In this document: piece after piece, positions 1 to 64,000 of the stretch
Position numbering within the stretch: the first letter of the stretch is position 1
How the letters are laid out: each line of letters starts with the position of its first letter
Assembly: GCA_004524535.1 (NCBI GenBank)
Contig: SDNY01000003.1
Location: forward strand, 7,138-71,137
Reading direction: 5' to 3'
Length of the DNA: 64,000 bases
Source of the DNA: Promethearchaeota archaeon
Lineage (GTDB): Archaea; Asgardarchaeota; Lokiarchaeia; Sigyniarchaeales; SOKP01
The notes under the pieces: generated by a model
The model's database searches: none
What the model was told of the DNA's origin: nothing
What the model saw: only the letters and a program-made list of their open reading frames with translations
Translations under genes and position numbers: made by a program

Positions 1-197
1 TGCTGTTCAGCTATTATTAATTTATTATCTTGACCCAAATCGATGTATTTTATCACACTCCGTAAGGCCTCTCTGCTAAAATTTGCGATTGAGGCAAAAA
101 ACCCAATCATTATATTATCTTCAAAGTCTTCTTTCGTGTAATTCTTTGAATATATCAACAACCCATTTTGTTTCATAATGTAAAAACTTTTTATCAT
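1..197 (-). CDS. Longin-like domain protein, runs off the window edge
   Basis: Hand translation from ATG 197: MIKSFYIMKQNGLLIYSKNYTKEDFEDNIMIGFFASIANFSREALRSVIKYIDLGQDNKLII. Fits the longin N-terminal pattern (hydrophobic strand, G, LLIYSK strand, then GFF-SI-NF helix). Not in the ORF track. Confidence 0.6.
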   Translation of the reverse strand, partial: MIKSFYIMKQNGLLIYSKNYTKEDFEDNIMIGFFASIANFSREALRSVIKYIDLGQDNKLIIAEQ

Positions 198-221
198 ATT
201 ATTACTCACATTTTGTTATTT

Positions 222-1976
222 TTAAGTTAAATTAAAAAATTCTAAATATTCATGCATCGATGCTTTATATTTTTTATAATTATAAATATACGGGCCGACA
301 ATCTCCATTAATTTAATTATCAATTGATCTGGATTTTTTCTTGAAAAGATTTTGTATTTTTCGTTAACACGTTCTGTAATAAAGGTTGCTGATTTAATTT
401 CTAGCATTTTTTTCAATGCGTCAATATCAGGATTATTTAATTCAATCGTGATTATTTCACCAAAATGTGGAATTTTCGAAATAAAATCATTGACAGTACC
501 AAGTTCAGCAGTTTTTCCAGAAACCATAAGGATTTTATCGCAGTTTGAAACAATATTTTTACGACCATGAATTATTAAGATAACATGAAATTTCTTTTTT
601 ATTTTATTCATAAAATCGTTAAAATTTTCACCTTGAATCCGTTCTAACTCGCCTGGAGGTACAGAGAACATAATTATATCAGGTGATTTTAGAAGTTCTC
701 TTGAGATTGATAATAATAAACGATCTATATTAGAAAGTGTAGAAACTTTTTCTTTTTTTCTGTTTAATAATCCTGTTACTTCTAAGGCGGAATTTATAAA
801 GCTCTTTTTAGTCTTGTATTTTGGAGGCAACGATATAATTTCGTCAATTTTACTAAAAATTCCAGCAAATTTTGCTTTAGTGCTTAAAGCTCTCTTTCTG
901 ATTTTCCATTTTGGTTTTATTTTAATATTATAATGTACTGCTTTCTTAATAGACATGTTTAATATTCTCTCATCAAGTAAATGCGAAGTTATAACAATTT
1001 TTTTCAACTCATCATTTGTAGCTAACTGTATATGTCTTCCGAATAATTTGATGGTTCCTGAATCTATTAATTGAGAACCCGCTATTATATTAAACAATTT
1101 TACTATTTGTGTATTTGATCTGAATTCTCTTGATGATTCTAAATTGTAAAGGATTCCAATTGATTGCCCTCTATGAATATTAAACGTTATATCTTTAATA
1201 TCCTCTCCAGAAGATATATTATTAACTACGAGATGCTGTGTTCCCCCTTTTAAGTTAAATAATGATTTAATTATTTGAAAGATATGAGGGGGGTTCTCAG
1301 CATCCCAACTTTTAATTACATCTGTATTTATAGAAATATTTTCCATGAAAGCTGTTACTCTTTTTACTTTTTGCCTTAATGTGCCTTTAAATTTCTCTCT
1401 TAATATCTCTTTGAAGCGTTCTATATAGGTTTTTATATATTTTTCAATTATAATTTGATTTTTTTCCATTAATTTTGGTTCAAGAGGGTATTTTTCTAAA
1501 TTAATCTTGAATTTAATAATTAGATCAGGAAGATAAATTCTTATCTTTCTGAAGTAAGGATTCCCAACAACGGGACTATTTTCAAAATGCTCATCAATTA
1601 ATTGGATTTCATTATCCAATATAGCTAAATGAGATTCTAATTCTTTTTTAATCAGCTTATTAACTCTTTCTATTATTTTTTTAGGGCTAACAAGTCCATC
1701 TTTATCAATATCTGGCTCAACTATAATTTCAATAAAATCAAATTCAGTCTCTGTAGGGGTATATATTTTTATGAGGGGAACACCGCGTTTTATTACATCC
1801 TCATTGGTGAAAAATAAGATTTCAATATATAATCTTTTATAAATTAAATCTAAAATAGTGGCAATTCCAAACGTTCTTTCTCGGTAAATCATCCAATACT
1901 TTTCCGAAAATCGAATTGCATCAACAATTTTTAATCTTAAAACCTCTAATTGAGGTACTTTAATAATAGAACTCAT
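222..1976 (-). CDS. Degenerate ABC ATPase domain fused to an unknown ~250 aa N-terminal domain
   Basis: ABC-like context ITFNIHRGQSIGIL but no Walker A GKT/S. Signature is LSNIDR instead of LSGGQ and Walker B is IIMFSVP instead of hhhhDEP; H-loop IIHG retained. ATGA overlap with the upstream gene. Confidence 0.75.
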   Translation of the reverse strand: MSSIIKVPQLEVLRLKIVDAIRFSEKYWMIYRERTFGIATILDLIYKRLYIEILFFTNEDVIKRGVPLIKIYTPTETEFDFIEIIVEPDIDKDGLVSPKKIIERVNKLIKKELESHLAILDNEIQLIDEHFENSPVVGNPYFRKIRIYLPDLIIKFKINLEKYPLEPKLMEKNQIIIEKYIKTYIERFKEILREKFKGTLRQKVKRVTAFMENISINTDVIKSWDAENPPHIFQIIKSLFNLKGGTQHLVVNNISSGEDIKDITFNIHRGQSIGILYNLESSREFRSNTQIVKLFNIIAGSQLIDSGTIKLFGRHIQLATNDELKKIVITSHLLDERILNMSIKKAVHYNIKIKPKWKIRKRALSTKAKFAGIFSKIDEIISLPPKYKTKKSFINSALEVTGLLNRKKEKVSTLSNIDRLLLSISRELLKSPDIIMFSVPPGELERIQGENFNDFMNKIKKKFHVILIIHGRKNIVSNCDKILMVSGKTAELGTVNDFISKIPHFGEIITIELNNPDIDALKKMLEIKSATFITERVNEKYKIFSRKNPDQLIIKLMEIVGPYIYNYKKYKASMHEYLEFFNLT

Positions 1977-4900
1977 TCTAATTTTGGGACCTCCATAGCT
2001 TTATATCTAAAATATTGTTCAATCTTTGTATCATTCTGCTTTATATCTTTAATCGAATCAAAACCAAAATTTAATTTAATTTTTTCTTCTAACGAGCTTA
2101 TATTCAAATCGGAAAGTATAGAAAAATCAGTTCCCGCTTTATTTTCAAGAGCTTTATCAATGCCTTCAATGGATTCGAGCCTTTCAATCGCATTTTCATT
2201 TACACCATTAAAATATAAGTCGACAGTTCTTCCTTTACCTGGTAATTGAGCTAATAAATCTTTAGGACGGCCATAATCTATCATCCCTCTCATTCTCCCA
2301 AAAATGGCAACGCGGTGGCAAAATTGAGATTCTTCAGGATAATGAGTTACCACTATTAAAGTTGAATTAAATTGTTCATTGATTTTAGTCAGTGCTAACC
2401 AAAGATTTTCCCTCACCACTGGATCCAATCCACTAGTAGGTTCATCCATCCAAATAATAATAGGATCATGAATTAATGCCATAGCAATGGATACACGCCT
2501 CTTTTGACCCCCAGATAAATTTTTAACCTTTTCATGCATTTTATCTTCAATTTCTAAAGCAGTTAATATCCGCTTTGCTTTTTGCATGACCAATTTCTCT
2601 GTCATATCATATTGCTTTCCGAAATACATTATATTTTGCAAAGTCGTGAAATTTTGGTAAATTTTATCGAGATCTTGAGGGACATAACCATAAATTGGTC
2701 GCATCTTCTTATGTTTCTTCTTGACATTCATGCCATAAATCTGAATTTTTCCTTTATATTTTCGCATTCCTAAAAGGGATTTTACAAATGTTGACTTACC
2801 AGCACCACTCTCTCCTAATACTCCTAAAATTTCTCCATGCTTTAATTTCATCGACACAGACTTAACTATTAACTTTCTCCCAGCAAAAATATTTACATTC
2901 TCGCATAAAATGGCTGGAAACTTTTCCAAATATGATATATTATATTTTTCACCGACTCCAAATCTTTCTTTCAATTTTTTGGAAACTGTTACATTTAATA
3001 TGGAAATGATCTTGATAATGCCAAATAAAAGTAGTATTAACATTTCTATAATAAATATTGATGTAATTAAATCATTCCAAGGTTTTGGGTTAAAACTTTG
3101 GTCATAACTTAATTCTTCAATGAGCATTATACCATATGGTGTATTTCTTAAATCTCCACCAAACATAGGAAAGTCTCCAACTCCTCCTGTGTTAGAACTG
3201 AGACAATCTTCGTACCAATCAATTAAATCTTCAATATTTTCTGGTTGAAAATCATATTCGTATAGTCCCATTGCTGCGAAATATGATACGAAAAATGTCG
3301 ATGGAAACTCAAAAAGATCTGAGATTACAGGGATCGGAGCAAAGCTTCCATCTTCATCTTGGGCTTTTTTCAAAAATTCTATTGCCGCAATTGTTGACAT
3401 AGGGTCTATCTCTAAAATTTTTAAAGTTTTTAATCCAAAATAAGTTGAAATAGTGTCGCTATGAAACCCTAAAACTATTGGAAAACCCCCATCAGCGCTT
3501 TGGGCTGCTGAAATCCAATGAATTAAATTATCCTCATCAAGCTTATCCAAAGCTTCTAAAATCTTTAGTGATGCTACGGCCCAATATGTACTTTCCATAG
3601 TCGGCGTATCTGTTTCAATTAGATCAGTAAACATTTGACTTAATGGTCCAAAAATGGACATAAGTTCATTTATATCAACCCCTAATTCAAATCCTCCATC
3701 ATCATCTTGAAGATCAACTAAATAATCAATTGTATCTTTTCTATCAGGAAGAGAAATATCTGAATAAGTAAGTAATATTTCATAAAGATTAATTGCATGA
3801 TAAGTTGCTAATAAACTTGTACTTCCACTAGGTTGAGAGCTAAATCCTCCATCTCCTTTATTATAACAATCTTCCACATAATCCCACATATTATCTATAT
3901 CAACATAATCAGTAAAATTATCAGGCTCGACGAGATATATCGATAATGCTCCTAAATAATTCGCTTCAAGTGAAGTATGCCCAAATAATCCGTTCTTTGC
4001 TTGATGAGTGTATAACCAGCTATAATAATTTTGAATATAGGTTTCGATATCCACCCCTGGCAAATTAACCTTATCTCTGAGTAAATCTATTGACTTCATG
4101 GCAGCCCATCCAGATATAAAATCTGAACTACTATTCAAATAAGCATCTGATCCAAAACCTCCATCTAACTTCCCACAATTAAGGATAAACTGAAGTGTTT
4201 CATTAGCTTTATCCGGTATAATATTTAAAGTATACATTGATGATAATGCATAAAAAGTAGATTGAACGTTGGATATTCCAACGCTAGAATATCCACCATC
4301 GATGTTTCTAAGACTCTTGAGATAATTTTCAATAGTTTTATTTTGAAATTGATTGAATTTTTGACCTAATTCTAAATAAGCTTTAATTCTATAATACAAT
4401 TGCTCAACAGATTCATCATCCCAATTACTTAGTTCTACATAATTAGTAATATTTGGATTACTAAGAATAGATTTGGCGTTAAATATATTAGCCATATGAA
4501 TTGCACAATATGTAGATCTAATATCGGGCAAAGGTGCGTATTCATTATATTTAAAACCCCATCCATCCTCTAAAAGACAATTTTGGATATAAGTTAAAAT
4601 TTTCCCGATTTCATCGGATTTTGAATATAAATAAGTAGGATTTAATAAATCTATAATCTCTATTACCTCATAAGTTGAAAACATGTTGCCTAAACCACCA
4701 ATATCAGAAAACGAACCATTATTGTTCTGTTTTTCAAATAAATAATCAAAAAAGAACTCATCATAATCCCTTATATAACTAATTGACCTAGGAAAAATTA
4801 AATCAGTTAAATATGGATAAACATGAGAAAAATCAATTGAATCAATTGCACGGAAGTTTGCATCGATTTCAGGTTCAATAAAAAGATCAGAATCAGAATT

Positions 4901-5071
4901 TTTGTGTGAATATGAAAACTCCATCATATCTTCTTTCAAATCTTGAAGTTCATCATCATCATAATATTTTATCCAAGGATAATTTATGACAGCTAAAATC
5001 GTAAGCTGCAAAGTGAACAATGCTGATAAAAATAATAAAATTTTTAATTTTCGTTTTGTTTTATCTTCTAT
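1973..5071 (-). CDS. Prenyltransferase/squalene-oxidase-repeat ectodomain + TM helix + ABC ATPase fusion (about 1032 aa)
   Basis: Repeats of Q/N-x-x-DGGF type (QNNNGSF, NIDGGYS, KLDGGFG, QAKNGLF, GDGGFS, QDDDGGF, QSADGGF, QDEDGSF). TM LITSIFIIEMLILLLFGII. ATPase motifs GESGAGKST, LSGGQKRR, WMDEPTSG, VTH. The frame extends 17 codons upstream of the TTG at 5020 to ATA 5071, adding the basic n-region IEDKTKRKLK before a hydrophobic segment. Confidence 0.85.
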   Translation of the reverse strand: MEDKTKRKLKILLFLSALFTLQLTILAVINYPWIKYYDDDELQDLKEDMMEFSYSHKNSDSDLFIEPEIDANFRAIDSIDFSHVYPYLTDLIFPRSISYIRDYDEFFFDYLFEKQNNNGSFSDIGGLGNMFSTYEVIEIIDLLNPTYLYSKSDEIGKILTYIQNCLLEDGWGFKYNEYAPLPDIRSTYCAIHMANIFNAKSILSNPNITNYVELSNWDDESVEQLYYRIKAYLELGQKFNQFQNKTIENYLKSLRNIDGGYSSVGISNVQSTFYALSSMYTLNIIPDKANETLQFILNCGKLDGGFGSDAYLNSSSDFISGWAAMKSIDLLRDKVNLPGVDIETYIQNYYSWLYTHQAKNGLFGHTSLEANYLGALSIYLVEPDNFTDYVDIDNMWDYVEDCYNKGDGGFSSQPSGSTSLLATYHAINLYEILLTYSDISLPDRKDTIDYLVDLQDDDGGFELGVDINELMSIFGPLSQMFTDLIETDTPTMESTYWAVASLKILEALDKLDEDNLIHWISAAQSADGGFPIVLGFHSDTISTYFGLKTLKILEIDPMSTIAAIEFLKKAQDEDGSFAPIPVISDLFEFPSTFFVSYFAAMGLYEYDFQPENIEDLIDWYEDCLSSNTGGVGDFPMFGGDLRNTPYGIMLIEELSYDQSFNPKPWNDLITSIFIIEMLILLLFGIIKIISILNVTVSKKLKERFGVGEKYNISYLEKFPAILCENVNIFAGRKLIVKSVSMKLKHGEILGVLGESGAGKSTFVKSLLGMRKYKGKIQIYGMNVKKKHKKMRPIYGYVPQDLDKIYQNFTTLQNIMYFGKQYDMTEKLVMQKAKRILTALEIEDKMHEKVKNLSGGQKRRVSIAMALIHDPIIIWMDEPTSGLDPVVRENLWLALTKINEQFNSTLIVVTHYPEESQFCHRVAIFGRMRGMIDYGRPKDLLAQLPGKGRTVDLYFNGVNENAIERLESIEGIDKALENKAGTDFSILSDLNISSLEEKIKLNFGFDSIKDIKQNDTKIEQYFRYKAMEVPKLE

Positions 5072-6133
5072 TACGCCTCACCTTCCATTATTTGTTCGCT
5101 TTCTCTTAATTTCCTTTCTTTCTCCTGTTCTTCTTGGATTCTAATCTGGAAATACCTTCTAAAAGTAGCATTATCCTTACTCATGGAAGTAACTTTTAAA
5201 TTGTTTTTTATCGTATATTCAATTAATTTCTGAAGGTTTTCTTCAAAATCCTCAATAAACACTTCAATTATTTCATTTCCGACACGTATTGTTTTTTGGA
5301 CGGGTGTAAAATTTTTAATAATTTTAATTTTATTCTCAGTAAGATCCTCAATAGTTAATCTAGTTAATAAGCCACCACTCGGGAGTGATGCTATGAGATT
5401 ATCATTAGAATCGAATTCTAATAATTTTCCATCTCTTAAAATCGCGCTTTTATCACATATTAAGGCTGCCTCCATATCGTGTGTGATAAGAAACATTGTC
5501 GTTCCTAATTTTCGATTTAACTTTTTTAAATATGAGAGAACTTCATATCTTTTTGCTGCGTCTACACCTTTTACCTCCAACTGCGTCTTACGCTAGTATG
5601 GATGTGGTAGGCTCGTCAAGAAAAAGAATTTTAGGCTGATGGATTAAACCAATAGCCACTGAAACTCTCTTTTTTTCTCCTCCGCTTAATTTTTTTAATC
5701 GTTTTTTCCAAGTATCTTCCGGAATGTCAAGTATCGAAAATAGTTCTTTTGCTATTTCTTTCGCATTTTTTTTTTTCAATCCATAGGTCGATGCAAATGT
5801 TTCTACATTCGCCATAGGAGACAACTCATAGTAAAGATTGAGACCTTCAAGTTGAGGAACATATCCAATATTGCTTAAGATTTTTGGATGATTTCTACTT
5901 TGTGCGGGATTTAAATCGGTGACTTTTACATTCCCATTCCAGTTCTTTTTATTGAGCTGGCACGTAAGTACTCGTATAATAGTTGTTTTGCCAGCACCAC
6001 TGATACCAAATAAACCGATTATTTCTCCGGATTTCACTTGAAAAGATACATCATGAACGACCTGTTTGTCTCCGAATTTAACATTTAAATTTTCGACATT
6101 TACCATTACATCCGTTATGTTTTCTGACTTCAA
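5071..6133 (-). CDS. ABC-2/DrrA-type ATPase with intron; exons 6133-5604 and 5569-5071, 342 aa spliced
   Basis: The ORF track shows two halves: GISGAGKTT, LSGGEKKR, LFLDEPTT, then GVDAAKRYEV...ITHD. Removing 34 nt joins DEPTT-GVD in frame (530+499=1029 nt). Confidence 0.9.
5570..5603 (-). other. Putative 34-nt bulge-helix-bulge (BHB) intron in a protein-coding gene
   Basis: Minus strand: GCC TACC AC^A TCCA-TACTAGCGTAAGACGCAGT-TGGA GGTA AA^A GGT. Central 4-bp helix TACC/GGTA, 3-nt bulges ACA and AAA, inner helix TCCA/TGGA, outer helix GCC/GGU. Contains an in-frame TAA. Confidence 0.85.
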
Positions 6134-6187
6134 GATTTTAAATTCAAACCTCCTTTATTTTTTTTTTTATATTTTTTCTTTAAATCA

Positions 6188-7420
6188 TTATACCTCATAT
6201 CTTTTTCTTTTAATTACCAAAAATGAAAGTACTATAAACGCAAGACTTAAAATAAGTAAAGCAAAAAAGTCGAAGCAAAAGACTGATTTCCCTTTTGATA
6301 GGATTCCATTTATCATTGGTTTTCCATGAGATAATGGTAAGATAAACGCTACTATTTGTAAATATTCAGGCATGGATTCTATAGGAACAAAAATTCCACT
6401 TAAAAGGGCAATTACGATAAAGGCCGCGAAGAATAGTTGATTGGCTTCTGTCTTTGTTTTACTTACTGTACTGATAAACATTCCTAAAGAGACGCCCGTA
6501 AAGCCTAAAATGAATAAGGCCAAAAATATATCAAATAACGAGCCGGCCACATAGAGACCATTAAGAAGTGAAGTTGAAAGAATTATAAATACTTGGAGCG
6601 CTAAGATAATAGAATATGTAATATATTTGGACAAGAGAATTTCATGTTTTTTAGCAGGGGTTAGTAAAAGACGAGCGATAGGTTTTTCTTGTACGACTAC
6701 TAAAATAGTAAGTACAGTGCTAATTCCGAAAATCATAAATGAAAATAATATAATCATGCTATAATTGAACCTGAAATTATAATCAGATGGTACTGAATAC
6801 TCTTCGTATTCCATAAGGACGAATTGAGGGTCTAAATTGTTATCTTCTACAAAAAGATCAATTGAATCCTCAACGGCATTAAGTTTTTCTTGGATATAGA
6901 ATATTTCTGAGCTATCTGGTATACATTCGATTATCCCAGGTAAATCTGTAGATAAAAACTCTGAGAACTCTACAGGAATCTCAATAATAATTCCAATTTT
7001 ACTATCACGTAAATCATCTCTTGCCTTTTCCATAGCATATTTTTCTTCACTTGCATCGTAGAAATCAACAAGGTCCAAATATTTAGATTTTTCGACAGCG
7101 TCTAAATATTTTTCAGTAAAATTATCCCAAAAAGTTGTAATTGTATAGTTATCTTGATTGACATATAATTCGGAATCATAGCTAACAACAGTACATTTAA
7201 CTGGAATAATTTCTGAGGCACCAGCAGAAGACATGGAAGCAAACATCCATATTATTAGTGGTGGTAATGCAAGGGCAATAAAGAGATTGATTTTATCGGT
7301 TTTTAAAAGCTGGAATTCTTTTTTTATCTGTTTTGCCAATCGAAATAATCGAATTTTTAATTTTAAAAAACCACCGGTATACGTGTCATTGCTACTCATT
7401 TGATTATTCTTGTCATCCAA
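6188..7420 (-). CDS. ABC-2 type transporter permease
   Basis: KEFQLLKTDK N-terminus, one TM, a large acidic extracellular loop, then five TMs. RLLLTPAKKHEILLSK, SGIFVPIESMP and LPLSH are typical of YhhJ/YbhS-like permeases. Confidence 0.9.
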   Translation of the reverse strand: MDDKNNQMSSNDTYTGGFLKLKIRLFRLAKQIKKEFQLLKTDKINLFIALALPPLIIWMFASMSSAGASEIIPVKCTVVSYDSELYVNQDNYTITTFWDNFTEKYLDAVEKSKYLDLVDFYDASEEKYAMEKARDDLRDSKIGIIIEIPVEFSEFLSTDLPGIIECIPDSSEIFYIQEKLNAVEDSIDLFVEDNNLDPQFVLMEYEEYSVPSDYNFRFNYSMIILFSFMIFGISTVLTILVVVQEKPIARLLLTPAKKHEILLSKYITYSIILALQVFIILSTSLLNGLYVAGSLFDIFLALFILGFTGVSLGMFISTVSKTKTEANQLFFAAFIVIALLSGIFVPIESMPEYLQIVAFILPLSHGKPMINGILSKGKSVFCFDFFALLILSLAFIVLSFLVIKRKRYEV

Positions 7421-7426
7421 TATTTA

Positions 7427-8593
7427 TCAGACCTCCACCTTTTTAAATCTATAAGCAATATATGCTCCTATTATGAAAACCAAAGAAATCAAATTTAAAC
7501 TAAGAAAGTGGAATAAATCAATAGGTAAGCCTTTTTTAGTAATTTCATTTATTAATGGAACAGCATGACTTAATGGCAACGCGTTGATTATGAATTGCAT
7601 TGCAACCGGTAATGTATCCATTCTTATGAATGAGCCTGAAAACATCAATAAAGCGATAAAAAGCATTATATAGAGTTGGTTTGCTTGTTGTTCCGTCTTA
7701 CTTATTGAGGAAATGAATAAACCTATACAAATCCCACAAAAACCTATTGCAATTAAAATCAGATAGAGACTAAACAAGGATCCTAAAGAAAACATCCCAA
7801 ATATCGCTGATAGAGCAAATATAATTGTTACCTGGAATAACATTATTATTGAATTTGCTATCAGTTTACTTAAGATTATTTCTTTTTTAGCGGTCGGTGT
7901 GAGTTGTAAGCGGGGGAGCGGTCCTTCAGACACAATTGATAAGGAAGTAAGATTCATTAACAATCCTAGAATAAGCATTGATAAAACTATGGATAGAGCA
8001 TAGTTCAAAACTTGAGTCTCCCAATACGGCACCTCATATTCAAGGTAAGGAAACATTGTTACGAAATTAACCGTTTTCCGTATCCTAATTTTAAACAAAC
8101 CAATTGGTTCCTGAATCGCCACATCAACTGCATCAACCGCCTCTAAATCTGATCCATCGATGTAATAAGTAAGAGTTGTATCAGTTTCGTTCTCTATTGT
8201 TTCAGAGAAATCTTCCTCCAAAATAATAAATACATCTATGATTTCATTCCTTAGGAGCTCAAAGCACTCTTCAAATGCATCATCATATTCTTCCTCATTA
8301 TCACATGAATATGAATCAATAAGGCCCCATGCTGAACAATCATCCTCCACAACATCAATAAATATATCGTCATAATTAAGGGTAGAATTTGATTCAAGAG
8401 GGAATTCAGGAGTTTCGTATGGTATATTATCACGGGAAATAATTGCTGCGTTATAGAATTCAGTGGGGCCTCCTCCACTAGTTAGACCGAATATCACGAT
8501 TAATATGACTGGGATTGTAAATATTAAAATTAAAGTTCTTTTATCTGCTTTAATTCTACTAAATTCTTTCCTTATTAAACCGCTTAAATACAT
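7427..8593 (-). CDS. ABC-2 type transporter permease
   Basis: IRKEFSRIKADKR, RLQLTPTAKKEIILSK, FSGSFIRMDTLP, LPLSH; paralog of the adjacent permease. Confidence 0.9.
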   Translation of the reverse strand: MYLSGLIRKEFSRIKADKRTLILIFTIPVILIVIFGLTSGGGPTEFYNAAIISRDNIPYETPEFPLESNSTLNYDDIFIDVVEDDCSAWGLIDSYSCDNEEEYDDAFEECFELLRNEIIDVFIILEEDFSETIENETDTTLTYYIDGSDLEAVDAVDVAIQEPIGLFKIRIRKTVNFVTMFPYLEYEVPYWETQVLNYALSIVLSMLILGLLMNLTSLSIVSEGPLPRLQLTPTAKKEIILSKLIANSIIMLFQVTIIFALSAIFGMFSLGSLFSLYLILIAIGFCGICIGLFISSISKTEQQANQLYIMLFIALLMFSGSFIRMDTLPVAMQFIINALPLSHAVPLINEITKKGLPIDLFHFLSLNLISLVFIIGAYIAYRFKKVEV

Positions 8594-8734
8594 AAATAAT
8601 GCTATTAATTGTAAATATTCCGCATTGTAAACTCTTATTTTGTATTATAATACAACAATTCATATTAATTTTTTAAAGTCTTTCTAGATCTGAGTTATAA
8701 AGAAAAAAAATTTTGTCAAAAGCTTCACATACTT

Positions 8735-9496
8735 TTATTTCTTCTTCATGAAAAGCTTTTTCATCCATTCGGGTAACATAAAGCTTCCATAAAAAAAAAT
8801 CGCAGAAAATAATAAAAAGATTCTTGCTAAGATTCTTATAGATATAGCGCCTTCATAAATTGGTTCTAATGTATTGTAAACTATAGTATCAATTGTCATT
8901 CCAATTATGAAAAGAAGCATTCCTAATAATAACAAGTTACCTTTTAATCTGAGTTCATATTCATTCGATTTACGTAAATCTAAAAACACAATTGTACATC
9001 CTATAATTAACATGATTATACCTAAGAATAAATAAATTAGGAGAAAGATACCAAATTTTATGGTTATCTCGCTAGTATAATCCCCGATCAATATGCGATT
9101 ATAGGGTGAAAAAAGAAAGATAAAGAAGAGAGGTTCCATAATTGCGGTGTATATTAATTCGAAAGTTAATATAATTTTTTTTTTTTCCTTGTATAATAAA
9201 TCTGTAAGTAATGTAAAAAGCCCCCACATACTAATGGGAATAAAAGCATAACCAACAATGAAATAAACTTCATAAGGAATCCCAGAATTGGTAAAAAGAT
9301 ACCAAAAAAAGGCCAATTCCACGGCCCAATAAGCTTCAAAAAGGAAAAAAAGTCCTATTCCCGTAGTAAGGATTGTCCGATTTTTATATTGAACATATTT
9401 TTTGATTAATATAATAAATATAACAGTTAAAAAAATTAATAAAATTAAAGTTATAATACCATTAATAAACACAGCAGGGGCCATACTAGCTAACAA
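8735..9496 (-). CDS. Seven-TM membrane protein of unknown function
   Basis: Seven hydrophobic segments, ends LPEWMKKLF, no soluble output domain. Confidence 0.65.
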   Translation of the reverse strand: MLASMAPAVFINGIITLILLIFLTVIFIILIKKYVQYKNRTILTTGIGLFFLFEAYWAVELAFFWYLFTNSGIPYEVYFIVGYAFIPISMWGLFTLLTDLLYKEKKKIILTFELIYTAIMEPLFFIFLFSPYNRILIGDYTSEITIKFGIFLLIYLFLGIIMLIIGCTIVFLDLRKSNEYELRLKGNLLLLGMLLFIIGMTIDTIVYNTLEPIYEGAISIRILARIFLLFSAIFFYGSFMLPEWMKKLFMKKK

Positions 9497-9686
9497 TCCA
9501 TCTCATCTCTTTATTATTTCTATATTCAGAATCTAAAAACATATATCTTAGTAAGTAATTCATATGTATATTAATTATATAAATTAATCATTTCTGACTA
9601 TGAGTCTTCTGAGGAAAATTATAAGAGTTTTATTGATATAATAGGAGTTATAAAAATAATATGTAATTATAATAAATGTGCTATTC

Positions 9687-10547
9687 TTACATGAATCCAA
9701 AAAAATCGGCGGTTGCGGAAGGTCTCTTTAACTCTGCATTAAAATAAGTTTCCGCAATTTCTATTATGAATTGTAAATAATCGCTCGGCAATTTCACTTT
9801 ATATATGGAAAAAAAGTGATCAAAAATCTTTTTTGTGATGAAATCTTGGTTTTCCTCGAGCGAGTCGTTGAACTCAATGATTTGTTCAGCTAACTTATAA
9901 ACTTTTTGAATTTCATTTTTTATAATAATTAGACTTGTATATGGATCAATCTCTGAGTAAAATTTCTGTGCAATAGTACTTTCTATTTTTAATTTTCTCT
10001 GATTAATGAATTTGGTTTTATCTTGAATGATTTTGAGTCCTTCAACTACAATATAATCTTTATATTTTTTTTTGTCGTTTTTATAATCGGCACGCTTAAT
10101 AATCAAGAGTTCCGTATTAAACGTATCTCCAATAATGTATCCAAAAAATTTTTTAAATTGGCCATTAAGGAACTCTTGATCTGAGAGTAATACTATGTTT
10201 TTATTAAAGATAATACAAGAAATAATTTTGATCATTAGCGAGGGAACAATATTAAGCTTGATTATGTCTAAATCTAAATCTTTATCAATTTCTTCGTCTA
10301 TTTTTACTTCTTTAAAACCAATTTCAGGTATTTGAACTTTAAAATCGCATATAAAGCAATCTCTTACATCGAGATTTTTATCAATATACGCAACAAAAGA
10401 ATGTTCGCATACTAAATCTTGCGAAACATTAATGGCTGAGACGCCTCGTTTACTTTCCAAAATAAAATTCTTTTCTACCCAAATCTCACCCTTCTTGGAG
10501 CAGACAGGACATCTGATTTCAACTTTTACTTCTAATTTGGAGGACAT
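9687..10547 (-). CDS. CPxC...CxH Zn-binding domain protein with a possible DENN-like C-terminal domain
   Basis: RCPVCSKK...LVCEHSFVAYIDKNLDVR, followed by IISCIIFNKNIVLLSD, which resembles the cDENN core strand. Confidence 0.55.
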   Translation of the reverse strand: MSSKLEVKVEIRCPVCSKKGEIWVEKNFILESKRGVSAINVSQDLVCEHSFVAYIDKNLDVRDCFICDFKVQIPEIGFKEVKIDEEIDKDLDLDIIKLNIVPSLMIKIISCIIFNKNIVLLSDQEFLNGQFKKFFGYIIGDTFNTELLIIKRADYKNDKKKYKDYIVVEGLKIIQDKTKFINQRKLKIESTIAQKFYSEIDPYTSLIIIKNEIQKVYKLAEQIIEFNDSLEENQDFITKKIFDHFFSIYKVKLPSDYLQFIIEIAETYFNAELKRPSATADFFGFM

Positions 10548-10806
10548 TTTTACAAATTATAATAATTATATCATTAAAAATTGATATGCAATATCTGATT
10601 CTCTTGTTCAATCTTTACTAATTATACAAAAATATACCTATAAATATTCATCACTAAAGACTAATATATAGTTATCTGTCATTGATGATTTATTACTATT
10701 AATATAGAAGTGTAATTTAGGATTTAAATATTAAAGTTTTTGATTAGGAATAGATGTTTCTGGGATGACCACAGCCAGGATATTTCCAATCAGCGGCATT
10801 TTTTTT

Positions 10807-11442
10807 TTAATTCCTGCTTTTTAATCCTTGTCTTCTCTTTTTATCTTTTATGATAAACTCTTTAAATTCTGAATTATCATCATCTATGAATTCCCAAAAT
10901 TCTTCGTATATTTCTTTAAGAGTCATTACCTTTTCCTCATTGGATACAATTTTTTCAGGTTCACTATTCATATGTATATTTTTTACCTTTTTTGGTTTAT
11001 ATTCAAGATAATTTCCTTCAAGAATTAGATTTTCGAAAAGATCATCATTGCTTTTATTGAAATTGTCAATATTAGCCTCCTTATTTTTATTAAGAGCCAA
11101 ATCAAGGTCTACTTTTTGATATCCCCGAACTTTAAATTGTTTATCAATGAAAACTTGAAAATGATGTTTACAAACTAAATCTTTAGGTATAGATACTGTT
11201 GTTAGACCAGTTTGGTTGATAATTGATACTGGAACAGTGATATCCTTTTTAGATTTACAAATAGGGCATATAACATTTACAATCTTAACTTTTTGTGAAG
11301 AAACATCAATTTCACTTAATTCTGAATTTGAAAACGAGTCTTTCAACATAAATAAGTCACTATTCATATTTTTAAAAACAAAGTTAAAAAGTCGTAAATT
11401 ATTGATATCTAATAATTTTAAACTTATTTTTCCTTTATCCAA
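10807..11442 (-). CDS. CPxC...CxH Zn-binding domain protein
   Basis: ICPICKSKK...LVCKHHFQVFIDKQFKVR; same domain as the neighbouring gene. Confidence 0.6.
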   Translation of the reverse strand: MDKGKISLKLLDINNLRLFNFVFKNMNSDLFMLKDSFSNSELSEIDVSSQKVKIVNVICPICKSKKDITVPVSIINQTGLTTVSIPKDLVCKHHFQVFIDKQFKVRGYQKVDLDLALNKNKEANIDNFNKSNDDLFENLILEGNYLEYKPKKVKNIHMNSEPEKIVSNEEKVMTLKEIYEEFWEFIDDDNSEFKEFIIKDKKRRQGLKSRN

Positions 11443-11444
11443 TT

Positions 11445-12767
11445 ATGTCATATTTAGAGAAAACTCTATATTGGTTTTTAAAAAACCGGATATTTGGTGG
11501 AATTAAGAAGTTAACACAAAAGAAATATCTGCCATTTGCTCTAATAATTTTAATCATTATGACAGCTAATACAATTCTTGCGCTATTTTATCACTTTAAA
11601 TTTTTTATTTCTCTGGAATTTGTCCGCTTTATGCTGAATTTAGAATTATTTCTTTCTTTTGGTATAATATCATCTGGAATTCTAATCGGAAGGATTAAAA
11701 AATTATGGATCTACTATACATTTTCATTTATAGTCATTAGTCTCTTTATTTTTGTATTTTTTTATTTCAAATGGGATTATAACCACCTATTTTTTCAATA
11801 TGCAAAACTGATATATCTTCTATCTTGGATACTAATTTTATCAATTAGCATGTTCTTTTTAATATTATATTTTTTCACTTCATTTCCTAAAAAAGTTATG
11901 ACGCTTGGAATGCCAAAAGGTCATATTTTTTTCGGATTTATAGTTAAATTGATCATTTATATCTCCATAGTATTTTACATTTATCTGATTTTTCAAATGG
12001 ATTTGTTTAGTGTGACCTTCGGCATTTTTGGGATAATAAATGCATTGATTGTACTGATAATGATTAGGAGGGCACCCAAGAAAGTTGAGTCAAATCCAGG
12101 AATTGTAAATTTTGCAACCGCAATTGGATTTTTTAACATGTTTATGATTTATCACTTGTATTTTAGTATAACATTGACGAGCGAGTCTTTAGTATCTTTA
12201 ATTTTTGAAATTTTTATGCTCTTAATAGGAGTATTATACATTGTTCAAATTTTAACAATGAGAATTTCAGAATCGCCTGAGCGCCTAATGCCCTTTGAAA
12301 ATCCCGTGAAGTTTCAATCTCGAGTTTATTTTACTGATAAAATTAAAAAAGCTTTTGGAGAAAAAGGAGTGGTTTTGATAATCCTTGGAATTGCCGTTGG
12401 ATATCATATGGTTTATTTAGATTCATTTTTCATAACTGATCTGCCTATTTTAACTAAAATTGCCCCTAACTTGAAGATAAGTGATTTATATCATAGAATT
12501 TTCTTAATCACTTCTTTTATGATAACTCTAATTGCTTGTCTTGTGTTTAAAACATCCAAAAGGTTCAGAGAATTTATGGTTGACAAATTCACACTTACGC
12601 AAGTGCTTAAATATATTGGAAGTTTATTCAAAAGGTCAGAGAATGGGCCATCTCCATTGGAATTAGGGATTCAAGCGATGGGAAAGAAATTAGGGGATGG
12701 TATAAAAAAATTGGGTGATAAATGGCAAAAAATCGTGAATGGTAAAGATGAAATTGAAGATGAGTGA
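11445..12767 (+). CDS. Multi-pass membrane protein of unknown function
   Basis: 440 aa ORF with about 11 hydrophobic segments. Confidence 0.7.
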   Translation: MSYLEKTLYWFLKNRIFGGIKKLTQKKYLPFALIILIIMTANTILALFYHFKFFISLEFVRFMLNLELFLSFGIISSGILIGRIKKLWIYYTFSFIVISLFIFVFFYFKWDYNHLFFQYAKLIYLLSWILILSISMFFLILYFFTSFPKKVMTLGMPKGHIFFGFIVKLIIYISIVFYIYLIFQMDLFSVTFGIFGIINALIVLIMIRRAPKKVESNPGIVNFATAIGFFNMFMIYHLYFSITLTSESLVSLIFEIFMLLIGVLYIVQILTMRISESPERLMPFENPVKFQSRVYFTDKIKKAFGEKGVVLIILGIAVGYHMVYLDSFFITDLPILTKIAPNLKISDLYHRIFLITSFMITLIACLVFKTSKRFREFMVDKFTLTQVLKYIGSLFKRSENGPSPLELGIQAMGKKLGDGIKKLGDKWQKIVNGKDEIEDE

Positions 12768-12790
12768 AGATTAAGTACCAATTTTTTATT

Positions 12791-13411
12791 TTATGCGGAA
12801 TAAATTTCTCGTAATTTTTTATCTTTTTCTATTTTATCTATGAAAAATTTAATTTGTTCATTAACGTTATCAATTTGCGCCTTCCAACCTTTTTCTGTTA
12901 ACAAACTTCGCATATTCAAATATATTCTAATTACTTTTTCGTATGGAGGATCTAGCTTAAAATTTCCTTTCTTAGTCTCAGATTCATATTCTCTTACCAT
13001 TTTATCAGCATACTCCTCCATATCAACAATTTGCTGTTTAAAATCCTTCTCTTTTTCAGACTCCTCTATTTTCCTTGCTCTTTCACTTTCTATTCTTTCT
13101 TTTTCTTCTTTAGCTTGTTTTTCTTCTAAGATTGCCTGTTCTGCTTTTAATTTGCGTTGTTTTTCATCACGAGCTTTTTGTTTCTCTAAAGCTTGATTAT
13201 GATGTATTCGTTCTATTTCCAACTGATCTATTGTTTTTTGGATTGTTTGAATTTGGTCTACCCAATTAATTTCTCTTAGTAATTCTACTGCTTGATTATA
13301 TAATCTTAATGCCTCATCGTATTCCTTTACTTTTGCTAATTCAGTACCTTTTCCCATAAATTCGAAGGCTTGATTTAAAATATCACCTTCGCTATTTTTT
13401 CTATTATCCAT
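12791..13411 (-). CDS. Helical repeat (MIT/TPR-like) and coiled-coil protein
   Basis: Two related units (YDEALRLYNQAVELLREINW..QI and YEKVIRIYLNMRSLLTEKGW..QI) separated by an E/K/Q-rich coiled coil. Confidence 0.6.
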   Translation of the reverse strand: MDNRKNSEGDILNQAFEFMGKGTELAKVKEYDEALRLYNQAVELLREINWVDQIQTIQKTIDQLEIERIHHNQALEKQKARDEKQRKLKAEQAILEEKQAKEEKERIESERARKIEESEKEKDFKQQIVDMEEYADKMVREYESETKKGNFKLDPPYEKVIRIYLNMRSLLTEKGWKAQIDNVNEQIKFFIDKIEKDKKLREIYSA

Positions 13412-13602
13412 AAAACATATCCATTCTTAAATATAAATCAATATTATACCAAATTTACTTCGATGATATTAGCAAACTGCAAATTTTTATACATCAGTAT
13501 TTCGAATAATTATTTGTTAAAAATAAACTTTATAAAAAAAAGTACAAATTAAGAATTTCTTTTTTTAGAATCTTTACCTGGTATCATTCTCTAAATTCAC
13601 TC

Positions 13603-13728
13603 TCATTCACTCTCTCTTAATGGAGGTATGTTATAATCATTGTAAATCTCTGCTTGAATTTGAAAGGCTAATCTTTGTAATTTAATGATTTCATGGGAAT
13701 CTTCTGCAGATATTCTCTTAATTTCCAT
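13603..13728 (-). pseudogene. Truncated GNAT acetyltransferase 5' fragment
   Basis: MEIKRISAEDSHEIIKLQRLAFQIQAEIYNDYNIPPLRESE*. A 10-bp tandem duplication (attcactctc x2) lies at the stop. Confidence 0.6.
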
Positions 13729-13750
13729 TATTATTTAACTCTCTTATTTT

Positions 13751-14053
13751 TTACTTGGGTTTATATCTGCGGATAGTTGCTACACCAGCATGAACTTCTT
13801 CCATTTCTATCTTAATAAAATTCCCGCCTGCAATTGTTAAACTTCCATCAAATACATGTGTCTTATCATATTGCGAAAATCCATCCTCATCAAAAATGTA
13901 TCTAAAAGTGGCGATTTGCTTCCCATCGGGGCATTCTTGTATAGTTCGAATATAGAGATCCTCAATTTCGCAGTGAGGCCTTAGCGGATTTCCCCAACCT
14001 GTTTTGGAATGAATTAATTCTAATAGTTTTTCTTTAATTTGACTTTCATTCAT
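13751..14053 (-). CDS. Hypothetical protein
   Basis: 100 aa ATG-started ORF with no recognised motif. Confidence 0.55.
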   Translation of the reverse strand: MNESQIKEKLLELIHSKTGWGNPLRPHCEIEDLYIRTIQECPDGKQIATFRYIFDEDGFSQYDKTHVFDGSLTIAGGNFIKIEMEEVHAGVATIRRYKPK

Positions 14054-14132
14054 AGCTCATTATAATTTTTGTTGCATTAATTCTACTACTTTTACTTTCC
14101 CAATGTTTTAAATTTAATTAAATTATAAATAA

Positions 14133-15266
14133 TTGTTGATTCTCAACAAAAAAATGCGTGGAAAAATTATTTTAGTGATCCTTATCTTAACAAGTTTAAT
14201 TTCTTTAGTAGTAATAATCTTTTTTTCAAATCAAATAAGAAATTTAGATATTGAATCACAGTTCAATGAAAAAAATGCTTATAATAATATTAAGGATCAA
14301 TTGAATATTGGAGATCGAATACCCGGTACAGAGGAAAGTAATGAAACTGCTTTTTACTTCATACAGAGATTTAAAGAAATTGATCCAAATATTATCTACT
14401 TTATTCATCATTTTAAGGTAGAATCAACAAATTGTAAAAATGTATTATTCAAAATAAATGAAGAAAAAGAAAGTATTATAATTATTGGAGCTCATTACGA
14501 TTCTAGAGCGAAAGCTACTAAAGACAGTGAAAAACCTAAAAAGCCAGTTCCGGGGGCCAATGATGGAGCGAGTGGTTGCGCTGTATTAATCGAATTAGCG
14601 AAAGTTTTATATCAAGAAAAAGATATTCTAAGTTGTCAATTATGGTTTGTGTTTTTTGATGCAGAAGATCAAGGTAAAGACGAAGGGGGGTATGGAATGG
14701 AGGGATGGGACTGGTGTGAAGGCTCAAATGAGTTTGTTGATGATATTGATAATTTTTATGATTCTAGTGATGAAAATTTTGAATGTATGATTTTATTAGA
14801 TATGGTGGGGGGTGATGATCTACAATTTATTAAAGAACAGTATTCTACGTCTTCCTTAATCGATGAATTATTTGAGATTGGAAGGCAACTTGGATACACA
14901 GATGAATTTCCACTCTTCCCACAATACTCTTCTGTTATTGATGATCATGTTGCATTTTTAGAAGAAAATATTCCTTCGGCTGATTTGATTATTAATTTTT
15001 GGGATAATCCAAATTGGCCTTATCATCATACTATTGATGATGATTTAGATCACATATCAAAAAAAAGCCTTAAAGTAACTGGAAGAACAATTGAGCAATT
15101 TATTTATAATAATTACTTAGACAAATCCAGAAAAATATATAATGGAAACAAACCATGGGATATTAATCTGCCTAATGCTGAGATGATTGTTCTTATAGGA
15201 GTTATTTTGGCAGGAATTGGGGGGCTTATTGTATTTATTTATTTTTATCGTAGAAAAGAAAATTAG
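14133..15266 (+). CDS. M28 family metallopeptidase / glutaminyl-cyclase-like, membrane anchored
   Basis: GAHYDSR, PGANDGASG, FFDAED, LLDMVG, DDHVAF, HHTIDD motifs; N- and C-terminal TM helices. Confidence 0.9.
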   Translation: MLILNKKMRGKIILVILILTSLISLVVIIFFSNQIRNLDIESQFNEKNAYNNIKDQLNIGDRIPGTEESNETAFYFIQRFKEIDPNIIYFIHHFKVESTNCKNVLFKINEEKESIIIIGAHYDSRAKATKDSEKPKKPVPGANDGASGCAVLIELAKVLYQEKDILSCQLWFVFFDAEDQGKDEGGYGMEGWDWCEGSNEFVDDIDNFYDSSDENFECMILLDMVGGDDLQFIKEQYSTSSLIDELFEIGRQLGYTDEFPLFPQYSSVIDDHVAFLEENIPSADLIINFWDNPNWPYHHTIDDDLDHISKKSLKVTGRTIEQFIYNNYLDKSRKIYNGNKPWDINLPNAEMIVLIGVILAGIGGLIVFIYFYRRKEN

Positions 15267-15332
15267 ACATCTTTATTACTAAGATTTCTAAAAATTTTCA
15301 ATAAATATGAATTAAGGGAATAATTCAAAAAT

Positions 15333-15965
15333 TTAAATAAATGAAATATCTTCGTACTCGGATTCGGCCAGACTCTTTCTAGCAACGCCCAATTCTCGTA
15401 CTTCGTGATTCAATTTTAAAACCGCTTCTCTTACGACTCCTTTATTCTTTGCTCCAGTACAAACTATTTTTCCTGTAGAAAATATTAAAAAAACTGTTTT
15501 TGGCTCTTGCATGCGATAAATTAAACCTGGGAATACTTCCGGCTCATACATGGCATATTCCATTACAATCGCTGCCATATTTAAATCAATATTAATGTGT
15601 AAATCTCCGCTTGCAACTATATTCTGAATTGTAATTTTTGGATTAGTTACTTCAATTCCAGCTTTTTTAATTTTTTTTACAACTTCTTTTACTCCTGGAC
15701 CTGCCTCATCCGCTCTTCGAAGTCCTGTGACAACCATTTTTCCCGTAGAGAAGATAAGAAATGTTGCTCTAGGTTCTTTAATTCTCATAACGAGCCCTGG
15801 AAACCTTTCAGGATTATATTCTACATCTTCATATTTGCGGGCAATTTGAGTCAGATCTATCTTCTCTCTAATTTCCACTTCAACTGTGCCAACAACGTTT
15901 TCGATCTTATAATCTAATTCTGCTTCAAAATCGTGTTCTTCAATTTTATTGTTTTCTTCTGACAT
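15333..15965 (-). CDS. tbp: TATA-box binding protein
   Basis: Two TBP repeats: IENVV...YNPERFPGL...LIFSTGK and IQNIVAS...YEPEVFPGL...LIFSTGK; acidic tail. Confidence 0.98.
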   Translation of the reverse strand: MSEENNKIEEHDFEAELDYKIENVVGTVEVEIREKIDLTQIARKYEDVEYNPERFPGLVMRIKEPRATFLIFSTGKMVVTGLRRADEAGPGVKEVVKKIKKAGIEVTNPKITIQNIVASGDLHINIDLNMAAIVMEYAMYEPEVFPGLIYRMQEPKTVFLIFSTGKIVCTGAKNKGVVREAVLKLNHEVRELGVARKSLAESEYEDISFI

Positions 15966-16050
15966 AATATGACTCCTAATATGAATGCCTTTTATATCAA
16001 TATTTTGTTTTTAAGGATATTTTATTGAGATAAAAAAGAAATGAGTTATT

Positions 16051-16080
16051 TTATAATTCTAAGAAATTTTTCAAGATGTA
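16051..16080 (-). repeat. trpG/pabA 3'-end relic
   Basis: TAC ATC TTG AAA AAT TTC TTA GAA TTA TAA = YILKNFLEL*; 25 nt identical to the 27081 copy. Confidence 0.8.
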
Positions 16081-16103
16081 TTAGATCTAAGACTAGATTA
16101 ATT

Positions 16104-16220
16104 AATTTCCTCAATATCTGGAGGTATTGAATAATCACTATTAATCTCTGCTTACAATGCTAATTTCTGAGGTTCCAGTATTTTTCCTATATCCTCCTTA
16201 TTTGCATATTCAATTAACAT
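16104..16220 (-). pseudogene. Second GNAT 5' fragment with internal stop
   Basis: MLIEYANKEDIGKILEPQKLAL*AEINSDYSIPPDIEEI; aligns with the 13603-13728 relic. Confidence 0.6.
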
Positions 16221-16233
16221 TTTACTCTCACTT

Positions 16234-16716
16234 TTACTCTTTTTTTTTGGGGCGAATTAAAATAATATGAATTGTCACAGCTATAGCAATGATGATTAGA
16301 ACATATCTAACCCATATAATTTGAATAAAAATAAACGATGTTAAAAGAATTGTTATCCATAACATAGAAATCGTAAAAATTTTGACTTTTATAGGCATTC
16401 CTTTTCCTTCTCTAAAGTTTCTAATATATGAGCCAAGAATCCTATTGTTTAATAACCAATTATAAAATCTTTTAGAACTTCTAGAAAAGCATCCTGCTGC
16501 AAGTAAAAGAAAAGGGGTAGTGGGTAAAATAGGTAAAATTATTCCTATAATTCCTAAACTTAAACAAATGATCCCCCCAGTAAAATATAATCCCCTGACA
16601 TACTTATTGCGTTCTTTCGCATCCTCCTCATTTAAATTTTCAGGCTCGTTATTTTCTAGTTCAGAGTTACTAGATCCTTCTTCTGGGAGATCAGAGTTTT
16701 TCTCGTATTGATCTAT
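16234..16716 (-). CDS. YbaN/DUF454 family membrane protein, probable ATA start, missed by the ORF track
   Basis: Hand translation gives LGIIGIILPILPTTPFLLLAAGCFSRSSKRFYNWLLNNRILGSYIRNF. No in-frame ATG/GTG/TTG precedes the conserved region. AGTGA + 6 nt + ATA at 16716. Confidence 0.85.
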   Translation of the reverse strand: MDQYEKNSDLPEEGSSNSELENNEPENLNEEDAKERNKYVRGLYFTGGIICLSLGIIGIILPILPTTPFLLLAAGCFSRSSKRFYNWLLNNRILGSYIRNFREGKGMPIKVKIFTISMLWITILLTSFIFIQIIWVRYVLIIIAIAVTIHIILIRPKKKE

Positions 16717-16907
16717 AATATTTCACTACTTAAGTGTTCCTAATAAATTGAATTACTTACAATTTATATTTTCTTCCTAGTTAATAAAAAAAAATGTAAT
16801 TTTAAAATGGAATTGTCTACTTTTTTTTTCTATACGCCTGTATTTTTATTTATATCAATATTACCAAGTCTGGGGACGCTGCTGATACCAGGGATCCTAT
16901 TAAGCTA

Positions 16908-19178
<2,271 letters not shown>

Positions 19179-19399
19179 TTAAATTTATAAAGAATCTAAA
19201 TCAGACTAACACTAAGATTCCTAAATAATAACTATTTTTATTTAGTTACAGTTTTTTAAAAAAGATTATGTCTTTATTTTATAAATAAAAAAGAAAAATG
19301 ATTTAACCAGATAATCACTAAAGAATTAGGTCTATAAATATTCACGTTTTAGCAATCTTAAAAAAAGAGTGTATTAAATAATATTCTTATATTTTTGAT

Positions 19400-20182
19400 T
19401 TATAATCTTTTATATCTCTGGCTTGCAATATATGCCGCACCCAACGCACCCACAATTTGAGGATCTAAAGACATTTTTAAAAACCTTTCTCCAAGCATTT
19501 CTTCTAAATAGCGCACTACACCTATATTCTTCGCAACGCCACCAGATATTGCAATATCTTTCTTAACTTTTATACGTTTTGTCATAGAAAATACTCGTTC
19601 CGCCATAGCTTTATTAATTCCAGCAGCAATATTTGCCTTTTTGAAGCCTGAACTAATATATTGTAGCACTTCTGCCTGAGCATATATACTACATGTGCTT
19701 TTTAGATTTATTGGTGCCTTGCTTTTTAAAGAAATTGTACCTAATTCTGTTAACGAGAGATGTAATAAATCTGCCATTATTTCAAGATATCTGCCTGTGC
19801 CCGCTGAACACTTCTCATTCATTCCAAAATCAATCAGCTTTCCAGTACGATCAATTGAGATAACCTTACAATCTTGACCTCCTATATCAATAATAGTACG
19901 AACACTTGGAAGTAAAAAATGTGCCCCAATCCCATGACAAGTAATTTCGGTAACACTCTTATTGGAAAATGGGATATTATCTCTCCCATAGCCTGTGCTA
20001 ACAATAAAATTTACATCCTCCTTATTTATATTTGTTTCGGACAACACTATTTCAAAAACACTTTCAGCTGTCTCTATCGGAGTTTTTTTTACTCGAATTA
20101 CCTTAAATCCTACTATTTCATTATCCTTCAATAATAAAGCTTTTCCAGTTAAGGATCCAATATCTATTCCAGCAAAGACCAT
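19400..20182 (-). CDS. Acyl-CoA dehydratase activase / BCR-type ATPase subunit
   Basis: GIDIGS, STGYGR, IDIGGQD, KCSAGTG, TCSIYAQAE, GGVAKN (ASKHA fold with two Fe-S Cys). Confidence 0.92.
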   Translation of the reverse strand: MVFAGIDIGSLTGKALLLKDNEIVGFKVIRVKKTPIETAESVFEIVLSETNINKEDVNFIVSTGYGRDNIPFSNKSVTEITCHGIGAHFLLPSVRTIIDIGGQDCKVISIDRTGKLIDFGMNEKCSAGTGRYLEIMADLLHLSLTELGTISLKSKAPINLKSTCSIYAQAEVLQYISSGFKKANIAAGINKAMAERVFSMTKRIKVKKDIAISGGVAKNIGVVRYLEEMLGERFLKMSLDPQIVGALGAAYIASQRYKRL

Positions 20183-20249
20183 TTTTATATACCCATATTT
20201 TGTAGTTAAAAAAATATTTTTTCATAACTAAATTGAAAATCCAATTAAT

Positions 20250-21047
20250 TCATCCACCTCTTTCTTTTGCTGCAATTGCTGCTCCATAAGCAGTTATATA
20301 TTCAGGGTCAAGAGGTAATTTTATTAACTCAAAATTCAGTCTCTCTTCGAGGTTTTGAACTATTTTTTGGTTCTTAGCCACACCACCCGTAAAGGCAACA
20401 TTCTTAAACTCCTTATCAATCATCTTGATTAAAGGATAAGCCCTCGCTGCCACAGAATTACATACCCCTGCCACTAAATCAGGCAGATACGCCCCTTCAT
20501 TTTTATATGAAATAACTTCTGACTCCGCAAAAATACTACATTGACTGGATATTGAAATTGGATTTTTCGCTTTTAAAGCTACATCTGCTAGCTCAGAAAC
20601 GTCCAATTCTAATCCTTCGCCTACTAATTCTAATAATATCCCCGATCCAGCGGCACATTTATTATTCATCATAAAATCTACTATTTTTCCATTTTCATCC
20701 ATTTTTAATGCTTTCATGCTAAAGCTACCTATATCCACAGCGACTCTTACCTGAGGATTTAGACTATAAACGCCTTTCCCTATACATGTAATTTCAGATT
20801 CTTTTTCTTTTATGGAAATTTTATCAGAATTCAAACCAGTAGCTAATGCGGTTTTTTTTAATAATTTCAGTTTAATCTTTAACTTTTTAGATAATTCTTT
20901 CAAACATAGATTAATGGCTTTTTCTGGATTACCCAAAACTAATATTTTAGTTTTTCCCAATATTTTCTCTCCATTAGAATCTACTATAACAACTTTACAA
21001 ACTGTAGATCCGACATCTATCCCAACAAAATAGTTTTTATTAACCAA
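20250..21047 (-). CDS. Acyl-CoA dehydratase activase / BCR-type ATPase subunit, second paralog
   Basis: GIDVGST, KCAAGSG, QCSIFAESE, GGVAKN. Confidence 0.92.
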   Translation of the reverse strand: MVNKNYFVGIDVGSTVCKVVIVDSNGEKILGKTKILVLGNPEKAINLCLKELSKKLKIKLKLLKKTALATGLNSDKISIKEKESEITCIGKGVYSLNPQVRVAVDIGSFSMKALKMDENGKIVDFMMNNKCAAGSGILLELVGEGLELDVSELADVALKAKNPISISSQCSIFAESEVISYKNEGAYLPDLVAGVCNSVAARAYPLIKMIDKEFKNVAFTGGVAKNQKIVQNLEERLNFELIKLPLDPEYITAYGAAIAAKERGG

Positions 21048-21127
21048 TTCTTATTTCAGTCAATAGTTTTTAATTGTAATTCTAATCTTAAAAATAAAAT
21101 GAAGTGAAATAAATAATATTTATTAAA

Positions 21128-22411
21128 TTACATTAGAGTTTTCACAAAATTGCTAATTTCCTTCTTAATTGTTTGAATTGACATATATCTTGCATCTCCT
21201 ATATCCAAATCAATACTTAACAAAGGTATACCGAGCTCATCTCTTAGAGCTTCTCTTAATAATTGAATAACGCTAACACTTTGTTTGCATCCGATATGAG
21301 CCGTAAAAATTGCACAATCAGCTTTATATTCCTTTGAAAGGAAAACAAAATCATCAAGTAAATCATCAGAAAAAGTCGCACTCTGACGTACCATAGGATA
21401 ATTCATAGATTGCTTAGCTAATCCTTGGAATATTTTATCTACTCCTTTAGATGTATCGACTGGATCAAAAAAAAGATAATTAAAAATATCAAATAACATT
21501 GTCATGCCCAATTGACGATCCAACCACTCACAAAAGCCAATATCAAAAAATATGGACATATATGGCCATACTGTACGTATCTTTTCTTCTCCTTCATGTG
21601 CGCGTTCACCATTTTTTACTCTTTTTTTGGCAATTTCTAACACTTCCTTAAAGAATAAAACACGCTCTACTTGCCCAGGAATAAATGCCAAAACAGCAGT
21701 CATTAATGGACATAGCATTGATTCGATAGGATTTGGAACTGCCTTTTTTAATTCGTTTATTTCGGTAATATATTTCAAAGCCTCATTATTCAAATCAACA
21801 GCTTTACGTAATTTCTCATAATCTGGTTCTTGACCTATTTTTTTTCCAATTTCCTCAATTGTTATTTTTAATTCTTTTCCATAATACTTATAGCTTCTAT
21901 CATCACGATAATAAGGCATATCAGCTAAAATGAAGGGGATGTCTTTATTATAAAATTCTTTTATAATAGGATAACTCGCAACTGTATTATCACATGGACT
22001 CGTTGGACTACTAATGATATCAAAATGAAATAAACCATCCATTGTCATACCCATTGTACCCTTCTGAGAGGTGCATGTATGATATGGATGACCAAAGCTA
22101 TCAGCAATATCATAAAAGCTTTCTGCCCCTTCTGGTAATAAAGCCGAAAGAATATAAGGAATACCCTCAACAACTACAGGTACAAATTCGAAACAATGAA
22201 ATATTTCTGTAGGAAACGCAAAATGATGTGCTATTATTGGATAACCTTGTTCTGCATCGTCAATATATTTTTTTACTGCTGTTGTTATATGTTTTAAAAA
22301 AGATTTTAAGACAAGTAACTCTCCACTTGCCATTCCACCCTCAACAAGTTCTTTTGTTGTACAGAGTGCCTCATACAACATTTCATATGGGATAATTTTA
22401 TTAGTCGGCAT
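21128..22411 (-). CDS. 2-hydroxyacyl-CoA dehydratase / benzoyl-CoA reductase family subunit
   Basis: HTCTSQKG, SPCDN, HIGCKQ, IPLLSIDLDIGD. ATG start 9 nt inside the track ORF. Confidence 0.88.
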   Translation of the reverse strand: MPTNKIIPYEMLYEALCTTKELVEGGMASGELLVLKSFLKHITTAVKKYIDDAEQGYPIIAHHFAFPTEIFHCFEFVPVVVEGIPYILSALLPEGAESFYDIADSFGHPYHTCTSQKGTMGMTMDGLFHFDIISSPTSPCDNTVASYPIIKEFYNKDIPFILADMPYYRDDRSYKYYGKELKITIEEIGKKIGQEPDYEKLRKAVDLNNEALKYITEINELKKAVPNPIESMLCPLMTAVLAFIPGQVERVLFFKEVLEIAKKRVKNGERAHEGEEKIRTVWPYMSIFFDIGFCEWLDRQLGMTMLFDIFNYLFFDPVDTSKGVDKIFQGLAKQSMNYPMVRQSATFSDDLLDDFVFLSKEYKADCAIFTAHIGCKQSVSVIQLLREALRDELGIPLLSIDLDIGDARYMSIQTIKKEISNFVKTLM

Positions 22412-22430
22412 AAAAATCACATTCTTTAAA

Positions 22431-23570
22431 TTATTCTATTTGTTCAATAAACGCTTCACATCGCGTTTTAAAACGCCCTTTATCTCCTAAAAAGTAATCT
22501 CTATCTAAGGATAACATAGGCACATTAATTTTTTCAAGTTCATGCTCATACATCATACATTCGCATCCATTAAGGTCACAAAACTCAATTCGAGTTCCAA
22601 TAACACCGTCTATTTTACTTACTTTTATCTGTTCTTGTAAAAATTTATACCTTCTATCATGGTCATCCATCATTCGAGGGCAGGAAAGTTTATAATAATA
22701 TTTCTTTGTTATAGCATCAAGAGGATTCCCAGTTTCTTCGGTTAAATCCCAAAAATTTCTTAGTCCAAAACATAATAGATCCGAAACCACCAGTCCTCCA
22801 ACATCTTCAATTATTTTAATAAATTCCGGATCATCTATTATACTTCCTGTTAGTAAAATCCTCGCACGATAATCTGAGATACCATCCTTGTTTTTTAATT
22901 GAGCTAAATATGATTTTAACTCCTGATTAACAATCTCCTTTGGAATTGAACTATAAGCAATGTTAATTTTTACAAAATCTTCACCATTTAATTTTGGCTT
23001 TTCTAAGGCTCGTAATTGTTGGATTTCCTTTAAAATTCTTCTCCCTTCGTTTAAAACCTTAATAGAATTGTTTAAATCTTCATTTGTTATCTTTATTTTA
23101 AAATATTTTTCTAAATCTGATTTAAAAAATTCAAATTCCTCCTTTAACCAAGAAAAACCACGGTCTGTTAGAATATGTGGCACAGATAAAAAATATAATG
23201 GAAAATTATTGTCAATACCATCAATTTGGCCGATAATTTTGTGCTTCCATATATCGAACATTCTCCGAGCGTGGTCACAACTGTTCATACATATTAACCC
23301 GTCAAGAAAATTATACTTTCCTTCCATAGCTAAATCTAAAGTTGCTCTAACAAATGAACAATTAAATTTTGATAAAATTGTATCAGCACGCGAAGTCCCT
23401 TCTGCTTCTGTCCCCCTCATTCTATAACCCATTAATCCTCCCGCATGAATAATTTCTTCAGGCACGTATGTACAATAATAACCTAAAATCTTTTTATTCT
23501 GTTTTTTCCATTCCTCTATATATGGATTGGAAAGGGTTTCTGTACTTTTAAATAAATTTTCAATCGTCAT
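22431..23570 (-). CDS. 2-hydroxyacyl-CoA dehydratase / benzoyl-CoA reductase family subunit (HgdB/BcrC/BzdN-like)
   Basis: GYYCTYVPEEII, CSFVR, NSCDHARR, LSCPRM, EFCDLNG, RFKTRCEAFIE. ATG at 23570. Confidence 0.9.
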   Translation of the reverse strand: MTIENLFKSTETLSNPYIEEWKKQNKKILGYYCTYVPEEIIHAGGLMGYRMRGTEAEGTSRADTILSKFNCSFVRATLDLAMEGKYNFLDGLICMNSCDHARRMFDIWKHKIIGQIDGIDNNFPLYFLSVPHILTDRGFSWLKEEFEFFKSDLEKYFKIKITNEDLNNSIKVLNEGRRILKEIQQLRALEKPKLNGEDFVKINIAYSSIPKEIVNQELKSYLAQLKNKDGISDYRARILLTGSIIDDPEFIKIIEDVGGLVVSDLLCFGLRNFWDLTEETGNPLDAITKKYYYKLSCPRMMDDHDRRYKFLQEQIKVSKIDGVIGTRIEFCDLNGCECMMYEHELEKINVPMLSLDRDYFLGDKGRFKTRCEAFIEQIE

Positions 23571-23571
23571 T

Positions 23572-24036
23572 TTATTCCTTTTTGAAACTTGGATGAGTTC
23601 CAATTGAGAGTAATTTAATTATCTTAATTGCGGCTCCTAAAGAACCCTTGATTTTAATCTTATGTTTAAGCACATGTCCAAATATCACTTTCATTAATCC
23701 AGAAAGATTATTTTTCATTCTCATCATTTTAATAATGTCAGGAATTAGGTTTTCTTTCTCTGAAGTTAAAATAACAGTTGCAACTGAGTTGTCAGAGGGC
23801 CCCATATGAGGAATAAGACGACTCTTTGAAAGAGTTAAAGTTATATATGTATCAAGAGCTTCAAAATATAATTCTACTTCTTGACCTTCTCTTTTTCCCA
23901 CTTTATCTAATGATTTAATATCTAAACCAAAAATATCTACACTCATTTGAAAAAGTCTTCCTATAGTAGCTGCTATTGTCTGATTTCTTAATTTTTGTGC
24001 TCGTTCTGCTCGTGTCAATTTTAAAATGTTAATCAA
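23572..24036 (-). CDS. SCP2-like lipid-binding domain protein
   Basis: Ends KHKIKIKGSLGAAIKIIKLL, the SCP2 pattern (l.i.G....a..l); first gene of the dehydratase cluster. Confidence 0.55.
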   Translation of the reverse strand: MINILKLTRAERAQKLRNQTIAATIGRLFQMSVDIFGLDIKSLDKVGKREGQEVELYFEALDTYITLTLSKSRLIPHMGPSDNSVATVILTSEKENLIPDIIKMMRMKNNLSGLMKVIFGHVLKHKIKIKGSLGAAIKIIKLLSIGTHPSFKKE

Positions 24037-24140
24037 CTATTATAGTATTTATAATAATAATTATTTGAATTATAATCAATAAAATCTTTGTTTTGATGAT
24101 AAATAAATATTAATTTACCTTCTTTTTTCAATGATCAATT

Positions 24141-25403
24141 TTAATCACGATTAATTAACCTTGGAAAATCACGTAAAAACTGCATACTGAAGCAGTAATA
24201 ACAGTATAGGCCAAGTGTTGGAGGATCTACTCCATAATGAGGGAATCCCAAAGATTTGTACATATCGTACTTTTCCAACATTTCATGGTGTTTTACTCCT
24301 AACCGGAGATACCATTCAGTGTCGGGGGGATCCTTTTCTTTAAAGCCACCAACTAAAGGGTAAGGCGTCCAAATGGTAAACGAGGGCACTATATCTCTCT
24401 TAAGAAGAAATTCAAATGCGGTTAAATATGCGTTAAATGAATCTTCTTGCGTTAAGAAACCTTGCTTAGGAGCGCACTCAAATCCCGCTACAAAGCTACA
24501 ACTTACATGCCCCCTTCCGAAGATATCTACCGCATCTTTAAGTCGCTTAATCCACTCTTCCCGCCCAATTGCTTTTGACTTACCTGGAAGAAGTTTTGGC
24601 CAGAGCTGTTCATTCCAAACTTCCAGATTAAAGATTACATTCGTTGCCCCCATCTCTTTTAAATCCATCTGATCTTCCTTATCAAATGCCTGTGAGAAGA
24701 TTGTAATCTCCTCAGGCGGATCAATACGCTCAAGAATCGCCGAAAGGCAACTTTTATAGTATTCTGCCTCCTTTTTGGTGTTATAGAGTGCTCCGCCGGA
24801 GAGCTTCAGGTCTCTGAGCTTAACATCCTCTTTACAAGCAATCTCAACAGCTTCAGCAATGATCTTATGATCAGGTATCGGTTTCATTATTTTCCGCTGT
24901 ATTGCAATATCCATTGCTGGGGAGAGGATACAATATTTACATGCATCGTCTTTTTTAAGATATGCGCAAAAGTCAAGAGGGCTCACAAGGAGGCAGAATG
25001 AACCTCTCTGCATTAAAAGAAACTGGCATTCCTGTCCATCCGATGTGTTTTTATCTGCGTATTTAGGGCGCCTTGTAAATCTAACCCTTCCAAAATCCCT
25101 GTCCCCGGCACAAAGATGGTATTCTTTACTGCTAAGCTCTTTTATCTCATAGGGGCTTTTTTTATTTACTTTTATATCCACTGTTGTTTCATCTGACTTG
25201 AAATGAAACTGGCTGGGTGGTAAATCTTTTTGGTTCAGTATATGATATTGAAGTTTTGTAGCGATTCCTGTTTGACACGATTCTTTACCTGCTCTTTTCA
25301 GATCATCGTTTAATTTAATACCTCTTCTTAAGATATCGGCATGTAGAATGATGTTCTGAGGTATATTCTGAAAGTCTTTTAATAATTTTTCAATATATTT
25401 CAT
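24141..25403 (-). CDS. Radical SAM protein with a CX8CX2C motif
   Basis: FCAYLKKDDACKYC, LSGG, NLEVW. Confidence 0.85.
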   Translation of the reverse strand: MKYIEKLLKDFQNIPQNIILHADILRRGIKLNDDLKRAGKESCQTGIATKLQYHILNQKDLPPSQFHFKSDETTVDIKVNKKSPYEIKELSSKEYHLCAGDRDFGRVRFTRRPKYADKNTSDGQECQFLLMQRGSFCLLVSPLDFCAYLKKDDACKYCILSPAMDIAIQRKIMKPIPDHKIIAEAVEIACKEDVKLRDLKLSGGALYNTKKEAEYYKSCLSAILERIDPPEEITIFSQAFDKEDQMDLKEMGATNVIFNLEVWNEQLWPKLLPGKSKAIGREEWIKRLKDAVDIFGRGHVSCSFVAGFECAPKQGFLTQEDSFNAYLTAFEFLLKRDIVPSFTIWTPYPLVGGFKEKDPPDTEWYLRLGVKHHEMLEKYDMYKSLGFPHYGVDPPTLGLYCYYCFSMQFLRDFPRLINRD

Positions 25404-25764
25404 TTTCCACCTAATAATATATTTTATTTTCTTAGAAGCTTAAAATAAAAAACTCTAATTATATATAACTTTTATATAAAAAATTGAAATTTTTCACTTA
25501 ATATTATAATCCTTAACTGAGTTTTTAAAGTTTTTGTCTATTTAAGGGACAAATCTTTTTATATATATTTCAGAATTTTATGATAGGGAAGTTTGGGTAA
25601 AATTCTTGAATATTTTACAAAAAAAAATCTAAAAAATATTGAATTTTTTTTTTTTTGAAATCATTTAAAAATGCCCAAATTAAATAAATAGAAATTATAA
25701 TTAAATTTATTAACAACAAATCTAAAATTAATAATATTAACTACAAATTCTTTTAAATTAGAAA

Positions 25765-26679
25765 ATGATAGAAATTGATCCATTTGGAATTTTTAACTTT
25801 AAGGTTACTGAAAAAAATATTTATAAGCAGTTAATTCAATTAACAAAGGTTTCTCCTCAAAAATATAATAAAATTAATGTATCTGATTTAGTTCAGATGT
25901 CAAAATATTCAAAACCTAAAGTTTATGAGGCTATTAAAAAATTAGAAGAATATAATTTAATACAAATAATTGGATATCGACCTATGGTCATTGAAGTATA
26001 TGATCCGAAATACGCCATTGAAAAAATGATTTCTGATAGAACGGGGATTTTAGAAAAAGCAGGAGAAAAAATGATAGATGATTTATACTCTTTACCTCAT
26101 ATTGAACCAAAATATCCATTGCGCGATACAATTCCATTTAGCTTTTTCACTAGAATAGATGTTTATTTTTCGCGTTTAGAATATTTACTTGAACATGCTG
26201 AGAAAAAAGTAATAATAATTTGTGGATTTTTAATTAAAAATGAGGAGATTATTTTAAAAGAATATTTAAATAAGATTTTTACTAAAAAACCCTCATTAGA
26301 AATACGAATATTATATGGAGGTTCATTTTATGATATTCAAAAGGAAGAAGATAAGAGATTTCGATCTTTTTTCAAAAAAAATGTGATAGATCCGAATAAA
26401 CAGATTTTAGATAAATTTACTGAAAATTGTTTTATTGATGGGGCGATAGTTAATGCGCCTCTAAGGTATTCGATAATTGATGACTCGGAAGTCCTAATGG
26501 CTTTAAAAAATGATGATAAAAAGGATAATAGAATTGGCTTAACTGATGTTTCCGGATTCCGGACATCCAATAAATCATTTATTCGCTTTCTGTCTGATAC
26601 TTATATTATGTTAAAAAAAATTTTTATTGATGTAATAAGAAGGGCTGAAGATATGAATAAATTCATTCCTTTTGACTGA
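25765..26679 (+). CDS. TrmB family transcriptional regulator
   Basis: N-terminal wHTH (VSDLVQMSKYSKPKVYEAIKKLEEYNLI...P), then a PLD-like effector domain (RYSIIDDSEVL). Confidence 0.85.
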   Translation: MIEIDPFGIFNFKVTEKNIYKQLIQLTKVSPQKYNKINVSDLVQMSKYSKPKVYEAIKKLEEYNLIQIIGYRPMVIEVYDPKYAIEKMISDRTGILEKAGEKMIDDLYSLPHIEPKYPLRDTIPFSFFTRIDVYFSRLEYLLEHAEKKVIIICGFLIKNEEIILKEYLNKIFTKKPSLEIRILYGGSFYDIQKEEDKRFRSFFKKNVIDPNKQILDKFTENCFIDGAIVNAPLRYSIIDDSEVLMALKNDDKKDNRIGLTDVSGFRTSNKSFIRFLSDTYIMLKKIFIDVIRRAEDMNKFIPFD

Positions 26680-26722
26680 TCTGGTAAAAATATGATTTTT
26701 TTCTATTTTATTAAACACTTGC

Positions 26723-27004
26723 TTATACTTTATTTATTTCCTGTTTTTCTAAATTTTGGCGATTTGATTTTATTTCTTTAAAGCAGTTAAACATTCCATA
26801 TCCATTTAAAAATACATAACAAAGATTGATAAAAGCAAGACTCAAAACTCCAATGGAAAAACTAAAGATTGTGATAAGAATTGCAATAATGATTGATAAA
26901 ATAAATCCTATTACCCTAAAACTGGGTTTGCTTGCTTTTTTACCAATGAAAAAATAAAAAGCAATAAACGACAAGATGATAAATACCCATTCTATTACTT
27001 CCAT
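26723..27004 (-). CDS. Small three-TM membrane protein
   Basis: 93 aa with three hydrophobic segments, ends VFLNGYGMFN. Confidence 0.55.
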   Translation of the reverse strand: MEVIEWVFIILSFIAFYFFIGKKASKPSFRVIGFILSIIIAILITIFSFSIGVLSLAFINLCYVFLNGYGMFNCFKEIKSNRQNLEKQEINKV

Positions 27005-27080
27005 ATTATTTAAACCTCATAATAATTCTTTTTCTACTAAATTGCTTAAATTTTAAAAAATTTATTAGATATTTTAAGAT

Positions 27081-27128
27081 TTATAATTCTAAGAAATTTT
27101 TCAATTTTGATATTTGATGAGGATTCAT
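27081..27128 (-). repeat. trpG/pabA 3'-end relic
   Basis: MNPHQISKLKNFLEL*; same codon count as the consensus MKPHGMQILKNFLEL*. Confidence 0.8.
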
Positions 27129-27204
27129 TTCATTATTGCATAAATTTCTTTAGCAAGTGCCAATTTATATAATTACAACTAAAGTAAAAATTAAGACATC
27201 TAAA

Positions 27205-28353
27205 ATGCCGGATATAATAATATTATCGGGATATAGAAGCGATTGGTTAGAAATTAAAAGAATTGAACAAGCCTCAGAGGATTTAGGATACTCACATCAA
27301 ATATTTTCTGTGGAGGATATTGGTTGGGCTTTGCTGAATCCTATAAAGAGTTATAAAAAAGACTCAGCTATTATTAACCGAATAGGCTTAATGTCTCAAG
27401 TAAATTATATTCAACCAATGATAACATTCAATGGGTATGAATTATTTAATAATCCCTCCGTTACAAATATATGTGATAATAAAACACTGACTACTGCATG
27501 CTTTGAAGCAGCAGGGATTCAGTCAACACCAACAATCTGGATTCCTATCACAAATCATCCAAGATTGAAAGTTAGGGAGATTAGAAAATCAATTGTAGAT
27601 ACAATTGAAAGCCAGTTTGAATATCCCGTTGTAATTAAACCAACTGGGGGGGGTCGAGGCTGGAAGGTAACATTTCTTAAAAACCGGGAAGAATTAGATG
27701 AATATTTATTTAATGATGAGAGAATCCTTGCAAATCCATGGGGGTTATATGTTCAACAATATAAATCTCATATTGCTGATATTAGAGTCGTCGTTGGTAA
27801 AAAGAAAGGCTCGCCTTTAGAAATCTTTGCCGCATTATTTAGAATACCCATGAAGGAATGTATTGTGGCAAACACCTCTCAAGGTAACCCTTCAGTTAAA
27901 TTCGAAATCTCCGATAGAATAAAATCTTTCTCATTTAAAATGTGCCAGTCTGTGTTGGACGGTGCCACTAAATTGGATGGGGTTAAAGATCGGGGCATTC
28001 TTTTAGGGATTGATATATTAGTTAATTCCGATGATATAGATCTAAGAAATAATATAAGAGATCTTGGAAACCAACTAAAAAGTTCGGAAGAATTCAAATT
28101 GACTCACATGAAAAAACGATTTAAAGTAGATTTTGAAGACAAAGATAAAAAATTCCATTCAGATATGGATAGGTATATGAACTTAGAGATCTATCATGAA
28201 ATAAAAGAGTTGCTTATTGATGGAACTAGCAAGGCAAATCTTTTTGCGAGTGAAGCTAATGCTACAATTGATTTTGGGGATCTAACACATGTATTTAGCG
28301 AAGGTAAAGTAGCTCGTGGAATTGTGGAATGTGCTGTTAGCAATTTAGAATAA
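27205..28353 (+). CDS. RimK/LysX/ArgX-type ATP-grasp ligase with a long C-terminal insertion
   Basis: CDNKTLT, PVVIKPTGGGRG, YVQQY, DIRVVV, GIDIL...SEAN. In an operon with lysZ and lysW. Confidence 0.85.
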   Translation: MPDIIILSGYRSDWLEIKRIEQASEDLGYSHQIFSVEDIGWALLNPIKSYKKDSAIINRIGLMSQVNYIQPMITFNGYELFNNPSVTNICDNKTLTTACFEAAGIQSTPTIWIPITNHPRLKVREIRKSIVDTIESQFEYPVVIKPTGGGRGWKVTFLKNREELDEYLFNDERILANPWGLYVQQYKSHIADIRVVVGKKKGSPLEIFAALFRIPMKECIVANTSQGNPSVKFEISDRIKSFSFKMCQSVLDGATKLDGVKDRGILLGIDILVNSDDIDLRNNIRDLGNQLKSSEEFKLTHMKKRFKVDFEDKDKKFHSDMDRYMNLEIYHEIKELLIDGTSKANLFASEANATIDFGDLTHVFSEGKVARGIVECAVSNLE

Positions 28354-28374
28354 TAAAACAGGAAGTTAAGAAAG

Positions 28375-29184
28375 ATGTCAGAAAAGATTGTTATTAAAGT
28401 GGGTGGAGATTTAGTAAAGGAAAATTTAGATTTTCTAATCTCAGATTTAGTAAAATTAAATGCTGAAAACAAGAAAATAATTTTATGTCATGCGGGAGCC
28501 GATGTAATTACAACAGTGGCTGAAAAGATGGGTAAACCCCAGATTTTTACTCACTCTACCAAAGGTTATAAAGCTCGTTATGTAGACGAGGAAACCAGAG
28601 ATATTTATATTATGGTGGTTGCGGGCCTAAATAATAAACGCCTTGTAAAAGAAATGCTTGCTAAGGATCTCCCAGCTGTTGGGATATCGGGAGTAGATGG
28701 GGGACTAATATTAGCTGAAAGATTTAAGAAAGCAATGGTTATTTTGAATGGGAAAAGAAAGCTTAAGGATAATTACACGGGGAAACCAACCAAAGTAAAT
28801 ACCAAATTAATCGAAACTCTCTGGGAGAAAAATTATATTCCAGTTATAGCTTCTGTTGCTATCAGCGAAGATAATGAGATTATTGGCGGTGATAGTGATA
28901 GGATGTCTGATGCAATCGCAGTGGCGACTAAAGCAGATAAACTCATACTTTTAACAGATGTTGATGGAGTTTTAGATAAAAATAAGAACCTTATTAATCA
29001 TATAAATAGGCAAAATTCTGAATTAATCCTTGAAAATGTGAGTGGAGGTATGAAAACCAAGGTTATTGTTGCCCTAAAATCTGCCAGTGAAGGTATTAAA
29101 CAAGTTATTATCGCTTCTGGGTTACGAGAGAATCCAATTATCAAAGCTCTTAATAATGAGAATTGTACCATTATAACTGATTAA
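28375..29184 (+). CDS. lysZ: [LysW]-aminoadipate/[LysW]-glutamate kinase (ArgB/LysZ family)
   Basis: IVIKVGG, SGVDGG, IPVIASVA, LLTDVDGV, GGMKTKV. Confidence 0.88.
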   Translation: MSEKIVIKVGGDLVKENLDFLISDLVKLNAENKKIILCHAGADVITTVAEKMGKPQIFTHSTKGYKARYVDEETRDIYIMVVAGLNNKRLVKEMLAKDLPAVGISGVDGGLILAERFKKAMVILNGKRKLKDNYTGKPTKVNTKLIETLWEKNYIPVIASVAISEDNEIIGGDSDRMSDAIAVATKADKLILLTDVDGVLDKNKNLINHINRQNSELILENVSGGMKTKVIVALKSASEGIKQVIIASGLRENPIIKALNNENCTIITD

Positions 29185-29258
29185 CTTTAATTTGCGCCAA
29201 AAAATAAAAATAGTATCTAAAATTTAATTTATTATTATAATTAATAACGGTGATATAT

Positions 29259-29474
29259 ATGGCTGAAAAAATTTATGAGTCTACAAAAAAAGAAGGTGGT
29301 AAGTTTAAATTGGAATGTTCCGAATGCTACTTTGAAAATCTGATTGAAGATCCAGAAGTAGACGATGTTATTGAATGTCAGGATTGTGGGTCTCCCTTCA
29401 CTATTGTAGATGTCTCTGACGATAAAATCAAGTTCAAAGCTGTCGTCTTTGACGAAGAAGAATGGAGAGAGTAA
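29259..29474 (+). CDS. lysW: LysW amino-group carrier protein with variant C-terminus
   Basis: CSEC...CQDCG Zn ribbon, acidic, ends EEEWRE. GGTGA + 5 nt + ATG 29259. Confidence 0.85.
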   Translation: MAEKIYESTKKEGGKFKLECSECYFENLIEDPEVDDVIECQDCGSPFTIVDVSDDKIKFKAVVFDEEEWRE

Positions 29475-29536
29475 TTTAAAGTCCATGGATTATCTCTTCC
29501 TACGCGCTTTTTTTGTGTTGCCCAACTAGACTGTGA

Positions 29537-29594
29537 TAATTCTAAAAAATTTTTCAACATTTAGCTTCATTTTTATTGATTCAGCATGGAAATG
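29537..29594 (-). repeat. trpG/pabA 3'-end relic with internal deletion
   Basis: HFHAESIKMK / MLKNFLEL in two frames. Confidence 0.8.
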
Positions 29595-29714
29595 GTAATA
29601 CAATAGATTATATTCGTTAAAATTTGACAAGAATGTAAGAGTAATACTAAATTATAAAAAAGTATGAAAAATAAGTTTAATTAATCACAATTAGTAAAAT
29701 TTAATTTTATCATT

Positions 29715-30308
29715 ATGTCAGATTTAGTTGTAAAATCAATTGGAATCGTAAAGAATAAGGCGAATAAAGAAGTTTTAAAATATTCAAATAAAGATATAAA
29801 ATTAGATCTTGATACGGCATTAAATCAAGGTAGTGATTTAATAAAATCCAAGATTTTAATAAAAGAGGAATATATTGATTGTTTGGATGGAATTGAAGAT
29901 TTTTCTCACATCCTTGTATTTTTTTGGACCAATAAAGTTCCAGAGAAAGCTCGCCAACTCAAGAAAGTACACCCCGCAGGATTAAGGAAAATGCCAATTA
30001 AAGGAATTTTTGCTACTAGATCACCAGTGAGACCTAATCCAATTGGTATAACGACAGTCAAATTAATCGAAAGGAAAGCTAACATGTTAATTGTCGAGGG
30101 ATTAGATGCTATAGACAACACACCTGTAATTGATATAAAACCACATATGCCCTTTTATGATTCTCCAGTTAATGTTAAACTAGCAGATTGGCTATATAAA
30201 GTAATGGATGAATTAAAAAAATTGACTCAAAACTCTGATCTGGACGACTCATCAAATCCATATTCATTTGATATCCGTTCTCATCCTTGTATTGATACCA
30301 GAGGATAG
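29715..30308 (+). CDS. tsaA: tRNA m6t6A37 methyltransferase TrmO/TsaA family
   Basis: GIEDFSHILVFF, GIFATRSPVRPNPIG, LDAIDNTPVIDIKP. Confidence 0.9.
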   Translation: MSDLVVKSIGIVKNKANKEVLKYSNKDIKLDLDTALNQGSDLIKSKILIKEEYIDCLDGIEDFSHILVFFWTNKVPEKARQLKKVHPAGLRKMPIKGIFATRSPVRPNPIGITTVKLIERKANMLIVEGLDAIDNTPVIDIKPHMPFYDSPVNVKLADWLYKVMDELKKLTQNSDLDDSSNPYSFDIRSHPCIDTRG

Positions 30309-30480
30309 AAATTTTAAAAGCTAATATCCTAATATTATATATATTCCTTTATTATTTATAGATTCTAACACTCGATTTAGCTCTAATTCAGTCATCTTTA
30401 TTATTTTTAAAAAGTATAAAATTAAATATATTAGAATTGATATTAAAATACCAAATAAATTAATTAAATAATGGTTTTTT

Positions 30481-31689
30481 ATGCCTTATAAAGGGGGTTT
30501 TTTGCCTGGGAGATATCCCATAAAAGATTTACGCCGGTCTCGCATTATTAAGATAGCCCCTGATGTTTGGGAGATTGAGGGGTACCTTTCTAACAACTTT
30601 TTCTTAAAGCCACCAACTTGTAATATTTATGTTTTACGGGATGAAGATATGGTTTTATTACTTGATACTGGAACATATCCATATTATAGAAATATAATAT
30701 TGAAAATTCTTGAAAAGTTTAGAAAAGAAGGGGCAAAGGAACTTGTTTTATTACAAGGTCATGGCCATTTCGACCATGTGGCAAATAATGATGTAATTTA
30801 TGAAACTAAATATGAAAAAATCCGTTTCCTCCTTCCGAAAATTGAATTGAGTACAATAGACCTATCCTATCATTGGACACATGATTTTTATGATCGGGAA
30901 GCCTATTATGATCCATATGATTTAGTCCCCCTAAAAATCACGGGTGTCCTCAAAATCTCTAATAGATTTTCCAGAAGATTAGCACGATTTGTTTTGGATA
31001 AATTAATTAAGTTTTATTTCAGAGGGATTAAAACTATGACGGAAAAAGCAGAATTACTTACGAATGAAAACCAAATAAAAAAGACTTATGGTGACGTTGA
31101 ATTTTTTGGTTGGGAGATTGGACGCTTTTTCGCAATTCATGATGGAACACATACACCCGGACATATTTCTCTTTATGATCCTAAAAATAAACTCTTTCTT
31201 ACAGGAGATGCAACTGTAGAAATTAATCCTGCGTTCTTTAATAGTAATTTAAATAACTGTATTGAAATGATGGGCAAGTTCAGATCTTTCGCAGAACAAG
31301 GATTTGTAGAAATTGCAAATGACAGTCACAGAAGTGCTATTTGGGCAAAAGAACTTTCAGAGAAATATAAATACAAACCATTAGATCCTATACAATTAGT
31401 TGATATTGCTAGAGGTAAGGAGGAATGTGTAAGATTTTTCCATACTTATGAAAGATACTTTATCGCAATTAAACAGGTTGTCTTAAAGATTTTAAAAAAG
31501 TTAGGGAGCGCAACTGTGTCTGATATCGTAGAACAGATCAAATATTCAAATCATCCTGCGGTGAAAATGAAAGTTGCATTAAAATTCCCTAATATTCCTT
31601 CCCGGTTAGACGTATTAGTTGCTTGTGTTCTAAAAGAAAACAAGATTCCTCATAAGAAAATTGGTAAAAAAATTGTTTATTCTTTATAA
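30481..31689 (+). CDS. Metallo-beta-lactamase fold hydrolase
   Basis: LLDTG, HGHFDH, HTPGH, LTGDA. Confidence 0.88.
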   Translation: MPYKGGFLPGRYPIKDLRRSRIIKIAPDVWEIEGYLSNNFFLKPPTCNIYVLRDEDMVLLLDTGTYPYYRNIILKILEKFRKEGAKELVLLQGHGHFDHVANNDVIYETKYEKIRFLLPKIELSTIDLSYHWTHDFYDREAYYDPYDLVPLKITGVLKISNRFSRRLARFVLDKLIKFYFRGIKTMTEKAELLTNENQIKKTYGDVEFFGWEIGRFFAIHDGTHTPGHISLYDPKNKLFLTGDATVEINPAFFNSNLNNCIEMMGKFRSFAEQGFVEIANDSHRSAIWAKELSEKYKYKPLDPIQLVDIARGKEECVRFFHTYERYFIAIKQVVLKILKKLGSATVSDIVEQIKYSNHPAVKMKVALKFPNIPSRLDVLVACVLKENKIPHKKIGKKIVYSL

Positions 31690-31833
31690 GCAATAGCAAT
31701 AGCTTCATTTTAATAAATAATACATATAATTAATTCTGATGCTACATTATAAAACTCACATATTAGCAATAAAATTTCTAATAATAGATGTATAAATAAT
31801 TCTATAACAATTAAAAAAATCTGATGAATTTTA

Positions 31834-33300
31834 ATGGTAAACGCAATATTAATTGTACTTGATACACTAAGACAGGATCATGTCGGATGCTATGGCAATA
31901 CGTGGATAAAAACACCGCATTTAGACGAGTTTGCCAAGGAAGCTGTGAAATTTACAAAAATGTATCCTGATTCACTCCCAACGCTTCCCGTGCGAAAAGC
32001 CATCTATACTGGGAAGAGGGTCTTTCCTTTTACAGATGATAAGCTAGGAGAGACTAAATCTGGGCGGGGAGACTTTATTGGTAATGCTCTCGGCGCACCT
32101 GGTTGGGGTTCCATTTCAGAATCGCATGATACTTTGGCTGAACGATTTCAGCGAAAAAAATATATCTCTGCATTGTTCTCTGATGTATATCACCAATTTA
32201 AACCTGGATATAATTTTCAGCGTGGATTTACTCAATGGGAATGGATCCGTGGACAAGAAGAAGATGCTTTTCTTTCTGGTCCAGAAATTTCTAACGAGGA
32301 TCTCCAAAAATATCTTACTTCCAAACAGCAAGGAACTACATCAGGAACTGTTTTTGCAAAATTCATGATGGAACAGTTTTTAAAAAATACACGCTGGTGG
32401 CGCTCTGAAACTGATACCTTTCCTGCCCAAGTATTTCGCAAAGCTGGAGAATGGTTAGATCTAAACCTAGATGCTCTAATAAAGGGTAAAGGATTTATAA
32501 CTGTGGAATCGTTTGATCCACATGAACCTTGGAATCCTCCTCTTCATTATATTCGAATGTATGAAAAAGATCCAGATTGGGAAAAGGGTTGCCAAAAAAT
32601 TACACACTCTTTATATGGCCCAGCAGATATTCTCTCAGAACAAGAACTCAAGAACTTAAAGACACGCTATGCCGCAGAAGTCTCGCTTGTCGATACATGG
32701 TTTGGGTATTTCATAGAATATATTAAGAGGATTGGGATTTGGGATAATTCAATCATCGTTGTCGTTTCGGATCACGGACATATGTTAGGGGAGCACGGGC
32801 TAATTGCAAAGGCTGCTAATCCCCTGGGGCGAGAAGTAGCTGATCTTGTTGCTATGATTCGATTCCCTGGAGGTGAAATGGCAGGAAAAACTTGCGATAA
32901 GTTTTGTTATCATCATGATATTGCTGCTACGATATGTAATGCATGTAAAATCTCTTACAAAGATATGGATGGAAAGGATCTATTCCCTTTAGTTAAAGAT
33001 GATAAGCTGAATTATTATGATCATGTTTCCATAGCATGGGGAGGCTCCGTTGCAGTATATAATAATGATTTCTGGTATAATGGATATATATGGGATATTG
33101 AAGAAGGCAGTTTGTTTGATGTAAAGAAGGATCCCAAATTGAATAAAAATATCATTTCAAAAGCTCCAGACAAGGCAAAAGAGCTATTAAAGCTCTGCTG
33201 GGAGGACGCTCGTGAGCCAATTGATATGGATTTCATGCGCCAATTTAAAGACCGACTCGGGTGCACTCCTGTAACTAAAGGATTAACCAGAAATGACTAA
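31834..33300 (+). CDS. Sulfatase-like hydrolase (alkaline phosphatase superfamily) with Thr at the nucleophile position
   Basis: LIVLDTLRQD, PTLPVRKAIYTG, DPHEPW, VSDHG. Confidence 0.85.
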   Translation: MVNAILIVLDTLRQDHVGCYGNTWIKTPHLDEFAKEAVKFTKMYPDSLPTLPVRKAIYTGKRVFPFTDDKLGETKSGRGDFIGNALGAPGWGSISESHDTLAERFQRKKYISALFSDVYHQFKPGYNFQRGFTQWEWIRGQEEDAFLSGPEISNEDLQKYLTSKQQGTTSGTVFAKFMMEQFLKNTRWWRSETDTFPAQVFRKAGEWLDLNLDALIKGKGFITVESFDPHEPWNPPLHYIRMYEKDPDWEKGCQKITHSLYGPADILSEQELKNLKTRYAAEVSLVDTWFGYFIEYIKRIGIWDNSIIVVVSDHGHMLGEHGLIAKAANPLGREVADLVAMIRFPGGEMAGKTCDKFCYHHDIAATICNACKISYKDMDGKDLFPLVKDDKLNYYDHVSIAWGGSVAVYNNDFWYNGYIWDIEEGSLFDVKKDPKLNKNIISKAPDKAKELLKLCWEDAREPIDMDFMRQFKDRLGCTPVTKGLTRND

Positions 33301-33427
33301 AAAAAATTTAAAGATATAATTGGAGAGGACTAATAAAATAAATAGAATATAATGATAAAATCTAGCACTGAAAATTATTATATTATCATTATATCTAAAT
33401 AACTATAATTTAAACAAATTACAAAAA

Positions 33428-34864
33428 ATGTTAAGTGATATGAATAAGGAAGATATTTGCTATATGCCCGCTTGGCAGATGGTAGAAAAGATAAGAACAC
33501 AAGAATTATCCTCCCAAGAGATAACTGAGATCATAATAGAGAGAATTGAAAAGATAAATCCAAAATTAAATTCCTATTGTACTACAACTTTTGACCTAGC
33601 AAGAAAAATGGCAAAGAAAGCTGATGATCGAGCAAAAACTGGTGAAAATGTCGGATTATTGAATGGAATTCCTACATCCATTAAAGATACTATGGATATT
33701 AAAGGAATTCGTACCACGTATGGTTCTAAGTTTTTTGAACACCATATTCCTAAGGAGACTACCGTGGATGTGCAACGCCTTATTGATGCAGGATGCGTAA
33801 TCTTAGGAAAGACTAATAACTCTGAGTTTGCGTTTTTTGGCGTTACTAATAATGAAGTATTTGGCGTTACCAATAATCCTTGGAATTTGGAAAGAACGTG
33901 TGGTGGATCTAGTGGTGGTGCTGGGGCATCAGTTGCAGCAGGAATTAGCCCTCTAGCACTAGGGTCTGATGGAGGGGGATCTATTAGAATTCCAGCTAGT
34001 TTAAATGGAATCTATGGTTTAAAACCTAATTTTGGGAGAATACCAATTTATCCAAGAAATGGACTTGGAGGCTTTACCGTTTGTGCTAATGGTCCAATGA
34101 CAAATTATGTAAAGGATGCGGCATTAATGCTGGATGTTTTGAAGGGATTCCATGAAGCAGATAGGGATGTCCTACCAGATGATGGTGTCAGCTATTTTAA
34201 GAAGGTAAATGAAAAACCAAATAAATTAAAAATAGCATTTTCCCTAGATTTAGGTAATACTAAACAAATCGAGCCAGAGGTAGAAAAAGCAGTAACAGAT
34301 TCTGTTCAAAAGTTTGAAGAATTAGGCTGGACGGTTGATACACCAAAATCTCGATTAAGACCTCCTACTTGGGCATTCAATACTACTTATACTGCAAATG
34401 CCGCTTATAACTTAGGACCTTATTTACAAGAAAACAGAGAATTATTAGGGTCTGAATTGGTTAAAAGTATTGAAGTAGGATTGACTCATTCAGCTGTAGA
34501 TCTGCTCAATGCATTTAATGCAAGAAAAAACTTCTATGAAAAAATGTATCACTTCATGAAAAATTATGATGTTTTAATAACCCCAACGCTTTCAGTCACA
34601 GCATTTCCTCATGGAATCTTGTATCCTGCAATAATTAATGGTAAAGGAGTTCCACCCACTGGTTGGCAACCAAATACATGGCCTTTTAATCTAACAGGTC
34701 ACCCTGCGGCTTCAATTCCTTGTGGGTGGTCAGAAGAGGGACTTCCCATTGGAATGCAAATCATAGGGCATCGATTTGATGAGTTAACAGTGCTGCAGGT
34801 TTCTCAAGCTTTTGAAGAAATAGCCCCATGGCAAGACAGGAAACCAAATCTATTCCTCCGATAA
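33428..34864 (+). CDS. Amidase signature family enzyme
   Basis: SIKD, GKTN, CGGSSGG, GSDGGGSIRIPAS. Confidence 0.93.
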   Translation: MLSDMNKEDICYMPAWQMVEKIRTQELSSQEITEIIIERIEKINPKLNSYCTTTFDLARKMAKKADDRAKTGENVGLLNGIPTSIKDTMDIKGIRTTYGSKFFEHHIPKETTVDVQRLIDAGCVILGKTNNSEFAFFGVTNNEVFGVTNNPWNLERTCGGSSGGAGASVAAGISPLALGSDGGGSIRIPASLNGIYGLKPNFGRIPIYPRNGLGGFTVCANGPMTNYVKDAALMLDVLKGFHEADRDVLPDDGVSYFKKVNEKPNKLKIAFSLDLGNTKQIEPEVEKAVTDSVQKFEELGWTVDTPKSRLRPPTWAFNTTYTANAAYNLGPYLQENRELLGSELVKSIEVGLTHSAVDLLNAFNARKNFYEKMYHFMKNYDVLITPTLSVTAFPHGILYPAIINGKGVPPTGWQPNTWPFNLTGHPAASIPCGWSEEGLPIGMQIIGHRFDELTVLQVSQAFEEIAPWQDRKPNLFLR

Positions 34865-34886
34865 ATGAAATAATAGTCTGCTAATT

Positions 34887-36107
34887 TTAAGTTATATTTT
34901 CTTGGAATGAATCTTTTTCCGAAACGGTGAATAACAATATAATAAATATCATTACAAAAAATGATGCTGAAATAACGGGTAAGGTTTGAGAACTTAAATA
35001 ATATAAGATTATTCCACCTAGGATTGGTGTAATTATCATTGCGATACTCGTAAGTGCATTGTTCACACCAAGAAGACTTCCTGTTTCTTCTCGTTCAACA
35101 CTATTTGCTAATTTGCTTGTAAGTACAGGACGGCAAATTCCAGTCCCAAAAGCTATAAAAACTAAAGGTATAAAAGCAAAAAGAAAGGTTGTTGTAAAAA
35201 TAAGAATAGTAAAGGCAGTAATCATTGAAATTATTCCAATTTTTAAGACTTTATTCTCATCAAAAGTCTTCTGAAGAGGACTTATCAAAACAGTTTGAAA
35301 GAATACTCTTAATATACCGATCCAAGCCATAAAAAACCCCACTTCAAGAGCCGTGACATTTATTTGCATTTCAGCGAAGAGAGCATAAGTAGAAATAAAG
35401 AGCATAAATCCAAAACTATAGAGAAAGAAAATAATAAGTAATTTTCTAATTTTCGAGTCTTTAAAAAACCTTTTAGCATCATCAATAGGAAAAATATCAT
35501 TAAATGTAATTCTAACCTTTTCTTCTTTTATAGTTAAAGATTCAGGCAGAAATATAACAACTAATAAAATTGAGACTAGGCATACTAATGCAGCAAAAAA
35601 CATCGGAGTAGAATAACTTATAGTTGAAAGTGTTCCTCCTATTAATGGTCCGAATATTAATGCTGCACCGAAAACAGCACTGGAATATCCATATACTTTA
35701 GTTCTATTTTTTGGCTCAGTTACATCACTAATATAAGCTTGACTAACCGTCATATTGCTGCCTAAAAGCCCATCAACCAAACGAGCCAAAATTAAAATCC
35801 AAACATTATTTGCTAAACCTAATAAGATAAAACCAATCAATGTGCTAATCTGACTAACTATTAAAAGTGGTTTTCTTCCATAACGATCGCTTAGTTTGCC
35901 TGTCACGGGGCTGGCAAAAAACTGACATAAACTAAAAATACTCAAAATCAACCCAATCTGCAATACATTCAATCCAAGAGATAAAGCTAAAAATGGGATT
36001 ACTGGAGCCACCATACTAAAGCCTAAAACTTCTGTAAAAATTATTAAAAAAATTATAAGAATCCGTTTATCTAATTTCTCTTTTGAAATTTCAGAACTTT
36101 CAGACAT
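34887..36107 (-). CDS. MFS transporter (TetA/DHA1-like)
   Basis: GKLSDRYGRKP motif A; 12 TM. Confidence 0.92.
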   Translation of the reverse strand: MSESSEISKEKLDKRILIIFLIIFTEVLGFSMVAPVIPFLALSLGLNVLQIGLILSIFSLCQFFASPVTGKLSDRYGRKPLLIVSQISTLIGFILLGLANNVWILILARLVDGLLGSNMTVSQAYISDVTEPKNRTKVYGYSSAVFGAALIFGPLIGGTLSTISYSTPMFFAALVCLVSILLVVIFLPESLTIKEEKVRITFNDIFPIDDAKRFFKDSKIRKLLIIFFLYSFGFMLFISTYALFAEMQINVTALEVGFFMAWIGILRVFFQTVLISPLQKTFDENKVLKIGIISMITAFTILIFTTTFLFAFIPLVFIAFGTGICRPVLTSKLANSVEREETGSLLGVNNALTSIAMIITPILGGIILYYLSSQTLPVISASFFVMIFIILLFTVSEKDSFQENIT

Positions 36108-36303
36108 TCTAATTACTTACTTTAAAATATTCTTTTAATTGTTGTAGATTAGCACTAAATTAATTGTTTTTGATAAAAATTTAAAAATTGAAAAGATGAT
36201 AAGAAATTAATATTAACAATAATGATGAATTTGAATTCTATCTTAAGAAACAACCCCCACCATGGCAATTATAGAAGTATCTAATCCAGCATTAAAGCAT
36301 TAT

Positions 36304-38298
36304 TTAAGTTCCTGAATAATTTGCTTTTACCCAAATCGGAGAGCTCCATCCTCTTTCTCCATCAAACTGAGTTATTCGTACGTAATAATAAGCTTCTTCT
36401 CCGATTTTCAAATCATTATCCTTGAAGGCGAACTTAATTCGGTCATTCGCCGGTGTTCTAATGGCAACAGTTTCCCCATTTTTAATCAGTTCAACATTGT
36501 CAACACGACCAGTCCCACAAACTGTTATAATTATTGTAGGTGGCTCATTAACTTCAGTTTCCTGCCCCATTAAAGTTGAATTTATTTTTAGTTTAATCCA
36601 CATCCTTTCTCCAGTAGTTCCGTAACAATTTCTATTATTAAGATTCTTTATTAGGTCTCTTGAAGTTAACTTATCTGAAAAAATAGCTGCTATTCCAGGG
36701 CGATATCTTAACGTTGGAGCAAAGTTTTTCATTTTATCTTGTTTAATAGGGCATCCTGGGTGCGAATAGTGGTCGTCTCCTCCCCCAATAAATCCTAACT
36801 TAAATCCATTATTTAAAGCATATTTAACACTACCTTCTTTTCGATTTGTCATCAATGTCCTGTATCCCCCACCAAATTCTTCACTTGAACCATGCGAGGA
36901 ATAAATTTCTACTACTTTTTCAAACTCATTATCAACTTCATTCCATGAAGTACCCATTGGCCAACTCTGTGTAGTATGAGAAATAATAGCGCATTCTATA
37001 CCTTTTAATTGATTGTATAATTGATGCTGAAAACATCCTTCTTTTGATATATAATCAATTAGAGGGGCCTTTTCAGCAAATTCAAGTGGAAAAAGAACAA
37101 CTTTATCACTTACTAACTCATAGGGACAATCTAGATTTAATACAGCTTTTGCATAAAGAACTCTTCCAGACCATTCATAACCCGGTATTGCGACAAATGA
37201 CTCATCAGTGAATTCTTTACATAATTCTATCAATTCTTGCCATACCTCATTTGTATATGAGTAAGGATACATAGTTCTACCTTCCATCCAAGTGTTAGTT
37301 CTCTGGTTTATATGATCTCCTAAGGCAGCAAAATCATGAAAAATATTATTTTTAGCATAATTAAATCCATCTCGACCTGTGCCAATACCATCCGAAAATT
37401 CTCTTGTATGAATATGAGTATCCCCCCAATAGACTTGAGTTGAAAAATCCTTATCCCATACAATGGGATTGGACTCACCATAAAGCCCCTCAAACTGAAC
37501 CGTTAATCTTCCGATATTTGATAATAATTCTTGAGCAGTAGGGAAATCACCAAATCCTAAATTTTCCCTCATTAATGTTTCTACTTTTGTCATTTCTCCC
37601 ATATATTTCTTGAATGTTAGCTTTTGTTCAAGTTTGGCATATCCTTTTTCCATTTGAGCATATTCTGGAAAATTAAGACAATTATCACCCTTCAAGCGCA
37701 CACTTTCATTAAAGCCATAATCCCTATTCCCGTTTTTATCTAAGGCTACAATATGAATGTCCGCGGGTTTATCTTGGTAAATAGTAGGGATCTTAATTAG
37801 GAAGAATGAGGCCTTACCAGCCACCATTTTTACTTGTTTTGTTCCTATTCTTGTAAATAGTTTCTCTTTCAGAAGTTTATAGTCAAGTGCTACATAAACA
37901 GGATCAATATATGCGATATCACCACTGGTAAATCTTTCTTTAGATTCATTATAATTAAATTCAACACTTCCACCGATTTCCAGAGGTTCATTTATTTGAT
38001 ATAATACCATTATTTGAGATTTTGCTGATTTAATTCTCCCTTTTACTGTTGATTTGATAGATATTATCCCAGATTTTAAATCGATTGGTTCCCAGCCATA
38101 AGGAATAATAAATCGAAACATAGTGCCTCTCGGATATTCCTTTTTTGCGGTAAAAATAATCTGAATGGAAGCTTGAGAATCAATAATTACTTCTGAATTG
38201 ACATTAAATTGAATTTGATCTAATGTATCGGGCTCTTCACAATAATCAAAGTACGGAGATTTTGGTATTTTACTCATTAACTTTACACTCTTTTTCAA
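36304..38298 (-). CDS. DUF3604 / PHP-like metallohydrolase
   Basis: YWGDTHIHT, GYEWS, EIYSSHGSSE, GFIGGGDDH, YYVRITQ...WSSPIW. Confidence 0.8.
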   Translation of the reverse strand: MKKSVKLMSKIPKSPYFDYCEEPDTLDQIQFNVNSEVIIDSQASIQIIFTAKKEYPRGTMFRFIIPYGWEPIDLKSGIISIKSTVKGRIKSAKSQIMVLYQINEPLEIGGSVEFNYNESKERFTSGDIAYIDPVYVALDYKLLKEKLFTRIGTKQVKMVAGKASFFLIKIPTIYQDKPADIHIVALDKNGNRDYGFNESVRLKGDNCLNFPEYAQMEKGYAKLEQKLTFKKYMGEMTKVETLMRENLGFGDFPTAQELLSNIGRLTVQFEGLYGESNPIVWDKDFSTQVYWGDTHIHTREFSDGIGTGRDGFNYAKNNIFHDFAALGDHINQRTNTWMEGRTMYPYSYTNEVWQELIELCKEFTDESFVAIPGYEWSGRVLYAKAVLNLDCPYELVSDKVVLFPLEFAEKAPLIDYISKEGCFQHQLYNQLKGIECAIISHTTQSWPMGTSWNEVDNEFEKVVEIYSSHGSSEEFGGGYRTLMTNRKEGSVKYALNNGFKLGFIGGGDDHYSHPGCPIKQDKMKNFAPTLRYRPGIAAIFSDKLTSRDLIKNLNNRNCYGTTGERMWIKLKINSTLMGQETEVNEPPTIIITVCGTGRVDNVELIKNGETVAIRTPANDRIKFAFKDNDLKIGEEAYYYVRITQFDGERGWSSPIWVKANYSGT

Positions 38299-38318
38299 CT
38301 TTTAAATTTAAATAGTAA

Positions 38319-38387
38319 TAATTCTAAGAAATTTTTTAGGATTTGCATGCCGATGGGCTTTATTCTGATGGATTCGGGTTGGAATTG
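38319..38387 (-). repeat. trpG/pabA 3'-end relic
   Basis: QFQPESIRIKPIGMQILKNFLEL, 23 uninterrupted codons. Confidence 0.9.
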
Positions 38388-38397
38388 AAAATCATAA

Positions 38398-38913
38398 TTA
38401 TATGTCATTTAGTTTGTCTTTAAATAGTTGCTCATCAAATTCCTCATCGATTTCGAGGATTAAAGGAGCTTTGAAAACAGGATCAATTCTTCGATATTTC
38501 CTTAATTTTAAAATATTTTTATCATGAGTAGCAATGGTGGTAACTTTTACTCTATCCATAGTGGATAAGATTAAAGTATCTCTTCCACCAATTCCTAATT
38601 GTGAATGATCTTTCATTTTTTGAATCACATCTACTAATAAGAGTTCATCAACTTCAATAATCTGGCAATTTTCTGTTGAAATTAAGGATAATAATAATTC
38701 TTCAATAATTTCTTTATCAAAATCTTTTCTTAAATCTGCTGTCTTATATAAATTATGTCCAATCTCAATCGGAATAATCGAACTTAGAATAATTTCTTCC
38801 TTAAATAAAATCCCGTCCTTCTCTGTACCATTCATCCACCTTTTAATATTTTGATGCTCTAAAGCATTGCTATCCCAATAATAAATCCAAATCTGAGAAT
38901 CTATTGTAATCAT
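38398..38913 (-). CDS. PIN domain (VapC-like) toxin
   Basis: ITIDSQIWI, IEI, GRDTLI, ATHDK acidic motifs. Confidence 0.85.
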   Translation of the reverse strand: MITIDSQIWIYYWDSNALEHQNIKRWMNGTEKDGILFKEEIILSSIIPIEIGHNLYKTADLRKDFDKEIIEELLLSLISTENCQIIEVDELLLVDVIQKMKDHSQLGIGGRDTLILSTMDRVKVTTIATHDKNILKLRKYRRIDPVFKAPLILEIDEEFDEQLFKDKLNDI

Positions 38914-38916
38914 AAG

Positions 38917-39150
38917 TTAATCAAGTATTTTTTGAAATTCAATTGGTTCTTTAGAGTTTTCTTTCAGTTTTTTACTGAATTCTTCAGACTTGCTAACGAG
39001 ATCTTCTATTGAATTTGATTTCCGCAATATAATCTTATCTTCTTGTATTTGAAAGAGTAATCTCTCTCCAGATTTAATATTAAGCAATTTTCTTATTTCG
39101 CTTGGGATTAAAATCCTTCCTTTATCATCTAATTTAGATTCTGCATTCAT
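38917..39150 (-). CDS. AbrB/MazE/SpoVT family antitoxin
   Basis: KLDDKGRILIPSEIRKLLNIKSGE. Confidence 0.9.
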   Translation of the reverse strand: MNAESKLDDKGRILIPSEIRKLLNIKSGERLLFQIQEDKIILRKSNSIEDLVSKSEEFSKKLKENSKEPIEFQKILD

Positions 39151-39279
39151 TTTTATTCAATTATATTTATTTTTTTCCACTAAGTGGATCATAGTGGGAG
39201 AGAAATTTAAATTTTTATCTTTAGTTTTCATATAATTTTTTTACCTCATAGTATTTTCTCTAATGTTCTCTATTAAATA

Positions 39280-39303
39280 TAAAGTCAAGAAGTTTTTTAG
39301 TAT
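39280..39303 (-). repeat. Short trpG/pabA 3'-end relic
   Basis: ATA CTA AAA AAC TTC TTG ACT TTA = ILKNFLTL. Confidence 0.6.
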
Positions 39304-39384
39304 TTTTAAACGAACTTCAGAACAATAATTTTTAATAGAAATTAAAATAAATTATTGATATCATTATATCATTTTTTTCAATTT

Positions 39385-40764
39385 ATGAGTAACCAACAAC
39401 AGAAAGAAATAGATAGAACTTTTCTTATTATGTGCCAATTTACTTCAGCACATTTTTGGGGGGGAGCAATCCTTCCAGTAAGTATCATTTATATCATCGA
39501 AAACATTTCAGGAACCACACCATTTTTGCTAAGTATTTTAATAGCGATAACTACTGCTATGCTTTTAATTAGCACAATTTTTTTCGGTTTTTTAAGCGAA
39601 AAATTGACCAAGAAAAATGCCAAGAAAAATGCATTGATTATTTCAGAAGCTATTTTATTTTTTTCTCTTGGATTAGCTGCTTTCGCACCAAACTTTATTT
39701 TTTATTCTATTTGTTTAGCTATATCTTCATTTGCTGGAGGAGCATTTACTCCATTAGCAGTTACAATGGTATCAGAATTATATCCTCCAGAGGAGAGAGG
39801 AAATAAATATGGAATAATGAATTTTTGGAATATTCTCGGAGCTGGAGGGGGAATTCTTTTTGGCGCCATATTCAACTCTTTTTTAGGATCTCTTGGATGG
39901 AGAATTATGTACGGTTTGATTGCTTTCTTAGGATTATTGAATATAATCTCTTATTATCATTTCGGAATTGAACCCGAGAGGGGGCGAGTTGAACCAGAAT
40001 TCCACGATTTTGAGGGCAATATTGAATACGACTATAAGATAACACTTCAAAAATTTAAGAGATTAATTAAAAAACGAACCGTTGCTGGTATTTTATTATT
40101 CGTTTTAATTTCAGCTATTTGCATAGTTCCCCTTGGATTATGGACAATATATTATTTTTCTACAAAATTTGGAGGTAATAGGGAAGTGGCTATGTTTTAT
40201 TCTACGGTATTAATTATCCTAACTGGTTTTGGGAACTTATTTGGAAATTTAATTGGAGGTAAAATCGGGGATAAATTATATAAATCTGGAAACCCCCGAA
40301 GACGAGTTTTATTAGTGGTAGTTTCTGTTATGATTGGGTCTTTTACCTTATTGATTTTTTACATGATTCCGTTTAATAAATCAACCTTAATTCTTTTCAT
40401 AATATCTTGGACGTTATTATTAGTCATAGGATTTTTCTCTTACTTAATTGGGGCATTTTACACGGGAAATATCGGTGCTATATACACTGAAGTATGTTCT
40501 CCTGAGGAAAGAAGTACAATAAATTCAATAAGTTTAATAATGTCTAATATCGGAGGGATCATAGGCCATCTAATAATGGCTGTTATGCTTCAAGACTCGT
40601 TATCAAATCTATCAATGGGGATTACATTACTTTTAATAATTTTCATTAGTAGCAGTTTTATTTTGATAATCCCATATTTAAGTTACTCCAGAGAAGCAAT
40701 GGAATGTAGGGAATTAATGGAAACTAGAAGGAAAGAAATAGATGCTAAAACAATTAATACATGA
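39385..40764 (+). CDS. MFS transporter
   Basis: FGFLSEK, ELYPPEERG, GGKIGD; 12 TM. Confidence 0.88.
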   Translation: MSNQQQKEIDRTFLIMCQFTSAHFWGGAILPVSIIYIIENISGTTPFLLSILIAITTAMLLISTIFFGFLSEKLTKKNAKKNALIISEAILFFSLGLAAFAPNFIFYSICLAISSFAGGAFTPLAVTMVSELYPPEERGNKYGIMNFWNILGAGGGILFGAIFNSFLGSLGWRIMYGLIAFLGLLNIISYYHFGIEPERGRVEPEFHDFEGNIEYDYKITLQKFKRLIKKRTVAGILLFVLISAICIVPLGLWTIYYFSTKFGGNREVAMFYSTVLIILTGFGNLFGNLIGGKIGDKLYKSGNPRRRVLLVVVSVMIGSFTLLIFYMIPFNKSTLILFIISWTLLLVIGFFSYLIGAFYTGNIGAIYTEVCSPEERSTINSISLIMSNIGGIIGHLIMAVMLQDSLSNLSMGITLLLIIFISSSFILIIPYLSYSREAMECRELMETRRKEIDAKTINT

Positions 40765-40923
40765 GATTAGATCTTGCTTTTCTTTGCATTAGTACTTACT
40801 ATACACAATAGAGGATTTGTAAAAAGCTAAACGGTATAACTTAAAATTAACAGTCAAATTGCTAAAAGATTAAATTATGCAAAGTCTAATATTACTATAA
40901 TAATAGTGGTTGGCGTATGCAAA

Positions 40924-41949
40924 ATGAACTCTGACATTTCAGATTTAGAAAAATTAACATGGTCGAAAGAAAAAGCCAATGAATGGTATGCGCAACACCC
41001 TTGGCTTATAGGATGTAATTATATTCCCAGTAATGCTATCAATCAACTTGAAATGTTTCAAGCCGATACTTTTGATAGTGATCAGATTGATAAAGAGCTT
41101 GGGTGGGCACAATCAATTGGTTTTAACATATTACGAATCTATTTGCATTACTTATTATGGGAGCAAGATGCCTCAGGATTAAAAAAACGGATGAAAGAAC
41201 TTCTTGAAATCTGTGAAAAACATCAAATGAAAGTTCTTTTTGTTTTTTTTGATGATTGTTGGGTACAAGATCCAAAAATAGGTAAACAACCAGAACCAAT
41301 TCCGGGAGTACATAATTCTGGTTGGGCTGCAAGTCCTGGAAGTAAGCGAGTTGTTGATAAATCCGTCTGGCCGATGTTAAAACAATATGTGCAAGAAATT
41401 CTTACAGAATTTTCTCAAGATAATCGTATTTTAGGATGGGATCTCTATAATGAACCAGGGAATGAAAGAATGCTTGAAAAAACATTACCATTATTGATTG
41501 AGACGTATCGTTGGGCTCGTGATATAAACCCAACACAGCCTTTAACCGTTGGGATATGGAATCAAAGAAGAGTATCTGTAAAAATATTTGAGGAGTTTAA
41601 TAGGATTCAGTCAACATTTTCTGACTTTATTTCATTCCATAATTATTCCAACTTCAGATCCTTGAAAAGGCAAATATCCAAATTGAAAAAACACGGTCGA
41701 CCAATAATTTGCACTGAATATATGGGTAGACCAACAAGTCTATTTGAGACTCATCTCCCTGTTTTTAAAGAGGCAAATGTGGGATGTATTAATTGGGGGC
41801 TTGTTGCAGGAAAAACTCAAACAATCTATCCATGGGGGTCAAAAGAAGGAGATCCTGAACCAGAAGTATGGTTTCATGATATATTTTATCCCGATGGAAC
41901 ACCATATCTTCAAAAAGAAGTTGACTTTATTAGAGATATCACAAAATGA
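40924..41949 (+). CDS. Clan GH-A glycoside hydrolase (GH5-like)
   Basis: WDLYNEPG (acid/base), FHNY, ICTEYM (nucleophile). Confidence 0.85.
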   Translation: MNSDISDLEKLTWSKEKANEWYAQHPWLIGCNYIPSNAINQLEMFQADTFDSDQIDKELGWAQSIGFNILRIYLHYLLWEQDASGLKKRMKELLEICEKHQMKVLFVFFDDCWVQDPKIGKQPEPIPGVHNSGWAASPGSKRVVDKSVWPMLKQYVQEILTEFSQDNRILGWDLYNEPGNERMLEKTLPLLIETYRWARDINPTQPLTVGIWNQRRVSVKIFEEFNRIQSTFSDFISFHNYSNFRSLKRQISKLKKHGRPIICTEYMGRPTSLFETHLPVFKEANVGCINWGLVAGKTQTIYPWGSKEGDPEPEVWFHDIFYPDGTPYLQKEVDFIRDITK

Positions 41950-41992
41950 ATTTATCTTAGTCAAAAAATTTTTGGAGTAATAAATAAGATGA

Positions 41993-42868
41993 TTAAGATA
42001 GATAATCTATTTCACTTTCAGATTGAATATATAAACCAATCAATAACATAGCACACGCATTAAGAAAGTGCCAAACTGCATGCCACTGCCACCAAGAGTG
42101 AGGATCACATGTTGGTGCGTTTCTTTTACCAAAATGCCAGAGCCAATATGAAACAACGAATATAATGATAGCGATAGCTAATATGAGAATATTTCTTTTT
42201 ATTTGTCTTGCCCCTTTATACTTAAAAACCCTTGAGTATATTCCAAGTCCAATCAAGACTTCGTTTATGATAGCAATTACTAAAAGCAATTCAAATAATC
42301 CACCTCCGCCCAGACTAATAAGAGGAAGACCTATTTTCATTAGAATTACTACTAAAATAAAATCTATAAGGAGTATTATATATAGATTCCGTTTCTTGAT
42401 ATCAAAAAGAATCGCCAAGGACATTATTAACAATCCGCTCATGTACATGTTCATGGAAAGTACGTCTAAGAAGCCTGCGGAGAACCATGGAGTCCACGCA
42501 TAACTAGCGTGCATGTAAAAGCTAGCTATTCCAACCCATATTACTAACAAGCCATAAGTAACCATATAATGCATATTTTCATCTCTATGTATATAAACTT
42601 CTCTTCTATTTAGTTTTTCCATGCGGAGGAGGTCGTAATAAATAAGAATGGACATTCCTGCTCCAACAAAATAAAAGTTGGACCATGCATTCATAGGTTC
42701 TCCTATTAGCAGATTCGGATCATAATATTCGCAGAAACCAGTAGGGCCTGCGATTCGGGGTCTAGTCCAGATCTGAAAAATTTCCATAATAAGGAAAAAA
42801 AGCATCCCCGCAGTGATAAAAGCAATTCCTATGATCGTCCCTTTATATTTATTAAAAACTTCACTCAT
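41993..42868 (-). CDS. Alkaline ceramidase-like membrane hydrolase (CREST superfamily)
   Basis: FCE...EPMNAWSN, SFYMHA, DVLSM, WHAVWH; seven TM. Confidence 0.8.
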   Translation of the reverse strand: MSEVFNKYKGTIIGIAFITAGMLFFLIMEIFQIWTRPRIAGPTGFCEYYDPNLLIGEPMNAWSNFYFVGAGMSILIYYDLLRMEKLNRREVYIHRDENMHYMVTYGLLVIWVGIASFYMHASYAWTPWFSAGFLDVLSMNMYMSGLLIMSLAILFDIKKRNLYIILLIDFILVVILMKIGLPLISLGGGGLFELLLVIAIINEVLIGLGIYSRVFKYKGARQIKRNILILAIAIIIFVVSYWLWHFGKRNAPTCDPHSWWQWHAVWHFLNACAMLLIGLYIQSESEIDYLS

Positions 42869-43026
42869 GACTGAGAAAAAAAATTAAATAATAAAAAACT
42901 TATTGAACGCAATAATTTCTAATCTTTTTAATTCTGAAACTATTTTTTAACGATAGAATCATGGTTAATGCACTACTTCTATAAAAAGGTTTAAAATTAG
43001 TAAAAAACGGAATAAAATAATTAATA

Positions 43027-44157
43027 TTAGGGTTCAAACTTATCAACAATTCTCGAAACAGTTTTTAATCTTCTCCCATCTCCGTGGCATAATTCGTCGC
43101 TTATTCCTAATATTAAGTTGGGCGAAAAAAGTTCGAGAATTTTCTTGGTTTTATCAATTAATTTTGATTCTTCGAAATTTCGTAAGAAGAGTGTTGCAGG
43201 AATCCCATCTAGTAATATTTTACCAGACTCTCCTATCGTTTTTGCTATGGATTCTATGGGGACATCTCCCTGAGGTGGTGGTGTCAATGCCTCGTAACCA
43301 TCGAAAGACATTGAAGGTAGATATGGTAAAAGATGCTTAAAAGAACCATCAATATGAATAAATGCGAACTTATTTACATTGTGGAGCAGTTTAACCCTCG
43401 TTTCGTAATATTCTAAAAGATATTTTTCAAAATATGGCGGGGGGGAAATATTGTGATCGATATTCTCACCAAAGTTTAATAGCTTTAAGGGACATTTTGT
43501 TATAACTCTCTTATATTTGCTTAGATCGAGTTCCTCGAGATAATGGAAGAAATCTTCCATTTCTGTTTTGTACCTCCGTAAATAAATGATTGTTCGTTCG
43601 AGTCCTAAATACGAAAGAACGCATTTCATATACGGCGACCGGAAATAATAGCTAGTTGGAATACCAAAATCCTGCATTTCCTTTTTAGCTTTTTCATACA
43701 TGAATTCATTGAACATAAAATCAGTTTGTTCCTCAATATACTTTATAACTTTAAGGTCTTCAATTTTCTTGACAGGAAACTCAAGAATTCGCCCTTCTTT
43801 AATTATCTGACTCACTTCACCAACGGGTGTTATGGTTTTCATAACATGTCGCTTATCTTTTGATCTAATCTTTTTTATTCTGATTTGATGATTAGCTTTC
43901 TTACCCTCGTTAAATAATACGAATCCGAAAGTTTCTTCTGGATATCGAATCGATGCATTTATATCTTTGTATACTTCCTTAATGCTTTTTCCTATATATT
44001 CCTTAGGTACAAATTGTTCAACGCTCTGGTATTTTTCCGGTGTAAGTCTATCAACTTGATTACTAAAATACCAATACATTATTCGGGGTTGCCATATAAT
44101 TCGATCAATGGGTTTGTGTTCGAATATATGAAGTATTAGTTCAGAAAAATTACTCAT
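43027..44157 (-). CDS. Uroporphyrinogen decarboxylase / MtaA-like TIM-barrel protein
   Basis: FGENID, FIHIDG, GYEALTPPPQGD, ILGISDE. Confidence 0.75.
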   Translation of the reverse strand: MSNFSELILHIFEHKPIDRIIWQPRIMYWYFSNQVDRLTPEKYQSVEQFVPKEYIGKSIKEVYKDINASIRYPEETFGFVLFNEGKKANHQIRIKKIRSKDKRHVMKTITPVGEVSQIIKEGRILEFPVKKIEDLKVIKYIEEQTDFMFNEFMYEKAKKEMQDFGIPTSYYFRSPYMKCVLSYLGLERTIIYLRRYKTEMEDFFHYLEELDLSKYKRVITKCPLKLLNFGENIDHNISPPPYFEKYLLEYYETRVKLLHNVNKFAFIHIDGSFKHLLPYLPSMSFDGYEALTPPPQGDVPIESIAKTIGESGKILLDGIPATLFLRNFEESKLIDKTKKILELFSPNLILGISDELCHGDGRRLKTVSRIVDKFEP

Positions 44158-44175
44158 AGTTAATAATATAAATCG

Positions 44176-44208
44176 TGAAAAACATAAAATCTTTCCAAAC
44201 TATTTTAA
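44176..44208 (+). repeat. 33-bp direct repeat, copy 1
   Basis: tgaaaaacataaaatctttccaaactattttaa; 32/33 identical to 46310-46342. Confidence 0.9.
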
Positions 44209-44253
44209 TAGAATATTGATGTAGATAATAAAGAAGATAGAAAATTTAGTAAT

Positions 44254-45333
44254 TTAGTATTTTGCATATTTTTTCCATACATCTATCATTTCCAGGTAAT
44301 TTTCCACCTTAATATAGTTGGGAATCGAATTTCCGGAGCCAAACGCATAGCCTCCGTTTTTCTTGCATTTCTTTAATATGTTTCTTGAATAATTCCTAAC
44401 CACTCCTTTATCTTCACGCGATAAAATATCAACATCAACTCCTCCCAAAATTGCAACACGATGCCCAAATCTTTTTTTGGCATCTATAACTGGTAATATA
44501 TTATCTTGAAAACTATGCCAAGCATCAATCTTCACATAGTCAATAAGAAGATCAATAACCTTTTCTAAATTACCGCATGAATGGAGAATAAACGGTTTTC
44601 CTTTTTTATGAGAAACCTCGGCAATCCTCTTATGCCATGGAAAAACATATTTTTTTAAATCCTTTGGATTCAGCATTGGTCCACGATTATATCCTAGATC
44701 ATCCCCCATCCGCATAGATCCAACTATCTCCTCCTCAGCAATGATTTTATCAACTTCCTCAATTAGTTTCCCGACTTTATTAAATATATTTTTAACAAAT
44801 TTGGGTTGCTGACGCATGGCCTTACTAAATGGTACAAATCCTACCAGCCATAGAACATGCTCAAAAACACCGCCAGCGACACCAGATACAAGCTTCATCC
44901 TTTTGGGAAGAATCTTTGCTGCTGCTTTCAGCATTTTATAATCCACAGCATTTTCGGGTTCGGGCCATGGGTATTCATCGCATTCTTCTTGAGTTGCAAT
45001 GGTTGATCTATTTTCATCAACCCAAAATCTCTTCTTAATCCCTAAAGGTTCATTATAACTGCCTATTATTATGTTATTCCTAGGCAAAGTCATCTCCAGT
45101 TCAAGTGGGATATAATCGTATCCCAAACCACTAAAAAAATCCAATAAATATCTAATGTAGACTTTTTGTTTTCTTAAAGGTTTGGTTTCAGAGCGAAGAG
45201 GTGATGGATTTTTTTGTAAAACCGCTTTCATTATAGAATTGTCTACAATATGCTCATATAAAGGGACTTTTTTTGGCTCTTCTCTATTTAAGACCTTTAG
45301 TAAATCGTCGAAATTTGGCTCCATAATGTACAA
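44254..45333 (-). CDS. Uroporphyrinogen decarboxylase / MtaA-like protein
   Basis: MGDDLG, FILHSCG, AILGGVD, GGYAFGSGNSI. Confidence 0.88.
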   Translation of the reverse strand: MYIMEPNFDDLLKVLNREEPKKVPLYEHIVDNSIMKAVLQKNPSPLRSETKPLRKQKVYIRYLLDFFSGLGYDYIPLELEMTLPRNNIIIGSYNEPLGIKKRFWVDENRSTIATQEECDEYPWPEPENAVDYKMLKAAAKILPKRMKLVSGVAGGVFEHVLWLVGFVPFSKAMRQQPKFVKNIFNKVGKLIEEVDKIIAEEEIVGSMRMGDDLGYNRGPMLNPKDLKKYVFPWHKRIAEVSHKKGKPFILHSCGNLEKVIDLLIDYVKIDAWHSFQDNILPVIDAKKRFGHRVAILGGVDVDILSREDKGVVRNYSRNILKKCKKNGGYAFGSGNSIPNYIKVENYLEMIDVWKKYAKY

Positions 45334-45358
45334 TATACCATAAAAAATTGAAATTTTC

Positions 45359-45943
45359 TTACTCTAACTGAATTGAAAGTAAACGTTTAAGTGTAGAATT
45401 AAGCCCTATTTCCTCAATCTTACTTGATATTAATGCCAAATTTACTTTTTCTCTATTTGCATGAAAAATGGTTAAAAAATCGATAATATCTTGATATTCC
45501 AGTAATTCTGAATCTGGTATATCGTCTATTTTTCCCATATATATAATTTTTCCTATTAATACATATTCTATTGGCGCAATACTTAACTCTAGACCGAGAA
45601 TTTTTTCATTTATTGCATTTTTTAATACATCAAGTTCTCTTTTTTTATCAGCAACTTTAATATCAAGTCTTAAGAAACTCTCATTATCAAAAATAGATAT
45701 ATTAGTATGTTCTTGATAGGCCATTTTAATTTGTTCCTCCATTACATCAAAATTAAAGGATCTTAGTAACCCTAAGAATTGAGAGAACTTTGAGGGATCA
45801 TCTTCAATAATTATATCTATATCTTGTGTAGCTCTTATATGACCATAATGGATTACGGCTATGCCTCCTACAATGACATACTTTAATTTAGTTGCCTTAA
45901 ATATCTTTTCTAAACGGGATAAGATATTTTTAATTTCAGCCAA
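45359..45943 (-). CDS. DUF6036-like nucleotidyltransferase, probable toxin
   Basis: YVIVGGIAVIHYG..RATQDIDII, KR..D. Confidence 0.8.
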   Translation of the reverse strand: MAEIKNILSRLEKIFKATKLKYVIVGGIAVIHYGHIRATQDIDIIIEDDPSKFSQFLGLLRSFNFDVMEEQIKMAYQEHTNISIFDNESFLRLDIKVADKKRELDVLKNAINEKILGLELSIAPIEYVLIGKIIYMGKIDDIPDSELLEYQDIIDFLTIFHANREKVNLALISSKIEEIGLNSTLKRLLSIQLE

Positions 45944-46226
45944 GGTCCTTACCTCGTTTTTGAAGTATTTGTATTTTTCTTGCTAAAGATAATAAATCTC
46001 GTACTTTTTGATGTATATTTGATTCTGATAGTTCCGGATAATTACGTGAGATTCCATCTTTCATAATTTCAAATGTATCGGTTATGAATTTATCTGCGAT
46101 CTCAAGAGGCTCAATTTTTTTTTTTATTATTCTGATTGCTGATTGAATTTCATCCTGTAATTTTTTTTTTCTAATGAATAAGAGATCATTTCGTTGTAGT
46201 AATTCTGTTTCTTCCGTTTTATCCAT
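45936..46226 (-). CDS. Small helical partner of the nucleotidyltransferase, probable antitoxin
   Basis: 96 aa, overlaps the start of the NTase gene; role inferred from arrangement. Confidence 0.55.
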   Translation of the reverse strand: MDKTEETELLQRNDLLFIRKKKLQDEIQSAIRIIKKKIEPLEIADKFITDTFEIMKDGISRNYPELSESNIHQKVRDLLSLARKIQILQKRGKDLG

Positions 46227-46309
46227 GATTATTCATTTCTTCAAGCATTCCCTTCTATAAATATATAATTATAAACGTCTTATATAAATCTCTATGGATT
46301 TATGGATCT

Positions 46310-46342
46310 TGAAAAACATAAAATCTTTCCAAACCATTTTAA
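46310..46342 (+). repeat. 33-bp direct repeat, copy 2
   Basis: tgaaaaacataaaatctttccaaaccattttaa. Confidence 0.9.
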
Positions 46343-46357
46343 AAAAAAAGGTTAAAA

Positions 46358-47545
46358 TTAAGGCATACAAAAATCTGGATTTGCTTTTCTCCTTGATTTT
46401 TTATAATCCCTAGTATATTTTCGTTTAATTTTTGGATCCATTTTATCAAATTCCTCTTGTGCCTTATCTGGAGGAAATACTACAATCTCTCCATCTTCTC
46501 TTTGAATAACACAACCCGAATTAGTAAGAAGCCTATAATTTTCTGCAGTTTCTTTCGGGTCTCCCCAACAAATTAAAGCACAGTTTCCGCAAGTAAGTTG
46601 TATAACACCTTTAGTAGATTTTCTATCCTCTGCGATGGCTAATTGATCCTCAGAAAATTTACCTGAAAATGAACTAGGTACATATCCCTTAGAACTGTCT
46701 TTGATCATGGGCCGCTTAGAATGGGAGACCATAGCAGTAGGCATAAGTTTTTGTACTTCTGCATCATTTTCTGGATATTCAAATCGCCCCGGTGACCAAG
46801 TGGACCACTTTCCAGTTTTATCTAACCCATTAAAACCAGCACATGTGAGAACACATCGAAGTTTATTGATTCTTTTTCCATAACTAAAAGTTTTACCACC
46901 TAGAGTAACTTCTGATGCTTCATCTTCCGAGAACATTCGAAAAGCGCATACTTGAACACATAATTTACATTTTGTGCAAAATTCTTCTTCGGGTGGGATT
47001 GGATCAGTTGGTTGAAGCTTTGCTGAAGTAACTGTGGCGCCAATAATTATTGTAGTACCATACCCCTTAATTCCTACATTTCCAGACCAGCCAAATGACG
47101 CAACACCAGATCTCACGCATACATAACGGATTGAAAGCTCTGGAGGAAGAATCGCCTTCCATCCGGGCATATCCTCTCTGTATTTATTATTAGCAACCAA
47201 TCCTTTCGCTTTGTATCCCTTTTTTTTAAGCAATTCTGCTAATTCCATGGACATTTTAGTTACTTTTACATTCACTTTGATGTTATCTTTTTCATGTTCT
47301 GCACGCGCTTCTGGATGAGCTTTGGAGAGAAAGGGTCGAATTAAGCTTCTATCTAATGGAACCGCCCAGCAAATCGCAGATTCTGCTTCTGGTAAAAGGT
47401 ATTTAATATTTGCTCCTTCTGGTCCCCCAGCAAGAGTCTCAAGAGTTGCGAATCCAACTCTGATTGCACCACGATCAAGTAACCATTTTGTAATTTCTTC
47501 TTCTAATCCTGCTTCAGTCTCTTTTCCTGTTGTTATTGTAATTAT
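46358..47545 (-). CDS. Epoxyqueuosine-reductase / reductive-dehalogenase-like Fe-S protein, about 395 aa, probable ATA/ATT start
   Basis: CTKCKLCVQVC and TCGNCALIC motifs; RYVCVRSGVASFGWSG. The frame stays open 90 codons upstream of the track GTG (LLDRGAIRVGFAT...AICWAVP) with no ATG/GTG/TTG; GGTGA at 47553-47549. Confidence 0.8.
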   Translation of the reverse strand: MITITTGKETEAGLEEEITKWLLDRGAIRVGFATLETLAGGPEGANIKYLLPEAESAICWAVPLDRSLIRPFLSKAHPEARAEHEKDNIKVNVKVTKMSMELAELLKKKGYKAKGLVANNKYREDMPGWKAILPPELSIRYVCVRSGVASFGWSGNVGIKGYGTTIIIGATVTSAKLQPTDPIPPEEEFCTKCKLCVQVCAFRMFSEDEASEVTLGGKTFSYGKRINKLRCVLTCAGFNGLDKTGKWSTWSPGRFEYPENDAEVQKLMPTAMVSHSKRPMIKDSSKGYVPSSFSGKFSEDQLAIAEDRKSTKGVIQLTCGNCALICWGDPKETAENYRLLTNSGCVIQREDGEIVVFPPDKAQEEFDKMDPKIKRKYTRDYKKSRRKANPDFCMP

Positions 47546-47733
47546 AATTCACCATTTTTAAATTAATTAAATTATAATATGTATAAATTAATTTTTTAAG
47601 TATTTATAACTTGTCACTATTGATAACCAATAAATGATATTTATTGTATATGCAATAAAAATATTAAATGCCTCAAATTTTAAACTCGTGTGTAACTGTT
47701 TTTAATGAAAAAATATAATGATAGAAATAACTA

Positions 47734-48993
47734 TTGGAGATGATCAATAAAATGAAGAGCAGAGAGCGTGTTCTTGCGGCTATTAACCATAAAGAACCGG
47801 ATAGAGTCCCTATAGATATTGGAGCTACTTTGCAGACAGGCATACATGCTATTGCCTATACCAAGCTAAAAGAACATTTAGGTATAAAAGGAGGTCATAC
47901 GCGCATTCATGATGTTGGTCAACAGCTTGCAGAAATCGAAGATGAGATGTTAGACTACTTTAAAGCAGATTGCTTGGATGTTGGAAGGGTATTCACAGAT
48001 TCGGATGAGGAATGGTATGATGTAGAAGTTAATGGAATTCAAGCGCAGTTTCCTAGAACATTTAAACCGCGTTTCAATCCTGATGGATCTGTGGATGTAT
48101 GTCGTCATGATGGTAAAGTTGTAGCAAGAATGTCTGCAGCTGCATTGGTGATTGACCAAGTTTATTATCCAATTGAAGATGATTATCCTGATAATTCTCA
48201 ATTATTATTATCCATTCTTATGAAAAATGCAATAACTATGATCCCTCCACCCTTCAACCATTTGGGAGAAAGAGGGTTCTGGCGTAATTTAAAGAGAAGA
48301 GCTATTGAATTAAAGAATAATAGCGAAAGAGCATTAATGTTAATGGGAGGTATAAGTTTTTTTCAATTTATGACGGCTTATAAAAAGATGGATAAAGTTC
48401 TAGTAGATATAATAAGGTATACCAATAAAGTTGACAAATTTTTAGATATTTTAATGGAATTTCAGCTTGCTTCGCTCTCTCTGACTTCTAAGTATCTTGG
48501 AGATACGATAGATATTATAGTGTTTGGGGACGATTACGGGGAAAACAATGGTCCTATTTTTAGTCCAAGACTTTTTAAGAAATTATTTAAGCCTCGAATT
48601 GAAGCTGCTTGCGATTATGTAAAAAAACATACGAAATGGAAGATATTCTTCCATTCTTGCGGAGCAATTGCTCCAATTATTCCTGATTTGATCGAAATTG
48701 GGATCGATATTTTAAATCCCGTCCAAATAAACGCTAAAGGTATGAACCCAAAATTCTTAAAGGAGGAATTTGGAGATGATATTACTTTCTGGGGAGGGGG
48801 AGCCGATACACGTCATGTCTTAAATTTTAAATCACCCCCAGAAGTTAAAGAACATGTAACCAATCTACTTGAGATCTTTGCTCCTGGAGGAGGTTATGTA
48901 TGGAATACCGTTCATAATATTTTGCCAGATGTCCCACCTGAAAATATTGTAGCAGCTCTCGAAGCCGTTCATGAATATAATGAAAAAAATTAG
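47734..48993 (+). CDS. Uroporphyrinogen decarboxylase / MtaA-like protein
   Basis: SRERVLAAINHKEPDRVP, FGDDYG, FFHSCG, TFWGGG, GGGYVWNTVHNI. Confidence 0.9.
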   Translation: MEMINKMKSRERVLAAINHKEPDRVPIDIGATLQTGIHAIAYTKLKEHLGIKGGHTRIHDVGQQLAEIEDEMLDYFKADCLDVGRVFTDSDEEWYDVEVNGIQAQFPRTFKPRFNPDGSVDVCRHDGKVVARMSAAALVIDQVYYPIEDDYPDNSQLLLSILMKNAITMIPPPFNHLGERGFWRNLKRRAIELKNNSERALMLMGGISFFQFMTAYKKMDKVLVDIIRYTNKVDKFLDILMEFQLASLSLTSKYLGDTIDIIVFGDDYGENNGPIFSPRLFKKLFKPRIEAACDYVKKHTKWKIFFHSCGAIAPIIPDLIEIGIDILNPVQINAKGMNPKFLKEEFGDDITFWGGGADTRHVLNFKSPPEVKEHVTNLLEIFAPGGGYVWNTVHNILPDVPPENIVAALEAVHEYNEKN

Positions 48994-49046
48994 CTTTATT
49001 TACTCAAATCATATAATTCTAATGGAGAGAATTAAATTTTTCATAC

Positions 49047-50120
49047 TTAATCAAATAGTCCCTTTACAAATTCCCCAATTTTCTCTATAGCTTCTTTTGC
49101 TTCAGGAAGATCATAAAGACCATAGTTTTGCCAGACATGAGGCATATCATCCCATTCTTGTAGCGTGGCATCAACACCTGCTGCTTTAGCCAATTCCACT
49201 AATCTAGTCGAATGGTCGTAAACCATTTCACTTGTGCTTACTTGTACTAATATTGGAGGAAATCCGGTAAAGTCAGCAAATATTGGGCATACAAGAGGAT
49301 CATTAGGATTAGCTCCATCAAGATATGCGGGAATCCACCAAAAAACGCCTACATCTGCCATTACACAATCTGTAGGAGCATTCTCTAGTATGGTTTTACT
49401 GTTTGTAGTATAATCAATACCCGGAGAGAGAACTATTGCACCTCTAGGCATAGTTATACCCTCCTCTTTAATTTTAAGAAGTGTTACGAGAGTCATATTT
49501 CCACCTGCTGAAGCTCCACCAACAATTATATTTTCTGGTTTATATCCTTGGGAAAGAAGCCATTTATAAGATGTTAAGCAATCATTTGGCCCCTCAGGAA
49601 ATGGATGTTCTGGAGCAAGAGCATAATCCACGCTTAATACTTTTAAATTTGCAGCTTTTCCAATCTCAACGGAATAAGGACGACTAGAAGCCGGAGATCC
49701 TAGTACATGTCCTCCCCCATGGAAAAATAATAGAACTTTATCCTCATCAACACCCTCAGAGATTTCCCATTCTGCGGGTACTCCCCCAGCATCAATACTT
49801 TCAATTTTTACATCTGGAGATAATGGATGCTGTTCCTGGAGAATTTTCCCTTTATATTCCATAGCACCGCGAAAAACTTTTGCTAACTGTTTCATTTGGT
49901 CTCTATTTATAAGATCATAAAGATCCTCTATTTTACCTTCTCCAGATTCGAGTATTTGATAGAATCGTTTATTTCCCTCTGAAATGATAAGGAGCATATT
50001 AATAATGTCAATCCCTTCCTTTTCCGCTATCTCGAGTGCTCCTTTTGTTACTATTTTTTGACTCTTTTGCTGGAGTTTCTTTACATCTGGTCTTAATAAT
50101 CGTTTATTCAATACCGGCAT
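49047..50120 (-). CDS. HSL-family alpha/beta hydrolase (esterase)
   Basis: FHGGG, DYALAPEHPFP, GASAGG, MPHVW. Confidence 0.92.
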   Translation of the reverse strand: MPVLNKRLLRPDVKKLQQKSQKIVTKGALEIAEKEGIDIINMLLIISEGNKRFYQILESGEGKIEDLYDLINRDQMKQLAKVFRGAMEYKGKILQEQHPLSPDVKIESIDAGGVPAEWEISEGVDEDKVLLFFHGGGHVLGSPASSRPYSVEIGKAANLKVLSVDYALAPEHPFPEGPNDCLTSYKWLLSQGYKPENIIVGGASAGGNMTLVTLLKIKEEGITMPRGAIVLSPGIDYTTNSKTILENAPTDCVMADVGVFWWIPAYLDGANPNDPLVCPIFADFTGFPPILVQVSTSEMVYDHSTRLVELAKAAGVDATLQEWDDMPHVWQNYGLYDLPEAKEAIEKIGEFVKGLFD

Positions 50121-50195
50121 AAATATAATTAAAAACGCTTCTCTATATAATTTTATTATTTAACTATAAACTCAAATTTTTTATATTTTCTTTAT

Positions 50196-50219
50196 TATCT
50201 GCATTCCATGGGGCTTCAT
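50196..50219 (-). repeat. trpG/pabA 3'-end relic, partial
   Basis: MKPHGMQI, followed by a disrupted IKNLSL* tail near 50164. Confidence 0.75.
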
Positions 50220-50284
50220 TTTTTTTATATCTCTGAAAGGTAAAAGATTTTTATGCAATAAAATCAATGTTATTTTGTTTGAAA

Positions 50285-51934
50285 ATGAATATTCTAATAA
50301 AAAATGGACTTATAGTTGATGGAACAGGAACACCAAAATATAAAGCAGATGTTCTTGTTAAAGGGGATACAATCGTTAAAATTGGCTCTAATCTCACCAC
50401 AGATAACGCGAAACTTATTGACGCCTCGAATAAAATTGTTTCCCCAGGATTTATAGACATCCATAACCACGCTGATTTAAATATTGTCGATGCGAACAAA
50501 GCAGAATCTTTTGTTATGCAAGGAATGACAACTTTATTAGTTAGCGTGTGTGGTCTAGGAATTGCCCCTGCCAATGATTTCCTCATTAAATTTTATAAAG
50601 AGTTTATTTCGAGAGCAATGGGAGTGTCTCCTACGATCTACAGGGACTTTCAGGAAATGAGGAGAGCCTTAGAGGAGATGGGGATTTCTCTCAATTTGGC
50701 CTTTATGGTCCCCCATATAAATATAAGAACTTGCGTAATGGGAGCAGACATGCGCCAAGCAACCCAAGAAGAACTGTCACAAATGAAGCAGATAGTTAGA
50801 GAAGGGATGGAATTTGGGGCATTTGGATTGTCTACTGGCTTAGACTATCCCCCAGGATCCACTACAGATACAGAAGAATTTATAGAACTTTCCAAGGTGG
50901 TAAGTGAATATGATGGAATTTATAATTCTCATTTGAGAAATAATGGTGCGAAGTTTATTGAAATTGGAATGAAGGAAATCATTCGTATAGCCCAAGAAGC
51001 TAATGTTAGGGCTCATATTTCACATTGGATGACTTTAAGCCAATATAATACCGAAGAATTAGTTAAAGAAGCCATTCAATTATTAGAAGATACACGAGAC
51101 AGAGGAATAGAGATTACTGCTGATGTAGTACCTTATGATGATGGCGTTACCAGTCTTCCATTTGTATTATTAAACACTTGGGTATTCGAAAACTTCATAG
51201 AAAATTTGTCCAATCCCGAAACCAGAAGCCAAATTAAAAAGGAAGTATGGGAGAGATTATCGTCCGCCTTTTTAGCTGATGCCCCTTTAATTGTCCGATT
51301 AATCCCTAAATTTTTGTTGAAACGACTCGCCTATCCTAAGATCGCAAAAAGCGTAAAACTTCTTCACGTTAAAAATAATCGCCAGTTTCTCGGAAAAACT
51401 ATGCATGAAACGCTCACTAAGCTTTACCCTGGGAAAAAATTGGAAGATTCTATGTTGGATTTTATTCGAGACGAAGAGGGAGGAGTTTTAATCATCCATA
51501 TGATGAAAGACGAGCGAAAGAGCGTAATTCCTTTTTATAAACAACCGTTTTCTTGTGCGAGCTCAGATGCTAATCTAAATATAGGTGGAAATAGCCATCC
51601 TCGTGCTTATGGTGCCTTTCCTAGAATTATTTCGAGATGGGTGCGAGAAATGAAAATTATATCATTGGAAGAGGCCATAAGAAAGATGACATCTCTCCCA
51701 GCGTCGATTCTCCAAATCAAAGATAGAGGCGTAATTAAGGAAGGATATAAAGCAGATCTTGTTATATTTAATTATAACTTCATTAAAGAAATGGGTACAA
51801 TTGAAAATGGAAATCAATTTCCCGAAGGAATTGAGTATGTGATTGTTAATGGGGAAATCACATGCGAACACGGTAAGCACACGGGAGCTTTAAAAGGCAA
51901 GGTGTTGAGACACTCTATTCCAAAAGCTGAATAG
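50285..51934 (+). CDS. N-acyl-D-amino-acid deacylase family amidohydrolase (I)
   Basis: PGFIDIHNH, VCG, SHLR, SHW, ASSD, HPRAYGAFPR. Confidence 0.92.
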   Translation: MNILIKNGLIVDGTGTPKYKADVLVKGDTIVKIGSNLTTDNAKLIDASNKIVSPGFIDIHNHADLNIVDANKAESFVMQGMTTLLVSVCGLGIAPANDFLIKFYKEFISRAMGVSPTIYRDFQEMRRALEEMGISLNLAFMVPHINIRTCVMGADMRQATQEELSQMKQIVREGMEFGAFGLSTGLDYPPGSTTDTEEFIELSKVVSEYDGIYNSHLRNNGAKFIEIGMKEIIRIAQEANVRAHISHWMTLSQYNTEELVKEAIQLLEDTRDRGIEITADVVPYDDGVTSLPFVLLNTWVFENFIENLSNPETRSQIKKEVWERLSSAFLADAPLIVRLIPKFLLKRLAYPKIAKSVKLLHVKNNRQFLGKTMHETLTKLYPGKKLEDSMLDFIRDEEGGVLIIHMMKDERKSVIPFYKQPFSCASSDANLNIGGNSHPRAYGAFPRIISRWVREMKIISLEEAIRKMTSLPASILQIKDRGVIKEGYKADLVIFNYNFIKEMGTIENGNQFPEGIEYVIVNGEITCEHGKHTGALKGKVLRHSIPKAE

Positions 51935-51985
51935 CTGAAATGCTTTATAATTTTTTGCACTTGCATTTTTCCATAAAATAGAAAG

Positions 51986-54217
51986 TTAGGTTTCGTTAAG
52001 TTCTATGCTCTCTCCTACCAATTCAAAATTTCCAATTACTATGTTAATCTCTTCTTTTATGAAGCCTGGTTGACATCCTCCTACAGATAATTCAAATTTA
52101 CCTGCCTCAACTGTCCTTTTCCCCTCTTCATTAATATATGAAACGCTCCTAGGATTTAATATAAATTCCACAGATATTTTTTTTCCTTTTTTAATAAAAA
52201 CTCTCTTAAAATCTTTTAATTCTCGGATAGGTAAAATTATTGCAGGAGATTTATTGCTAAGATATAGTTGTACAACCTCATCCCCATCACCTTCACCAAC
52301 ATTTTCAATATCAACACTGATTGTTATATTACCGTCTGTTTTTGGATTGTCAGGAGATATCTGAAGATTACTATATTTAAATTTTGTATAACTTAAACCA
52401 TAACCAAAGGGATATAAAGGATCACCCTTGAAATATCGATAGGTTCTTCCCTCGATATTATAATCCTCAAAAGGAGGTAATTGATCCACTGATTTATAGA
52501 AGGTTACTGGAAGCCTACCAGCAGGATTATAATCTCCAAAAATAACATCAGCCACAGCAGTACCCCCCTCCTCACCTGGATACCATACCTGAATGATAGC
52601 TGGGATATTTTCTTTCGCAAAATTTACTGATAAAGCACTACCACTGGTTAATACAAGTACGATTGGCTTGCCAATTTTATGGATTTCTTCTAATAAATCC
52701 TCTTGTACACCAGGTAAGTTCATATGTAAACGATCTCCTCTTGCTTCAGATTCTACAGGCATATTCAAAGAACCAGTTTCAAGATTAGGATTAACATTTT
52801 CAGGTACCTCTTCGCCTTCATATCTCGCTGATATACCAAGGACCATTATTATTACATCAGATTTTTCAGCAATCTCTTGTGCTTCTTTAAATCCATCTTT
52901 AGATTTATTGGTTAGAGCACAACCTTGAGTATAATGAACTTTAGTACTAGATGATACTTTATTTTGAACTCCTTGCAAGAATGTTGTATATTTAGAAGGT
53001 TGACCATTATAATTTCCAAGTAGTACAGACTTAACATCCGCATTTGGACCAATAACAGCAATGGATTTAATGTCCTTTTTTAAGGGAAGTGTATTTCTTT
53101 CATTTTTCAACAATACGATAGACTCCCTAGCTGTTTGTAAGGCCAATTGTCGATGTTCTTCACAATCATTAATTTCAAAAGCAATTTGCTGGTATTTAAC
53201 TATTTCAGGTGGATCAAACATTCCAAGTTTGAATCTAGCCATGAATAAGCGTTTAACGGATTTATCTATTGTTTCTTCAGTAAGTACATTCATCTCTACA
53301 GCATCCTTCATCCACTGCCATAATTTTCTCTTTCTTCTCATGGTAGTCATCATCATATTACAGAATAAATCACAACCAGCATTAATAGCCATAGCAGCCG
53401 CTTCCCCAGGAGTTTCTACTAGTTTATGATCTTCAAAGATGTTTTGAATTGCTCCACAATCTGATACAACATAACCGTCAAATCCCCATTTATCCCTCAA
53501 AATTTCTTGTAGTAAGGATTTACTCGCACAACAAGGTATACCATTGGTTTTATTATAAGCCCCCATTACCGAATATGCTTTCCCTTCTATAACGCATGCC
53601 TCAAAAGCTGGAAGATAAGATTCCCATAAATCCTTTTTATTGACTGCCGCATCAAATTCATGCCTTAGAGGTTCTGGACCACTATGTACAACATAATGTT
53701 TAGGAGTTGCAACCACTTTAAGATATTTGGGATCATCTCCTTGAAGGCCCTTTACAAAATTAATACCCATTTGAGATGAAAGATAAGGATCTTCTCCATA
53801 TGTTTCCTGTCCCCTCCCCCAACGTGGATCCCTAAAAAGATTAACGTTTGGAGACCAAAAGGTTAATCCTCCGAAAATTTTTCTTCTGTTATTTCTTAAA
53901 GCTTCGTGATGTTTAGCTCGAGCTTCATCTGATATTGCTGTGGCAACTCTAAACATTAACTCAACGTTCCAACTAGCTGCTATTCCTATTGCTTGGGGAA
54001 ATACCGTCGCAAAAGATTCAGCAGCAACCCCATGTAAACATTCATTCCACCAATTATACTTTGGGATGTTTAATCGCGTAATTTGAGGAGCATCATTAAA
54101 CATTTGAGATATCTTTTCTTCAAGAGTCATTCTTGAAACAAGATCGTTTACCCGATCTTCAAAATCTCTCGTGAAATCCATATATATGGGTTGTTCATTA
54201 CTATTCTCTTGACTCAT
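51986..54217 (-). CDS. GH3 beta-glucosidase/xylosidase with FnIII domain
   Basis: WWNECLHG, PKHY, VVSDCGA, SIVLLKN, GEEGG, YPFGYGLSYT. Confidence 0.95.
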   Translation of the reverse strand: MSQENSNEQPIYMDFTRDFEDRVNDLVSRMTLEEKISQMFNDAPQITRLNIPKYNWWNECLHGVAAESFATVFPQAIGIAASWNVELMFRVATAISDEARAKHHEALRNNRRKIFGGLTFWSPNVNLFRDPRWGRGQETYGEDPYLSSQMGINFVKGLQGDDPKYLKVVATPKHYVVHSGPEPLRHEFDAAVNKKDLWESYLPAFEACVIEGKAYSVMGAYNKTNGIPCCASKSLLQEILRDKWGFDGYVVSDCGAIQNIFEDHKLVETPGEAAAMAINAGCDLFCNMMMTTMRRKRKLWQWMKDAVEMNVLTEETIDKSVKRLFMARFKLGMFDPPEIVKYQQIAFEINDCEEHRQLALQTARESIVLLKNERNTLPLKKDIKSIAVIGPNADVKSVLLGNYNGQPSKYTTFLQGVQNKVSSSTKVHYTQGCALTNKSKDGFKEAQEIAEKSDVIIMVLGISARYEGEEVPENVNPNLETGSLNMPVESEARGDRLHMNLPGVQEDLLEEIHKIGKPIVLVLTSGSALSVNFAKENIPAIIQVWYPGEEGGTAVADVIFGDYNPAGRLPVTFYKSVDQLPPFEDYNIEGRTYRYFKGDPLYPFGYGLSYTKFKYSNLQISPDNPKTDGNITISVDIENVGEGDGDEVVQLYLSNKSPAIILPIRELKDFKRVFIKKGKKISVEFILNPRSVSYINEEGKRTVEAGKFELSVGGCQPGFIKEEINIVIGNFELVGESIELNET

Positions 54218-54304
54218 AATTTTTCACAGATAAAAGCTATTATATTATATTGAATCTTTTAACTATTTAATCTCTTTTATACTAATAAATATTAGGGATG
54301 AATA

Positions 54305-56089
54305 ATGGGAAAAATTCTTAGAATAAATTTAGATAATAAAGATATTTCTTATGAAGAAATCCAAGCTGAGGATGAAGAAAAATTTTTGGGTGGTATGGGA
54401 GTTGCAACCTCTATACTTACGCGAGAAGTAGATCCAAAGATAAATCCTTTTGACGGAGAAAACCTTCTTATTTTTTCTGTTGGTCCTTATTGTGGAACTG
54501 CTGTGCCTTATTGCGGAAGACATTTTGTAATAGCCAAATCGCCCCTCACAAAAATAATAGGGGAAGCTTCCTCAGGAGGTTTTTTTGGAAAAGAATTAAA
54601 ATGTGCGGGATTTGATTTAGTTATAATTAAAGGGAAAAGCGAAGAACCCGTTTATTTATGCATTAAAGATGGAGAAGCTGAGATTTTAAGTGCAAAAGAC
54701 TTATGGGGATGTGGAACTCAAGAAACTACAGAAAAATTAAAGGAGCTTCAGGACGATGATAAAATTAAGGTTGCCACTATAGGGATTGCGGGGGAAAATC
54801 TTGTGAATATCGCTTGTATTATTAACGATAACCATCATGCTGCTGGACGATGTGGATTAGGTGCTATCATGGGAAGCAAAAAGTTAAAAGCTATTGTTGT
54901 TAAAGGTACCGGAAAAGTCCAAGTTGATAATAAAGAAAAATTAAATGAAGCTGCAAAAGAGATAAGAGAAATTATAAAAAACGACGCTTTAGCCATGGTT
55001 ATGGCGGATTCTGGAACTCCAGTACATATTGACTCCATGTACAGCGTTGGAGATGTAATTATTAAGAATTATACAACAGGCCGATGGGTTGGAATAAAAA
55101 ACCTTGGAGCGAAAGCGATTAATGCTCGTGGGGAAGTTAAAAAACATGGGTGCTTTAATTGTCCAACAGCTTGTAGAGGTTTTATTGAATATAATGGTGA
55201 ATGGGTTTCTCGACCAGAATATGAAACCCTTGGAATGATAGGATCTAATCTCCTCGTTGATGATTTAGAAACAGTTATAAAATGGAATTTGATAATAAAC
55301 GACTTAGGATTAGATTCTATCTCTTTAGGGGCAGTTATAGCATGTTTTCTTGAATCAATTGATCGAAAATTAATTGAATACGATATTCAGCAATTGGGGA
55401 TTTCTGAAGATCAAATTTGGGGGGCCATTGAACCAATTGAAAAATTAATCAATATGATTGCAAATCGCGAAGGAATCGGAGATGATCTTTCACAAGGTGT
55501 TCGAGCTTTCTGCGAAAAAAAGGGATTACCCGAGGAACTCTCAATGCATGGTAAAGGTCTTGAAGTCCCTGCTCATGAACCTCGAGCAAATAATTTAACC
55601 GCTTTAGATTACGCAACGACTCCAAGAGGTGCTTATCATTGTTATGAGCCGATGCATGTATCATCTTATATGAATCTTAAGGAAGAAATCAATTTAACCG
55701 GAGGTATTTATCGTTTTAGTAGCGATAAGGATGTAGCAGAAATTGTAATTAAAGTTCAAAATGGTAGCGAAGCATATTCAGCGTGTGGGGGATGTATTTT
55801 TGGATATTGGTTTACAAATAAACTTACACCCTGGGTTAATGCTCTAAATGCTATAACAGGTAGGTCTTATTCAATTGAATCGTGGATTGAAGCAGGAGAA
55901 AGAATATTCAATATGAAGAGAAGTTACAACCTCAAATGTGGAACAACTAAAGACGACGACACCTATGGAACTCGTTTTTCAACTCCACTAGATAAAGGAG
56001 GCACTAGGAAGAATGTTCCACCGCTACAAGATTTGCTTAAAGATTATTATGAGCTCCGTAGATGGGATAATGAGGGAAAACCTATTTAA
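54305..56089 (+). CDS. Aldehyde ferredoxin oxidoreductase family protein
   Basis: KSPLT...SSGG, AGRCGLGAIMGSKKLKA, CFNCPTAC, EYET, GLDSIS, YYELRRWD. Confidence 0.95.
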   Translation: MGKILRINLDNKDISYEEIQAEDEEKFLGGMGVATSILTREVDPKINPFDGENLLIFSVGPYCGTAVPYCGRHFVIAKSPLTKIIGEASSGGFFGKELKCAGFDLVIIKGKSEEPVYLCIKDGEAEILSAKDLWGCGTQETTEKLKELQDDDKIKVATIGIAGENLVNIACIINDNHHAAGRCGLGAIMGSKKLKAIVVKGTGKVQVDNKEKLNEAAKEIREIIKNDALAMVMADSGTPVHIDSMYSVGDVIIKNYTTGRWVGIKNLGAKAINARGEVKKHGCFNCPTACRGFIEYNGEWVSRPEYETLGMIGSNLLVDDLETVIKWNLIINDLGLDSISLGAVIACFLESIDRKLIEYDIQQLGISEDQIWGAIEPIEKLINMIANREGIGDDLSQGVRAFCEKKGLPEELSMHGKGLEVPAHEPRANNLTALDYATTPRGAYHCYEPMHVSSYMNLKEEINLTGGIYRFSSDKDVAEIVIKVQNGSEAYSACGGCIFGYWFTNKLTPWVNALNAITGRSYSIESWIEAGERIFNMKRSYNLKCGTTKDDDTYGTRFSTPLDKGGTRKNVPPLQDLLKDYYELRRWDNEGKPI

Positions 56090-56149
56090 CGAGCGACTGT
56101 GATTTCCTTTAGCTATTTCCATGTTTACATTCATATTTGCAAATTGGGA

Positions 56150-56500
56150 TTAATGGTGTTGAATTAACGCTATTCGGACTCCATTTGGATCTTCTAAGAA
56201 GGCAAGGGTCCCAACCGTTATTGGTATAGGTTCCATGGTGATTTTGGCACCTTTAGATTTGAGTTCTTTCACTGTGGTGTTTATATCTTCAACATCCATT
56301 CCCACCGAATACAAACCAGTTTCATATTCTGTATTTTTTATGAGCTCTATCATTGCATCCCCTTCCCCTTTTAATAATGTGATTTTTGTTCCAGGTTGGG
56401 GATTGTGTTGGCTATCTATTTCAAATCCCATAACTTTTGTGTAAAATTTAATTGACTCATCCATATCCTTAACTATTATGGTAGCGTATTTAACTTTCAT
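56150..56500 (-). CDS. VOC/glyoxalase family protein
   Basis: [40 protein letters not shown] + 6 nt + ATG. Confidence 0.92.
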
Positions 56501-56520
56501 ATTTTATCACCATATAATAT

Positions 56521-56539
56521 TTATTAACCAAGTTAATAA
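56521..56539. promoter_or_regulatory. 8-bp inverted repeat upstream of the VOC gene, possible operator
   Basis: TTATTAAC-CAA-GTTAATAA; near-identical copy at about 61737. Confidence 0.35.
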
Positions 56540-56571
56540 TTCTTATTTTTTAAATATCTATTTTCACTTTT

Positions 56572-56616
56572 GTATTCTAAGAAATTTTTTAATATATGCA
56601 TACCATGGGGCTTCAT
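56572..56616 (-). repeat. trpG/pabA 3'-end relic
   Basis: MKPHGMHILKNFLEY. Confidence 0.88.
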
Positions 56617-56734
56617 TCCTGAGGTTTTAAATACAAAAATCTTTATACAGATGATTTGGGATTCTTTATTTTATAAGCTATAAGTTCATAAATAACCCAC
56701 TACAAAAGTATCATATAAAAAATACAAAGAGGGA

Positions 56735-58264
56735 TTGAATTTGTACGATGCGATAATAATTGGAGCGGGAATAGGTGGGTTAACTTGTGCTGCGAAACTC
56801 GCTACTAGAGGAAAGGAGGTATTATTATTAGAAAAAATCCATCATATCGGAGGCACCAGCCACACATTTAATAGAAAAGGATATATTTTTCCAATGGGAC
56901 CTTTATCCTTCAGTTTCCCTGATGTCGTAGAGCAGATTTTGGAGGAAATAGGATTTGAAGGAGAGTTAAAATTTCAAAGAAACCATTTTCAGCTTCTCTC
57001 TCCCGATATAGATGTAATTTATTCAAAAGAATGGGAAAAATTTAAAGAAACTCTTCAAGGTCTATTTAAAGAAGAGAAAGATGGAATTGAAATGGTATTC
57101 AAAGAGTTGTCCATTGTGATCGATTCCATTTCAAAAGTTCAAGAGTGGCATCCCGATTATTTACTTGGAAAAAATAAGCAGAGAGCAGAAGAACAGATTA
57201 ATAGCTATCAAGAGCAGCTTGAAATAATTGAGAAATACGATCATTTAAGTTCCCGAGAGTTTTTAGATCGCTACTTGTCAAATGAAAGTTTGAAAAGATT
57301 GATTGGATCCCAAGGAACTTACTTACCGGTAATGTCAGTCGTGCATTTGGCATTTATGTGGAATGTAATGTCTATTAAGGGAATATGGTTTCCTTCGAAA
57401 GAAATTTCAGGAATTAATGAGATATTGCATGGAATATTTGAAAAGCATGGAGGAGTGACTATGCTAAGAACGCCAGTGAAAAAAATTTTTATTAATAATA
57501 ATCAAGCTACTGGCGTGGAAACTTTTGATGGGAAGAAATTTGCTGCTGACTGGGTTATCGCTAATGCAGATTATAAAAAAGTGATTTTAGAAATGATTGA
57601 TCCTAAGGAGTTAGAGAAGAATTTTCTAAAATCTGTCCAAAAAACACCTTACACTGGTTCTGAACTCTGTGTGTATCTCGGTATCGCACCTGAAAAGGTT
57701 GATCTAAAAAAAATTCGAACCAATCATCTTTTCTACCGCAGTGTATTAAACGAGGAATCTGCCAAAGATTTTATTGATTTTGCAAATAAGGAAATTGAAA
57801 TATGTCTATGGTCTAATAACTCCCTAAATCTTGTCCCATCAGGTAAAAAAAGTTTAGTATTAAGAGTTAACATGCCTTACTCCCATTGGGATCCTTGGCG
57901 TACAGGAGAGAAAAAGAGAAAACAAGGATATAGGGAATATAAGCGGGAGCTAGCTGAGAAATTAATAAAGACCGTTGAAGAAATTTTGCCAGGGTTATCA
58001 GAAGCAATCGAAGTTATGGAGATCGCAACCCCTCTAACCTATAGGGACTGGGGGCAGCGAACTAAAGGATCCATAGCGGGATGGGGGCGGGACGTTACAA
58101 AAGTTAGATTAAATAATAAATTACTAATAAAAACTCCTATTGATCACTTATTAATGGTAGGAATCTATTCAGTACTTGAACCTTTTTTAGGGGGATTTCC
58201 GGTTTCTATGTATACGGGTAGCTTGGCAGCAGAAATTGTTCTTACCGATGATTTAAATATTTGA
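56735..58264 (+). CDS. Phytoene desaturase-like FAD-dependent oxidoreductase
   Basis: IIGAGIGGL, LEK...GG, EIATPLTY..., GGFP. Confidence 0.88.
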   Translation: MNLYDAIIIGAGIGGLTCAAKLATRGKEVLLLEKIHHIGGTSHTFNRKGYIFPMGPLSFSFPDVVEQILEEIGFEGELKFQRNHFQLLSPDIDVIYSKEWEKFKETLQGLFKEEKDGIEMVFKELSIVIDSISKVQEWHPDYLLGKNKQRAEEQINSYQEQLEIIEKYDHLSSREFLDRYLSNESLKRLIGSQGTYLPVMSVVHLAFMWNVMSIKGIWFPSKEISGINEILHGIFEKHGGVTMLRTPVKKIFINNNQATGVETFDGKKFAADWVIANADYKKVILEMIDPKELEKNFLKSVQKTPYTGSELCVYLGIAPEKVDLKKIRTNHLFYRSVLNEESAKDFIDFANKEIEICLWSNNSLNLVPSGKKSLVLRVNMPYSHWDPWRTGEKKRKQGYREYKRELAEKLIKTVEEILPGLSEAIEVMEIATPLTYRDWGQRTKGSIAGWGRDVTKVRLNNKLLIKTPIDHLLMVGIYSVLEPFLGGFPVSMYTGSLAAEIVLTDDLNI

Positions 58265-58356
58265 AAATGTAGATAGATTCTTAAGATCCTTAACACAAAC
58301 AATGATAGAGCTTAATTATTAAGGCTTGAATTAAAACTTGTCCGAGAGCTTTAAAT

Positions 58357-58986
58357 ATGGTCACTTTAGATGAAAAGAGATTAAAGCAACGATTTCTACA
58401 TATGAATAAAGATCAAAAGCAAAAACTAAAATTTGAATCAAAATGGCATAGTATTGTAGCTTTTTTACATAAAAATCTGGGTTACAAAATCGCAAAAGTC
58501 GCAAGAATTGCTTCAAAAGCAAATGTAGAAGGTAATCGAGATAGTGATTTAGATATCATCTTTTATACAGCCCGGGATCAAAATCAAGATGAATTAGTAG
58601 CCGCAATGAGGAAGCTTATAAAAAAAAATTATAAAAAAGAAGCTCAGATAAAAAAACTCAATATTGGTGTCCAAATATCCTTTAAAAGCACAGATTGTGT
58701 CATCAATGTAATTTATTTAGCTAAAGAGCAATTTGTTTCAAAGTACAAGGAAGCCCTACATAGGGGATTAGTTCCAAAAGAAAAACAAATTGCGATAATC
58801 CTCATTAAATATGCATTCTTTAAAGCCGCAATTGATTTCATAACTGGACCTGAGTTAGAAATCGCATGTATTACTTCTGAATGTAATACAATTAAAGGAT
58901 GTGTTAATGGCACTATTCGTCATTTTAGTGGTAAGCTTAATCAACAAGGAATTTCATTTAATAATATCTTAAAATTTCTAAGATGA
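58357..58986 (+). CDS. Degenerate Pol-beta superfamily nucleotidyltransferase (OAS/CD-NTase-like)
   Basis: ASKAN..GNRDSDLDIIF, then IILIK...ELEIA, resembling the IRLLK...LEL helices of OAS/CD-NTases. Confidence 0.5.
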   Translation: MVTLDEKRLKQRFLHMNKDQKQKLKFESKWHSIVAFLHKNLGYKIAKVARIASKANVEGNRDSDLDIIFYTARDQNQDELVAAMRKLIKKNYKKEAQIKKLNIGVQISFKSTDCVINVIYLAKEQFVSKYKEALHRGLVPKEKQIAIILIKYAFFKAAIDFITGPELEIACITSECNTIKGCVNGTIRHFSGKLNQQGISFNNILKFLR

Positions 58987-59021
58987 AGTATAAAGGATAT
59001 AAAGTTATGCCCAGAGAAGTT

Positions 59022-59054
59022 GTCGAGATGGAATTGGAGTCCTTCGACTGGAAT
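59022..59054 (-). repeat. trpG/pabA relic, upstream half only
   Basis: IPVEGLQFHLD. Confidence 0.8.
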
Positions 59055-59119
59055 TCATTAATTTTCATAAATATTATTTAAAAATAAAATTAAAATTTAC
59101 GTCTAACTTATAAAATGTA

Positions 59120-60763
59120 ATGAGTATTCTAATTAAAAATGGAACGATTGTAGATGGTACCGGTTCGAAACGGTTTAAAGGTGATATATTAATTGAAGGT
59201 GCTTCAATTGCAAAGATCGGCGAGGATTTATCAAAGGAGGGTGCAGAAATAATTGATGCACAAGGTTTAGTGGTCTGTCCCGGATTTATTGATATACATG
59301 TTCATGCAGATTTAACCTTATTAGAGGTACCGGAGCTTAAAGAATATCTACTACAAGGATGCACTACTTTGACTGGTGGACATTGTGGATTTGGTATAAC
59401 ACCTGCTAATGATATGACTAGAAAATACTATATGGATATTGCTACACGCTTACTTGGGGTAAAACCTGAATTATGTAATGATTTAATTTCATTCAAAAAT
59501 AAGTTTGAAGAGATAAAGTCATCTGCCAATTTTGCTATGTTTGTGCCTCAAGGTAATCTCAGAATAATAGTCTGCGGAAATTCTGAAGAACCTGCAACAC
59601 CCAAACAGTTAAAACAAATGCAAGATATTTTACGGAAAGAGTTAGAAGCAGGTGCATTTGGAATGTCAACAGGTTTGGCTTATGTACCAGGCGATGTAAC
59701 CGAAACCGAAGAATTAATTGAACTTTCAAAGATAGTTGCAGAGTTTGATGGCTTATATACTAGTCATATGCGCAATGAAGGAGCACATGTAATGGATATT
59801 GGTATGGCAGAAGTCTTTAGGATTGCAAAGGAGGCAGGAGTTCGTGGACATATTTCACATTGGAGTGCTGTTGGAGCAGATCCTATTTCTACAATCCCAA
59901 AATTAATAAAATATATGGAGGACTCACAAGCAGAAGGATTGGATTTAACAGCAGATATTACCACATACAACGATGCAGTTACACCTTTAGCCTTCATAAT
60001 ATTCAATACATGGGTATTTGAAAACTTTAAAGAGAATTTAACAAATCCAGACACACGTGAGAAGATAAAAGAAGAAATGTATCAAAAAATTGCGTCAATT
60101 TTCCTTGATAATGCCCCATGGTTCTTAAAATTAATTCCCAAGCGGGTTATAAAGAAGTTAATCTGGAAAATCTTATCCAAAAAGGTAACAATACTTAGTA
60201 CACCAGTTCGACCTGAATTACAAAATACAACCCTAATTCAAGCAGTGAAAAAATACTATCCTCAACAGAAATTGCTTGATGGATTAATAGATCTTATTAG
60301 AGATGAAGAAGGCGGCATTATATTTACAATGAAGACCAAGGATGAAGAAAATGGGATGTTACCTCTCTTTAGACGCCCATACGTGTGCGCTAGTTCGGAT
60401 GGAATTGTAGTAACAAATCCTAAACAAAACGTTCATCCTCGAAATTATGGTTCATTTCCACGTGTAATTCAAAGATGGGTTCGAGAGGAGAGCTGGATAG
60501 ATTTAGAAACTGCTATTAAAAAGATGACATCTTTACCTGCAGAACAGTTACAAATCCCCGATAGAGGGTCCCTCAAAGAAGGAATGAAAGCAGACATAAC
60601 AATATTTAACTATGATAAAATAGAAGATATTGCAACAGTTAGTAATGGACGTCAACATCCTAAAGGAATCGAATATGTCATCGTTAATGGTGGTCTTACT
60701 GTAAAAAATGGAGAACATACTGGATTAAAGAATGGTGAATTCTTAATACATAAAAAGAAATGA
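59120..60763 (+). CDS. N-acyl-D-amino-acid deacylase family amidohydrolase (II)
   Basis: PGFIDIHVH, HCG, SHMR, SHW, ASSDG, HPRNYGSFPR; close paralog of the 50285 gene. Confidence 0.92.
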   Translation: MSILIKNGTIVDGTGSKRFKGDILIEGASIAKIGEDLSKEGAEIIDAQGLVVCPGFIDIHVHADLTLLEVPELKEYLLQGCTTLTGGHCGFGITPANDMTRKYYMDIATRLLGVKPELCNDLISFKNKFEEIKSSANFAMFVPQGNLRIIVCGNSEEPATPKQLKQMQDILRKELEAGAFGMSTGLAYVPGDVTETEELIELSKIVAEFDGLYTSHMRNEGAHVMDIGMAEVFRIAKEAGVRGHISHWSAVGADPISTIPKLIKYMEDSQAEGLDLTADITTYNDAVTPLAFIIFNTWVFENFKENLTNPDTREKIKEEMYQKIASIFLDNAPWFLKLIPKRVIKKLIWKILSKKVTILSTPVRPELQNTTLIQAVKKYYPQQKLLDGLIDLIRDEEGGIIFTMKTKDEENGMLPLFRRPYVCASSDGIVVTNPKQNVHPRNYGSFPRVIQRWVREESWIDLETAIKKMTSLPAEQLQIPDRGSLKEGMKADITIFNYDKIEDIATVSNGRQHPKGIEYVIVNGGLTVKNGEHTGLKNGEFLIHKKK

Positions 60764-60923
60764 TATGTATAAAAATATTTAAGCAATTTTCTTATTCTCA
60801 AATAGACTATTTGATACTATAATTAGCAACAATTCCAATAGTTTATCTTATTTCTTTTACCATGACTATATAAAAATTTAATGATAATACGAGCTTATTA
60901 TATTCGATTCGTTAAAGATAAAC

Positions 60924-61217
60924 TTATTCTAAACGGTCATCCCATTTCTTTGGTTTTTGGTTTAGTTGCATTACCGCCACAATTATGACTTCTCCCTTTT
61001 TAATGTGATAAATGATTCCATAAGGGAATCGCTGAGTGAGGCATCTTCGACAGTTTTCTGAAAATTTTGTCCAAGCTTTAGGAAATTGTAATATTCGTTG
61101 AATAGTGGAGTATACTTCCTCAGAAAAATTCAGTCCTAATCCGGGGCGAACACCTTCATAATAGTCAATCGAAGTATCTAACTCTTCGATGGCTAAAGGA
61201 TGAAATCTATAGTTCAT
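60924..61217 (-). CDS. ParE/RelE family toxin
   Basis: YRFHPLAIEELD..IDYY, RRCLTQRFPYGIIY, IVAVM. Confidence 0.9.
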   Translation of the reverse strand: MNYRFHPLAIEELDTSIDYYEGVRPGLGLNFSEEVYSTIQRILQFPKAWTKFSENCRRCLTQRFPYGIIYHIKKGEVIIVAVMQLNQKPKKWDDRLE

Positions 61218-61456
61218 TTATCAAACCGTTTTCGTATGTCTTTAAAGACCTGTTCACCAGGAATTAGTTTTGTTTTACCAGATTCAATCTCAGAAAGGCG
61301 CCGTTCAATTTCCTCATCCCATAATTTATCTACTTCTTCTTGGATTGGTACATTAAGGCTCCTTATTAATTCATCAATCAGTTGCGTTCGTAGATGTGAA
61401 GGGAGCGATAAAGCTTCTTGGAGTATTTTATCGTTTAATTCAGACAAATTTATCAT
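61214..61456 (-). CDS. Addiction module antitoxin
   Basis: EALSLPSHLRTQLIDELIRSL...WDEEIERR...G. Real start ATG 61456; the longer track ORF reads through the repeat. Confidence 0.85.
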   Translation of the reverse strand: MINLSELNDKILQEALSLPSHLRTQLIDELIRSLNVPIQEEVDKLWDEEIERRLSEIESGKTKLIPGEQVFKDIRKRFDK

Positions 61457-61512
61457 CCAATCAAATTTTCTAATATAAGAATGACATCTTATTCTTATAT
61501 CTTTTTCTATTT

Positions 61513-61602
61513 TTTTAATTCCAAGAAATTTTTTAGAATTTGCATCCCATAGGGTTTCATTTTTATCGACTCGGGATGGAATTGGAGCTCTTCGACTGGA
61601 AT
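61513..61602 (-). repeat. trpG/pabA 3'-end relic, longest copy
   Basis: IPVEELQFHPESIKMKPYGMQILKNFLEL, 29 uninterrupted codons; stop changed to AAA. Confidence 0.93.
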
Positions 61603-61800
61603 TCATTAATTTTGATATTATCTAAAAATAAGATTAAAATATACATATAACTAATAAGAATGTAATGAGTATGAATCCATATCCTCAACTATTATGGTAG
61701 CTTATTTAAATTTCATATTTTATCACCATTTAATATTTATTAACCAATTTAATAATTCTTATTTGTCTTAATTTCTATGTTCACATTATTATTCTAAGAA
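61603..61800. pseudogene. Chimeric relic: aminoacylase upstream region and start fused to a VOC 5' end and upstream region
   Basis: 61575-61672 aligns to 59027-59127; 61674-61800 aligns to about 56459-56583. Confidence 0.85.
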
Positions 61801-61840
61801 GTTGGCAAAAGCATAAATATTATCTTGAAAAATTGAAAAA

Positions 61841-61963
61841 ATGAAGCTTATTATTGATTCTAACATATTAATCTCTAGCTTATTAAAAGATTCAAACACT
61901 AACGAACTACCTTTTAATGAATCATTCACCTTTTATTTATCTAAAATTGTTCTGATGAGATAA
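61841..61963 (+). pseudogene. Truncated PIN domain toxin
   Basis: MKLIIDSNILISSLLKDS...FTFYLSKIVLMR*; DEIRK continues in another frame. Confidence 0.7.
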
Positions 61964-62003
61964 GAAAATAAAAAATAAATTATTAGAACACTTATTTTAA
62001 AAT

Positions 62004-62213
62004 ATGGAATTAGATAAATTTCCTGATATAATCAAATTATCAACTAAGGAAAAGATCTCGCTTGTTGAAAATTTATGGGATAGCATTAGATCTGAGATTG
62101 AATCTAACCCAATCCCTAAAAGTCATGAGCAAGAACTAGACAAGCGTGAAAAGACGCTAAATAGGAATACTCTTTTATCTATTGAAGACCTTAAAAAGCG
62201 AATTAAAAAATGA
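62004..62213 (+). CDS. Addiction module antitoxin
   Basis: LSTKEKISLVENLWDSI...ELDKR. Confidence 0.85.
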   Translation: MELDKFPDIIKLSTKEKISLVENLWDSIRSEIESNPIPKSHEQELDKREKTLNRNTLLSIEDLKKRIKK

Positions 62214-62527
62214 GTTCAGACCATTCTTTAAGATTTCACCCCGAAGTTGAAGGAGATCTTCAAAAAATCTACTCTTGGTACGAAGAAAACCTTACTGGTC
62301 TTGGACATGACTTTCTTCAAATCTTTTATTCAAGTATAGAAATGATAACGGAAAATCCTCTTCAATTTCCAAAAATATATAAAAATTATCACCGTTACTT
62401 ATTGCGAAAGTTTCCGTATGCGCTTTATTATATCGTTAAAAATGATTTAATTATTGTTATGGGCATATTTCACCATTCTCGTGATCCTAAAAAAATAAAA
62501 TCTGCTTTAGTAAATCGAACTGATTAA
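62210..62527 (+). CDS. ParE/RelE family toxin
   Basis: LRFHPEVEGDL..IYSWY, HRYLLRKFPYALYY, GIFHHSRDP; ATGA overlap. Confidence 0.9.
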   Translation: MSSDHSLRFHPEVEGDLQKIYSWYEENLTGLGHDFLQIFYSSIEMITENPLQFPKIYKNYHRYLLRKFPYALYYIVKNDLIIVMGIFHHSRDPKKIKSALVNRTD

Positions 62528-62563
62528 ACTAAGAATTGATGCTTAAACAAGGTAAATAGTTAA

Positions 62564-62632
62564 TTATAATTCCAAGAAATTTTTTAGAATTTACATTCCA
62601 TAGGGTTTCATTTTTATCGACTCGGGATGGAA
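62564..62632 (-). repeat. trpG/pabA 3'-end relic
   Basis: FHPESIKMKPYGM*ILKNFLEL*, including the natural stop. Confidence 0.93.
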
Positions 62633-62728
62633 TAAATCGCAATTATATTTAGTTTAAAATTCTAAAATTTTTGAACCAAATTACATATGAACTATTAAAA
62701 ATTATTTTTACAAAAAACAAAATTAATA

Positions 62729-63511
62729 TTACTTCAGCTCTTCTGTCTTAATCTGGTGTAAAATTACTATTCCTATGGCTAAAATCCATCCAAAAAGGGA
62801 GAAAAACAACATCCATTCCCAAAACGGTGATGATGGTGGAAATTCTACCAAGTATAAGATAGTTAATATTGGTGTGAGAAAAATCATTACTAATCCCAAT
62901 AAAATTGGATATATCTTTGACTTGTTTTCGTAAGCACCTAATTCAAGAATTCCTGAAGGATAACGCACTAAAATAATTCCAATAAGAAATCCAGCACTAG
63001 CAAGCCCAACAAACTGGACAGTGGAAAGGATATCATGTAAATCATATGCACTTGAAGTTACTGGATATAAGCTAATTGCCACATCTTCAGATATAAAACC
63101 TGAACTAAAAATACCAAACACTCCAATAAGCATCATTATTAATACAAAGGTTGAATAACCTTTTGGCACGTTTAAAGATTCTGATTGTTTTGATTTTGAA
63201 TCGAATACATGCTTTATGTAAAAACATGGTGGAACTAACAAAACAGCTGTTATCATGACACTATCATCAAGGAATTTGGGAATTGGGGTATATCGATGAG
63301 AACCCATATCACTTATGTAATTATCAATTATATTATAAGCTCCAAGAGGTATTTCAGTACCTCCAAAGGAGAGCGCTACGATAAAACCAATTATGATCAT
63401 TGTTGGAAAAAATATTGTGATAAAAATTATATTACGTCTTGTCACTTTTGGATTAATTAAGTAATTATATAGCAGTTTCTTCTTCTCTGAAAGTTTATCT
63501 TTTAAACTCAT
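62729..63511 (-). CDS. DUF998-like membrane protein
   Basis: YNIIDNYISDMG, LHDILS, EW near the C-terminus; five TM. Confidence 0.7.
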   Translation of the reverse strand: MSLKDKLSEKKKLLYNYLINPKVTRRNIIFITIFFPTMIIIGFIVALSFGGTEIPLGAYNIIDNYISDMGSHRYTPIPKFLDDSVMITAVLLVPPCFYIKHVFDSKSKQSESLNVPKGYSTFVLIMMLIGVFGIFSSGFISEDVAISLYPVTSSAYDLHDILSTVQFVGLASAGFLIGIILVRYPSGILELGAYENKSKIYPILLGLVMIFLTPILTILYLVEFPPSSPFWEWMLFFSLFGWILAIGIVILHQIKTEELK

Positions 63512-63532
63512 TTTAAACTCATTTTAAACTTA
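63500..63532 (+). repeat. 11-bp tandem repeat x3 over a start codon
   Basis: ttttaaactca ttttaaactca ttttaaactta. Confidence 0.85.
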
Positions 63533-63700
63533 TTTTATGTCAATCAATTATTATTAATAATATAAATATATTAAAATATTTTATCTAATTGCATTTATCT
63601 GTATGTGGAAGATTTATGACCTAAAACCATCGAAAGTGCAAAATATTAAAAACGAATTGAAAAGAATTAAAAGGGTATTTAAAAAGATTGGAAATAAACG

Positions 63701-64000
63701 ATGAAAAATAAAGTATATGATTATTTAACTAAACCAAAAACTGTTAAAATATCGACCATTATCGCATTCACCGTTGTATCATTAGCTCTAATTATAGGCT
63801 ACATAATTGCGGCGGTTTTTGGAACTAAAGGCTATAATATGTTAGATAATTATATTAGCGATATGGGAAATAGTGAATATACCCCCTTTCCTTATATGAG
63901 AACTATTGGTAATGTTATTTCGGGACCCTTTTTCATAAGGAAACAATTAATGTCCCAGATTCAAGAAAACCAAGAAAAAAAACCTCAAATAATCAATTTG
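63701..64000 (+). CDS. DUF998-like membrane protein paralog, runs off the window edge
   Basis: Hand translation MKNKVYDYLTKPK...YNMLDNYISDMGNSEYTPFP; similar to the 62729-63511 protein. Confidence 0.7.
   Translation, partial: MKNKVYDYLTKPKTVKISTIIAFTVVSLALIIGYIIAAVFGTKGYNMLDNYISDMGNSEYTPFPYMRTIGNVISGPFFIRKQLMSQIQENQEKKPQIINL

Follow-up and report, generated by a model that had tools for sequence, protein, structure and literature searches.

The window, that is, the whole stretch of DNA analysed here, comprises 64,000 nucleotides of contig SDNY01000003.1 from a Promethearchaeota archaeon (assembly GCA_004524535.1) and carries at its start an operon of six genes. They specify, in this order, two ABC-2 permeases, an ATPase (A1), a fusion of prenyltransferase-type repeats to an ABC ATPase, a pseudo-ATPase (A3) and a membrane protein, P269. 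All of these genes, and all features within them, lie on the minus strand; the genes lie close together, with stop codons that overlap start codons. ABC transporters rank among the best-studied membrane machines. Among prokaryotes, Asgard archaea are the nearest kin of eukaryotes; very little is known of the biology of their membranes and cell surface, and the operon offers a concrete, clonable target for learning how Asgard cells handle lipids or surface components.

Layout and conservation of the fusion protein

The fusion gene occupies 1973..5071 and specifies 1032 aa plus the stop codon. The ORF lister opened this frame at a TTG (1973..5020, minus strand, 1015 aa). The frame stays open upstream of that codon up to 5071, where it reads IEDKTKRKLKILLFLSA..., in agreement with how full-length homologues begin, namely with M-[DE]xKTKRKLK and then a hydrophobic stretch. 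An ATA codon stands at 5071; a GGTG Shine-Dalgarno-like motif precedes it, it overlaps the TAA stop codon of the upstream A1 gene, and the relative L004 has ATG at exactly that place. Together these observations support the coordinates 1973-5071 given in the initial annotation and make the ATA the probable start codon. At this position, near-cognate start codons recur in several lineages.

From its N-terminus, the protein comprises a membrane anchor, all-helical repeats over some 630 aa, another TM helix, an ABC ATPase and a C-terminal domain. The initial annotation had described this layout as far as the ATPase, with about 640 aa of repeats and an intact ATPase, and Pfam, hydropathy and AlphaFold2 (AF2) confirmed it. 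Pfam recognizes Prenyltrans (PF00432, 1e-40) in four stretches and ABC_tran (PF00005, 6e-29). The AF2 model (mean pLDDT 87) comprises a TM helix (3-29), the ectodomain (~32-660), one long helix (663-703), the NBD (720-945) and an alpha/beta domain (948-1026). By hydropathy the protein has no more than two hydrophobic segments (aa 8-31 and aa 664-698). Each is flanked on the cytoplasmic side by K/R-rich sequence, a topology that places the repeats outside. The first is the signal-anchor helix (aa 8-31; 4979..5050), which follows KTKRKLK at a hydropathy peak and is kept in homologues. The second TM helix continues into a cytoplasmic extension (aa 663-700; 2972..3085), next to which lies a basic KKLKERF flank.

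The ectodomain (aa 32-662; 3086..4978; AF2 pLDDT ~90) sits between the two TM segments and, by hydropathy and the AF2 model, on the opposite side from the NBD; it is thus predicted to lie outside the cell. Its density of N-glycosylation sequons is twice that of the NBD part, but both are enriched relative to composition, and the density does not distinguish outside from inside. The model is all-alpha, with roughly 28 helices, which fits two alpha/alpha toroids, probably the actual fold. At the level of repeats, the ectodomain matches the beta subunits of RabGGTase (5e-11), FTase and GGTase-I, with which it shares the signature Q..DGGF, S-T-Y; matches to the squalene-hopene-cyclase family (SQHop_cyclase) are merely faint. 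As the initial annotation had noted, the zinc-binding DxCY motif is missing: the ectodomain has no conserved D-x-C-[YF], and alignment to the zinc-bearing repeats of RabGGTase beta puts Glu at the Cys position and Ser at the His position. Nor does it conserve the catalytic DxDD motif of class II terpene cyclases of the squalene-hopene cyclase type, which are double alpha/alpha barrels. No gene for a PPTA alpha subunit was found in the operon or the flanks of the loci inspected. Outside the fusion family, the ectodomain is most closely related to surface-type proteins that lack an ABC domain and carry PKD or collagen repeats, and it therefore looks like an extracellular binding module. Given the missing zinc ligands and DxDD and the predicted outside location, it is most probably a binding or acceptor module and not an enzyme, as had been proposed for the repeats. 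Its membrane-proximal segment, NTGG.GD.P.FGGDLRN, is strongly conserved.

In the ABC ATPase domain (aa 720-945; 2237..2914), every motif is intact: Walker A GESGAGKST, Q799, LSGGQKRR, D876-E877, SGLD and H910, all invariant in 40 homologues. NCBIfam assigns the domain to the drrA/NodI/GldA group (drrA, 3e-47), and the GldA family model spans the NBD and the C-terminal domain from end to end. The latter (aa 946-1032; 1976..2236) is of regulatory (R-like) type according to Foldseek, which matches the two domains together to TM_1403 (4yer, target TM-score 0.81) and NosF (7o0y, 6e-17). The best PDB sequence matches of the NBD are ABCA3 (6.5e-64) and ABCH (2e-44), and its nearest kin overall are the DrrA/NodI/GldA families, TM_1403, NosF and ABCA. 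With full-length models of the fusion and of A3 as queries, the best 50 Foldseek matches are all to NBDs.

Proteins combining PF00432 and PF00005 form more than 120 clusters from independent assemblies. The fusion family was identified in 39 species-representative genomes, every named one of them Asgard, and the system thus appears restricted to Asgard archaea, among which conservation is strong. Aligned homologues (n = 40) are 46-64% identical. Gene order is likewise kept across Asgard lineages: the six genes follow one another in the same order in essentially every locus with enough flanking sequence, even beside a fusion member of only 28% identity.

Permeases, pseudo-ATPase and P269

Two different permeases had been proposed for this operon, and two are present: permease 1 (388 aa; 7427..8593), the first gene, and permease 2 (410 aa; 6188..7420), the second. 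Both match Pfam ABC2_membrane_3 (2e-25 and 1e-25, respectively), ABC2_membrane and ABC2_membrane_2. Permease 1 is of the ABC-2 type, with an extracellular loop of roughly 150 aa between TM1 and TM2; permease 2 likewise has an extracellular loop domain. In alignment the two are paralogues of ~34% identity, so that a heterodimeric membrane domain is to be expected. Their joint profile matches insect ABCH in the PDB (8yzp/9ju6, 9e-25) and also ABCG1; since few prokaryotic ABC-2 systems have been solved, which in part explains the matches to ABCA and ABCH, we claim no special affinity to eukaryotes. By permease family and topology the transporter is a type V/ABC-2 system, with a predicted function in export.

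Of the three ATPase domains that the initial annotation had counted, those of A1 and the fusion are competent: both have the complete set of motifs, and both are followed by a regulatory-type C-terminal domain. The third, in A3 (584 aa; 222..1976, its start codon overlapping the stop codon of the fusion), is a pseudo-NBD: Walker A and Walker B are both missing, and the motif columns are unconserved. Judged by these motifs, A3 is catalytically dead. Its pseudo-NBD is preceded by an N-terminal domain of ~240 aa with no detectable relatives and followed by an R-like domain. A3 matched nothing in Pfam; NCBIfam ABC models reach 1e-8 over aa 387-510 only, and ABC ATPases in the PDB reach 4e-9. The AF2 model of A3 (pLDDT 82.6) matches NBDs in Foldseek.

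The complex had been thought to comprise five proteins. A conserved sixth gene, for P269, begins at 197 and is truncated by the edge of the window (1..197), its translated edge being 98% identical to the gene of relative L003. In relatives P269 has 269 aa, with a soluble head of ~125 aa and four TM helices, and it is kept downstream of A3 in 38 loci. Its only Pfam matches are weak and below threshold, all of them to longin-fold families, and its profile finds nothing significant among PDB sequences. The head is possibly longin-like, an assignment that stays tentative because all the Pfam matches are sub-threshold. Two further ideas about P269 were discarded. The two TM helices of the fusion and the four of P269 could have made up a six-helix ABC-2 domain, which is out at the sequence level (profile-profile probability of P269 and permease, 0.2%), and a comparison of the P269 head with the N-terminal domain of A3 found no homology.

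The interrupted A1 gene

Read without splicing, the A1 gene (6133..5071) looks broken, with an in-frame stop and a change of frame. Exon 1 (5604..6133; ABC_tran, 1e-26) covers Walker A to Walker B and ends in ...LFLDEPT-T, the last codon being cut after AC; exon 2 (5071..5569; stop codon 5073-5071) specifies the D-loop, the H-loop and the C-terminal regulatory-type domain. Between them lie 34 nt (5570..5603) that look like a tRNA-type bulge-helix-bulge (BHB) intron, which is predicted to be spliced out of the mRNA. The spliced gene would specify a complete ATPase of 342 aa, 65-78% identical to intact homologues. At the exon junction the latter read LFLDEPTTGVDA(A/S)KRY, and the predicted junction of A1 joins ...CCTACCAC to AGGTGTAGAC....

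By definition, the archaeal BHB has two bulges of 3 nt with a 4-bp helix between them and further helices on either side (PMC5829648). The A1 intron conforms to this canonical 3-4-3 definition: folding gives an outer helix (GCC:GGU), a central helix (UACC:GGUA), the 3-nt bulges ACA and AAA and an inner hairpin. Cleavage of BHB motifs lies between bulge residues 2 and 3 (PMC2738675), and a cut between these nucleotides in the A1 intron restores TTGVD. The same 34-nt insert occurs in an independent MAG, and a different intron of 31 nt interrupts the same codon in 17 other contigs, which makes 18 other Asgard contigs with an interruption at this codon in all. Excision yields the peptide DEPTTGVDA in 19/19 intron-bearing sequences, identical to that of 29 intronless alleles. 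In a covariation test on nine sequences, 8/8 core pairs were paired in 9/9 sequences and 4/8 showed compensatory changes, compared with 11-51% paired in slid controls; a further intron, in contig L045, which stood outside this test, has an A:C mismatch in the outermost pair. The probability of finding the register by chance is 3e-4 to 6e-4 per intron type. The free energy of the region is unremarkable (z-score 0.21), and our case thus relies on register, frame restoration and covariation, not on stability. An Rfam scan of the whole window returned zero matches. Translational bypassing or frameshifting was also considered for the split gene and dropped: the codon carries either of two inserts of unrelated sequence, 34 and 31 nt long, and each of them fits the 3-4-3 form of a BHB intron, which we therefore prefer.

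The crenarchaeal cbf5 pre-mRNA intron is the obvious comparison: there, too, the reading frame is recovered when the RNA is cut as predicted, between residues 2 and 3 of each bulge (PMC2738675), and presence among relatives is similarly patchy. The A1 intron differs from it in gene (an ABC ATPase) and lineage (Asgard), in its strictly canonical 3-4-3 form, most cbf5 introns being relaxed, and in that two unrelated intron sequences share one codon. Our literature searches found nothing specific on BHB introns in Asgard mRNAs, and, cbf5 aside, the A1 intron may have no archaeal counterpart of its type in an mRNA. If it is spliced, it extends archaeal mRNA splicing from crenarchaeal cbf5 to Asgard.

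Possible functions of the complex

We give about even chances to a model in which the six genes specify an Asgard-specific type V ABC exporter of the ABC-2/ABCA/ABCH kind and the fusion, as the second of its motor subunits, brings along an extracellular acceptor. In this exporter, the NBDs of A1 and the fusion would pair as a heterodimer to power the permease pair, and the two TM helices of the fusion might dock beside the permeases as LptC does in LptB2FGC. The toroid ectodomain would then be positioned over the loop domains of the permeases, where it could receive hydrophobic cargo extruded from the membrane or hold it for an external acceptor. A3 and P269 might serve as scaffold or regulatory subunits. 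With acceptor and motor covalently tethered in one polypeptide, the binding and hydrolysis of ATP would move the ectodomain directly. Within the model, the most likely cargo is a lipid, an isoprenoid or a polyprenyl-linked molecule, which is plausible by analogy with the ABCA/ABCH lipid exporters and given the isoprenoid affinity of the ectodomain fold. Hand-off of a lipid or isoprenoid to an attached extracellular acceptor, which the initial annotation had suggested, is a sensible working hypothesis on these grounds. Against the exporter model stands the presence of three NBD-like proteins, one more than a canonical transporter needs.

Known systems share parts of this design. In ABCA and ABCH proteins (ABCA1/3/4/7 and insect ABCH), as here, the NBD is followed by a C-terminal regulatory domain and the permease has TM1, a large extracellular domain and then TM2-6. 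The Asgard machine, by contrast, is spread over separate polypeptides. It has in addition a toroid ectodomain, which two helices of its own attach to one of the NBDs, as well as a catalytically dead NBD protein and a protein with four TM helices. NosDFY is an accessory ABC machine for the maturation of N2O reductase, in which NosD works with the transporter. Like the Asgard system, it pairs a permease of the ABC-2 type with an R-domain-bearing NBD of the NosF type, and it has a large accessory domain on the extracytoplasmic side. NosD, however, is a separate beta-helix protein, whereas the Asgard alpha/alpha toroid is fused to the NBD, and NosDFY is homodimeric with a single type of ATPase. 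LptB2FGC and GldAFG share with the fusion the concept of a TM-anchored accessory protein beside the permeases that receives or handles cargo outside. In both, this subunit is a separate polypeptide whose fold is unrelated to that of the fusion ectodomain and, to our knowledge, it is never covalently joined to the ATPase, unlike in the fusion. The exporter architecture had been called unrecognized at the outset. This holds for the whole, in that our literature searches returned nothing specific on the fusion architecture, and we found in the searchable literature and among solved structures no description of an ABC motor with a covalent, membrane-crossing link to a large toroid outside the cell or of such a six-subunit set; the transporter itself is recognizable as ABC-2/type V.

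ATP hydrolysis might instead merely flex the tethered ectodomain for work outside the cell, such as extracting, releasing or remodeling a surface component, with no substrate crossing the membrane, much as in MacB, LolCDE and FtsEX or in the loading of NosD by NosDFY. The single long continuous helix (663-703) between ectodomain and NBD, the rank of NosF among the top structural matches and the conservation of the NTGG.GD.P.FGGDLRN segment would all suit such a mechanotransducer. We nevertheless hold it to be unlikely, since the permeases are of the ABC-2/type V kind, whereas MacB, FtsEX and LolCDE are type VII systems and have a four-helix membrane domain of the FtsX type with a periplasmic domain between TM1 and TM2, since the fusion itself contributes no more than two TM helices, and since the known permease relatives (ABCA, ABCG, ABCH, DrrAB) translocate substrates.

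Two conserved non-catalytic subunits, A3 and P269, could also point to a sensor or regulatory complex, in which the ectodomain binds an external ligand and these subunits signal to partners in the cytoplasm, for instance the abundant Asgard small GTPases, what state the transporter is in, in a parallel to flux sensing by BceAB. Consistent with this reading, the weak matches of P269 are confined to longin-fold families and small GTPase genes adjoin several loci. The longin assignment is, however, sub-threshold, Asgard genomes abound in GTPase genes, whose placement relative to the operon is unconserved, and the neighborhood has no conserved kinase or transcription factor; we therefore think a sensor quite improbable. 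A more elaborate variant of the exporter, to which we assign a slightly smaller chance still, is an Asgard-only machine for lipid or isoprenoid hand-off in which a dead ATPase and a membrane-bound longin-type subunit exert control from the cytoplasm and one motor is gated by mRNA splicing. If true, it would connect regulation of the longin/GTPase style with membrane-lipid transport in a prokaryote, and production of a motor subunit would be gated by the tRNA-splicing endonuclease, analogous to unconventional splicing of the HAC1/XBP1 type.

That the ectodomain is a true extracellular enzyme fed by the transporter, be it a protein prenyltransferase, a terpene cyclase or the like, is very hard to credit. 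The significant PF00432 match, the weaker one to the squalene-hopene-cyclase family and database names such as "putative protein geranylgeranyltransferase type II" would suggest it. The resemblance to prenyltransferase beta subunits, which work in cytosolic heterodimers with a PPTA-repeat alpha subunit, is, however, confined to the repeats: the ectodomain is extracytoplasmic and membrane-tethered, has Glu and Ser in place of zinc ligands, conserves neither D-x-C-[YF] nor DxDD, comes without an alpha subunit at the loci inspected and is predicted to lie outside the cell, where prenyl diphosphates are not expected. Names of this kind for relatives of the fusion are thus misleading and are corrected here.

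An assembly or sequencing error, or a decaying pseudogene cluster, could be suspected from the in-frame stop and frame change in A1 and from the missing canonical start of the fusion, and it is effectively refuted by conservation across assemblies: the fusion recurs in more than 120 clusters and 39 species-representative genomes, near-cognate starts recur at one position, and the 34-nt interruption recurs in an independent MAG, with BHB excision restoring the frame. Gene callers split the presumably functional A1 gene in many published genomes.

Operon layout, start codon and conservation

In the ORF listing, the stretch between the left window edge and 8593 holds only minus-strand genes, tightly packed. 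In transcription order, these genes specify permease 1 (8593..7427), permease 2 (7420..6188), a stand-alone ABC ATPase, A1, that apparently occupies two ORFs (6133..5588 and 5580..5071), the fusion of a prenyltransferase-repeat ectodomain with an ABC ATPase (1973..5071), a 584-aa protein, A3 (1976..222), whose start overlaps the stop codon of the fusion gene, and the 269-aa protein P269, the first 65 codons of which were translated up to the window edge (197..1). The ORF lister placed the fusion start at a TTG at 5020; the frame continues open to 5071, and the residues gained, IEDKTKRKLKILLFLSA, agree with the way full-length homologues begin (M-[DE]-x-KTKRKLK, then a hydrophobic stretch). The codon at 5071 is ATA, and the same position holds ATG (L004), ATA (L006) or ACG (L007, L008, L010) in homologous loci. 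At each locus compared, the upstream ATPase gene ends in a TAA stop that shares sequence with this codon (TA-A-TA in the window, 5069-5073), and a GGTG motif precedes the codon. Because of the open frame, the homologue-matching N-terminus and the overlap at 5071 and at its counterparts in other loci, the limits 1973-5071 assigned in the initial annotation are correct, and the protein has 1032 residues. The gene seems to initiate at a near-cognate codon (ATA in the window), which would explain why gene callers have truncated the N-terminal anchor in many database entries (versions of 986-1015 aa). The start/stop overlap together with the GGTG motif suggests termination-reinitiation coupling.

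More than 120 clusters carry both domains of the fusion, at 44-94% identity, which excludes an artefact. The family occurs in 39 species-representative genomes, the named ones all Asgard, spanning Promethearchaeota/Lokiarchaeia and MAGs labelled Thor-, Hermod-, Odin- and Hodarchaeota. A tblastn survey with the six proteins, following up the suggested gene-order check in Asgard genomes, recovered the order permease 1, permease 2, A1, fusion, A3, P269 at all fetched loci on long-enough contigs. A family member only 28% identical keeps this order too.

In distant relatives (L001:18251-21150, L003:11167-13930, L004:8743-11630, L044:2220-4269), the vicinity of the operon repeatedly contains pairs of FAD_binding_4 and CCG/Fe-S genes (lactate or glycolate oxidase-like) or LUD and CCG genes, on the side corresponding to the region beyond the window left edge. 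Two adjoining paralogous ORFs of 286 and 211 aa (9687-10547 and 10807-11442, minus strand) have in common an N-terminal Cys-x2-Cys ... Cys-x-His zinc-ribbon-like motif (CPVCSKKGE../CPICKSKKD.., then VCEHSF/VCKHHF); they received no family assignment and are not conserved beside the operon in other loci. At about 16000-20000, where a 738-aa ORF lies (16908-19124, minus strand), G+C climbs from a background near 0.30 to 0.38-0.40; this rise is not rRNA, since Rfam yielded no match in the window.

Architecture of the transporter

Pfam assigns the fusion to the prenyltransferase alpha/alpha-toroid family (1e-40, four stretches) and to ABC_tran (6e-29). Its AlphaFold2 model, built from an alignment of 40 homologues, is confident (mean pLDDT 87.4) and comprises a helix (aa 3-29), an all-helical region of about 28 helices (aa 32-660), a single long helix (aa 663-703), the nucleotide-binding domain (NBD; aa 720-945) and a C-terminal alpha/beta domain (aa 948-1026). 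Hydropathy identifies exactly two membrane segments, at aa 8-31 and 664-698; the N-terminus and the stretch following the second segment are Lys/Arg-rich across homologues. As the NBD must be cytoplasmic, this topology implies that the repeats must lie outside the cell. The catalytic motifs of the NBD are all invariant in the family (Walker A GESGAGKST, Q799, LSGGQKRR, D876-E877, SGLD, H910). Foldseek aligns the NBD and C-terminal domain with Thermotoga TM_1403 (target TM-score 0.81), NosF of NosDFY and ABCA3/1/4/7, and sequence profiles agree.

The two permeases, described from the outset as different, are ABC-2 paralogues with about 34% identity, each with an extracellular domain after TM1; their nearest solved relatives, insect ABCH and human ABCG1, have the type V fold. 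A1 is an ordinary ATPase of the DrrA/NodI type and has a C-terminal domain. A3 has no Pfam match; its N-terminal 240 residues are confidently folded in the structure model, and its C-terminal 340 residues are an NBD plus a regulatory-type (R-like) domain by structure and, weakly, by sequence. On its alignment, A3 is a pseudo-ATPase, because the columns of Walker A, the signature motif and Walker B show no conservation. Three ATPase domains had been counted, but only A1 and the fusion are competent. In P269, present at full length in L003:5703-6509 and L001:14021-14827, about 125 aa form a soluble head and four TM helices make up the C-terminal part. The family matches of the head are all sub-threshold and all longin-fold (Sybindin, Intu_longin_1, clathrin adaptor small chain), and we tentatively regard it as longin-like; a membrane-anchored subunit of this kind, if confirmed, would be unusual in an ABC system.

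These parts are consistent with a type V ABC machine in which the membrane domain is a heterodimer and the two competent motors differ, one of them pulling an extracellular module along. A1 and the fusion would form the NBD dimer, the fusion hairpin would pack against the permeases, hydrophobic cargo extruded by the permeases would be received by the toroids, and ATP-driven movements would be transmitted directly via the long connecting helix. We consider the chances of this mechanism as a whole about even. The analogy with ABCA/ABCH exporters and the fold are all that suggests a lipid, isoprenoid or polyprenyl-linked cargo. The long helix would also suit a pure mechanotransducer, in which no substrate would cross the membrane; we judge this reading rather unlikely. 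A sensing or regulatory complex employing A3 and P269 appears less probable still.

The initial annotation did not recognize this exporter architecture. We found no paper describing it, but the transporter itself is recognizable: it is a member of the ABC-2/type V class, as its testable defining features indicate. For MacB-type machines, protein prenyltransferases and terpene cyclases, defining features were looked for and found missing, and these identities are rejected. The machine is a variant of a known ABC kind, conserved in and apparently restricted to Asgard archaea. Three features appear new: an NBD covalently tethered to a large extracellular domain, the use of a toroid fold in this role, and the constant accompaniment by a dead NBD protein and a 4-TM protein. 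The literature yielded only general remarks on prenyltransferase homologues: those of beta subunits are common in archaea (PMC4915359), and for Rab GGTase none was found in Asgard (PMC10933270). Overall, the original observation is confirmed and its interpretation is supported in part.

The toroid ectodomain

The ectodomain resembles the RabGGTase, FTase and GGTase-I beta subunits at the repeat level only. When the zinc-site repeats are aligned, Glu occupies the Cys ligand position and Ser the His ligand position. Neither the D-x-C-[YF] motif, whose absence had already been noted, nor DxDD is conserved in fusion homologues, and no alpha-subunit gene lies near the operon in the loci inspected. 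Conserved residues mostly belong to the structural repeat signature (Q..DGGF, S-T-Y), and a membrane-proximal segment, NTGG.GD.P.FGGDLRN, is strongly conserved. A scan of 1.84 billion representative proteins at E<1e-30 returned only 21 clusters, whose full-length members equal the fusion in size and, where named, are Asgard. The ten closest scanned matches outside the family lack ABC domains and carry PKD or collagen repeats in the style of surface proteins. Given the repeat-level similarity, the missing zinc and DxDD motifs, the lack of an alpha subunit and these surface-style relatives, the toroids are most probably a binding or acceptor module, and the proposal that the barrels are binding domains is retained. 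A true enzyme, as the toroid family and database names such as 'protein geranylgeranyltransferase type II' would have it, is highly improbable, and such names are misleading. One relative also encodes, about 7 kb downstream of the operon, a separate protein of 427 aa that matches Prenyltrans weakly (L004:13120-14403).

A predicted mRNA intron in the A1 gene

Intact A1 homologues read LFLDEPTTGVDA(A/S)KRY. The window copy contains 34 extra nt between the codons for the second Thr and the Gly (..DEPTT / GVD..), which introduce a stop and a frame change. The insert recurs in an independent MAG, where a single substitution makes U-G of a U-A pair. The L005 locus, 93-96% identical at the protein level, is without it and shows several extra synonymous differences clustered around the junction. 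The insert RNA folds as a canonical bulge-helix-bulge (BHB), with an outer helix GCC:GGU, a 4-bp helix UACC:GGUA, 3-nt bulges ACA and AAA and an inner hairpin. BHB cuts fall between bulge residues 2 and 3 (PMC2738675); applied to the window, this rule removes exactly 34 nt (5603..5570, minus strand) and yields ACC ACA GGU GUA GAC (TTGVD). A different, unrelated 31-nt insert interrupts the same codon in seven other species-representative genomes and ten metagenome contigs, with the same 3-4-3 geometry (helix AACU:AGUU), and its removal likewise restores the frame.

Applying the standard excision rule gives back the conserved peptide in 19/19 intron-bearing sequences (window, L003, L013, L017, L020, L029, L035, L042, L043, L045-L049, L051-L055). 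In a nine-sequence test, all 8/8 core pairs were paired in 9/9 sequences, as against 11-51% in slid controls, and four showed compensatory changes, one of which links third codon positions of both exons; in one later contig, the outermost pair is mismatched (A:C). In trials with shuffled introns, fractions of 3e-4 and 6e-4 attained the register needed. A broad-specificity (alpha-beta)2 splicing endonuclease has been reported in Asgard archaea (PMC5829648). Considering the BHB fold, frame restoration, covariation, register rarity and this endonuclease, the insert is very likely a splicing-endonuclease mRNA intron, and A1 is predicted to be a functional gene and not a pseudogene. The intron is well supported and probably unreported before; our literature search found no account of splicing-endonuclease mRNA introns in Asgard. 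Four loci carry 1-2.8 kb of extra DNA between permease 2 and A1 (L011:1455-3441, L029:4686-6852, L035:5802-6867, L017:4057-6867); in L017, it contains another ABC ATPase-like stretch, and three of the four have the A1 intron.

Follow-up and report, generated by a model that had tools for sequence, protein, structure and literature searches.

An ABC-2-type ATPase gene lies on the minus strand of the window (the whole stretch of 64,000 nucleotides that was analysed), and is interrupted by an insertion of 34 nt at 5570..5603, between the residues DEPTT and GVDAAK. The part of the gene preceding the insertion, here called exon 1 (5604..6133, minus strand), is defined by its open reading frame, its Pfam domain and ortholog alignment. 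It starts with TTG at 6133, with an alternative ATG at 6106, encodes the Walker A motif, the signature LSGGEKKR and the Walker B motif ILFLDEPT, and ends with GAC GAG CCT ACC AC at 5604, the final AC being bases 1 and 2 of the second Thr codon. Exon 2 (5071..5569, minus strand), recognised from its open reading frame, ortholog alignment, selection tests and alignment to solved structures, begins with A GGT GTA GAC at 5569, where the A is the third base of the split Thr codon, and contains the D-loop GVDAAK, the H-loop ITHD, the C-terminal domain and the stop codon. Two ABC-2 permease genes (7427..8593 and 6188..7420, minus strand) are located upstream in the same apparent operon, a gene order also seen in the loci L002, L302 and L307. 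Downstream is the gene for a 1015-aa protein (1973..5020, minus strand), which contains alpha-alpha toroid repeats (prenyltransferase-like) as well as a second ABC ATPase domain (DEPTSGLD), this one uninterrupted. The window is syntenic with Promethearchaeota archaeon LW60_4 at ~95% nucleotide identity and encodes TBP, in agreement with the probable Asgard host proposed in an earlier note on this DNA.

The length of the insertion (ATCCATACTAGCGTAAGACGCAGTTGGAGGTAAA) is not a multiple of three (34 mod 3 = 1), and an in-frame TAA is present at 5590..5588, five codons into it, such that the unspliced reading frame yields only a 181-aa fragment; in the NCBI entries the gene halves are two separate proteins of 181 and 169 aa. 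Removal of the insertion gives a 342-aa ABC_tran protein (Pfam E = 3e-26), which aligns without gaps across the junction with ABCA3 and other solved ATPases.

The insertion and its exon flanks can be drawn as a motif of the bulge-helix-bulge (BHB) type on the minus strand, and the assignment of 5570..5603 as a candidate BHB intron is based on this motif together with ortholog alignment and the copies found on other contigs. The outer helix pairs GCC in exon 1 (5610..5612; the last base of the Glu codon and the CC of the Pro codon) with GGU, a Gly codon of exon 2 (5566..5568), and the central 4-bp helix pairs UACC in exon 1 (5606..5609) with GGUA in the intron (5572..5575). The 5′ bulge is ACA (5603..5605) and the 3′ bulge is AAA (5569..5571). 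The interior (5576..5602), as seen from folding and variant comparison, forms the inner helix UCCA/UGGA continued by ACU/AGU and GCGU/ACGC with an AAG loop. The order GCC-UACC-ACA-UCCA ... UGGA-GGUA-AAA-GGU is that of the hBHBh′ motif. Cutting each bulge after its second base predicts cuts at 5604|5603 and 5570|5569 and a splice that reads ACC AC|A GGT, with CCTACCACAGGTGTAGAC as the predicted spliced junction sequence and CCTACCAC|AGGTGTAGAC as the joined exon flanks. The earlier note had described a separation of exactly 34 nt between the two peptide motifs, a length out of frame with an internal TAA, each of the helices and bulges with the GCGU-AAG-ACGC hairpin, and a cutting rule that restores a 342-aa ATPase, and all of these descriptions are accurate.

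The BHB motif alone proves little, because a bare 3-4-3-bp BHB (G-U pairs allowed, inserts of 12–120 nt) has ~1,250 matches on the two strands of this AT-rich window, a figure obtained from 625 counted on the plus strand, and because the MFE z-score of the 76-nt region is only −0.79, which is not significant. The BHB fold is the MFE structure or lies within 0.3 kcal/mol of it when flanks of 0–60 nt are included, and a competing register, in which the central helix has 3 bp and the outer helix 4 bp, is isoenergetic (−14.6 versus −14.3 kcal/mol for the BHB); folding energy was left out of the evidence. The position of the junction is set by the ortholog alignment, independently of any structure, and when random or shuffled 34-nt inserts were placed between the same exons, a strict BHB with cuts at the ortholog junction arose in 3 of 10,000 trials (p = 3e-4). 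A BHB scan of the window gave thousands of weak matches; once filtered for candidates that join two open frames, it left mostly gene junctions with an RBS and ATG, and no other candidate was convincing as an intron. The same scan of 11 Asgard loci gave no further one. Several adjacent ORF pairs (45359..46226, 22431..24036, 60924..61606 and others) were considered as split genes, and are not halves of one family. Searches of the window and of 15 Asgard loci found neither tRNA genes nor Rfam families.

The ortholog alignment that the earlier note had proposed reveals three features of the insertion. First, close orthologs do not have it: L001 and L005 (the latter being LW60_4), at 93–95% nucleotide identity, are without exactly these 34 nt, as are L002–L004 at 76–82% identity, and the gene has no interruption in over 100 full-length orthologs from Asgard archaea. 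Secondly, its presence outside this assembly is borne out by four other contigs from separate assemblies, L046 and L047 (JGI) and L307 and L308 (NCBI MAGs), which are 93–96% identical to the window overall and carry the insertion with 0 or 1 change. The sole variant is an A to G change at 5582 in L307 and L308, which keeps the pair (U-A to U-G). The exact 34-mer has no match in the GTDB representative genomes. Thirdly, more distant orthologs have other inserts with conserved and covarying pairing, as described below.

The coding and inserted sequences both appear constrained among these copies. In the 34 nt of the insertion 1 change is seen against a neutral expectation of 9.5 (P = 8e-4), as calculated from a synonymous-site tree length of 0.28 over the five intron copies. 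Among intron-bearing copies pN/pS is 0.12–0.21 for the whole gene and 0.20–0.36 for exon 2 alone, and in binomial tests against neutrality the longest whole-gene pair gives 3e-9, while exon 2 gives 3e-4 to 0.02. Between the window and L307 there are 12 synonymous changes and 0 non-synonymous ones. After predicted splicing, the intron-bearing copies show no further stop codon or frameshift. By these measures both exons and the putative intron are under purifying selection.

The evidence that weighs most comes from comparison with other contigs. The same codon position is occupied on at least 10 more Asgard contigs (L050, L144, L057, L146, L156, L271, L302, L303, L305 and L306), by inserts with several kinds of interior that are unrelated to one another. 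The insert lengths of 31, 32, 33 and 34 nt include all three classes modulo 3, and every insert contains an in-frame stop. Removal of each restores an intact ABC ATPase frame, and at the five loci with whole genes the resulting proteins are of 334–349 aa. All of the inserts fold into the BHB motif, three of them in a relaxed form, the central helix of L144 having a C.A mismatch and that of L303 a C.U mismatch, and the outer helix of L302 being of 2 bp; the 5′ bulge is ACA at 12 of 12 homologous sites. A match in Enterococcus (L147) was examined as a possible intron carrier and is a chance match, and the core of the type-A intron has no match in IMG/VR or in other genes of the examined loci.

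The pairing is retained as the sequences change. When 12 sequences were aligned from the splice sites, whose positions are fixed by the coding alignment, pairing was seen in 116 of 120 cells, and both sides have changed at 6 of the 10 pairs; the central helix, for example, occurs as UACC/GGUA, GACU/AGUU, AACU/AGUU and AACU/GGUU. The covariation score, computed first on 8 sequences and then on 12, is 0.650 versus 0.244 in shuffles (none of 500 reach 0.650) and at most 0.19 with slid partners, and the lineages contributing to it represent few independent introns, about four to six. The splice-site anchoring replaced a plain MAFFT alignment of whole inserts; this misaligned the 3′ sides, and RNAalifold therefore predicted none of the structure from it.

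These comparisons support the interpretation given in the earlier note, and we consider it probable (approximately 0.85) that the 34-nt insertion is a BHB intron, spliced by EndA and RtcB, in the coding sequence of an ABC-2-type transporter ATPase. In the pre-mRNA, the GCC-UACC of exon 1 would pair with the GGUA at the 3′ end of the intron and with GGU, the first Gly codon of exon 2, leaving the 3-nt bulges ACA and AAA on opposite strands and four bp apart, with the intron hairpin behind them. EndA, the tRNA-splicing endonuclease, would cut both bulges after their second base, and RtcB would join the exons (ACC AC|A GGT, encoding DEPTT-GVD), restoring the contiguous Walker B and D-loop of the ATPase and releasing a 34-nt intron that is probably circular. 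We infer EndA cleavage, RtcB ligation and circularisation alike, and also any regulatory use, such as the link between splicing and exporter expression that the earlier note had put forward as an inference. Asgard archaea are reported to have an (alpha-beta)2 heterotetrameric EndA, in which the L1 loop confers broad specificity (PMC5829648). The window contains neither an EndA nor an RtcB gene, and the exact spliced proteins of six intron-bearing genes have no match in a collection of 15 billion proteins, a result that is uninformative either way. Transcription and translation are coupled in archaea, and efficient splicing inside a coding region therefore needs explaining, a puzzle that is the same for the intron of cbf5.

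Four other explanations were weighed. The one that survives best, and that we regard as unlikely, is that EndA cuts the BHB and the exons are poorly rejoined, such that the insert acts as an endonucleolytic off-switch or as the source of a small (circular) RNA. It would account for the conservation of the 31-nt inserts, which are 81–97% identical to each other while identity among their host exons is 67–75% and the synonymous sites of these exons are saturated; a passive intron should not need so much conservation. However, exon 2 is under purifying selection and is without its own start codon in most lineages, so it must be translated from a joined message, and in archaeal tRNA splicing RtcB ligation normally follows EndA cleavage.

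Recoding, whether by a +1 or −1 frameshift, stop read-through or translational bypassing, is very unlikely. A +1 shift at GCG-UAA-G would join both frames in the window and a hairpin is nearby, and we note that the cbf5 introns were formerly mistaken for frameshift sites (PMC2738675). But the inserts of 31, 32, 33 and 34 nt cover every class modulo 3 and thus no single recoding rule fits them; the homologs have neither a constant offset nor a shared slippery heptamer, and exon 2 of L146 and L156 is immediately preceded by a stop codon in its own frame. Read-through or frameshifting would moreover insert ~11 residues after Walker B and before the D-loop, at a place with no such residues in solved ATPases, and no recoding model accounts for the covarying helices that involve exon bases. 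The bypass elements of T4 gene 60 and the mitochondrial byps of Magnusiomyces resemble these inserts in being short (27–55 nt), structured, located in coding sequences and absent from the protein; in those elements the ribosome skips between take-off and landing codons that have to match. Here, by contrast, the take-off codon ACA does not match the landing codons AAA, UUA, UAA, UGA or AAU, and the BHB is partly built from exon bases.

We give as little credence to a truly split gene, in which an N-terminal half extending to Walker B and a C-terminal half from the D-loop would be translated separately and then assembled. A TTG inside the window insert does open a downstream frame (MEVKGVDAAK), a GGAGG overlaps this TTG, and exon 2 is under selection; however, the GGAGG comes after the start of the TTG it overlaps and not before it, the TTG is found only in the window-type insert, and in the six others examined (L050, L144, L057, L146, L156 and L271) the exon 2 frame has no ATG, GTG or TTG ahead of the junction. 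The downstream half in these six thus has no start codon, the break would fall within the core of the nucleotide-binding fold, and the BHB geometry and its covariation would be left without reason. Least credible of all is an inactivating lesion, either a pseudogene or an assembly or sequencing artefact, since even though the insertion breaks the frame, introduces a stop codon, leaves two halves that NCBI holds as separate proteins and is missing from the intact gene of the closest relatives, it is present on five contigs of separate assemblies, is conserved far above neutral expectation between two halves that are both under purifying selection (dN/dS is not near 1 and further lesions are lacking), and has structured counterparts with intact exons at the same site on at least 10 diverged Asgard contigs; judged from these comparisons it is neither an assembly artefact nor a pseudogene lesion.

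Returning to the putative intron, its presence and absence alternate among close relatives, and such introns are evidently gained, lost or exchanged among near-identical populations. An origin of the insertion by local duplication was considered and rejected, the 8-mer shared by the intron and exon 2 (AGACGCAG) not being significant (p = 0.06–0.14). We speculate, with considerable reservation, that the site is more than the home of a passive intron, with several unrelated BHB mini-introns across Asgard lineages at one Walker B/D-loop position reflecting either site-specific mobility (for example through reverse splicing or intron transposition) or spread by recombination, or else a role for the small or circular RNA after excision, or for splicing that is regulated and so gates the assembly of the transporter. 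The conservation of the introns above the surrounding coding sequence, together with the alternation of presence and absence, would fit mobility or function. Intron transposition has been proposed for the tRNA introns of Thermoproteales.

To our knowledge, confirmed BHB splicing of archaeal mRNA comprises a single case in coding sequence, the crenarchaeal cbf5, and a single one in a 5′ UTR, from Haloferax. The ABC ATPase intron is very probably the second case in coding sequence; its gene is unrelated to cbf5 and its host belongs to the Asgard archaea, the lineage closest to eukaryotes, and the Asgard tRNA-splicing machinery thus very probably acts on mRNA. The comparative support of many alleles, several intron types and compensatory changes was never available in such form for cbf5. 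A full-text literature search found no description of BHB introns in protein-coding genes of Asgard archaea, and more such introns are probably hidden in existing genomes, because standard annotation turns each gene into two 'fragment' proteins. The ABC ATPase intron offers a concrete and easily assayed substrate.

The BHB intron of the cbf5 pre-mRNA in Crenarchaeota was reportedly described by Watanabe in 2002. The introns of this pseudouridine synthase gene are of 16–44 bp, interrupt a catalytic motif, and have been gained and lost (Yokobori 2009, PMC2738675). The ABC ATPase intron is similarly a short BHB or relaxed-BHB insert in a coding sequence, breaks up a catalytic motif and has a length that leaves no room to encode anything; in both cases the introns are patchy among close relatives, occur in lineages with a hetero-oligomeric, broad-specificity EndA and were missed by genome annotation. 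They differ in that the host gene here encodes an ABC_tran ATPase and the hosts are Asgard Promethearchaeia and a MAG labelled Hodarchaeota rather than Desulfurococcales and Sulfolobales, and because of these differences in host gene and lineage we regard the introns as being of the same kind and not as homologs. Furthermore, they share no sequence relation, several unrelated interiors occupy one site in the ABC ATPase, and splicing is experimentally shown for cbf5 whereas that of the ABC ATPase intron is predicted from its sequence.

The citing of cbf5 as the mRNA precedent in the earlier note holds for coding sequence, but cbf5 is not quite the sole one, because Haloferax volcanii HVO_1309 has a 46-nt BHB intron in its 5′ UTR, demonstrated by circRNA-seq and in vitro cleavage and suggested to have a regulatory role (PMC7714728). 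Both are short introns in an mRNA that serves as a substrate of the splicing endonuclease, in the ABC ATPase by prediction; the HVO_1309 host is euryarchaeal, and since its intron lies in an untranslated leader the protein can be made without splicing. In eukaryotes, HAC1/XBP1 splicing is carried out by IRE1 together with Trl1 or RtcB at twin stem-loops, and its regulation by stress is established. It resembles the process proposed here in that proteins, independently of the spliceosome, take a short intron that changes the frame out of a coding mRNA, with the intron defined by RNA structure and ligation by a tRNA ligase; it is unlike it in that IRE1 is not the tRNA-splicing endonuclease, the twin stem-loops are not a BHB, and regulation of the ABC ATPase intron is purely speculative. 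Were regulated splicing or an RNA function true, HAC1/XBP1 would have a counterpart in archaea, among the prokaryotes most closely related to eukaryotes.

Lastly, the intron resembles those of archaeal tRNAs and rRNAs in its hBHBh′ geometry (3-nt bulges, a 4-bp helix and cutting after the second bulge base), its size range and its presumed enzymes, EndA and RtcB, and tRNA introns are very abundant in some Asgard lineages (PMC11291895). It differs from them in being situated in an mRNA, where structure and coding constrain the same bases, since the exon strands of the helices are the codons for Glu-Pro-Thr-Thr and Gly.

The earlier note proposed a bulge-helix-bulge (BHB) intron in the mRNA of an ABC-2-type ATPase from a probable Asgard archaeon, and both the interruption and the host are confirmed. 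The window is 95% identical at the nucleotide level to Promethearchaeota archaeon LW60_4 and encodes TBP, and the ATPase has named orthologs from Promethearchaeota/Lokiarchaeota, Thor-, Hermod- and Hodarchaeota. The upstream ORF (5588..6133, minus strand; 181 aa) contains the Walker A and Walker B motifs and an LSGGEKKR signature, its last residues before the stop codon being ILFLDEPTTSILA; the downstream ORF (5071..5580, minus strand) lies in a different frame and includes GVDAAKRYEVL and ITHD. Removal of the 34-nt insert (ATCCATACTAGCGTAAGACGCAGTTGGAGGTAAA; 5570..5603, minus strand) restores the frame with the junction ACC AC/A GGT, and the 342-aa product spliced in silico contains the whole ABC_tran domain (Pfam E = 3e-26). 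Its segment DEPTTGVDAAKR aligns residue by residue and gap-free with DEPTSGMDAISR of human ABCA3, and likewise gap-free with other solved ATPases. The interrupted gene takes third place in an apparent operon, after two ABC-2 permease genes and before a gene whose 1015-aa product joins a prenyltransferase-like domain to an ABC ATPase, and this gene order is kept in relatives. A cluster look-up showed that the public annotation of the 72,248-nt source contig, as held in NCBI nr, splits the gene at 5071..6133 into two proteins, one of 181 aa and one of 169 aa (P0127, P0131). In other assemblies fragments of 172 and 141 aa are called, and gene callers thus systematically hide the intron.

All of the helices and bulges named in the earlier note are present, and with flanks of 0–60 nt RNAfold gives the BHB as the minimum-energy fold or within 0.3 kcal/mol of it, a competing register (3-bp central and 4-bp outer helix) being 0.3 kcal/mol lower. 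The BHB motif alone is not beyond chance: a 3-4-3-bp BHB with G-U allowed and inserts of 12–120 nt occurs about 1,250 times on both strands of the 30% GC window (a figure resting on 625 counted on the plus strand), and the energy z-score of the insert region is −0.79. The improbable part is the coincidence of the cut sites with an independent ortholog landmark; when random or shuffled 34-nt inserts were placed between the real exons (2 million trials each), a strict BHB with cuts reproducing the ortholog junction arose in 2.9e-4 and 3.1e-4 of trials, respectively.

The nearest orthologs (L001–L005) lack exactly these 34 nt, including L001 at 93% nucleotide identity and the syntenic LW60_4 copy (L005) at 95%. 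A 23-nt core of the insert, searched against metagenomes, identified two JGI contigs, L046 (95.6% overall identity to the window) and L047 (93.3%), with identical inserts, and a cluster look-up added two MAG contigs, L307 (GCA_019058335.1) and L308 (GCA_019058415.1), whose insert differs only at the base matching window 5582, where A is replaced by G and a hairpin U-A pair becomes U-G. Because the synonymous-site tree length over the five insert-bearing copies is 0.28 substitutions per site, about 9.5 changes are expected in a neutral 34-mer, against one observed (P = 8e-4). The pN/pS ratios of these copies are 0.12–0.21 for the whole gene and 0.20–0.36 for exon 2 alone (binomial p against neutrality 1e-3, 3e-4 and 0.02), the window and L307 differ by 12 synonymous and 0 non-synonymous changes in their shared region, and no stops or frameshifts are found in any of the five after in-silico splicing. 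Both halves are thus translated, each in the frame that splicing would connect to the other.

Using a gapped pattern (GAYGARCCNACNAC, 15–45 nt, GGNGTNGAYGC) over GTDB representative genomes, followed by a peptide search with the end of exon 1 and the read-through residues of the intron, we found at least ten further contigs interrupted at the identical position, between the second and third bases of the second Thr codon in DEPTT. The inserts are 31 nt in Loki_b31 (L057), YT_039 (L146), MFD12951 bin5 (L156), a MAG labelled Hodarchaeota, DZ1B.201 (L271), and an ENA assembly contig (L305); 32 nt in Promethearchaeia BLK6-3.bin.141 (L144) and two ENA assembly contigs (L302, L306); 33 nt in Promethearchaeota bin106 (L050); and 34 nt in an NCBI marine sediment metagenome contig (L303, BART01011085.1). 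All three length classes modulo 3 are therefore represented, and every insert carries a stop within seven codons in the exon 1 frame. With the insert removed, the ABC ATPase reading frame is intact at each of the ten loci, and the five that have the whole gene yield spliced proteins of 334–349 aa. Four 31-nt inserts (L057, L146, L156, L271) are 81–97% identical to one another and L305 is of the same type; those of L050 and L144 are 53–76% identical to it, L306 has its own 9-bp hairpin, and the window type, of which the L302 insert appears to be a diverged relative, is only 32–38% identical to the six inserts compared.

All of the homologous inserts form the BHB fold. The 5′ bulge is ACA at every site, with AAA, UAA, UUA, UGA, AAU, UAG or ACA as the 3′ bulge; the central helix is UACC/GGUA, GACU/AGUU, AACU/AGUU or AACU/GGUU, and the outer helix GCC/GGU, ACC/GGU or GCC/GGC, the latter covarying through synonymous third positions of Glu and Gly codons. 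In an alignment anchored at the splice sites alone, as set by the coding alignment and not by structure, standard pairs occupy 116 of 120 pair cells, with both-side changes at 6 of 10 pairs (12 sequences; an 8-sequence version was also run). This alignment scores 0.650 for covariation and its shuffles 0.244 ± 0.043; none of 500 shuffles reaches the real value, a count that is not a probability because the independent intron lineages are few (about four to six). Sliding the 3′ partners by 1–3 columns lowers the score to 0.19 or less, and these controls and the central-helix double changes point clearly to covariation despite the few lineages. Three sites are relaxed: the central helix has a mismatch in L144 (C.A; 271..330) and in L303 (C.U; about 100..165), and in L302 (about 1790..1845) the outer helix is 2 bp long.

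Close orthologs are thus insert-free and distant ones carry different inserts with pairing kept and covarying, and the exact ortholog junction, the maintained insert and the covarying BHBs support the interpretation in the earlier note. The 34-nt element has every sequence-level feature of a BHB intron, and we put the probability that it is removed from the mRNA by EndA/RtcB splicing at 0.85; a regulatory role is unproven. Cleavage without rejoining of the exons is hard to reconcile with an exon 2 that is under selection yet lacks its own start. A truly split gene encoding two polypeptides would draw on the TTG start that the window-type insert offers to the second half, but fails because none of six other inserts provides a start codon. 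Recoding, whether by frameshift, read-through or hopping, fails because the length classes vary among homologs, exon 2 is directly preceded by a stop codon in L146 and L156, and the take-off and landing codons are mismatched; it would also add about 11 residues at the Walker B/D-loop junction. An assembly artefact or pseudogene is excluded by the five copies, the selection on both exons and the one insert change against 9.5 expected.

Neither EndA nor RtcB genes were found within the 64-kb window. Asgard archaea have an (alpha-beta)2 EndA with a broad-specificity L1 loop (PMC5829648), an endonuclease type that has been linked to mRNA introns (PMC2738675) and that fits the relaxed motifs, and some Asgard lineages have very high tRNA-intron loads (PMC11291895). 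As of 2020 the literature count was cbf5 and one 5′ UTR case only (PMC7714728), and full-text literature searches turned up no BHB intron described from a protein-coding gene of an Asgard archaeon. The element is of interest because it comes from an Asgard lineage, has comparative evidence of high quality behind it and can be tested directly.

Neighbour joining of 133 orthologs puts the intron-bearing genes in at least five places, each with closer uninterrupted relatives (88–96% aa identity), and intron-bearing and intron-less alleles are interleaved in the synonymous-distance tree of the window's species-level cluster, a pattern of gain and loss. The cbf5 intron, of the same kind yet unrelated, shows likewise gain and loss (PMC2738675); the Asgard element adds an intron better conserved than its gene, since introns of the 31-nt type are 81–97% identical in hosts whose exons share only 67–75% nucleotide identity with saturated synonymous sites (pS 0.68–0.80). 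This excess may stem from strong constraint on the intron, from its lateral spread through recombination, or from insertion specific to the site.

Several other features of the window were noted. About 2 kb at 8678..10737, with two minus-strand ORFs (8735..9496 and 9687..10547) without Pfam matches, has no counterpart in the otherwise syntenic LW60_4 contig, and is thus a strain-specific indel adjoining the transporter operon. A KatG-type catalase-peroxidase gene (16908..19124, minus strand; Pfam peroxidase E = 2e-69) lies in the sole 39% GC block of the roughly 30% GC window and may have been acquired horizontally. The minus-strand cluster at 19400..23603 encodes two BcrAD/BadFG-type activator ATPases and two HGD-D (2-hydroxyacyl-CoA dehydratase) subunits, its upstream end overlapped by 32 nt by a 154-aa ORF without a family match. 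At 60924..61606 (minus strand) a 97-aa toxin of the ParE type and, upstream of it, a 130-aa 'addiction module' antitoxin overlap by 4 nt; the two are a type II toxin-antitoxin pair. A 206-aa protein (12791..13411, minus strand) matches the MIT domain weakly at its N terminus (25 bits, under the cut-off of 30 bits); if real, this would be an ESCRT-related eukaryote-like domain. Outside the window, a eukaryote-looking ABCG-type fragment (L304, Logan SRR25145046, 1380..1400) ends in DEPTT followed directly by GTAAGT, a spliceosomal-type 5′ splice site that shares its phase-2 position with the Asgard BHB intron; this is probably coincidence, because the search that found it selects truncation at DEPTT.

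Follow-up and report, generated by a model that had tools for sequence, protein, structure and literature searches.

Truncated trpG ends as module borders of an accessory-gene island in a Lokiarchaeon

Integrase targeting is the textbook source of co-oriented partial copies of the 3′ end of a target gene, and accretion of ICEs, IMEs and CIMEs at a gene 3′ end is known from the ICESt1 family at fda in Streptococcus thermophilus. In polymorphic-toxin loci, rhs and cdiA genes are followed by arrays of orphan modules, 5′-truncated copies of their own 3′ regions, which probably arise through recombination of incoming DNA with the conserved part and the resulting displacement of the former end. SGI1 is found at trmE (PMC8409611). 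In Prochlorococcus islands, serial integration shifts older elements outward, and partial tRNAs are scattered among them (10.1101/2020.12.28.424599). Integron cassette arrays have been reported in Archaea too (PMC9668308).

The locus described here lies in a 64,000-nucleotide stretch (the window) from a Lokiarchaeon, an Asgard archaeon of the Promethearchaeota, in which a patchwork of accessory genes spanning more than 46 kb between the trp operon and the gene for TATA-box-binding protein (TBP) is interrupted by 11 relics of trpG ends, the borders of its modules. Like the tycheposon islands of Prochlorococcus, it is flexible, sits beside a conserved gene, contains scattered partial target copies and niche-gene cargo, and would have had older material displaced outward by integrations at one site. 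However, tycheposons target tRNAs, carry tyrosine recombinases and leave persisting fragments of integrases (10.1101/2020.12.28.424599), whereas the trpG island has a protein-gene 3′ end as target, an Asgard host, no recurrent recombinase and units mostly of about 1 kb. With ICE, IME and CIME accretions it shares an att site in the 3′ end of a protein-coding gene that stays intact, internal sites that divide the accreted units, and units that may persist without integrase; their att repeats, however, are near-identical and of fixed length, with an integrase at one end of the composite, while trpG relics range from 27 to about 560 nt, show saturated synonymous divergence and lack an integrase.

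The resemblance to integrons lies in serial short cassettes, most with a single gene (median spacing here 909 bp), and a recurring sequence like a recombination site between them, in common toxin-antitoxin cassettes, and in the sharing and reordering of cassettes among genomes. Unlike integrons, the trpG array has no adjoining intI, its repeat is a gene end rather than an attC hairpin (fold z-scores around 0 do not support an attC-like hairpin), and its genes lie on both strands with their own leaders. As in rhs/cdiA arrays, a main gene is followed by 5′-truncated copies of its 3′ region, but there the displaced ends are themselves the cargo (toxin tips and immunity genes), whereas the trpG end is conserved, has no variable tip and only tags unrelated metabolic cargo.

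Relics and the modules between them

The source gene passes TIGR00566 as trpG (175.7 bits against a cut-off of 121) and is adjoined by trpE, of which no duplication was ever seen. In this Lokiarchaeial group, trpG is the final gene of the trp operon with a flexible island directly downstream, which in the lineage of the window would reach from trpG to the TBP gene. The latter (15333–15965, minus strand, identified by translation) is the distal, downstream flank and has 80 Promethearchaeota relatives, at no more than 82% amino-acid identity. Intact trpG is absent from the window and probably lies to its right, judging from relic orientation and relatives. In metagenome contig L233, intact trpG and the TBP orthologue are 4.65 kb apart, with two window modules, the glyoxalase cassette and module B, between them.

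An nhmmer profile, a 594-nt HMM made from 19 intact Lokiarchaeial trpG genes, located nine relics, and two more were recognized by comparison with relatives. The copies are far beyond chance expectation; an 18-nt end motif with at most 2 mismatches matched 10 times against 0.88 expected, and seven of the 10 are minus-strand relic ends. The three weakest profile matches are credible because of this motif and of longer orthologous relics in relatives. All 11 relics share the minus strand, and with few exceptions they run to the trpG stop codon. The original prediction had not listed the relics at 29534–29594, 39277–39306 and 59023–59053, the stub at 61786–61803, or the one at 16051–16078, left of its range. 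Relic 5′ boundaries cluster at HMM 517–529, hinting at a defined site.

The most distal relic (16051–16078; HMM 567–593, E = 0.82) is a minimal trpG end, YILKNFLEL and stop, detected by nhmmer and the exact end motif; in contig L230 a longer relic (HMM 511–592) takes its place, upstream of the TBP orthologue. Module A (16079–27080) comprises, by Pfam and NCBIfam, a broken DUF454 gene, katG (38–40% GC by composition), two BcrAD/BadFG ATPases, two HGD-D dehydratase subunits, a variant radical-SAM protein and a TrmB-like regulator, and in L233 it is missing between module B and TBP. The relic at 27081–27130 (MNPHQISKLKNFLEL and stop; HMM 545–592, E = 0.044) has several nonsynonymous changes, and orthologous 'MNP'-type relics come after module B in L097 and L233. 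Module B (27131–29533), an ATP-grasp and an amino-acid kinase gene (Pfam), adjoins relics in other contexts at 82–87% identity in L097, L233, L209, L236 and L194. In the next relic (29534–29594; FHAESIKMK..MLKNFLEL; HMM 523–592, E = 6.5e-6), an 11-nt deletion breaks the frame. Module C (29595–38315) encodes TrmO, a metallo-beta-lactamase-fold protein, a sulfatase, an amidase, an MFS transporter and a CehA/McbA-like metallohydrolase (Pfam, NCBIfam), and from 31708 to 38279 it is collinear with contig L169 at 92–97% identity.

At the position of the relic at 38316–38393 (FQFQPESIRIKPIGMQILKNFLEL, without stop; HMM 517–592, E = 7.6e-14), L169 has only a 27-nt stub (ILKNFLAL and stop). A small cassette (38394–39276, minus strand) with no Pfam or NCBIfam match consists of a 171-aa ORF, PIN-like as judged from its sequence, and a short upstream ORF; its homologues adjoin relics in five metagenome contigs, and in L169, whose flanks match the window at 92–97% identity, the orthologous slot is filled by a different two-gene cassette between two relics. 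The 3′ remnant at 39277–39306 (KILKNFLTL), confirmed through a close relative, lacks the 5′ 63 nt of the L169 relic (HMM 520–592) in an alignment within shared flanks, and a 5′ deletion is thereby directly visible. Module D (39307–50188) carries an MFS transporter, a GH5 glycosidase, two URO-D-like genes, a DUF6036 nucleotidyltransferase pair, a 4Fe-4S/RDH-like protein and an esterase (49047–50120) (Pfam, NCBIfam), the last being shared with L106 together with its upstream relic at 86% identity. This relic (50189–50222; MKPHGMQIIK..; HMM 544–577, E = 0.0017) is decayed at both ends, and its L106 counterpart is fuller (HMM 525–591).

Module E (50223–56568) contains an amidohydrolase, which in L253 is a single-gene cassette with a relic on either side, GH3, an aldehyde:ferredoxin oxidoreductase and the glyoxalase cassette (56150–56500) (Pfam). 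The glyoxalase unit and the following relic (56569–56618; MKPHGMHILKNFLEYKS; HMM 545–588, E = 2e-7) are found again in L233, L245 and L265 at 91–94% identity, and the relative LW60_4 lacks both (56156–56679). Module F (56619–59022; amine oxidase and 209-aa ORF, Pfam) is also present in LW60_4 (L112) at 96% identity. The relic at 59023–59053 (HMM 506–536, E = 0.055) retains the 5′ part only, IPVEGLQFHL, and has its upstream flank in common with the longest window relic (61513–61601; IPVEELQFHPESIKMKPYGMQILKNFLELKK and stop; HMM 506–591, E = 2.6e-19), which is identical to the copy of TEKIR_6S, a 98%-identical relative. Between these two is module G (59054–61512; amidohydrolase and ParE/antitoxin pair, Pfam). 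A truncated duplicate of the glyoxalase cassette (61675–61803, minus strand) has a premature stop and includes the relic stub, NFLE and stop (61786–61803).

The rightmost window relic (62564–62633; HMM 525–593, E = 1.8e-15) reads FHPESIKMKPYGM, then an in-frame TAA in place of Gln, then ILKNFLEL and stop. From its TEKIR_6S orthologue it differs at 5 clustered sites (HMM 561–576), a 5-nt conversion tract, within flanks that are 98–99% identical. LW60_4 lacks 58995–62715 with no relic left at the junction; its two indel junctions without relic indicate that plain deletion or insertion shapes the island as well. The next module (62634–64000) begins with a DUF998 gene (62729–63511, Pfam). The array extends past the right edge of the window, and the TEKIR_6S contig L081/L166 has further relics there (HMM 342–593 and HMM 206–592).

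Cassette turnover and the search for a recombinase

Dozens of contigs from related MAGs and metagenomes have the same architecture, the metagenome contigs with 115 relic or partial copies; copy pairs are co-oriented in 146 of 147 cases, and in L173, L186, L202, L132 and others the relics follow an intact trpG. Identical modules recur beside relics in differing contexts. Moreover, relics are mosaic: a TEKIR_6S pair is 75% identical over HMM 342–509 and 94% over 510–593, and between TEKIR_6S and LW60_4 the identity of orthologous relics drops past position 555 from 95% to 81%. Differences in presence between relatives may reflect insertion or loss alike.

The best reading is that the site is a recurrent landing place for foreign gene cassettes without their own integrase; a probability of roughly 0.6 is assigned to recombination in the last ~30–90 nt of trpG that inserts cassettes tagged with relics of foreign trpG alleles. 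An incoming module would be small, typically of 1–3 genes (copy spacing has a median of about 0.9 kb), and would carry a piece of a foreign trpG 3′ end reaching the stop codon. By a single, Campbell-type crossover of this piece with the end of the resident trpG or with a relic already in place, presumably through a circular intermediate, it would leave trpG intact and a 5′-truncated, co-oriented gene end at the module border. Repeated insertion would enlarge the array, and the relics could act as portable recombination sites between which modules are excised, swapped and re-inserted, while decaying by point mutation, 5′ deletion and gene conversion. As the catalyst, host homologous recombination on short, codon-constrained homology and a recombinase encoded elsewhere in the genome appear about equally likely. 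Homologous recombination over 27–90 nt at 80–90% identity would be inefficient, which counts against the preferred reading, as do the clustered 5′ boundaries and the lack of any circular form: no metagenome contig had terminal repeats, and IMG/VR gave 0 matches.

It is possible, though rather unlikely, that the island instead consists of the remains of classical integrative elements (proviruses, plasmids, tycheposon-like or ICE/IME-like), each with its own tyrosine integrase and an attP mimicking the trpG 3′ end, whose integrase genes were later lost while cargo and att relics remained. Partial, co-oriented target ends classically arise in this way, with serial integration in Prochlorococcus as a precedent (10.1101/2020.12.28.424599), and the clustered 5′ boundaries and frequent toxin-antitoxin pairs fit it. 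However, no recombinase was found among the 50 window ORFs (Pfam, NCBIfam), and no recurrent one among the 290 (112, 47 and 131) relic-adjoining ORFs elsewhere, among the matches listed, about 340 island ORFs in all; for alignments the Pfam summaries give the 25 families with most members, and a recombinase seen once or twice may escape them. In addition, the cassettes nearest to intact trpG, often toxin-antitoxin pairs, are 0.3–1 kb and thus too small for an integrase gene, relic lengths (27 to about 560 nt) do not fall into a few fixed sizes, breakpoints vary, and no matching attP was found among 2.9 million viral contigs.

Divergence, decay and order of the relics

The synonymous differences that had been pointed out between copies are all present when read on the minus strand. 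The Gly codon is GGA (62597–62599), GGG (61546–61548), GGT (56602–56604), GGA (50205–50207) and GGC (38349–38351) in the copies at 62564, 61513, 56569, 50188 and 38316, respectively, the positions first given for these codons being left ends of copies; the Ile preceding LKN is ATT, ATA or ATC, the Leu CTA, TTA or TTG, and the Ser of HPES TCG, TCC or TCA. Among window relics, variable sites at codon positions 1/2/3 number 6/8/20 of 28/29/29 (Fisher p = 1.4e-4), and parsimony steps 8/8/29 (binomial p = 2.5e-5; p = 1e-5 to 9e-5 without near-duplicate or decayed copies), which upholds the predicted bias and rejects an even spread. Pooled pS is 0.65 and pN 0.11, and 38 relics of other genomes show 3-periodic variability like that of 26 intact alleles.

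Against the intact trpG of TEKIR_6S, pS of window relics is 0.5–1.1 and pN 0–0.2, and for the two long open-frame relics just past the window 0.9–0.98 and 0.03–0.08; alleles of different MAG species have a comparable pS of 0.75, and the closest intact alleles to the relics come from other MAG species. Together with the codon test, this divergence identifies the relics as samples of different, deeply diverged functional alleles; the differences are mostly synonymous because nearly all divergence arose inside working trpG genes of different lineages. Of the two origins first proposed, a different donor allele is therefore the better match, compared with a former working gene end in the sense of serial ends of the own gene. 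That the relics are serially displaced ends of the own-lineage trpG, recording the history of the resident gene, is improbable: the third-position bias by itself fits, but pN/pS between relics should then be at least 0.5, as the neutral path (ti+tj) cannot be shorter than the selected one (ti−tj), and 0.18 is observed; moreover, even the gene-side open-frame relics are already saturated against the near-resident allele, and the nearest intact alleles are in other species.

A single non-coding repeat or in-situ segmental duplication, spread within the genome and decaying neutrally, might be suggested by copies that are short, AT-rich and in some cases interrupted by stops or frameshifts, but it deserves hardly any credence and is rejected by the codon-position test: substitutions concentrate strongly at third positions, of 87 differences from the intact consensus, 65 match bases at the same site in intact alleles, and every copy aligns with a real gene's end. 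An artefact of assembly or binning, in which repeats collapse or chimerise contigs, is just as hard to credit, since although MAG assemblies break at these repeats (intact trpG of TEKIR_6S ends 16 nt from a contig end), identical junctions turn up in assemblies made independently (over a 3.7-kb stretch with two relics, L081 is 98.4% identical), L169, L112 and L233 have other junctions in common with the window, and many contigs have the array contiguous to intact trpG.

The most complete copies had been placed at the right, which is roughly so, the longest being that at 61513 (86 nt) but the second longest that at 38316 (76 nt). Newest-at-right insertion holds as a statistical tendency, not as a strict rule, because relatives differ in modules at internal relics too. 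Within the window, rho with position is 0.40 (p = 0.29) for relic length and −0.67 (p = 0.05) for a decay proxy; when the two longer TEKIR_6S relics just beyond are included, rho is 0.67 (p = 0.02). Across 52 contigs, the greater length falls to the relic nearer the gene in 51 pairs, as opposed to 25.

Relics of the trpG 3′ end and their source gene

The relics, leftover copies of a gene 3′ end that are named here by window coordinate, reproduce, in frame and on the minus strand, the stretch that encodes the C-terminus of a class-I glutamine amidotransferase (..VEGVQFHPESIKMKPYGMQILKNFLEL*), within which the motifs QFHPES...ILKNFL are kept in frame. With a 594-nt profile built from 19 intact trpG genes of related Lokiarchaeial genomes, nhmmer detects nine minus-strand copies in the window, none of which extends beyond the gene's final 90 nt (profile positions 506–593 of 594): 61516–61601 (profile 506–591), 62565–62633 (525–593), 38318–38393 (517–592), 56575–56618 (545–588), 29536–29594 (523–592, with an 11-nt deletion), 50189–50222 (544–577), 27083–27130 (545–592), 59023–59053 (506–536, the 5′ part only) and 16052–16078 (567–593). 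Two further copies were found by comparison, namely a relic stub at 61786–61803, carried by a truncated duplicate of the glyoxalase cassette, and a relic at 39277–39306 whose 5′ 63 nt are deleted with respect to a close relative, so that the minus strand is used by 11/11 relics. An 18-nt end motif occurs 10 times in the window against 0.88 expected. On the plus strand opposite relics, at 38321–38338 and 56574–56591, the reverse complement of the ILKNFLE codons reads ILRNFL(E/G/I); motif matches appear on both strands because relic DNA is nearly palindromic (AATTCTAA-N8-TTAGAATT).

No full-length match to intact trpG exists within the window, and we infer that the gene lies beyond coordinate 64000. 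In relatives, trpG encodes a 197-aa protein and directly follows trpE at the end of the trp operon. The intact protein of TEKIR_6S, a 98%-identical relative, scores 175.7 bits with TIGR00566 trpG_papA (cut-off 121.05), and TrpE models are the best match of the 498-aa ORF upstream of it; on the basis of this trp-operon context, the source gene is called TrpG rather than PabA. The window's right end matches a TEKIR_6S contig at 98.4% identity across 3.7 kb, and the TBP gene toward the other end (15333–15965) has its closest relatives in Promethearchaeota (Lokiarchaeia) MAGs, with up to 82% amino acid identity. Neither tRNA or tmRNA targets nor known RNA families (Rfam) were found in the window.

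Codon-position bias and donor alleles

Variation among the window relics is strongly three-periodic. Variable sites make up 6/28, 8/29 and 20/29 of codon positions 1, 2 and 3 (Fisher p = 1.4e-4), the minimum substitution steps number 8/8/29 (binomial p = 2.5e-5), and the bias is kept once near-duplicate or visibly decayed relics are removed. Departures of the relics from the intact-allele consensus number 18/12/57, and 65 of these 87 variant bases also occur there in one or another intact allele. The count of synonymous versus nonsynonymous change, pooled over relic pairs (Nei-Gojobori), gives pS 0.65 and pN 0.11, and intact alleles of different MAG species, over the same codons, give 0.75 and 0.10. 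Likewise, 38 relics of other genomes show the three-periodic variability of 26 intact alleles, with slight extra noise at positions 1 and 2. The original prediction had held that neutral decay of one non-coding repeat would not favor third positions, and all of its codon statements proved correct when checked on the sequence. Since substitutions concentrate at third positions in the formal codon-position test, instead of being evenly spread, and variability resembles that of intact genes, neutral decay of a single repeat is excluded.

It had further been proposed that each copy either once served as a working gene end or came from a different donor allele. Window relics differ from the intact TEKIR_6S trpG by pS 0.5–1.1 and pN 0–0.2, and two long open-frame relics past the window on the gene side, where the array was read from TEKIR_6S, differ from the same gene by pS 0.9–0.98 and pN 0.03–0.08. 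If the relics were successive gene ends of one lineage, a pN/pS of at least 0.5 would be needed, because the neutral path (ti+tj) is not shorter than the selected path (ti-tj), and the ratio found is 0.18. Moreover, the closest intact alleles come from other species and are still 8%–21% different. Saturated pS, the low pN/pS and the foreign nearest alleles together indicate that each relic is a fragment of a foreign, functional trpG. The observation behind the proposal is thus confirmed, and its main inference is supported in the donor-allele form (pS 0.5–1.1 from TEKIR_6S), not in the form of the lineage's own former gene ends (pN/pS 0.18). Relics can be regarded as molecular fossils, each keeping a piece of its donor's trpG, so donors are traceable in principle.

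An accessory-gene island between trpG and TBP

A single genome per species was scanned with a degenerate pattern, which turned up intact trpG genes and relics in many Promethearchaeota MAGs, and a metagenome scan yielded 43 intact and 115 partial copies. The arrays begin directly 3′ of intact trpG and share its orientation, with 146/147 copy pairs co-oriented on 52 contigs and a median copy-to-copy spacing of 909 bp (interquartile range 662–2300). The 3′ boundaries of relics are nearly constant (profile positions 591–593), almost always at the stop codon, and the 5′ boundaries range from 30 to 567 with a cluster at 517–529. Insertion of whole foreign trp-operon pieces that were trimmed later is dismissed, as trpE is not duplicated and its copies or fragments are seen only upstream of intact trpG.

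A few contigs deviate from this pattern or carry doubtful labels. The sole oppositely oriented pair, relics 307–379 (−) and 1130–1205 (+) of Ga0209977_10020500, may reflect a local inversion between relics. Ga0114923_10002048 carries two full-length trpG genes, 534–1126 and 10548–11140, which are co-oriented, 10 kb from each other, and followed by a relic. A Lokiarchaeial-type relic is present in DATKTW010000155.1, labelled Nanopelagicaceae, and a chromosome labelled Methanomassiliicoccales (CP070739.1) has a trpE-trpG pair whose proteins are 86%–88% identical to those of TEKIR_6S; misbinning or mislabelling is probable in both cases.

The extent of the island is given by two contigs of relatives. 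In L233, intact trpG, the glyoxalase cassette, module B (27131–29533 in the window) and a TBP orthologue follow one another within 4.65 kb in the window's order, compared with which more than 40 kb of additional modules are interposed in the window; in L230, a longer relic sits upstream of TBP at exactly the place of r16051, the most distal relic. This gene order places the island between trpG and TBP, with 46.6 kb of it within the window. The link is supplied by these two contigs, not by the 80 TBP loci of relatives, none of which adjoins trpG and most of which are paralogues or lie in other contexts.

Modules are shared among lineages in different combinations. Module B recurs at 82%–87% identity in five other contigs with differing neighborhoods, the relic-plus-glyoxalase unit in three contigs, the PIN-like cassette (38394–39276) in five, the esterase with its upstream relic in L106, and the amidohydrolase (50267–51934), as a single-gene cassette with a relic on both sides, in L253. 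Relic-flanked single-gene cassettes comprise glyoxalase, esterase and amidohydrolase genes and toxin-antitoxin pairs. In L169, with flanks 92%–97% identical to the window, the PIN-like cassette is replaced by a different two-gene cassette between two relics; across contigs, the PIN cassette shows no evident link to any one relic allele.

Relics themselves are mosaic. Two TEKIR_6S relics share about 75% identity over profile positions 342–509 versus 94% over 510–593; orthologous relics of TEKIR_6S and LW60_4, another relative, drop from 95% identity through position 555 to 81% beyond it; and five clustered differences separate r62564 from its TEKIR_6S orthologue within flanks of 98%–99% identity. 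Breakpoints fall at about 513–523, 556–561 and 577. The module swap and these mosaics point to ongoing recombination within the last ~80 nt of trpG, with variable breakpoints. Plain indels evidently shape the island as well: LW60_4 is without 56156–56679 and 58995–62715, and neither junction keeps a relic. Separately, 61675–61803 partially duplicates the glyoxalase cassette (56459–56586) with 94% identity; the duplicate comprises the relic stub, the leader and the first codons with a premature TAA, and shows intragenomic copying of a relic-plus-gene unit.

The predicted polarity, with the newest insertions at the right, holds as a statistical tendency. In the window alone, relic length correlates with position at rho 0.40 (p = 0.29), and bases absent from all intact alleles make up a growing share toward the left (rho −0.67, p = 0.05). 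When the two longer TEKIR_6S relics are added, rho becomes 0.67 for length (p = 0.02) and −0.77 for the 5′ boundary (p = 0.005), and in the full set of contigs 51 pairs have their longer relic on the proximal side versus 25 that have it on the other (p = 0.004, the pairs being non-independent). Erosion of the 5′ part was directly observed in one relic. Long gene-proximal repeats would be prone to deletion by recombination, and therefore only short ones would survive in the long term. Because relatives differ at internal relics, the comparisons show that the array has probably not grown at the proximal end only.

Mechanism and relation to known systems

The best mechanism for these features is the insertion of relic-tagged modules by single crossover, followed by decay, conversion and swapping. 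A module bearing a foreign trpG end would recombine with the end of resident trpG or with an existing relic, the crossover being performed by host homologous recombination or by a recombinase encoded elsewhere in the genome, after which relics would decay or be converted and modules would be exchanged.

A more specific possibility is that Lokiarchaeia possess an integron-like system of gene capture, in which the last ~30–90 nt of trpG would be the chromosomal landing site, 5′-truncated foreign trpG ends would be the cassette-borne sites, and a dedicated recombinase elsewhere, or a host enzyme co-opted for the task (XerA, for example), would move cassettes within and between lineages. The short, mostly single-gene cassettes resemble those of integrons, in which, however, intI and attI lie beside the array, whereas here trpE-trpG lies upstream and no recombinase was found. 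Among the 50 window ORFs, Pfam and NCBIfam reveal metabolic, transport, regulatory and toxin-antitoxin genes and no integrase or transposase, and the Pfam-negative ones, considered as candidate recombinases, are radical-SAM, RDH-like, membrane or PIN-like proteins instead. Beside relics elsewhere (112, 47 and 131 ORFs), no recombinase is among the 25 most-hit Pfam families listed, each matched by at least two members, a threshold that single occurrences could escape; the families listed include methyltransferases, hydrolases, GNATs, ferredoxins, dehydrogenases, URO-D, TrmO and MFS transporters. Integron attC sites are imperfect inverted repeats that fold into hairpins, whereas relics are coding sequence with three-periodic variation and no folding excess (z-scores −0.37 to +1.38 versus shuffles for single-stranded DNA of five relics, two on both strands). 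The idea that the 8-bp palindrome AATTCTAA-N8-TTAGAATT is the core site of a recombinase was rejected: only some alleles have it in perfect form, the window has five matches at no more than one mismatch versus 1.4 expected, the left arm changes with the Ile/Leu codons, and relics conserve it no better than intact genes do. Three patterns run against IMG/VR matched no viral or plasmid-like carrier of this gene end, and no terminal-repeat contig indicative of a circular form occurs among 99 metagenome loci. Such an integron-like system is considered unlikely.

Integrative-element accretion at gene 3′ ends and the orphan arrays behind rhs/cdiA genes are among the nearest known systems. Tycheposon-type islands (10.1101/2020.12.28.424599) and integron cassette arrays (PMC9668308) are also among them. 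Co-oriented repeats of a target 3′ end surround units in tycheposon and ICE-IME-CIME arrays as they do here, but those elements, at least when young, carry a tyrosine or serine recombinase, and none was found in the window ORFs or among the most-hit families beside relics elsewhere. For each family of integrative elements, one att length and one crossover point would be expected; the relics have 5′ boundaries at 30–567, with the cluster at 517–529, and nearly constant 3′ boundaries at 591–593. Orphan rhs/cdiA modules consist of variable toxin tips with immunity genes, whereas relics encode the conserved TrpG C-terminus to the stop codon and neighbor metabolic, transport and toxin-antitoxin genes. 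The trpG-relic system therefore departs from each of them in a defining feature, as an integrase, attC sites and a variable tip are all lacking, and the literature searched gave no account of a hotspot at the trpG end in Asgard archaea.

It is an open question, and one that bears on models of eukaryogenesis, how Asgard archaea took up their many metabolic genes of bacterial type, and to our knowledge few Asgard mobile elements have been described. The trpG-TBP locus offers a concrete, widely conserved hotspot of gene flow, with dozens of accessory genes as cargo, including katG, sulfatase, amidase, glycosidases, AFOR, transporters and toxin-antitoxin pairs, in which relic-tagged modules are common to lineages and reshuffled among them without an element-borne integrase. 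Short-homology recombination and a recombinase acting from elsewhere could be distinguished in enrichment cultures and long-read metagenomes.

Units closest to trpG are often toxin-antitoxin pairs of 0.3–1 kb, and the commonest small between-relic cassettes in relatives (L086, L147 and L166) are ParE-type and PIN-type pairs. Four toxin-antitoxin-like modules lie in the island, at 60924–61478, 62210–62527, 38398–38913 and 45359–46226, comprising two ParE with antitoxin, one PIN-like and one DUF6036 nucleotidyltransferase pair. Near its distal end, a catalase-peroxidase gene (katG-like, 738 aa; 16908–19124, −) occupies a patch of 38%–40% GC versus ~31% for the window, which suggests recent acquisition from a donor richer in GC, probably a bacterium; a DUF454-like membrane protein gene (16234–16711, −), apparently split by a frameshift or stop, adjoins the most distal relic. 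A 47-nt repeat, 87% identical between 44167–44213 and 46301–46347, closely follows the 3′ ends of two genes on the minus strand (URO-D-like and 4Fe-4S/RDH-like) and may be a terminator or regulatory site. Beside ABC-2 permease genes, a 1015-aa fusion (1973–5020, −) combines prenyltransferase alpha-alpha-toroid repeats with an ABC ATPase domain, an unusual architecture.
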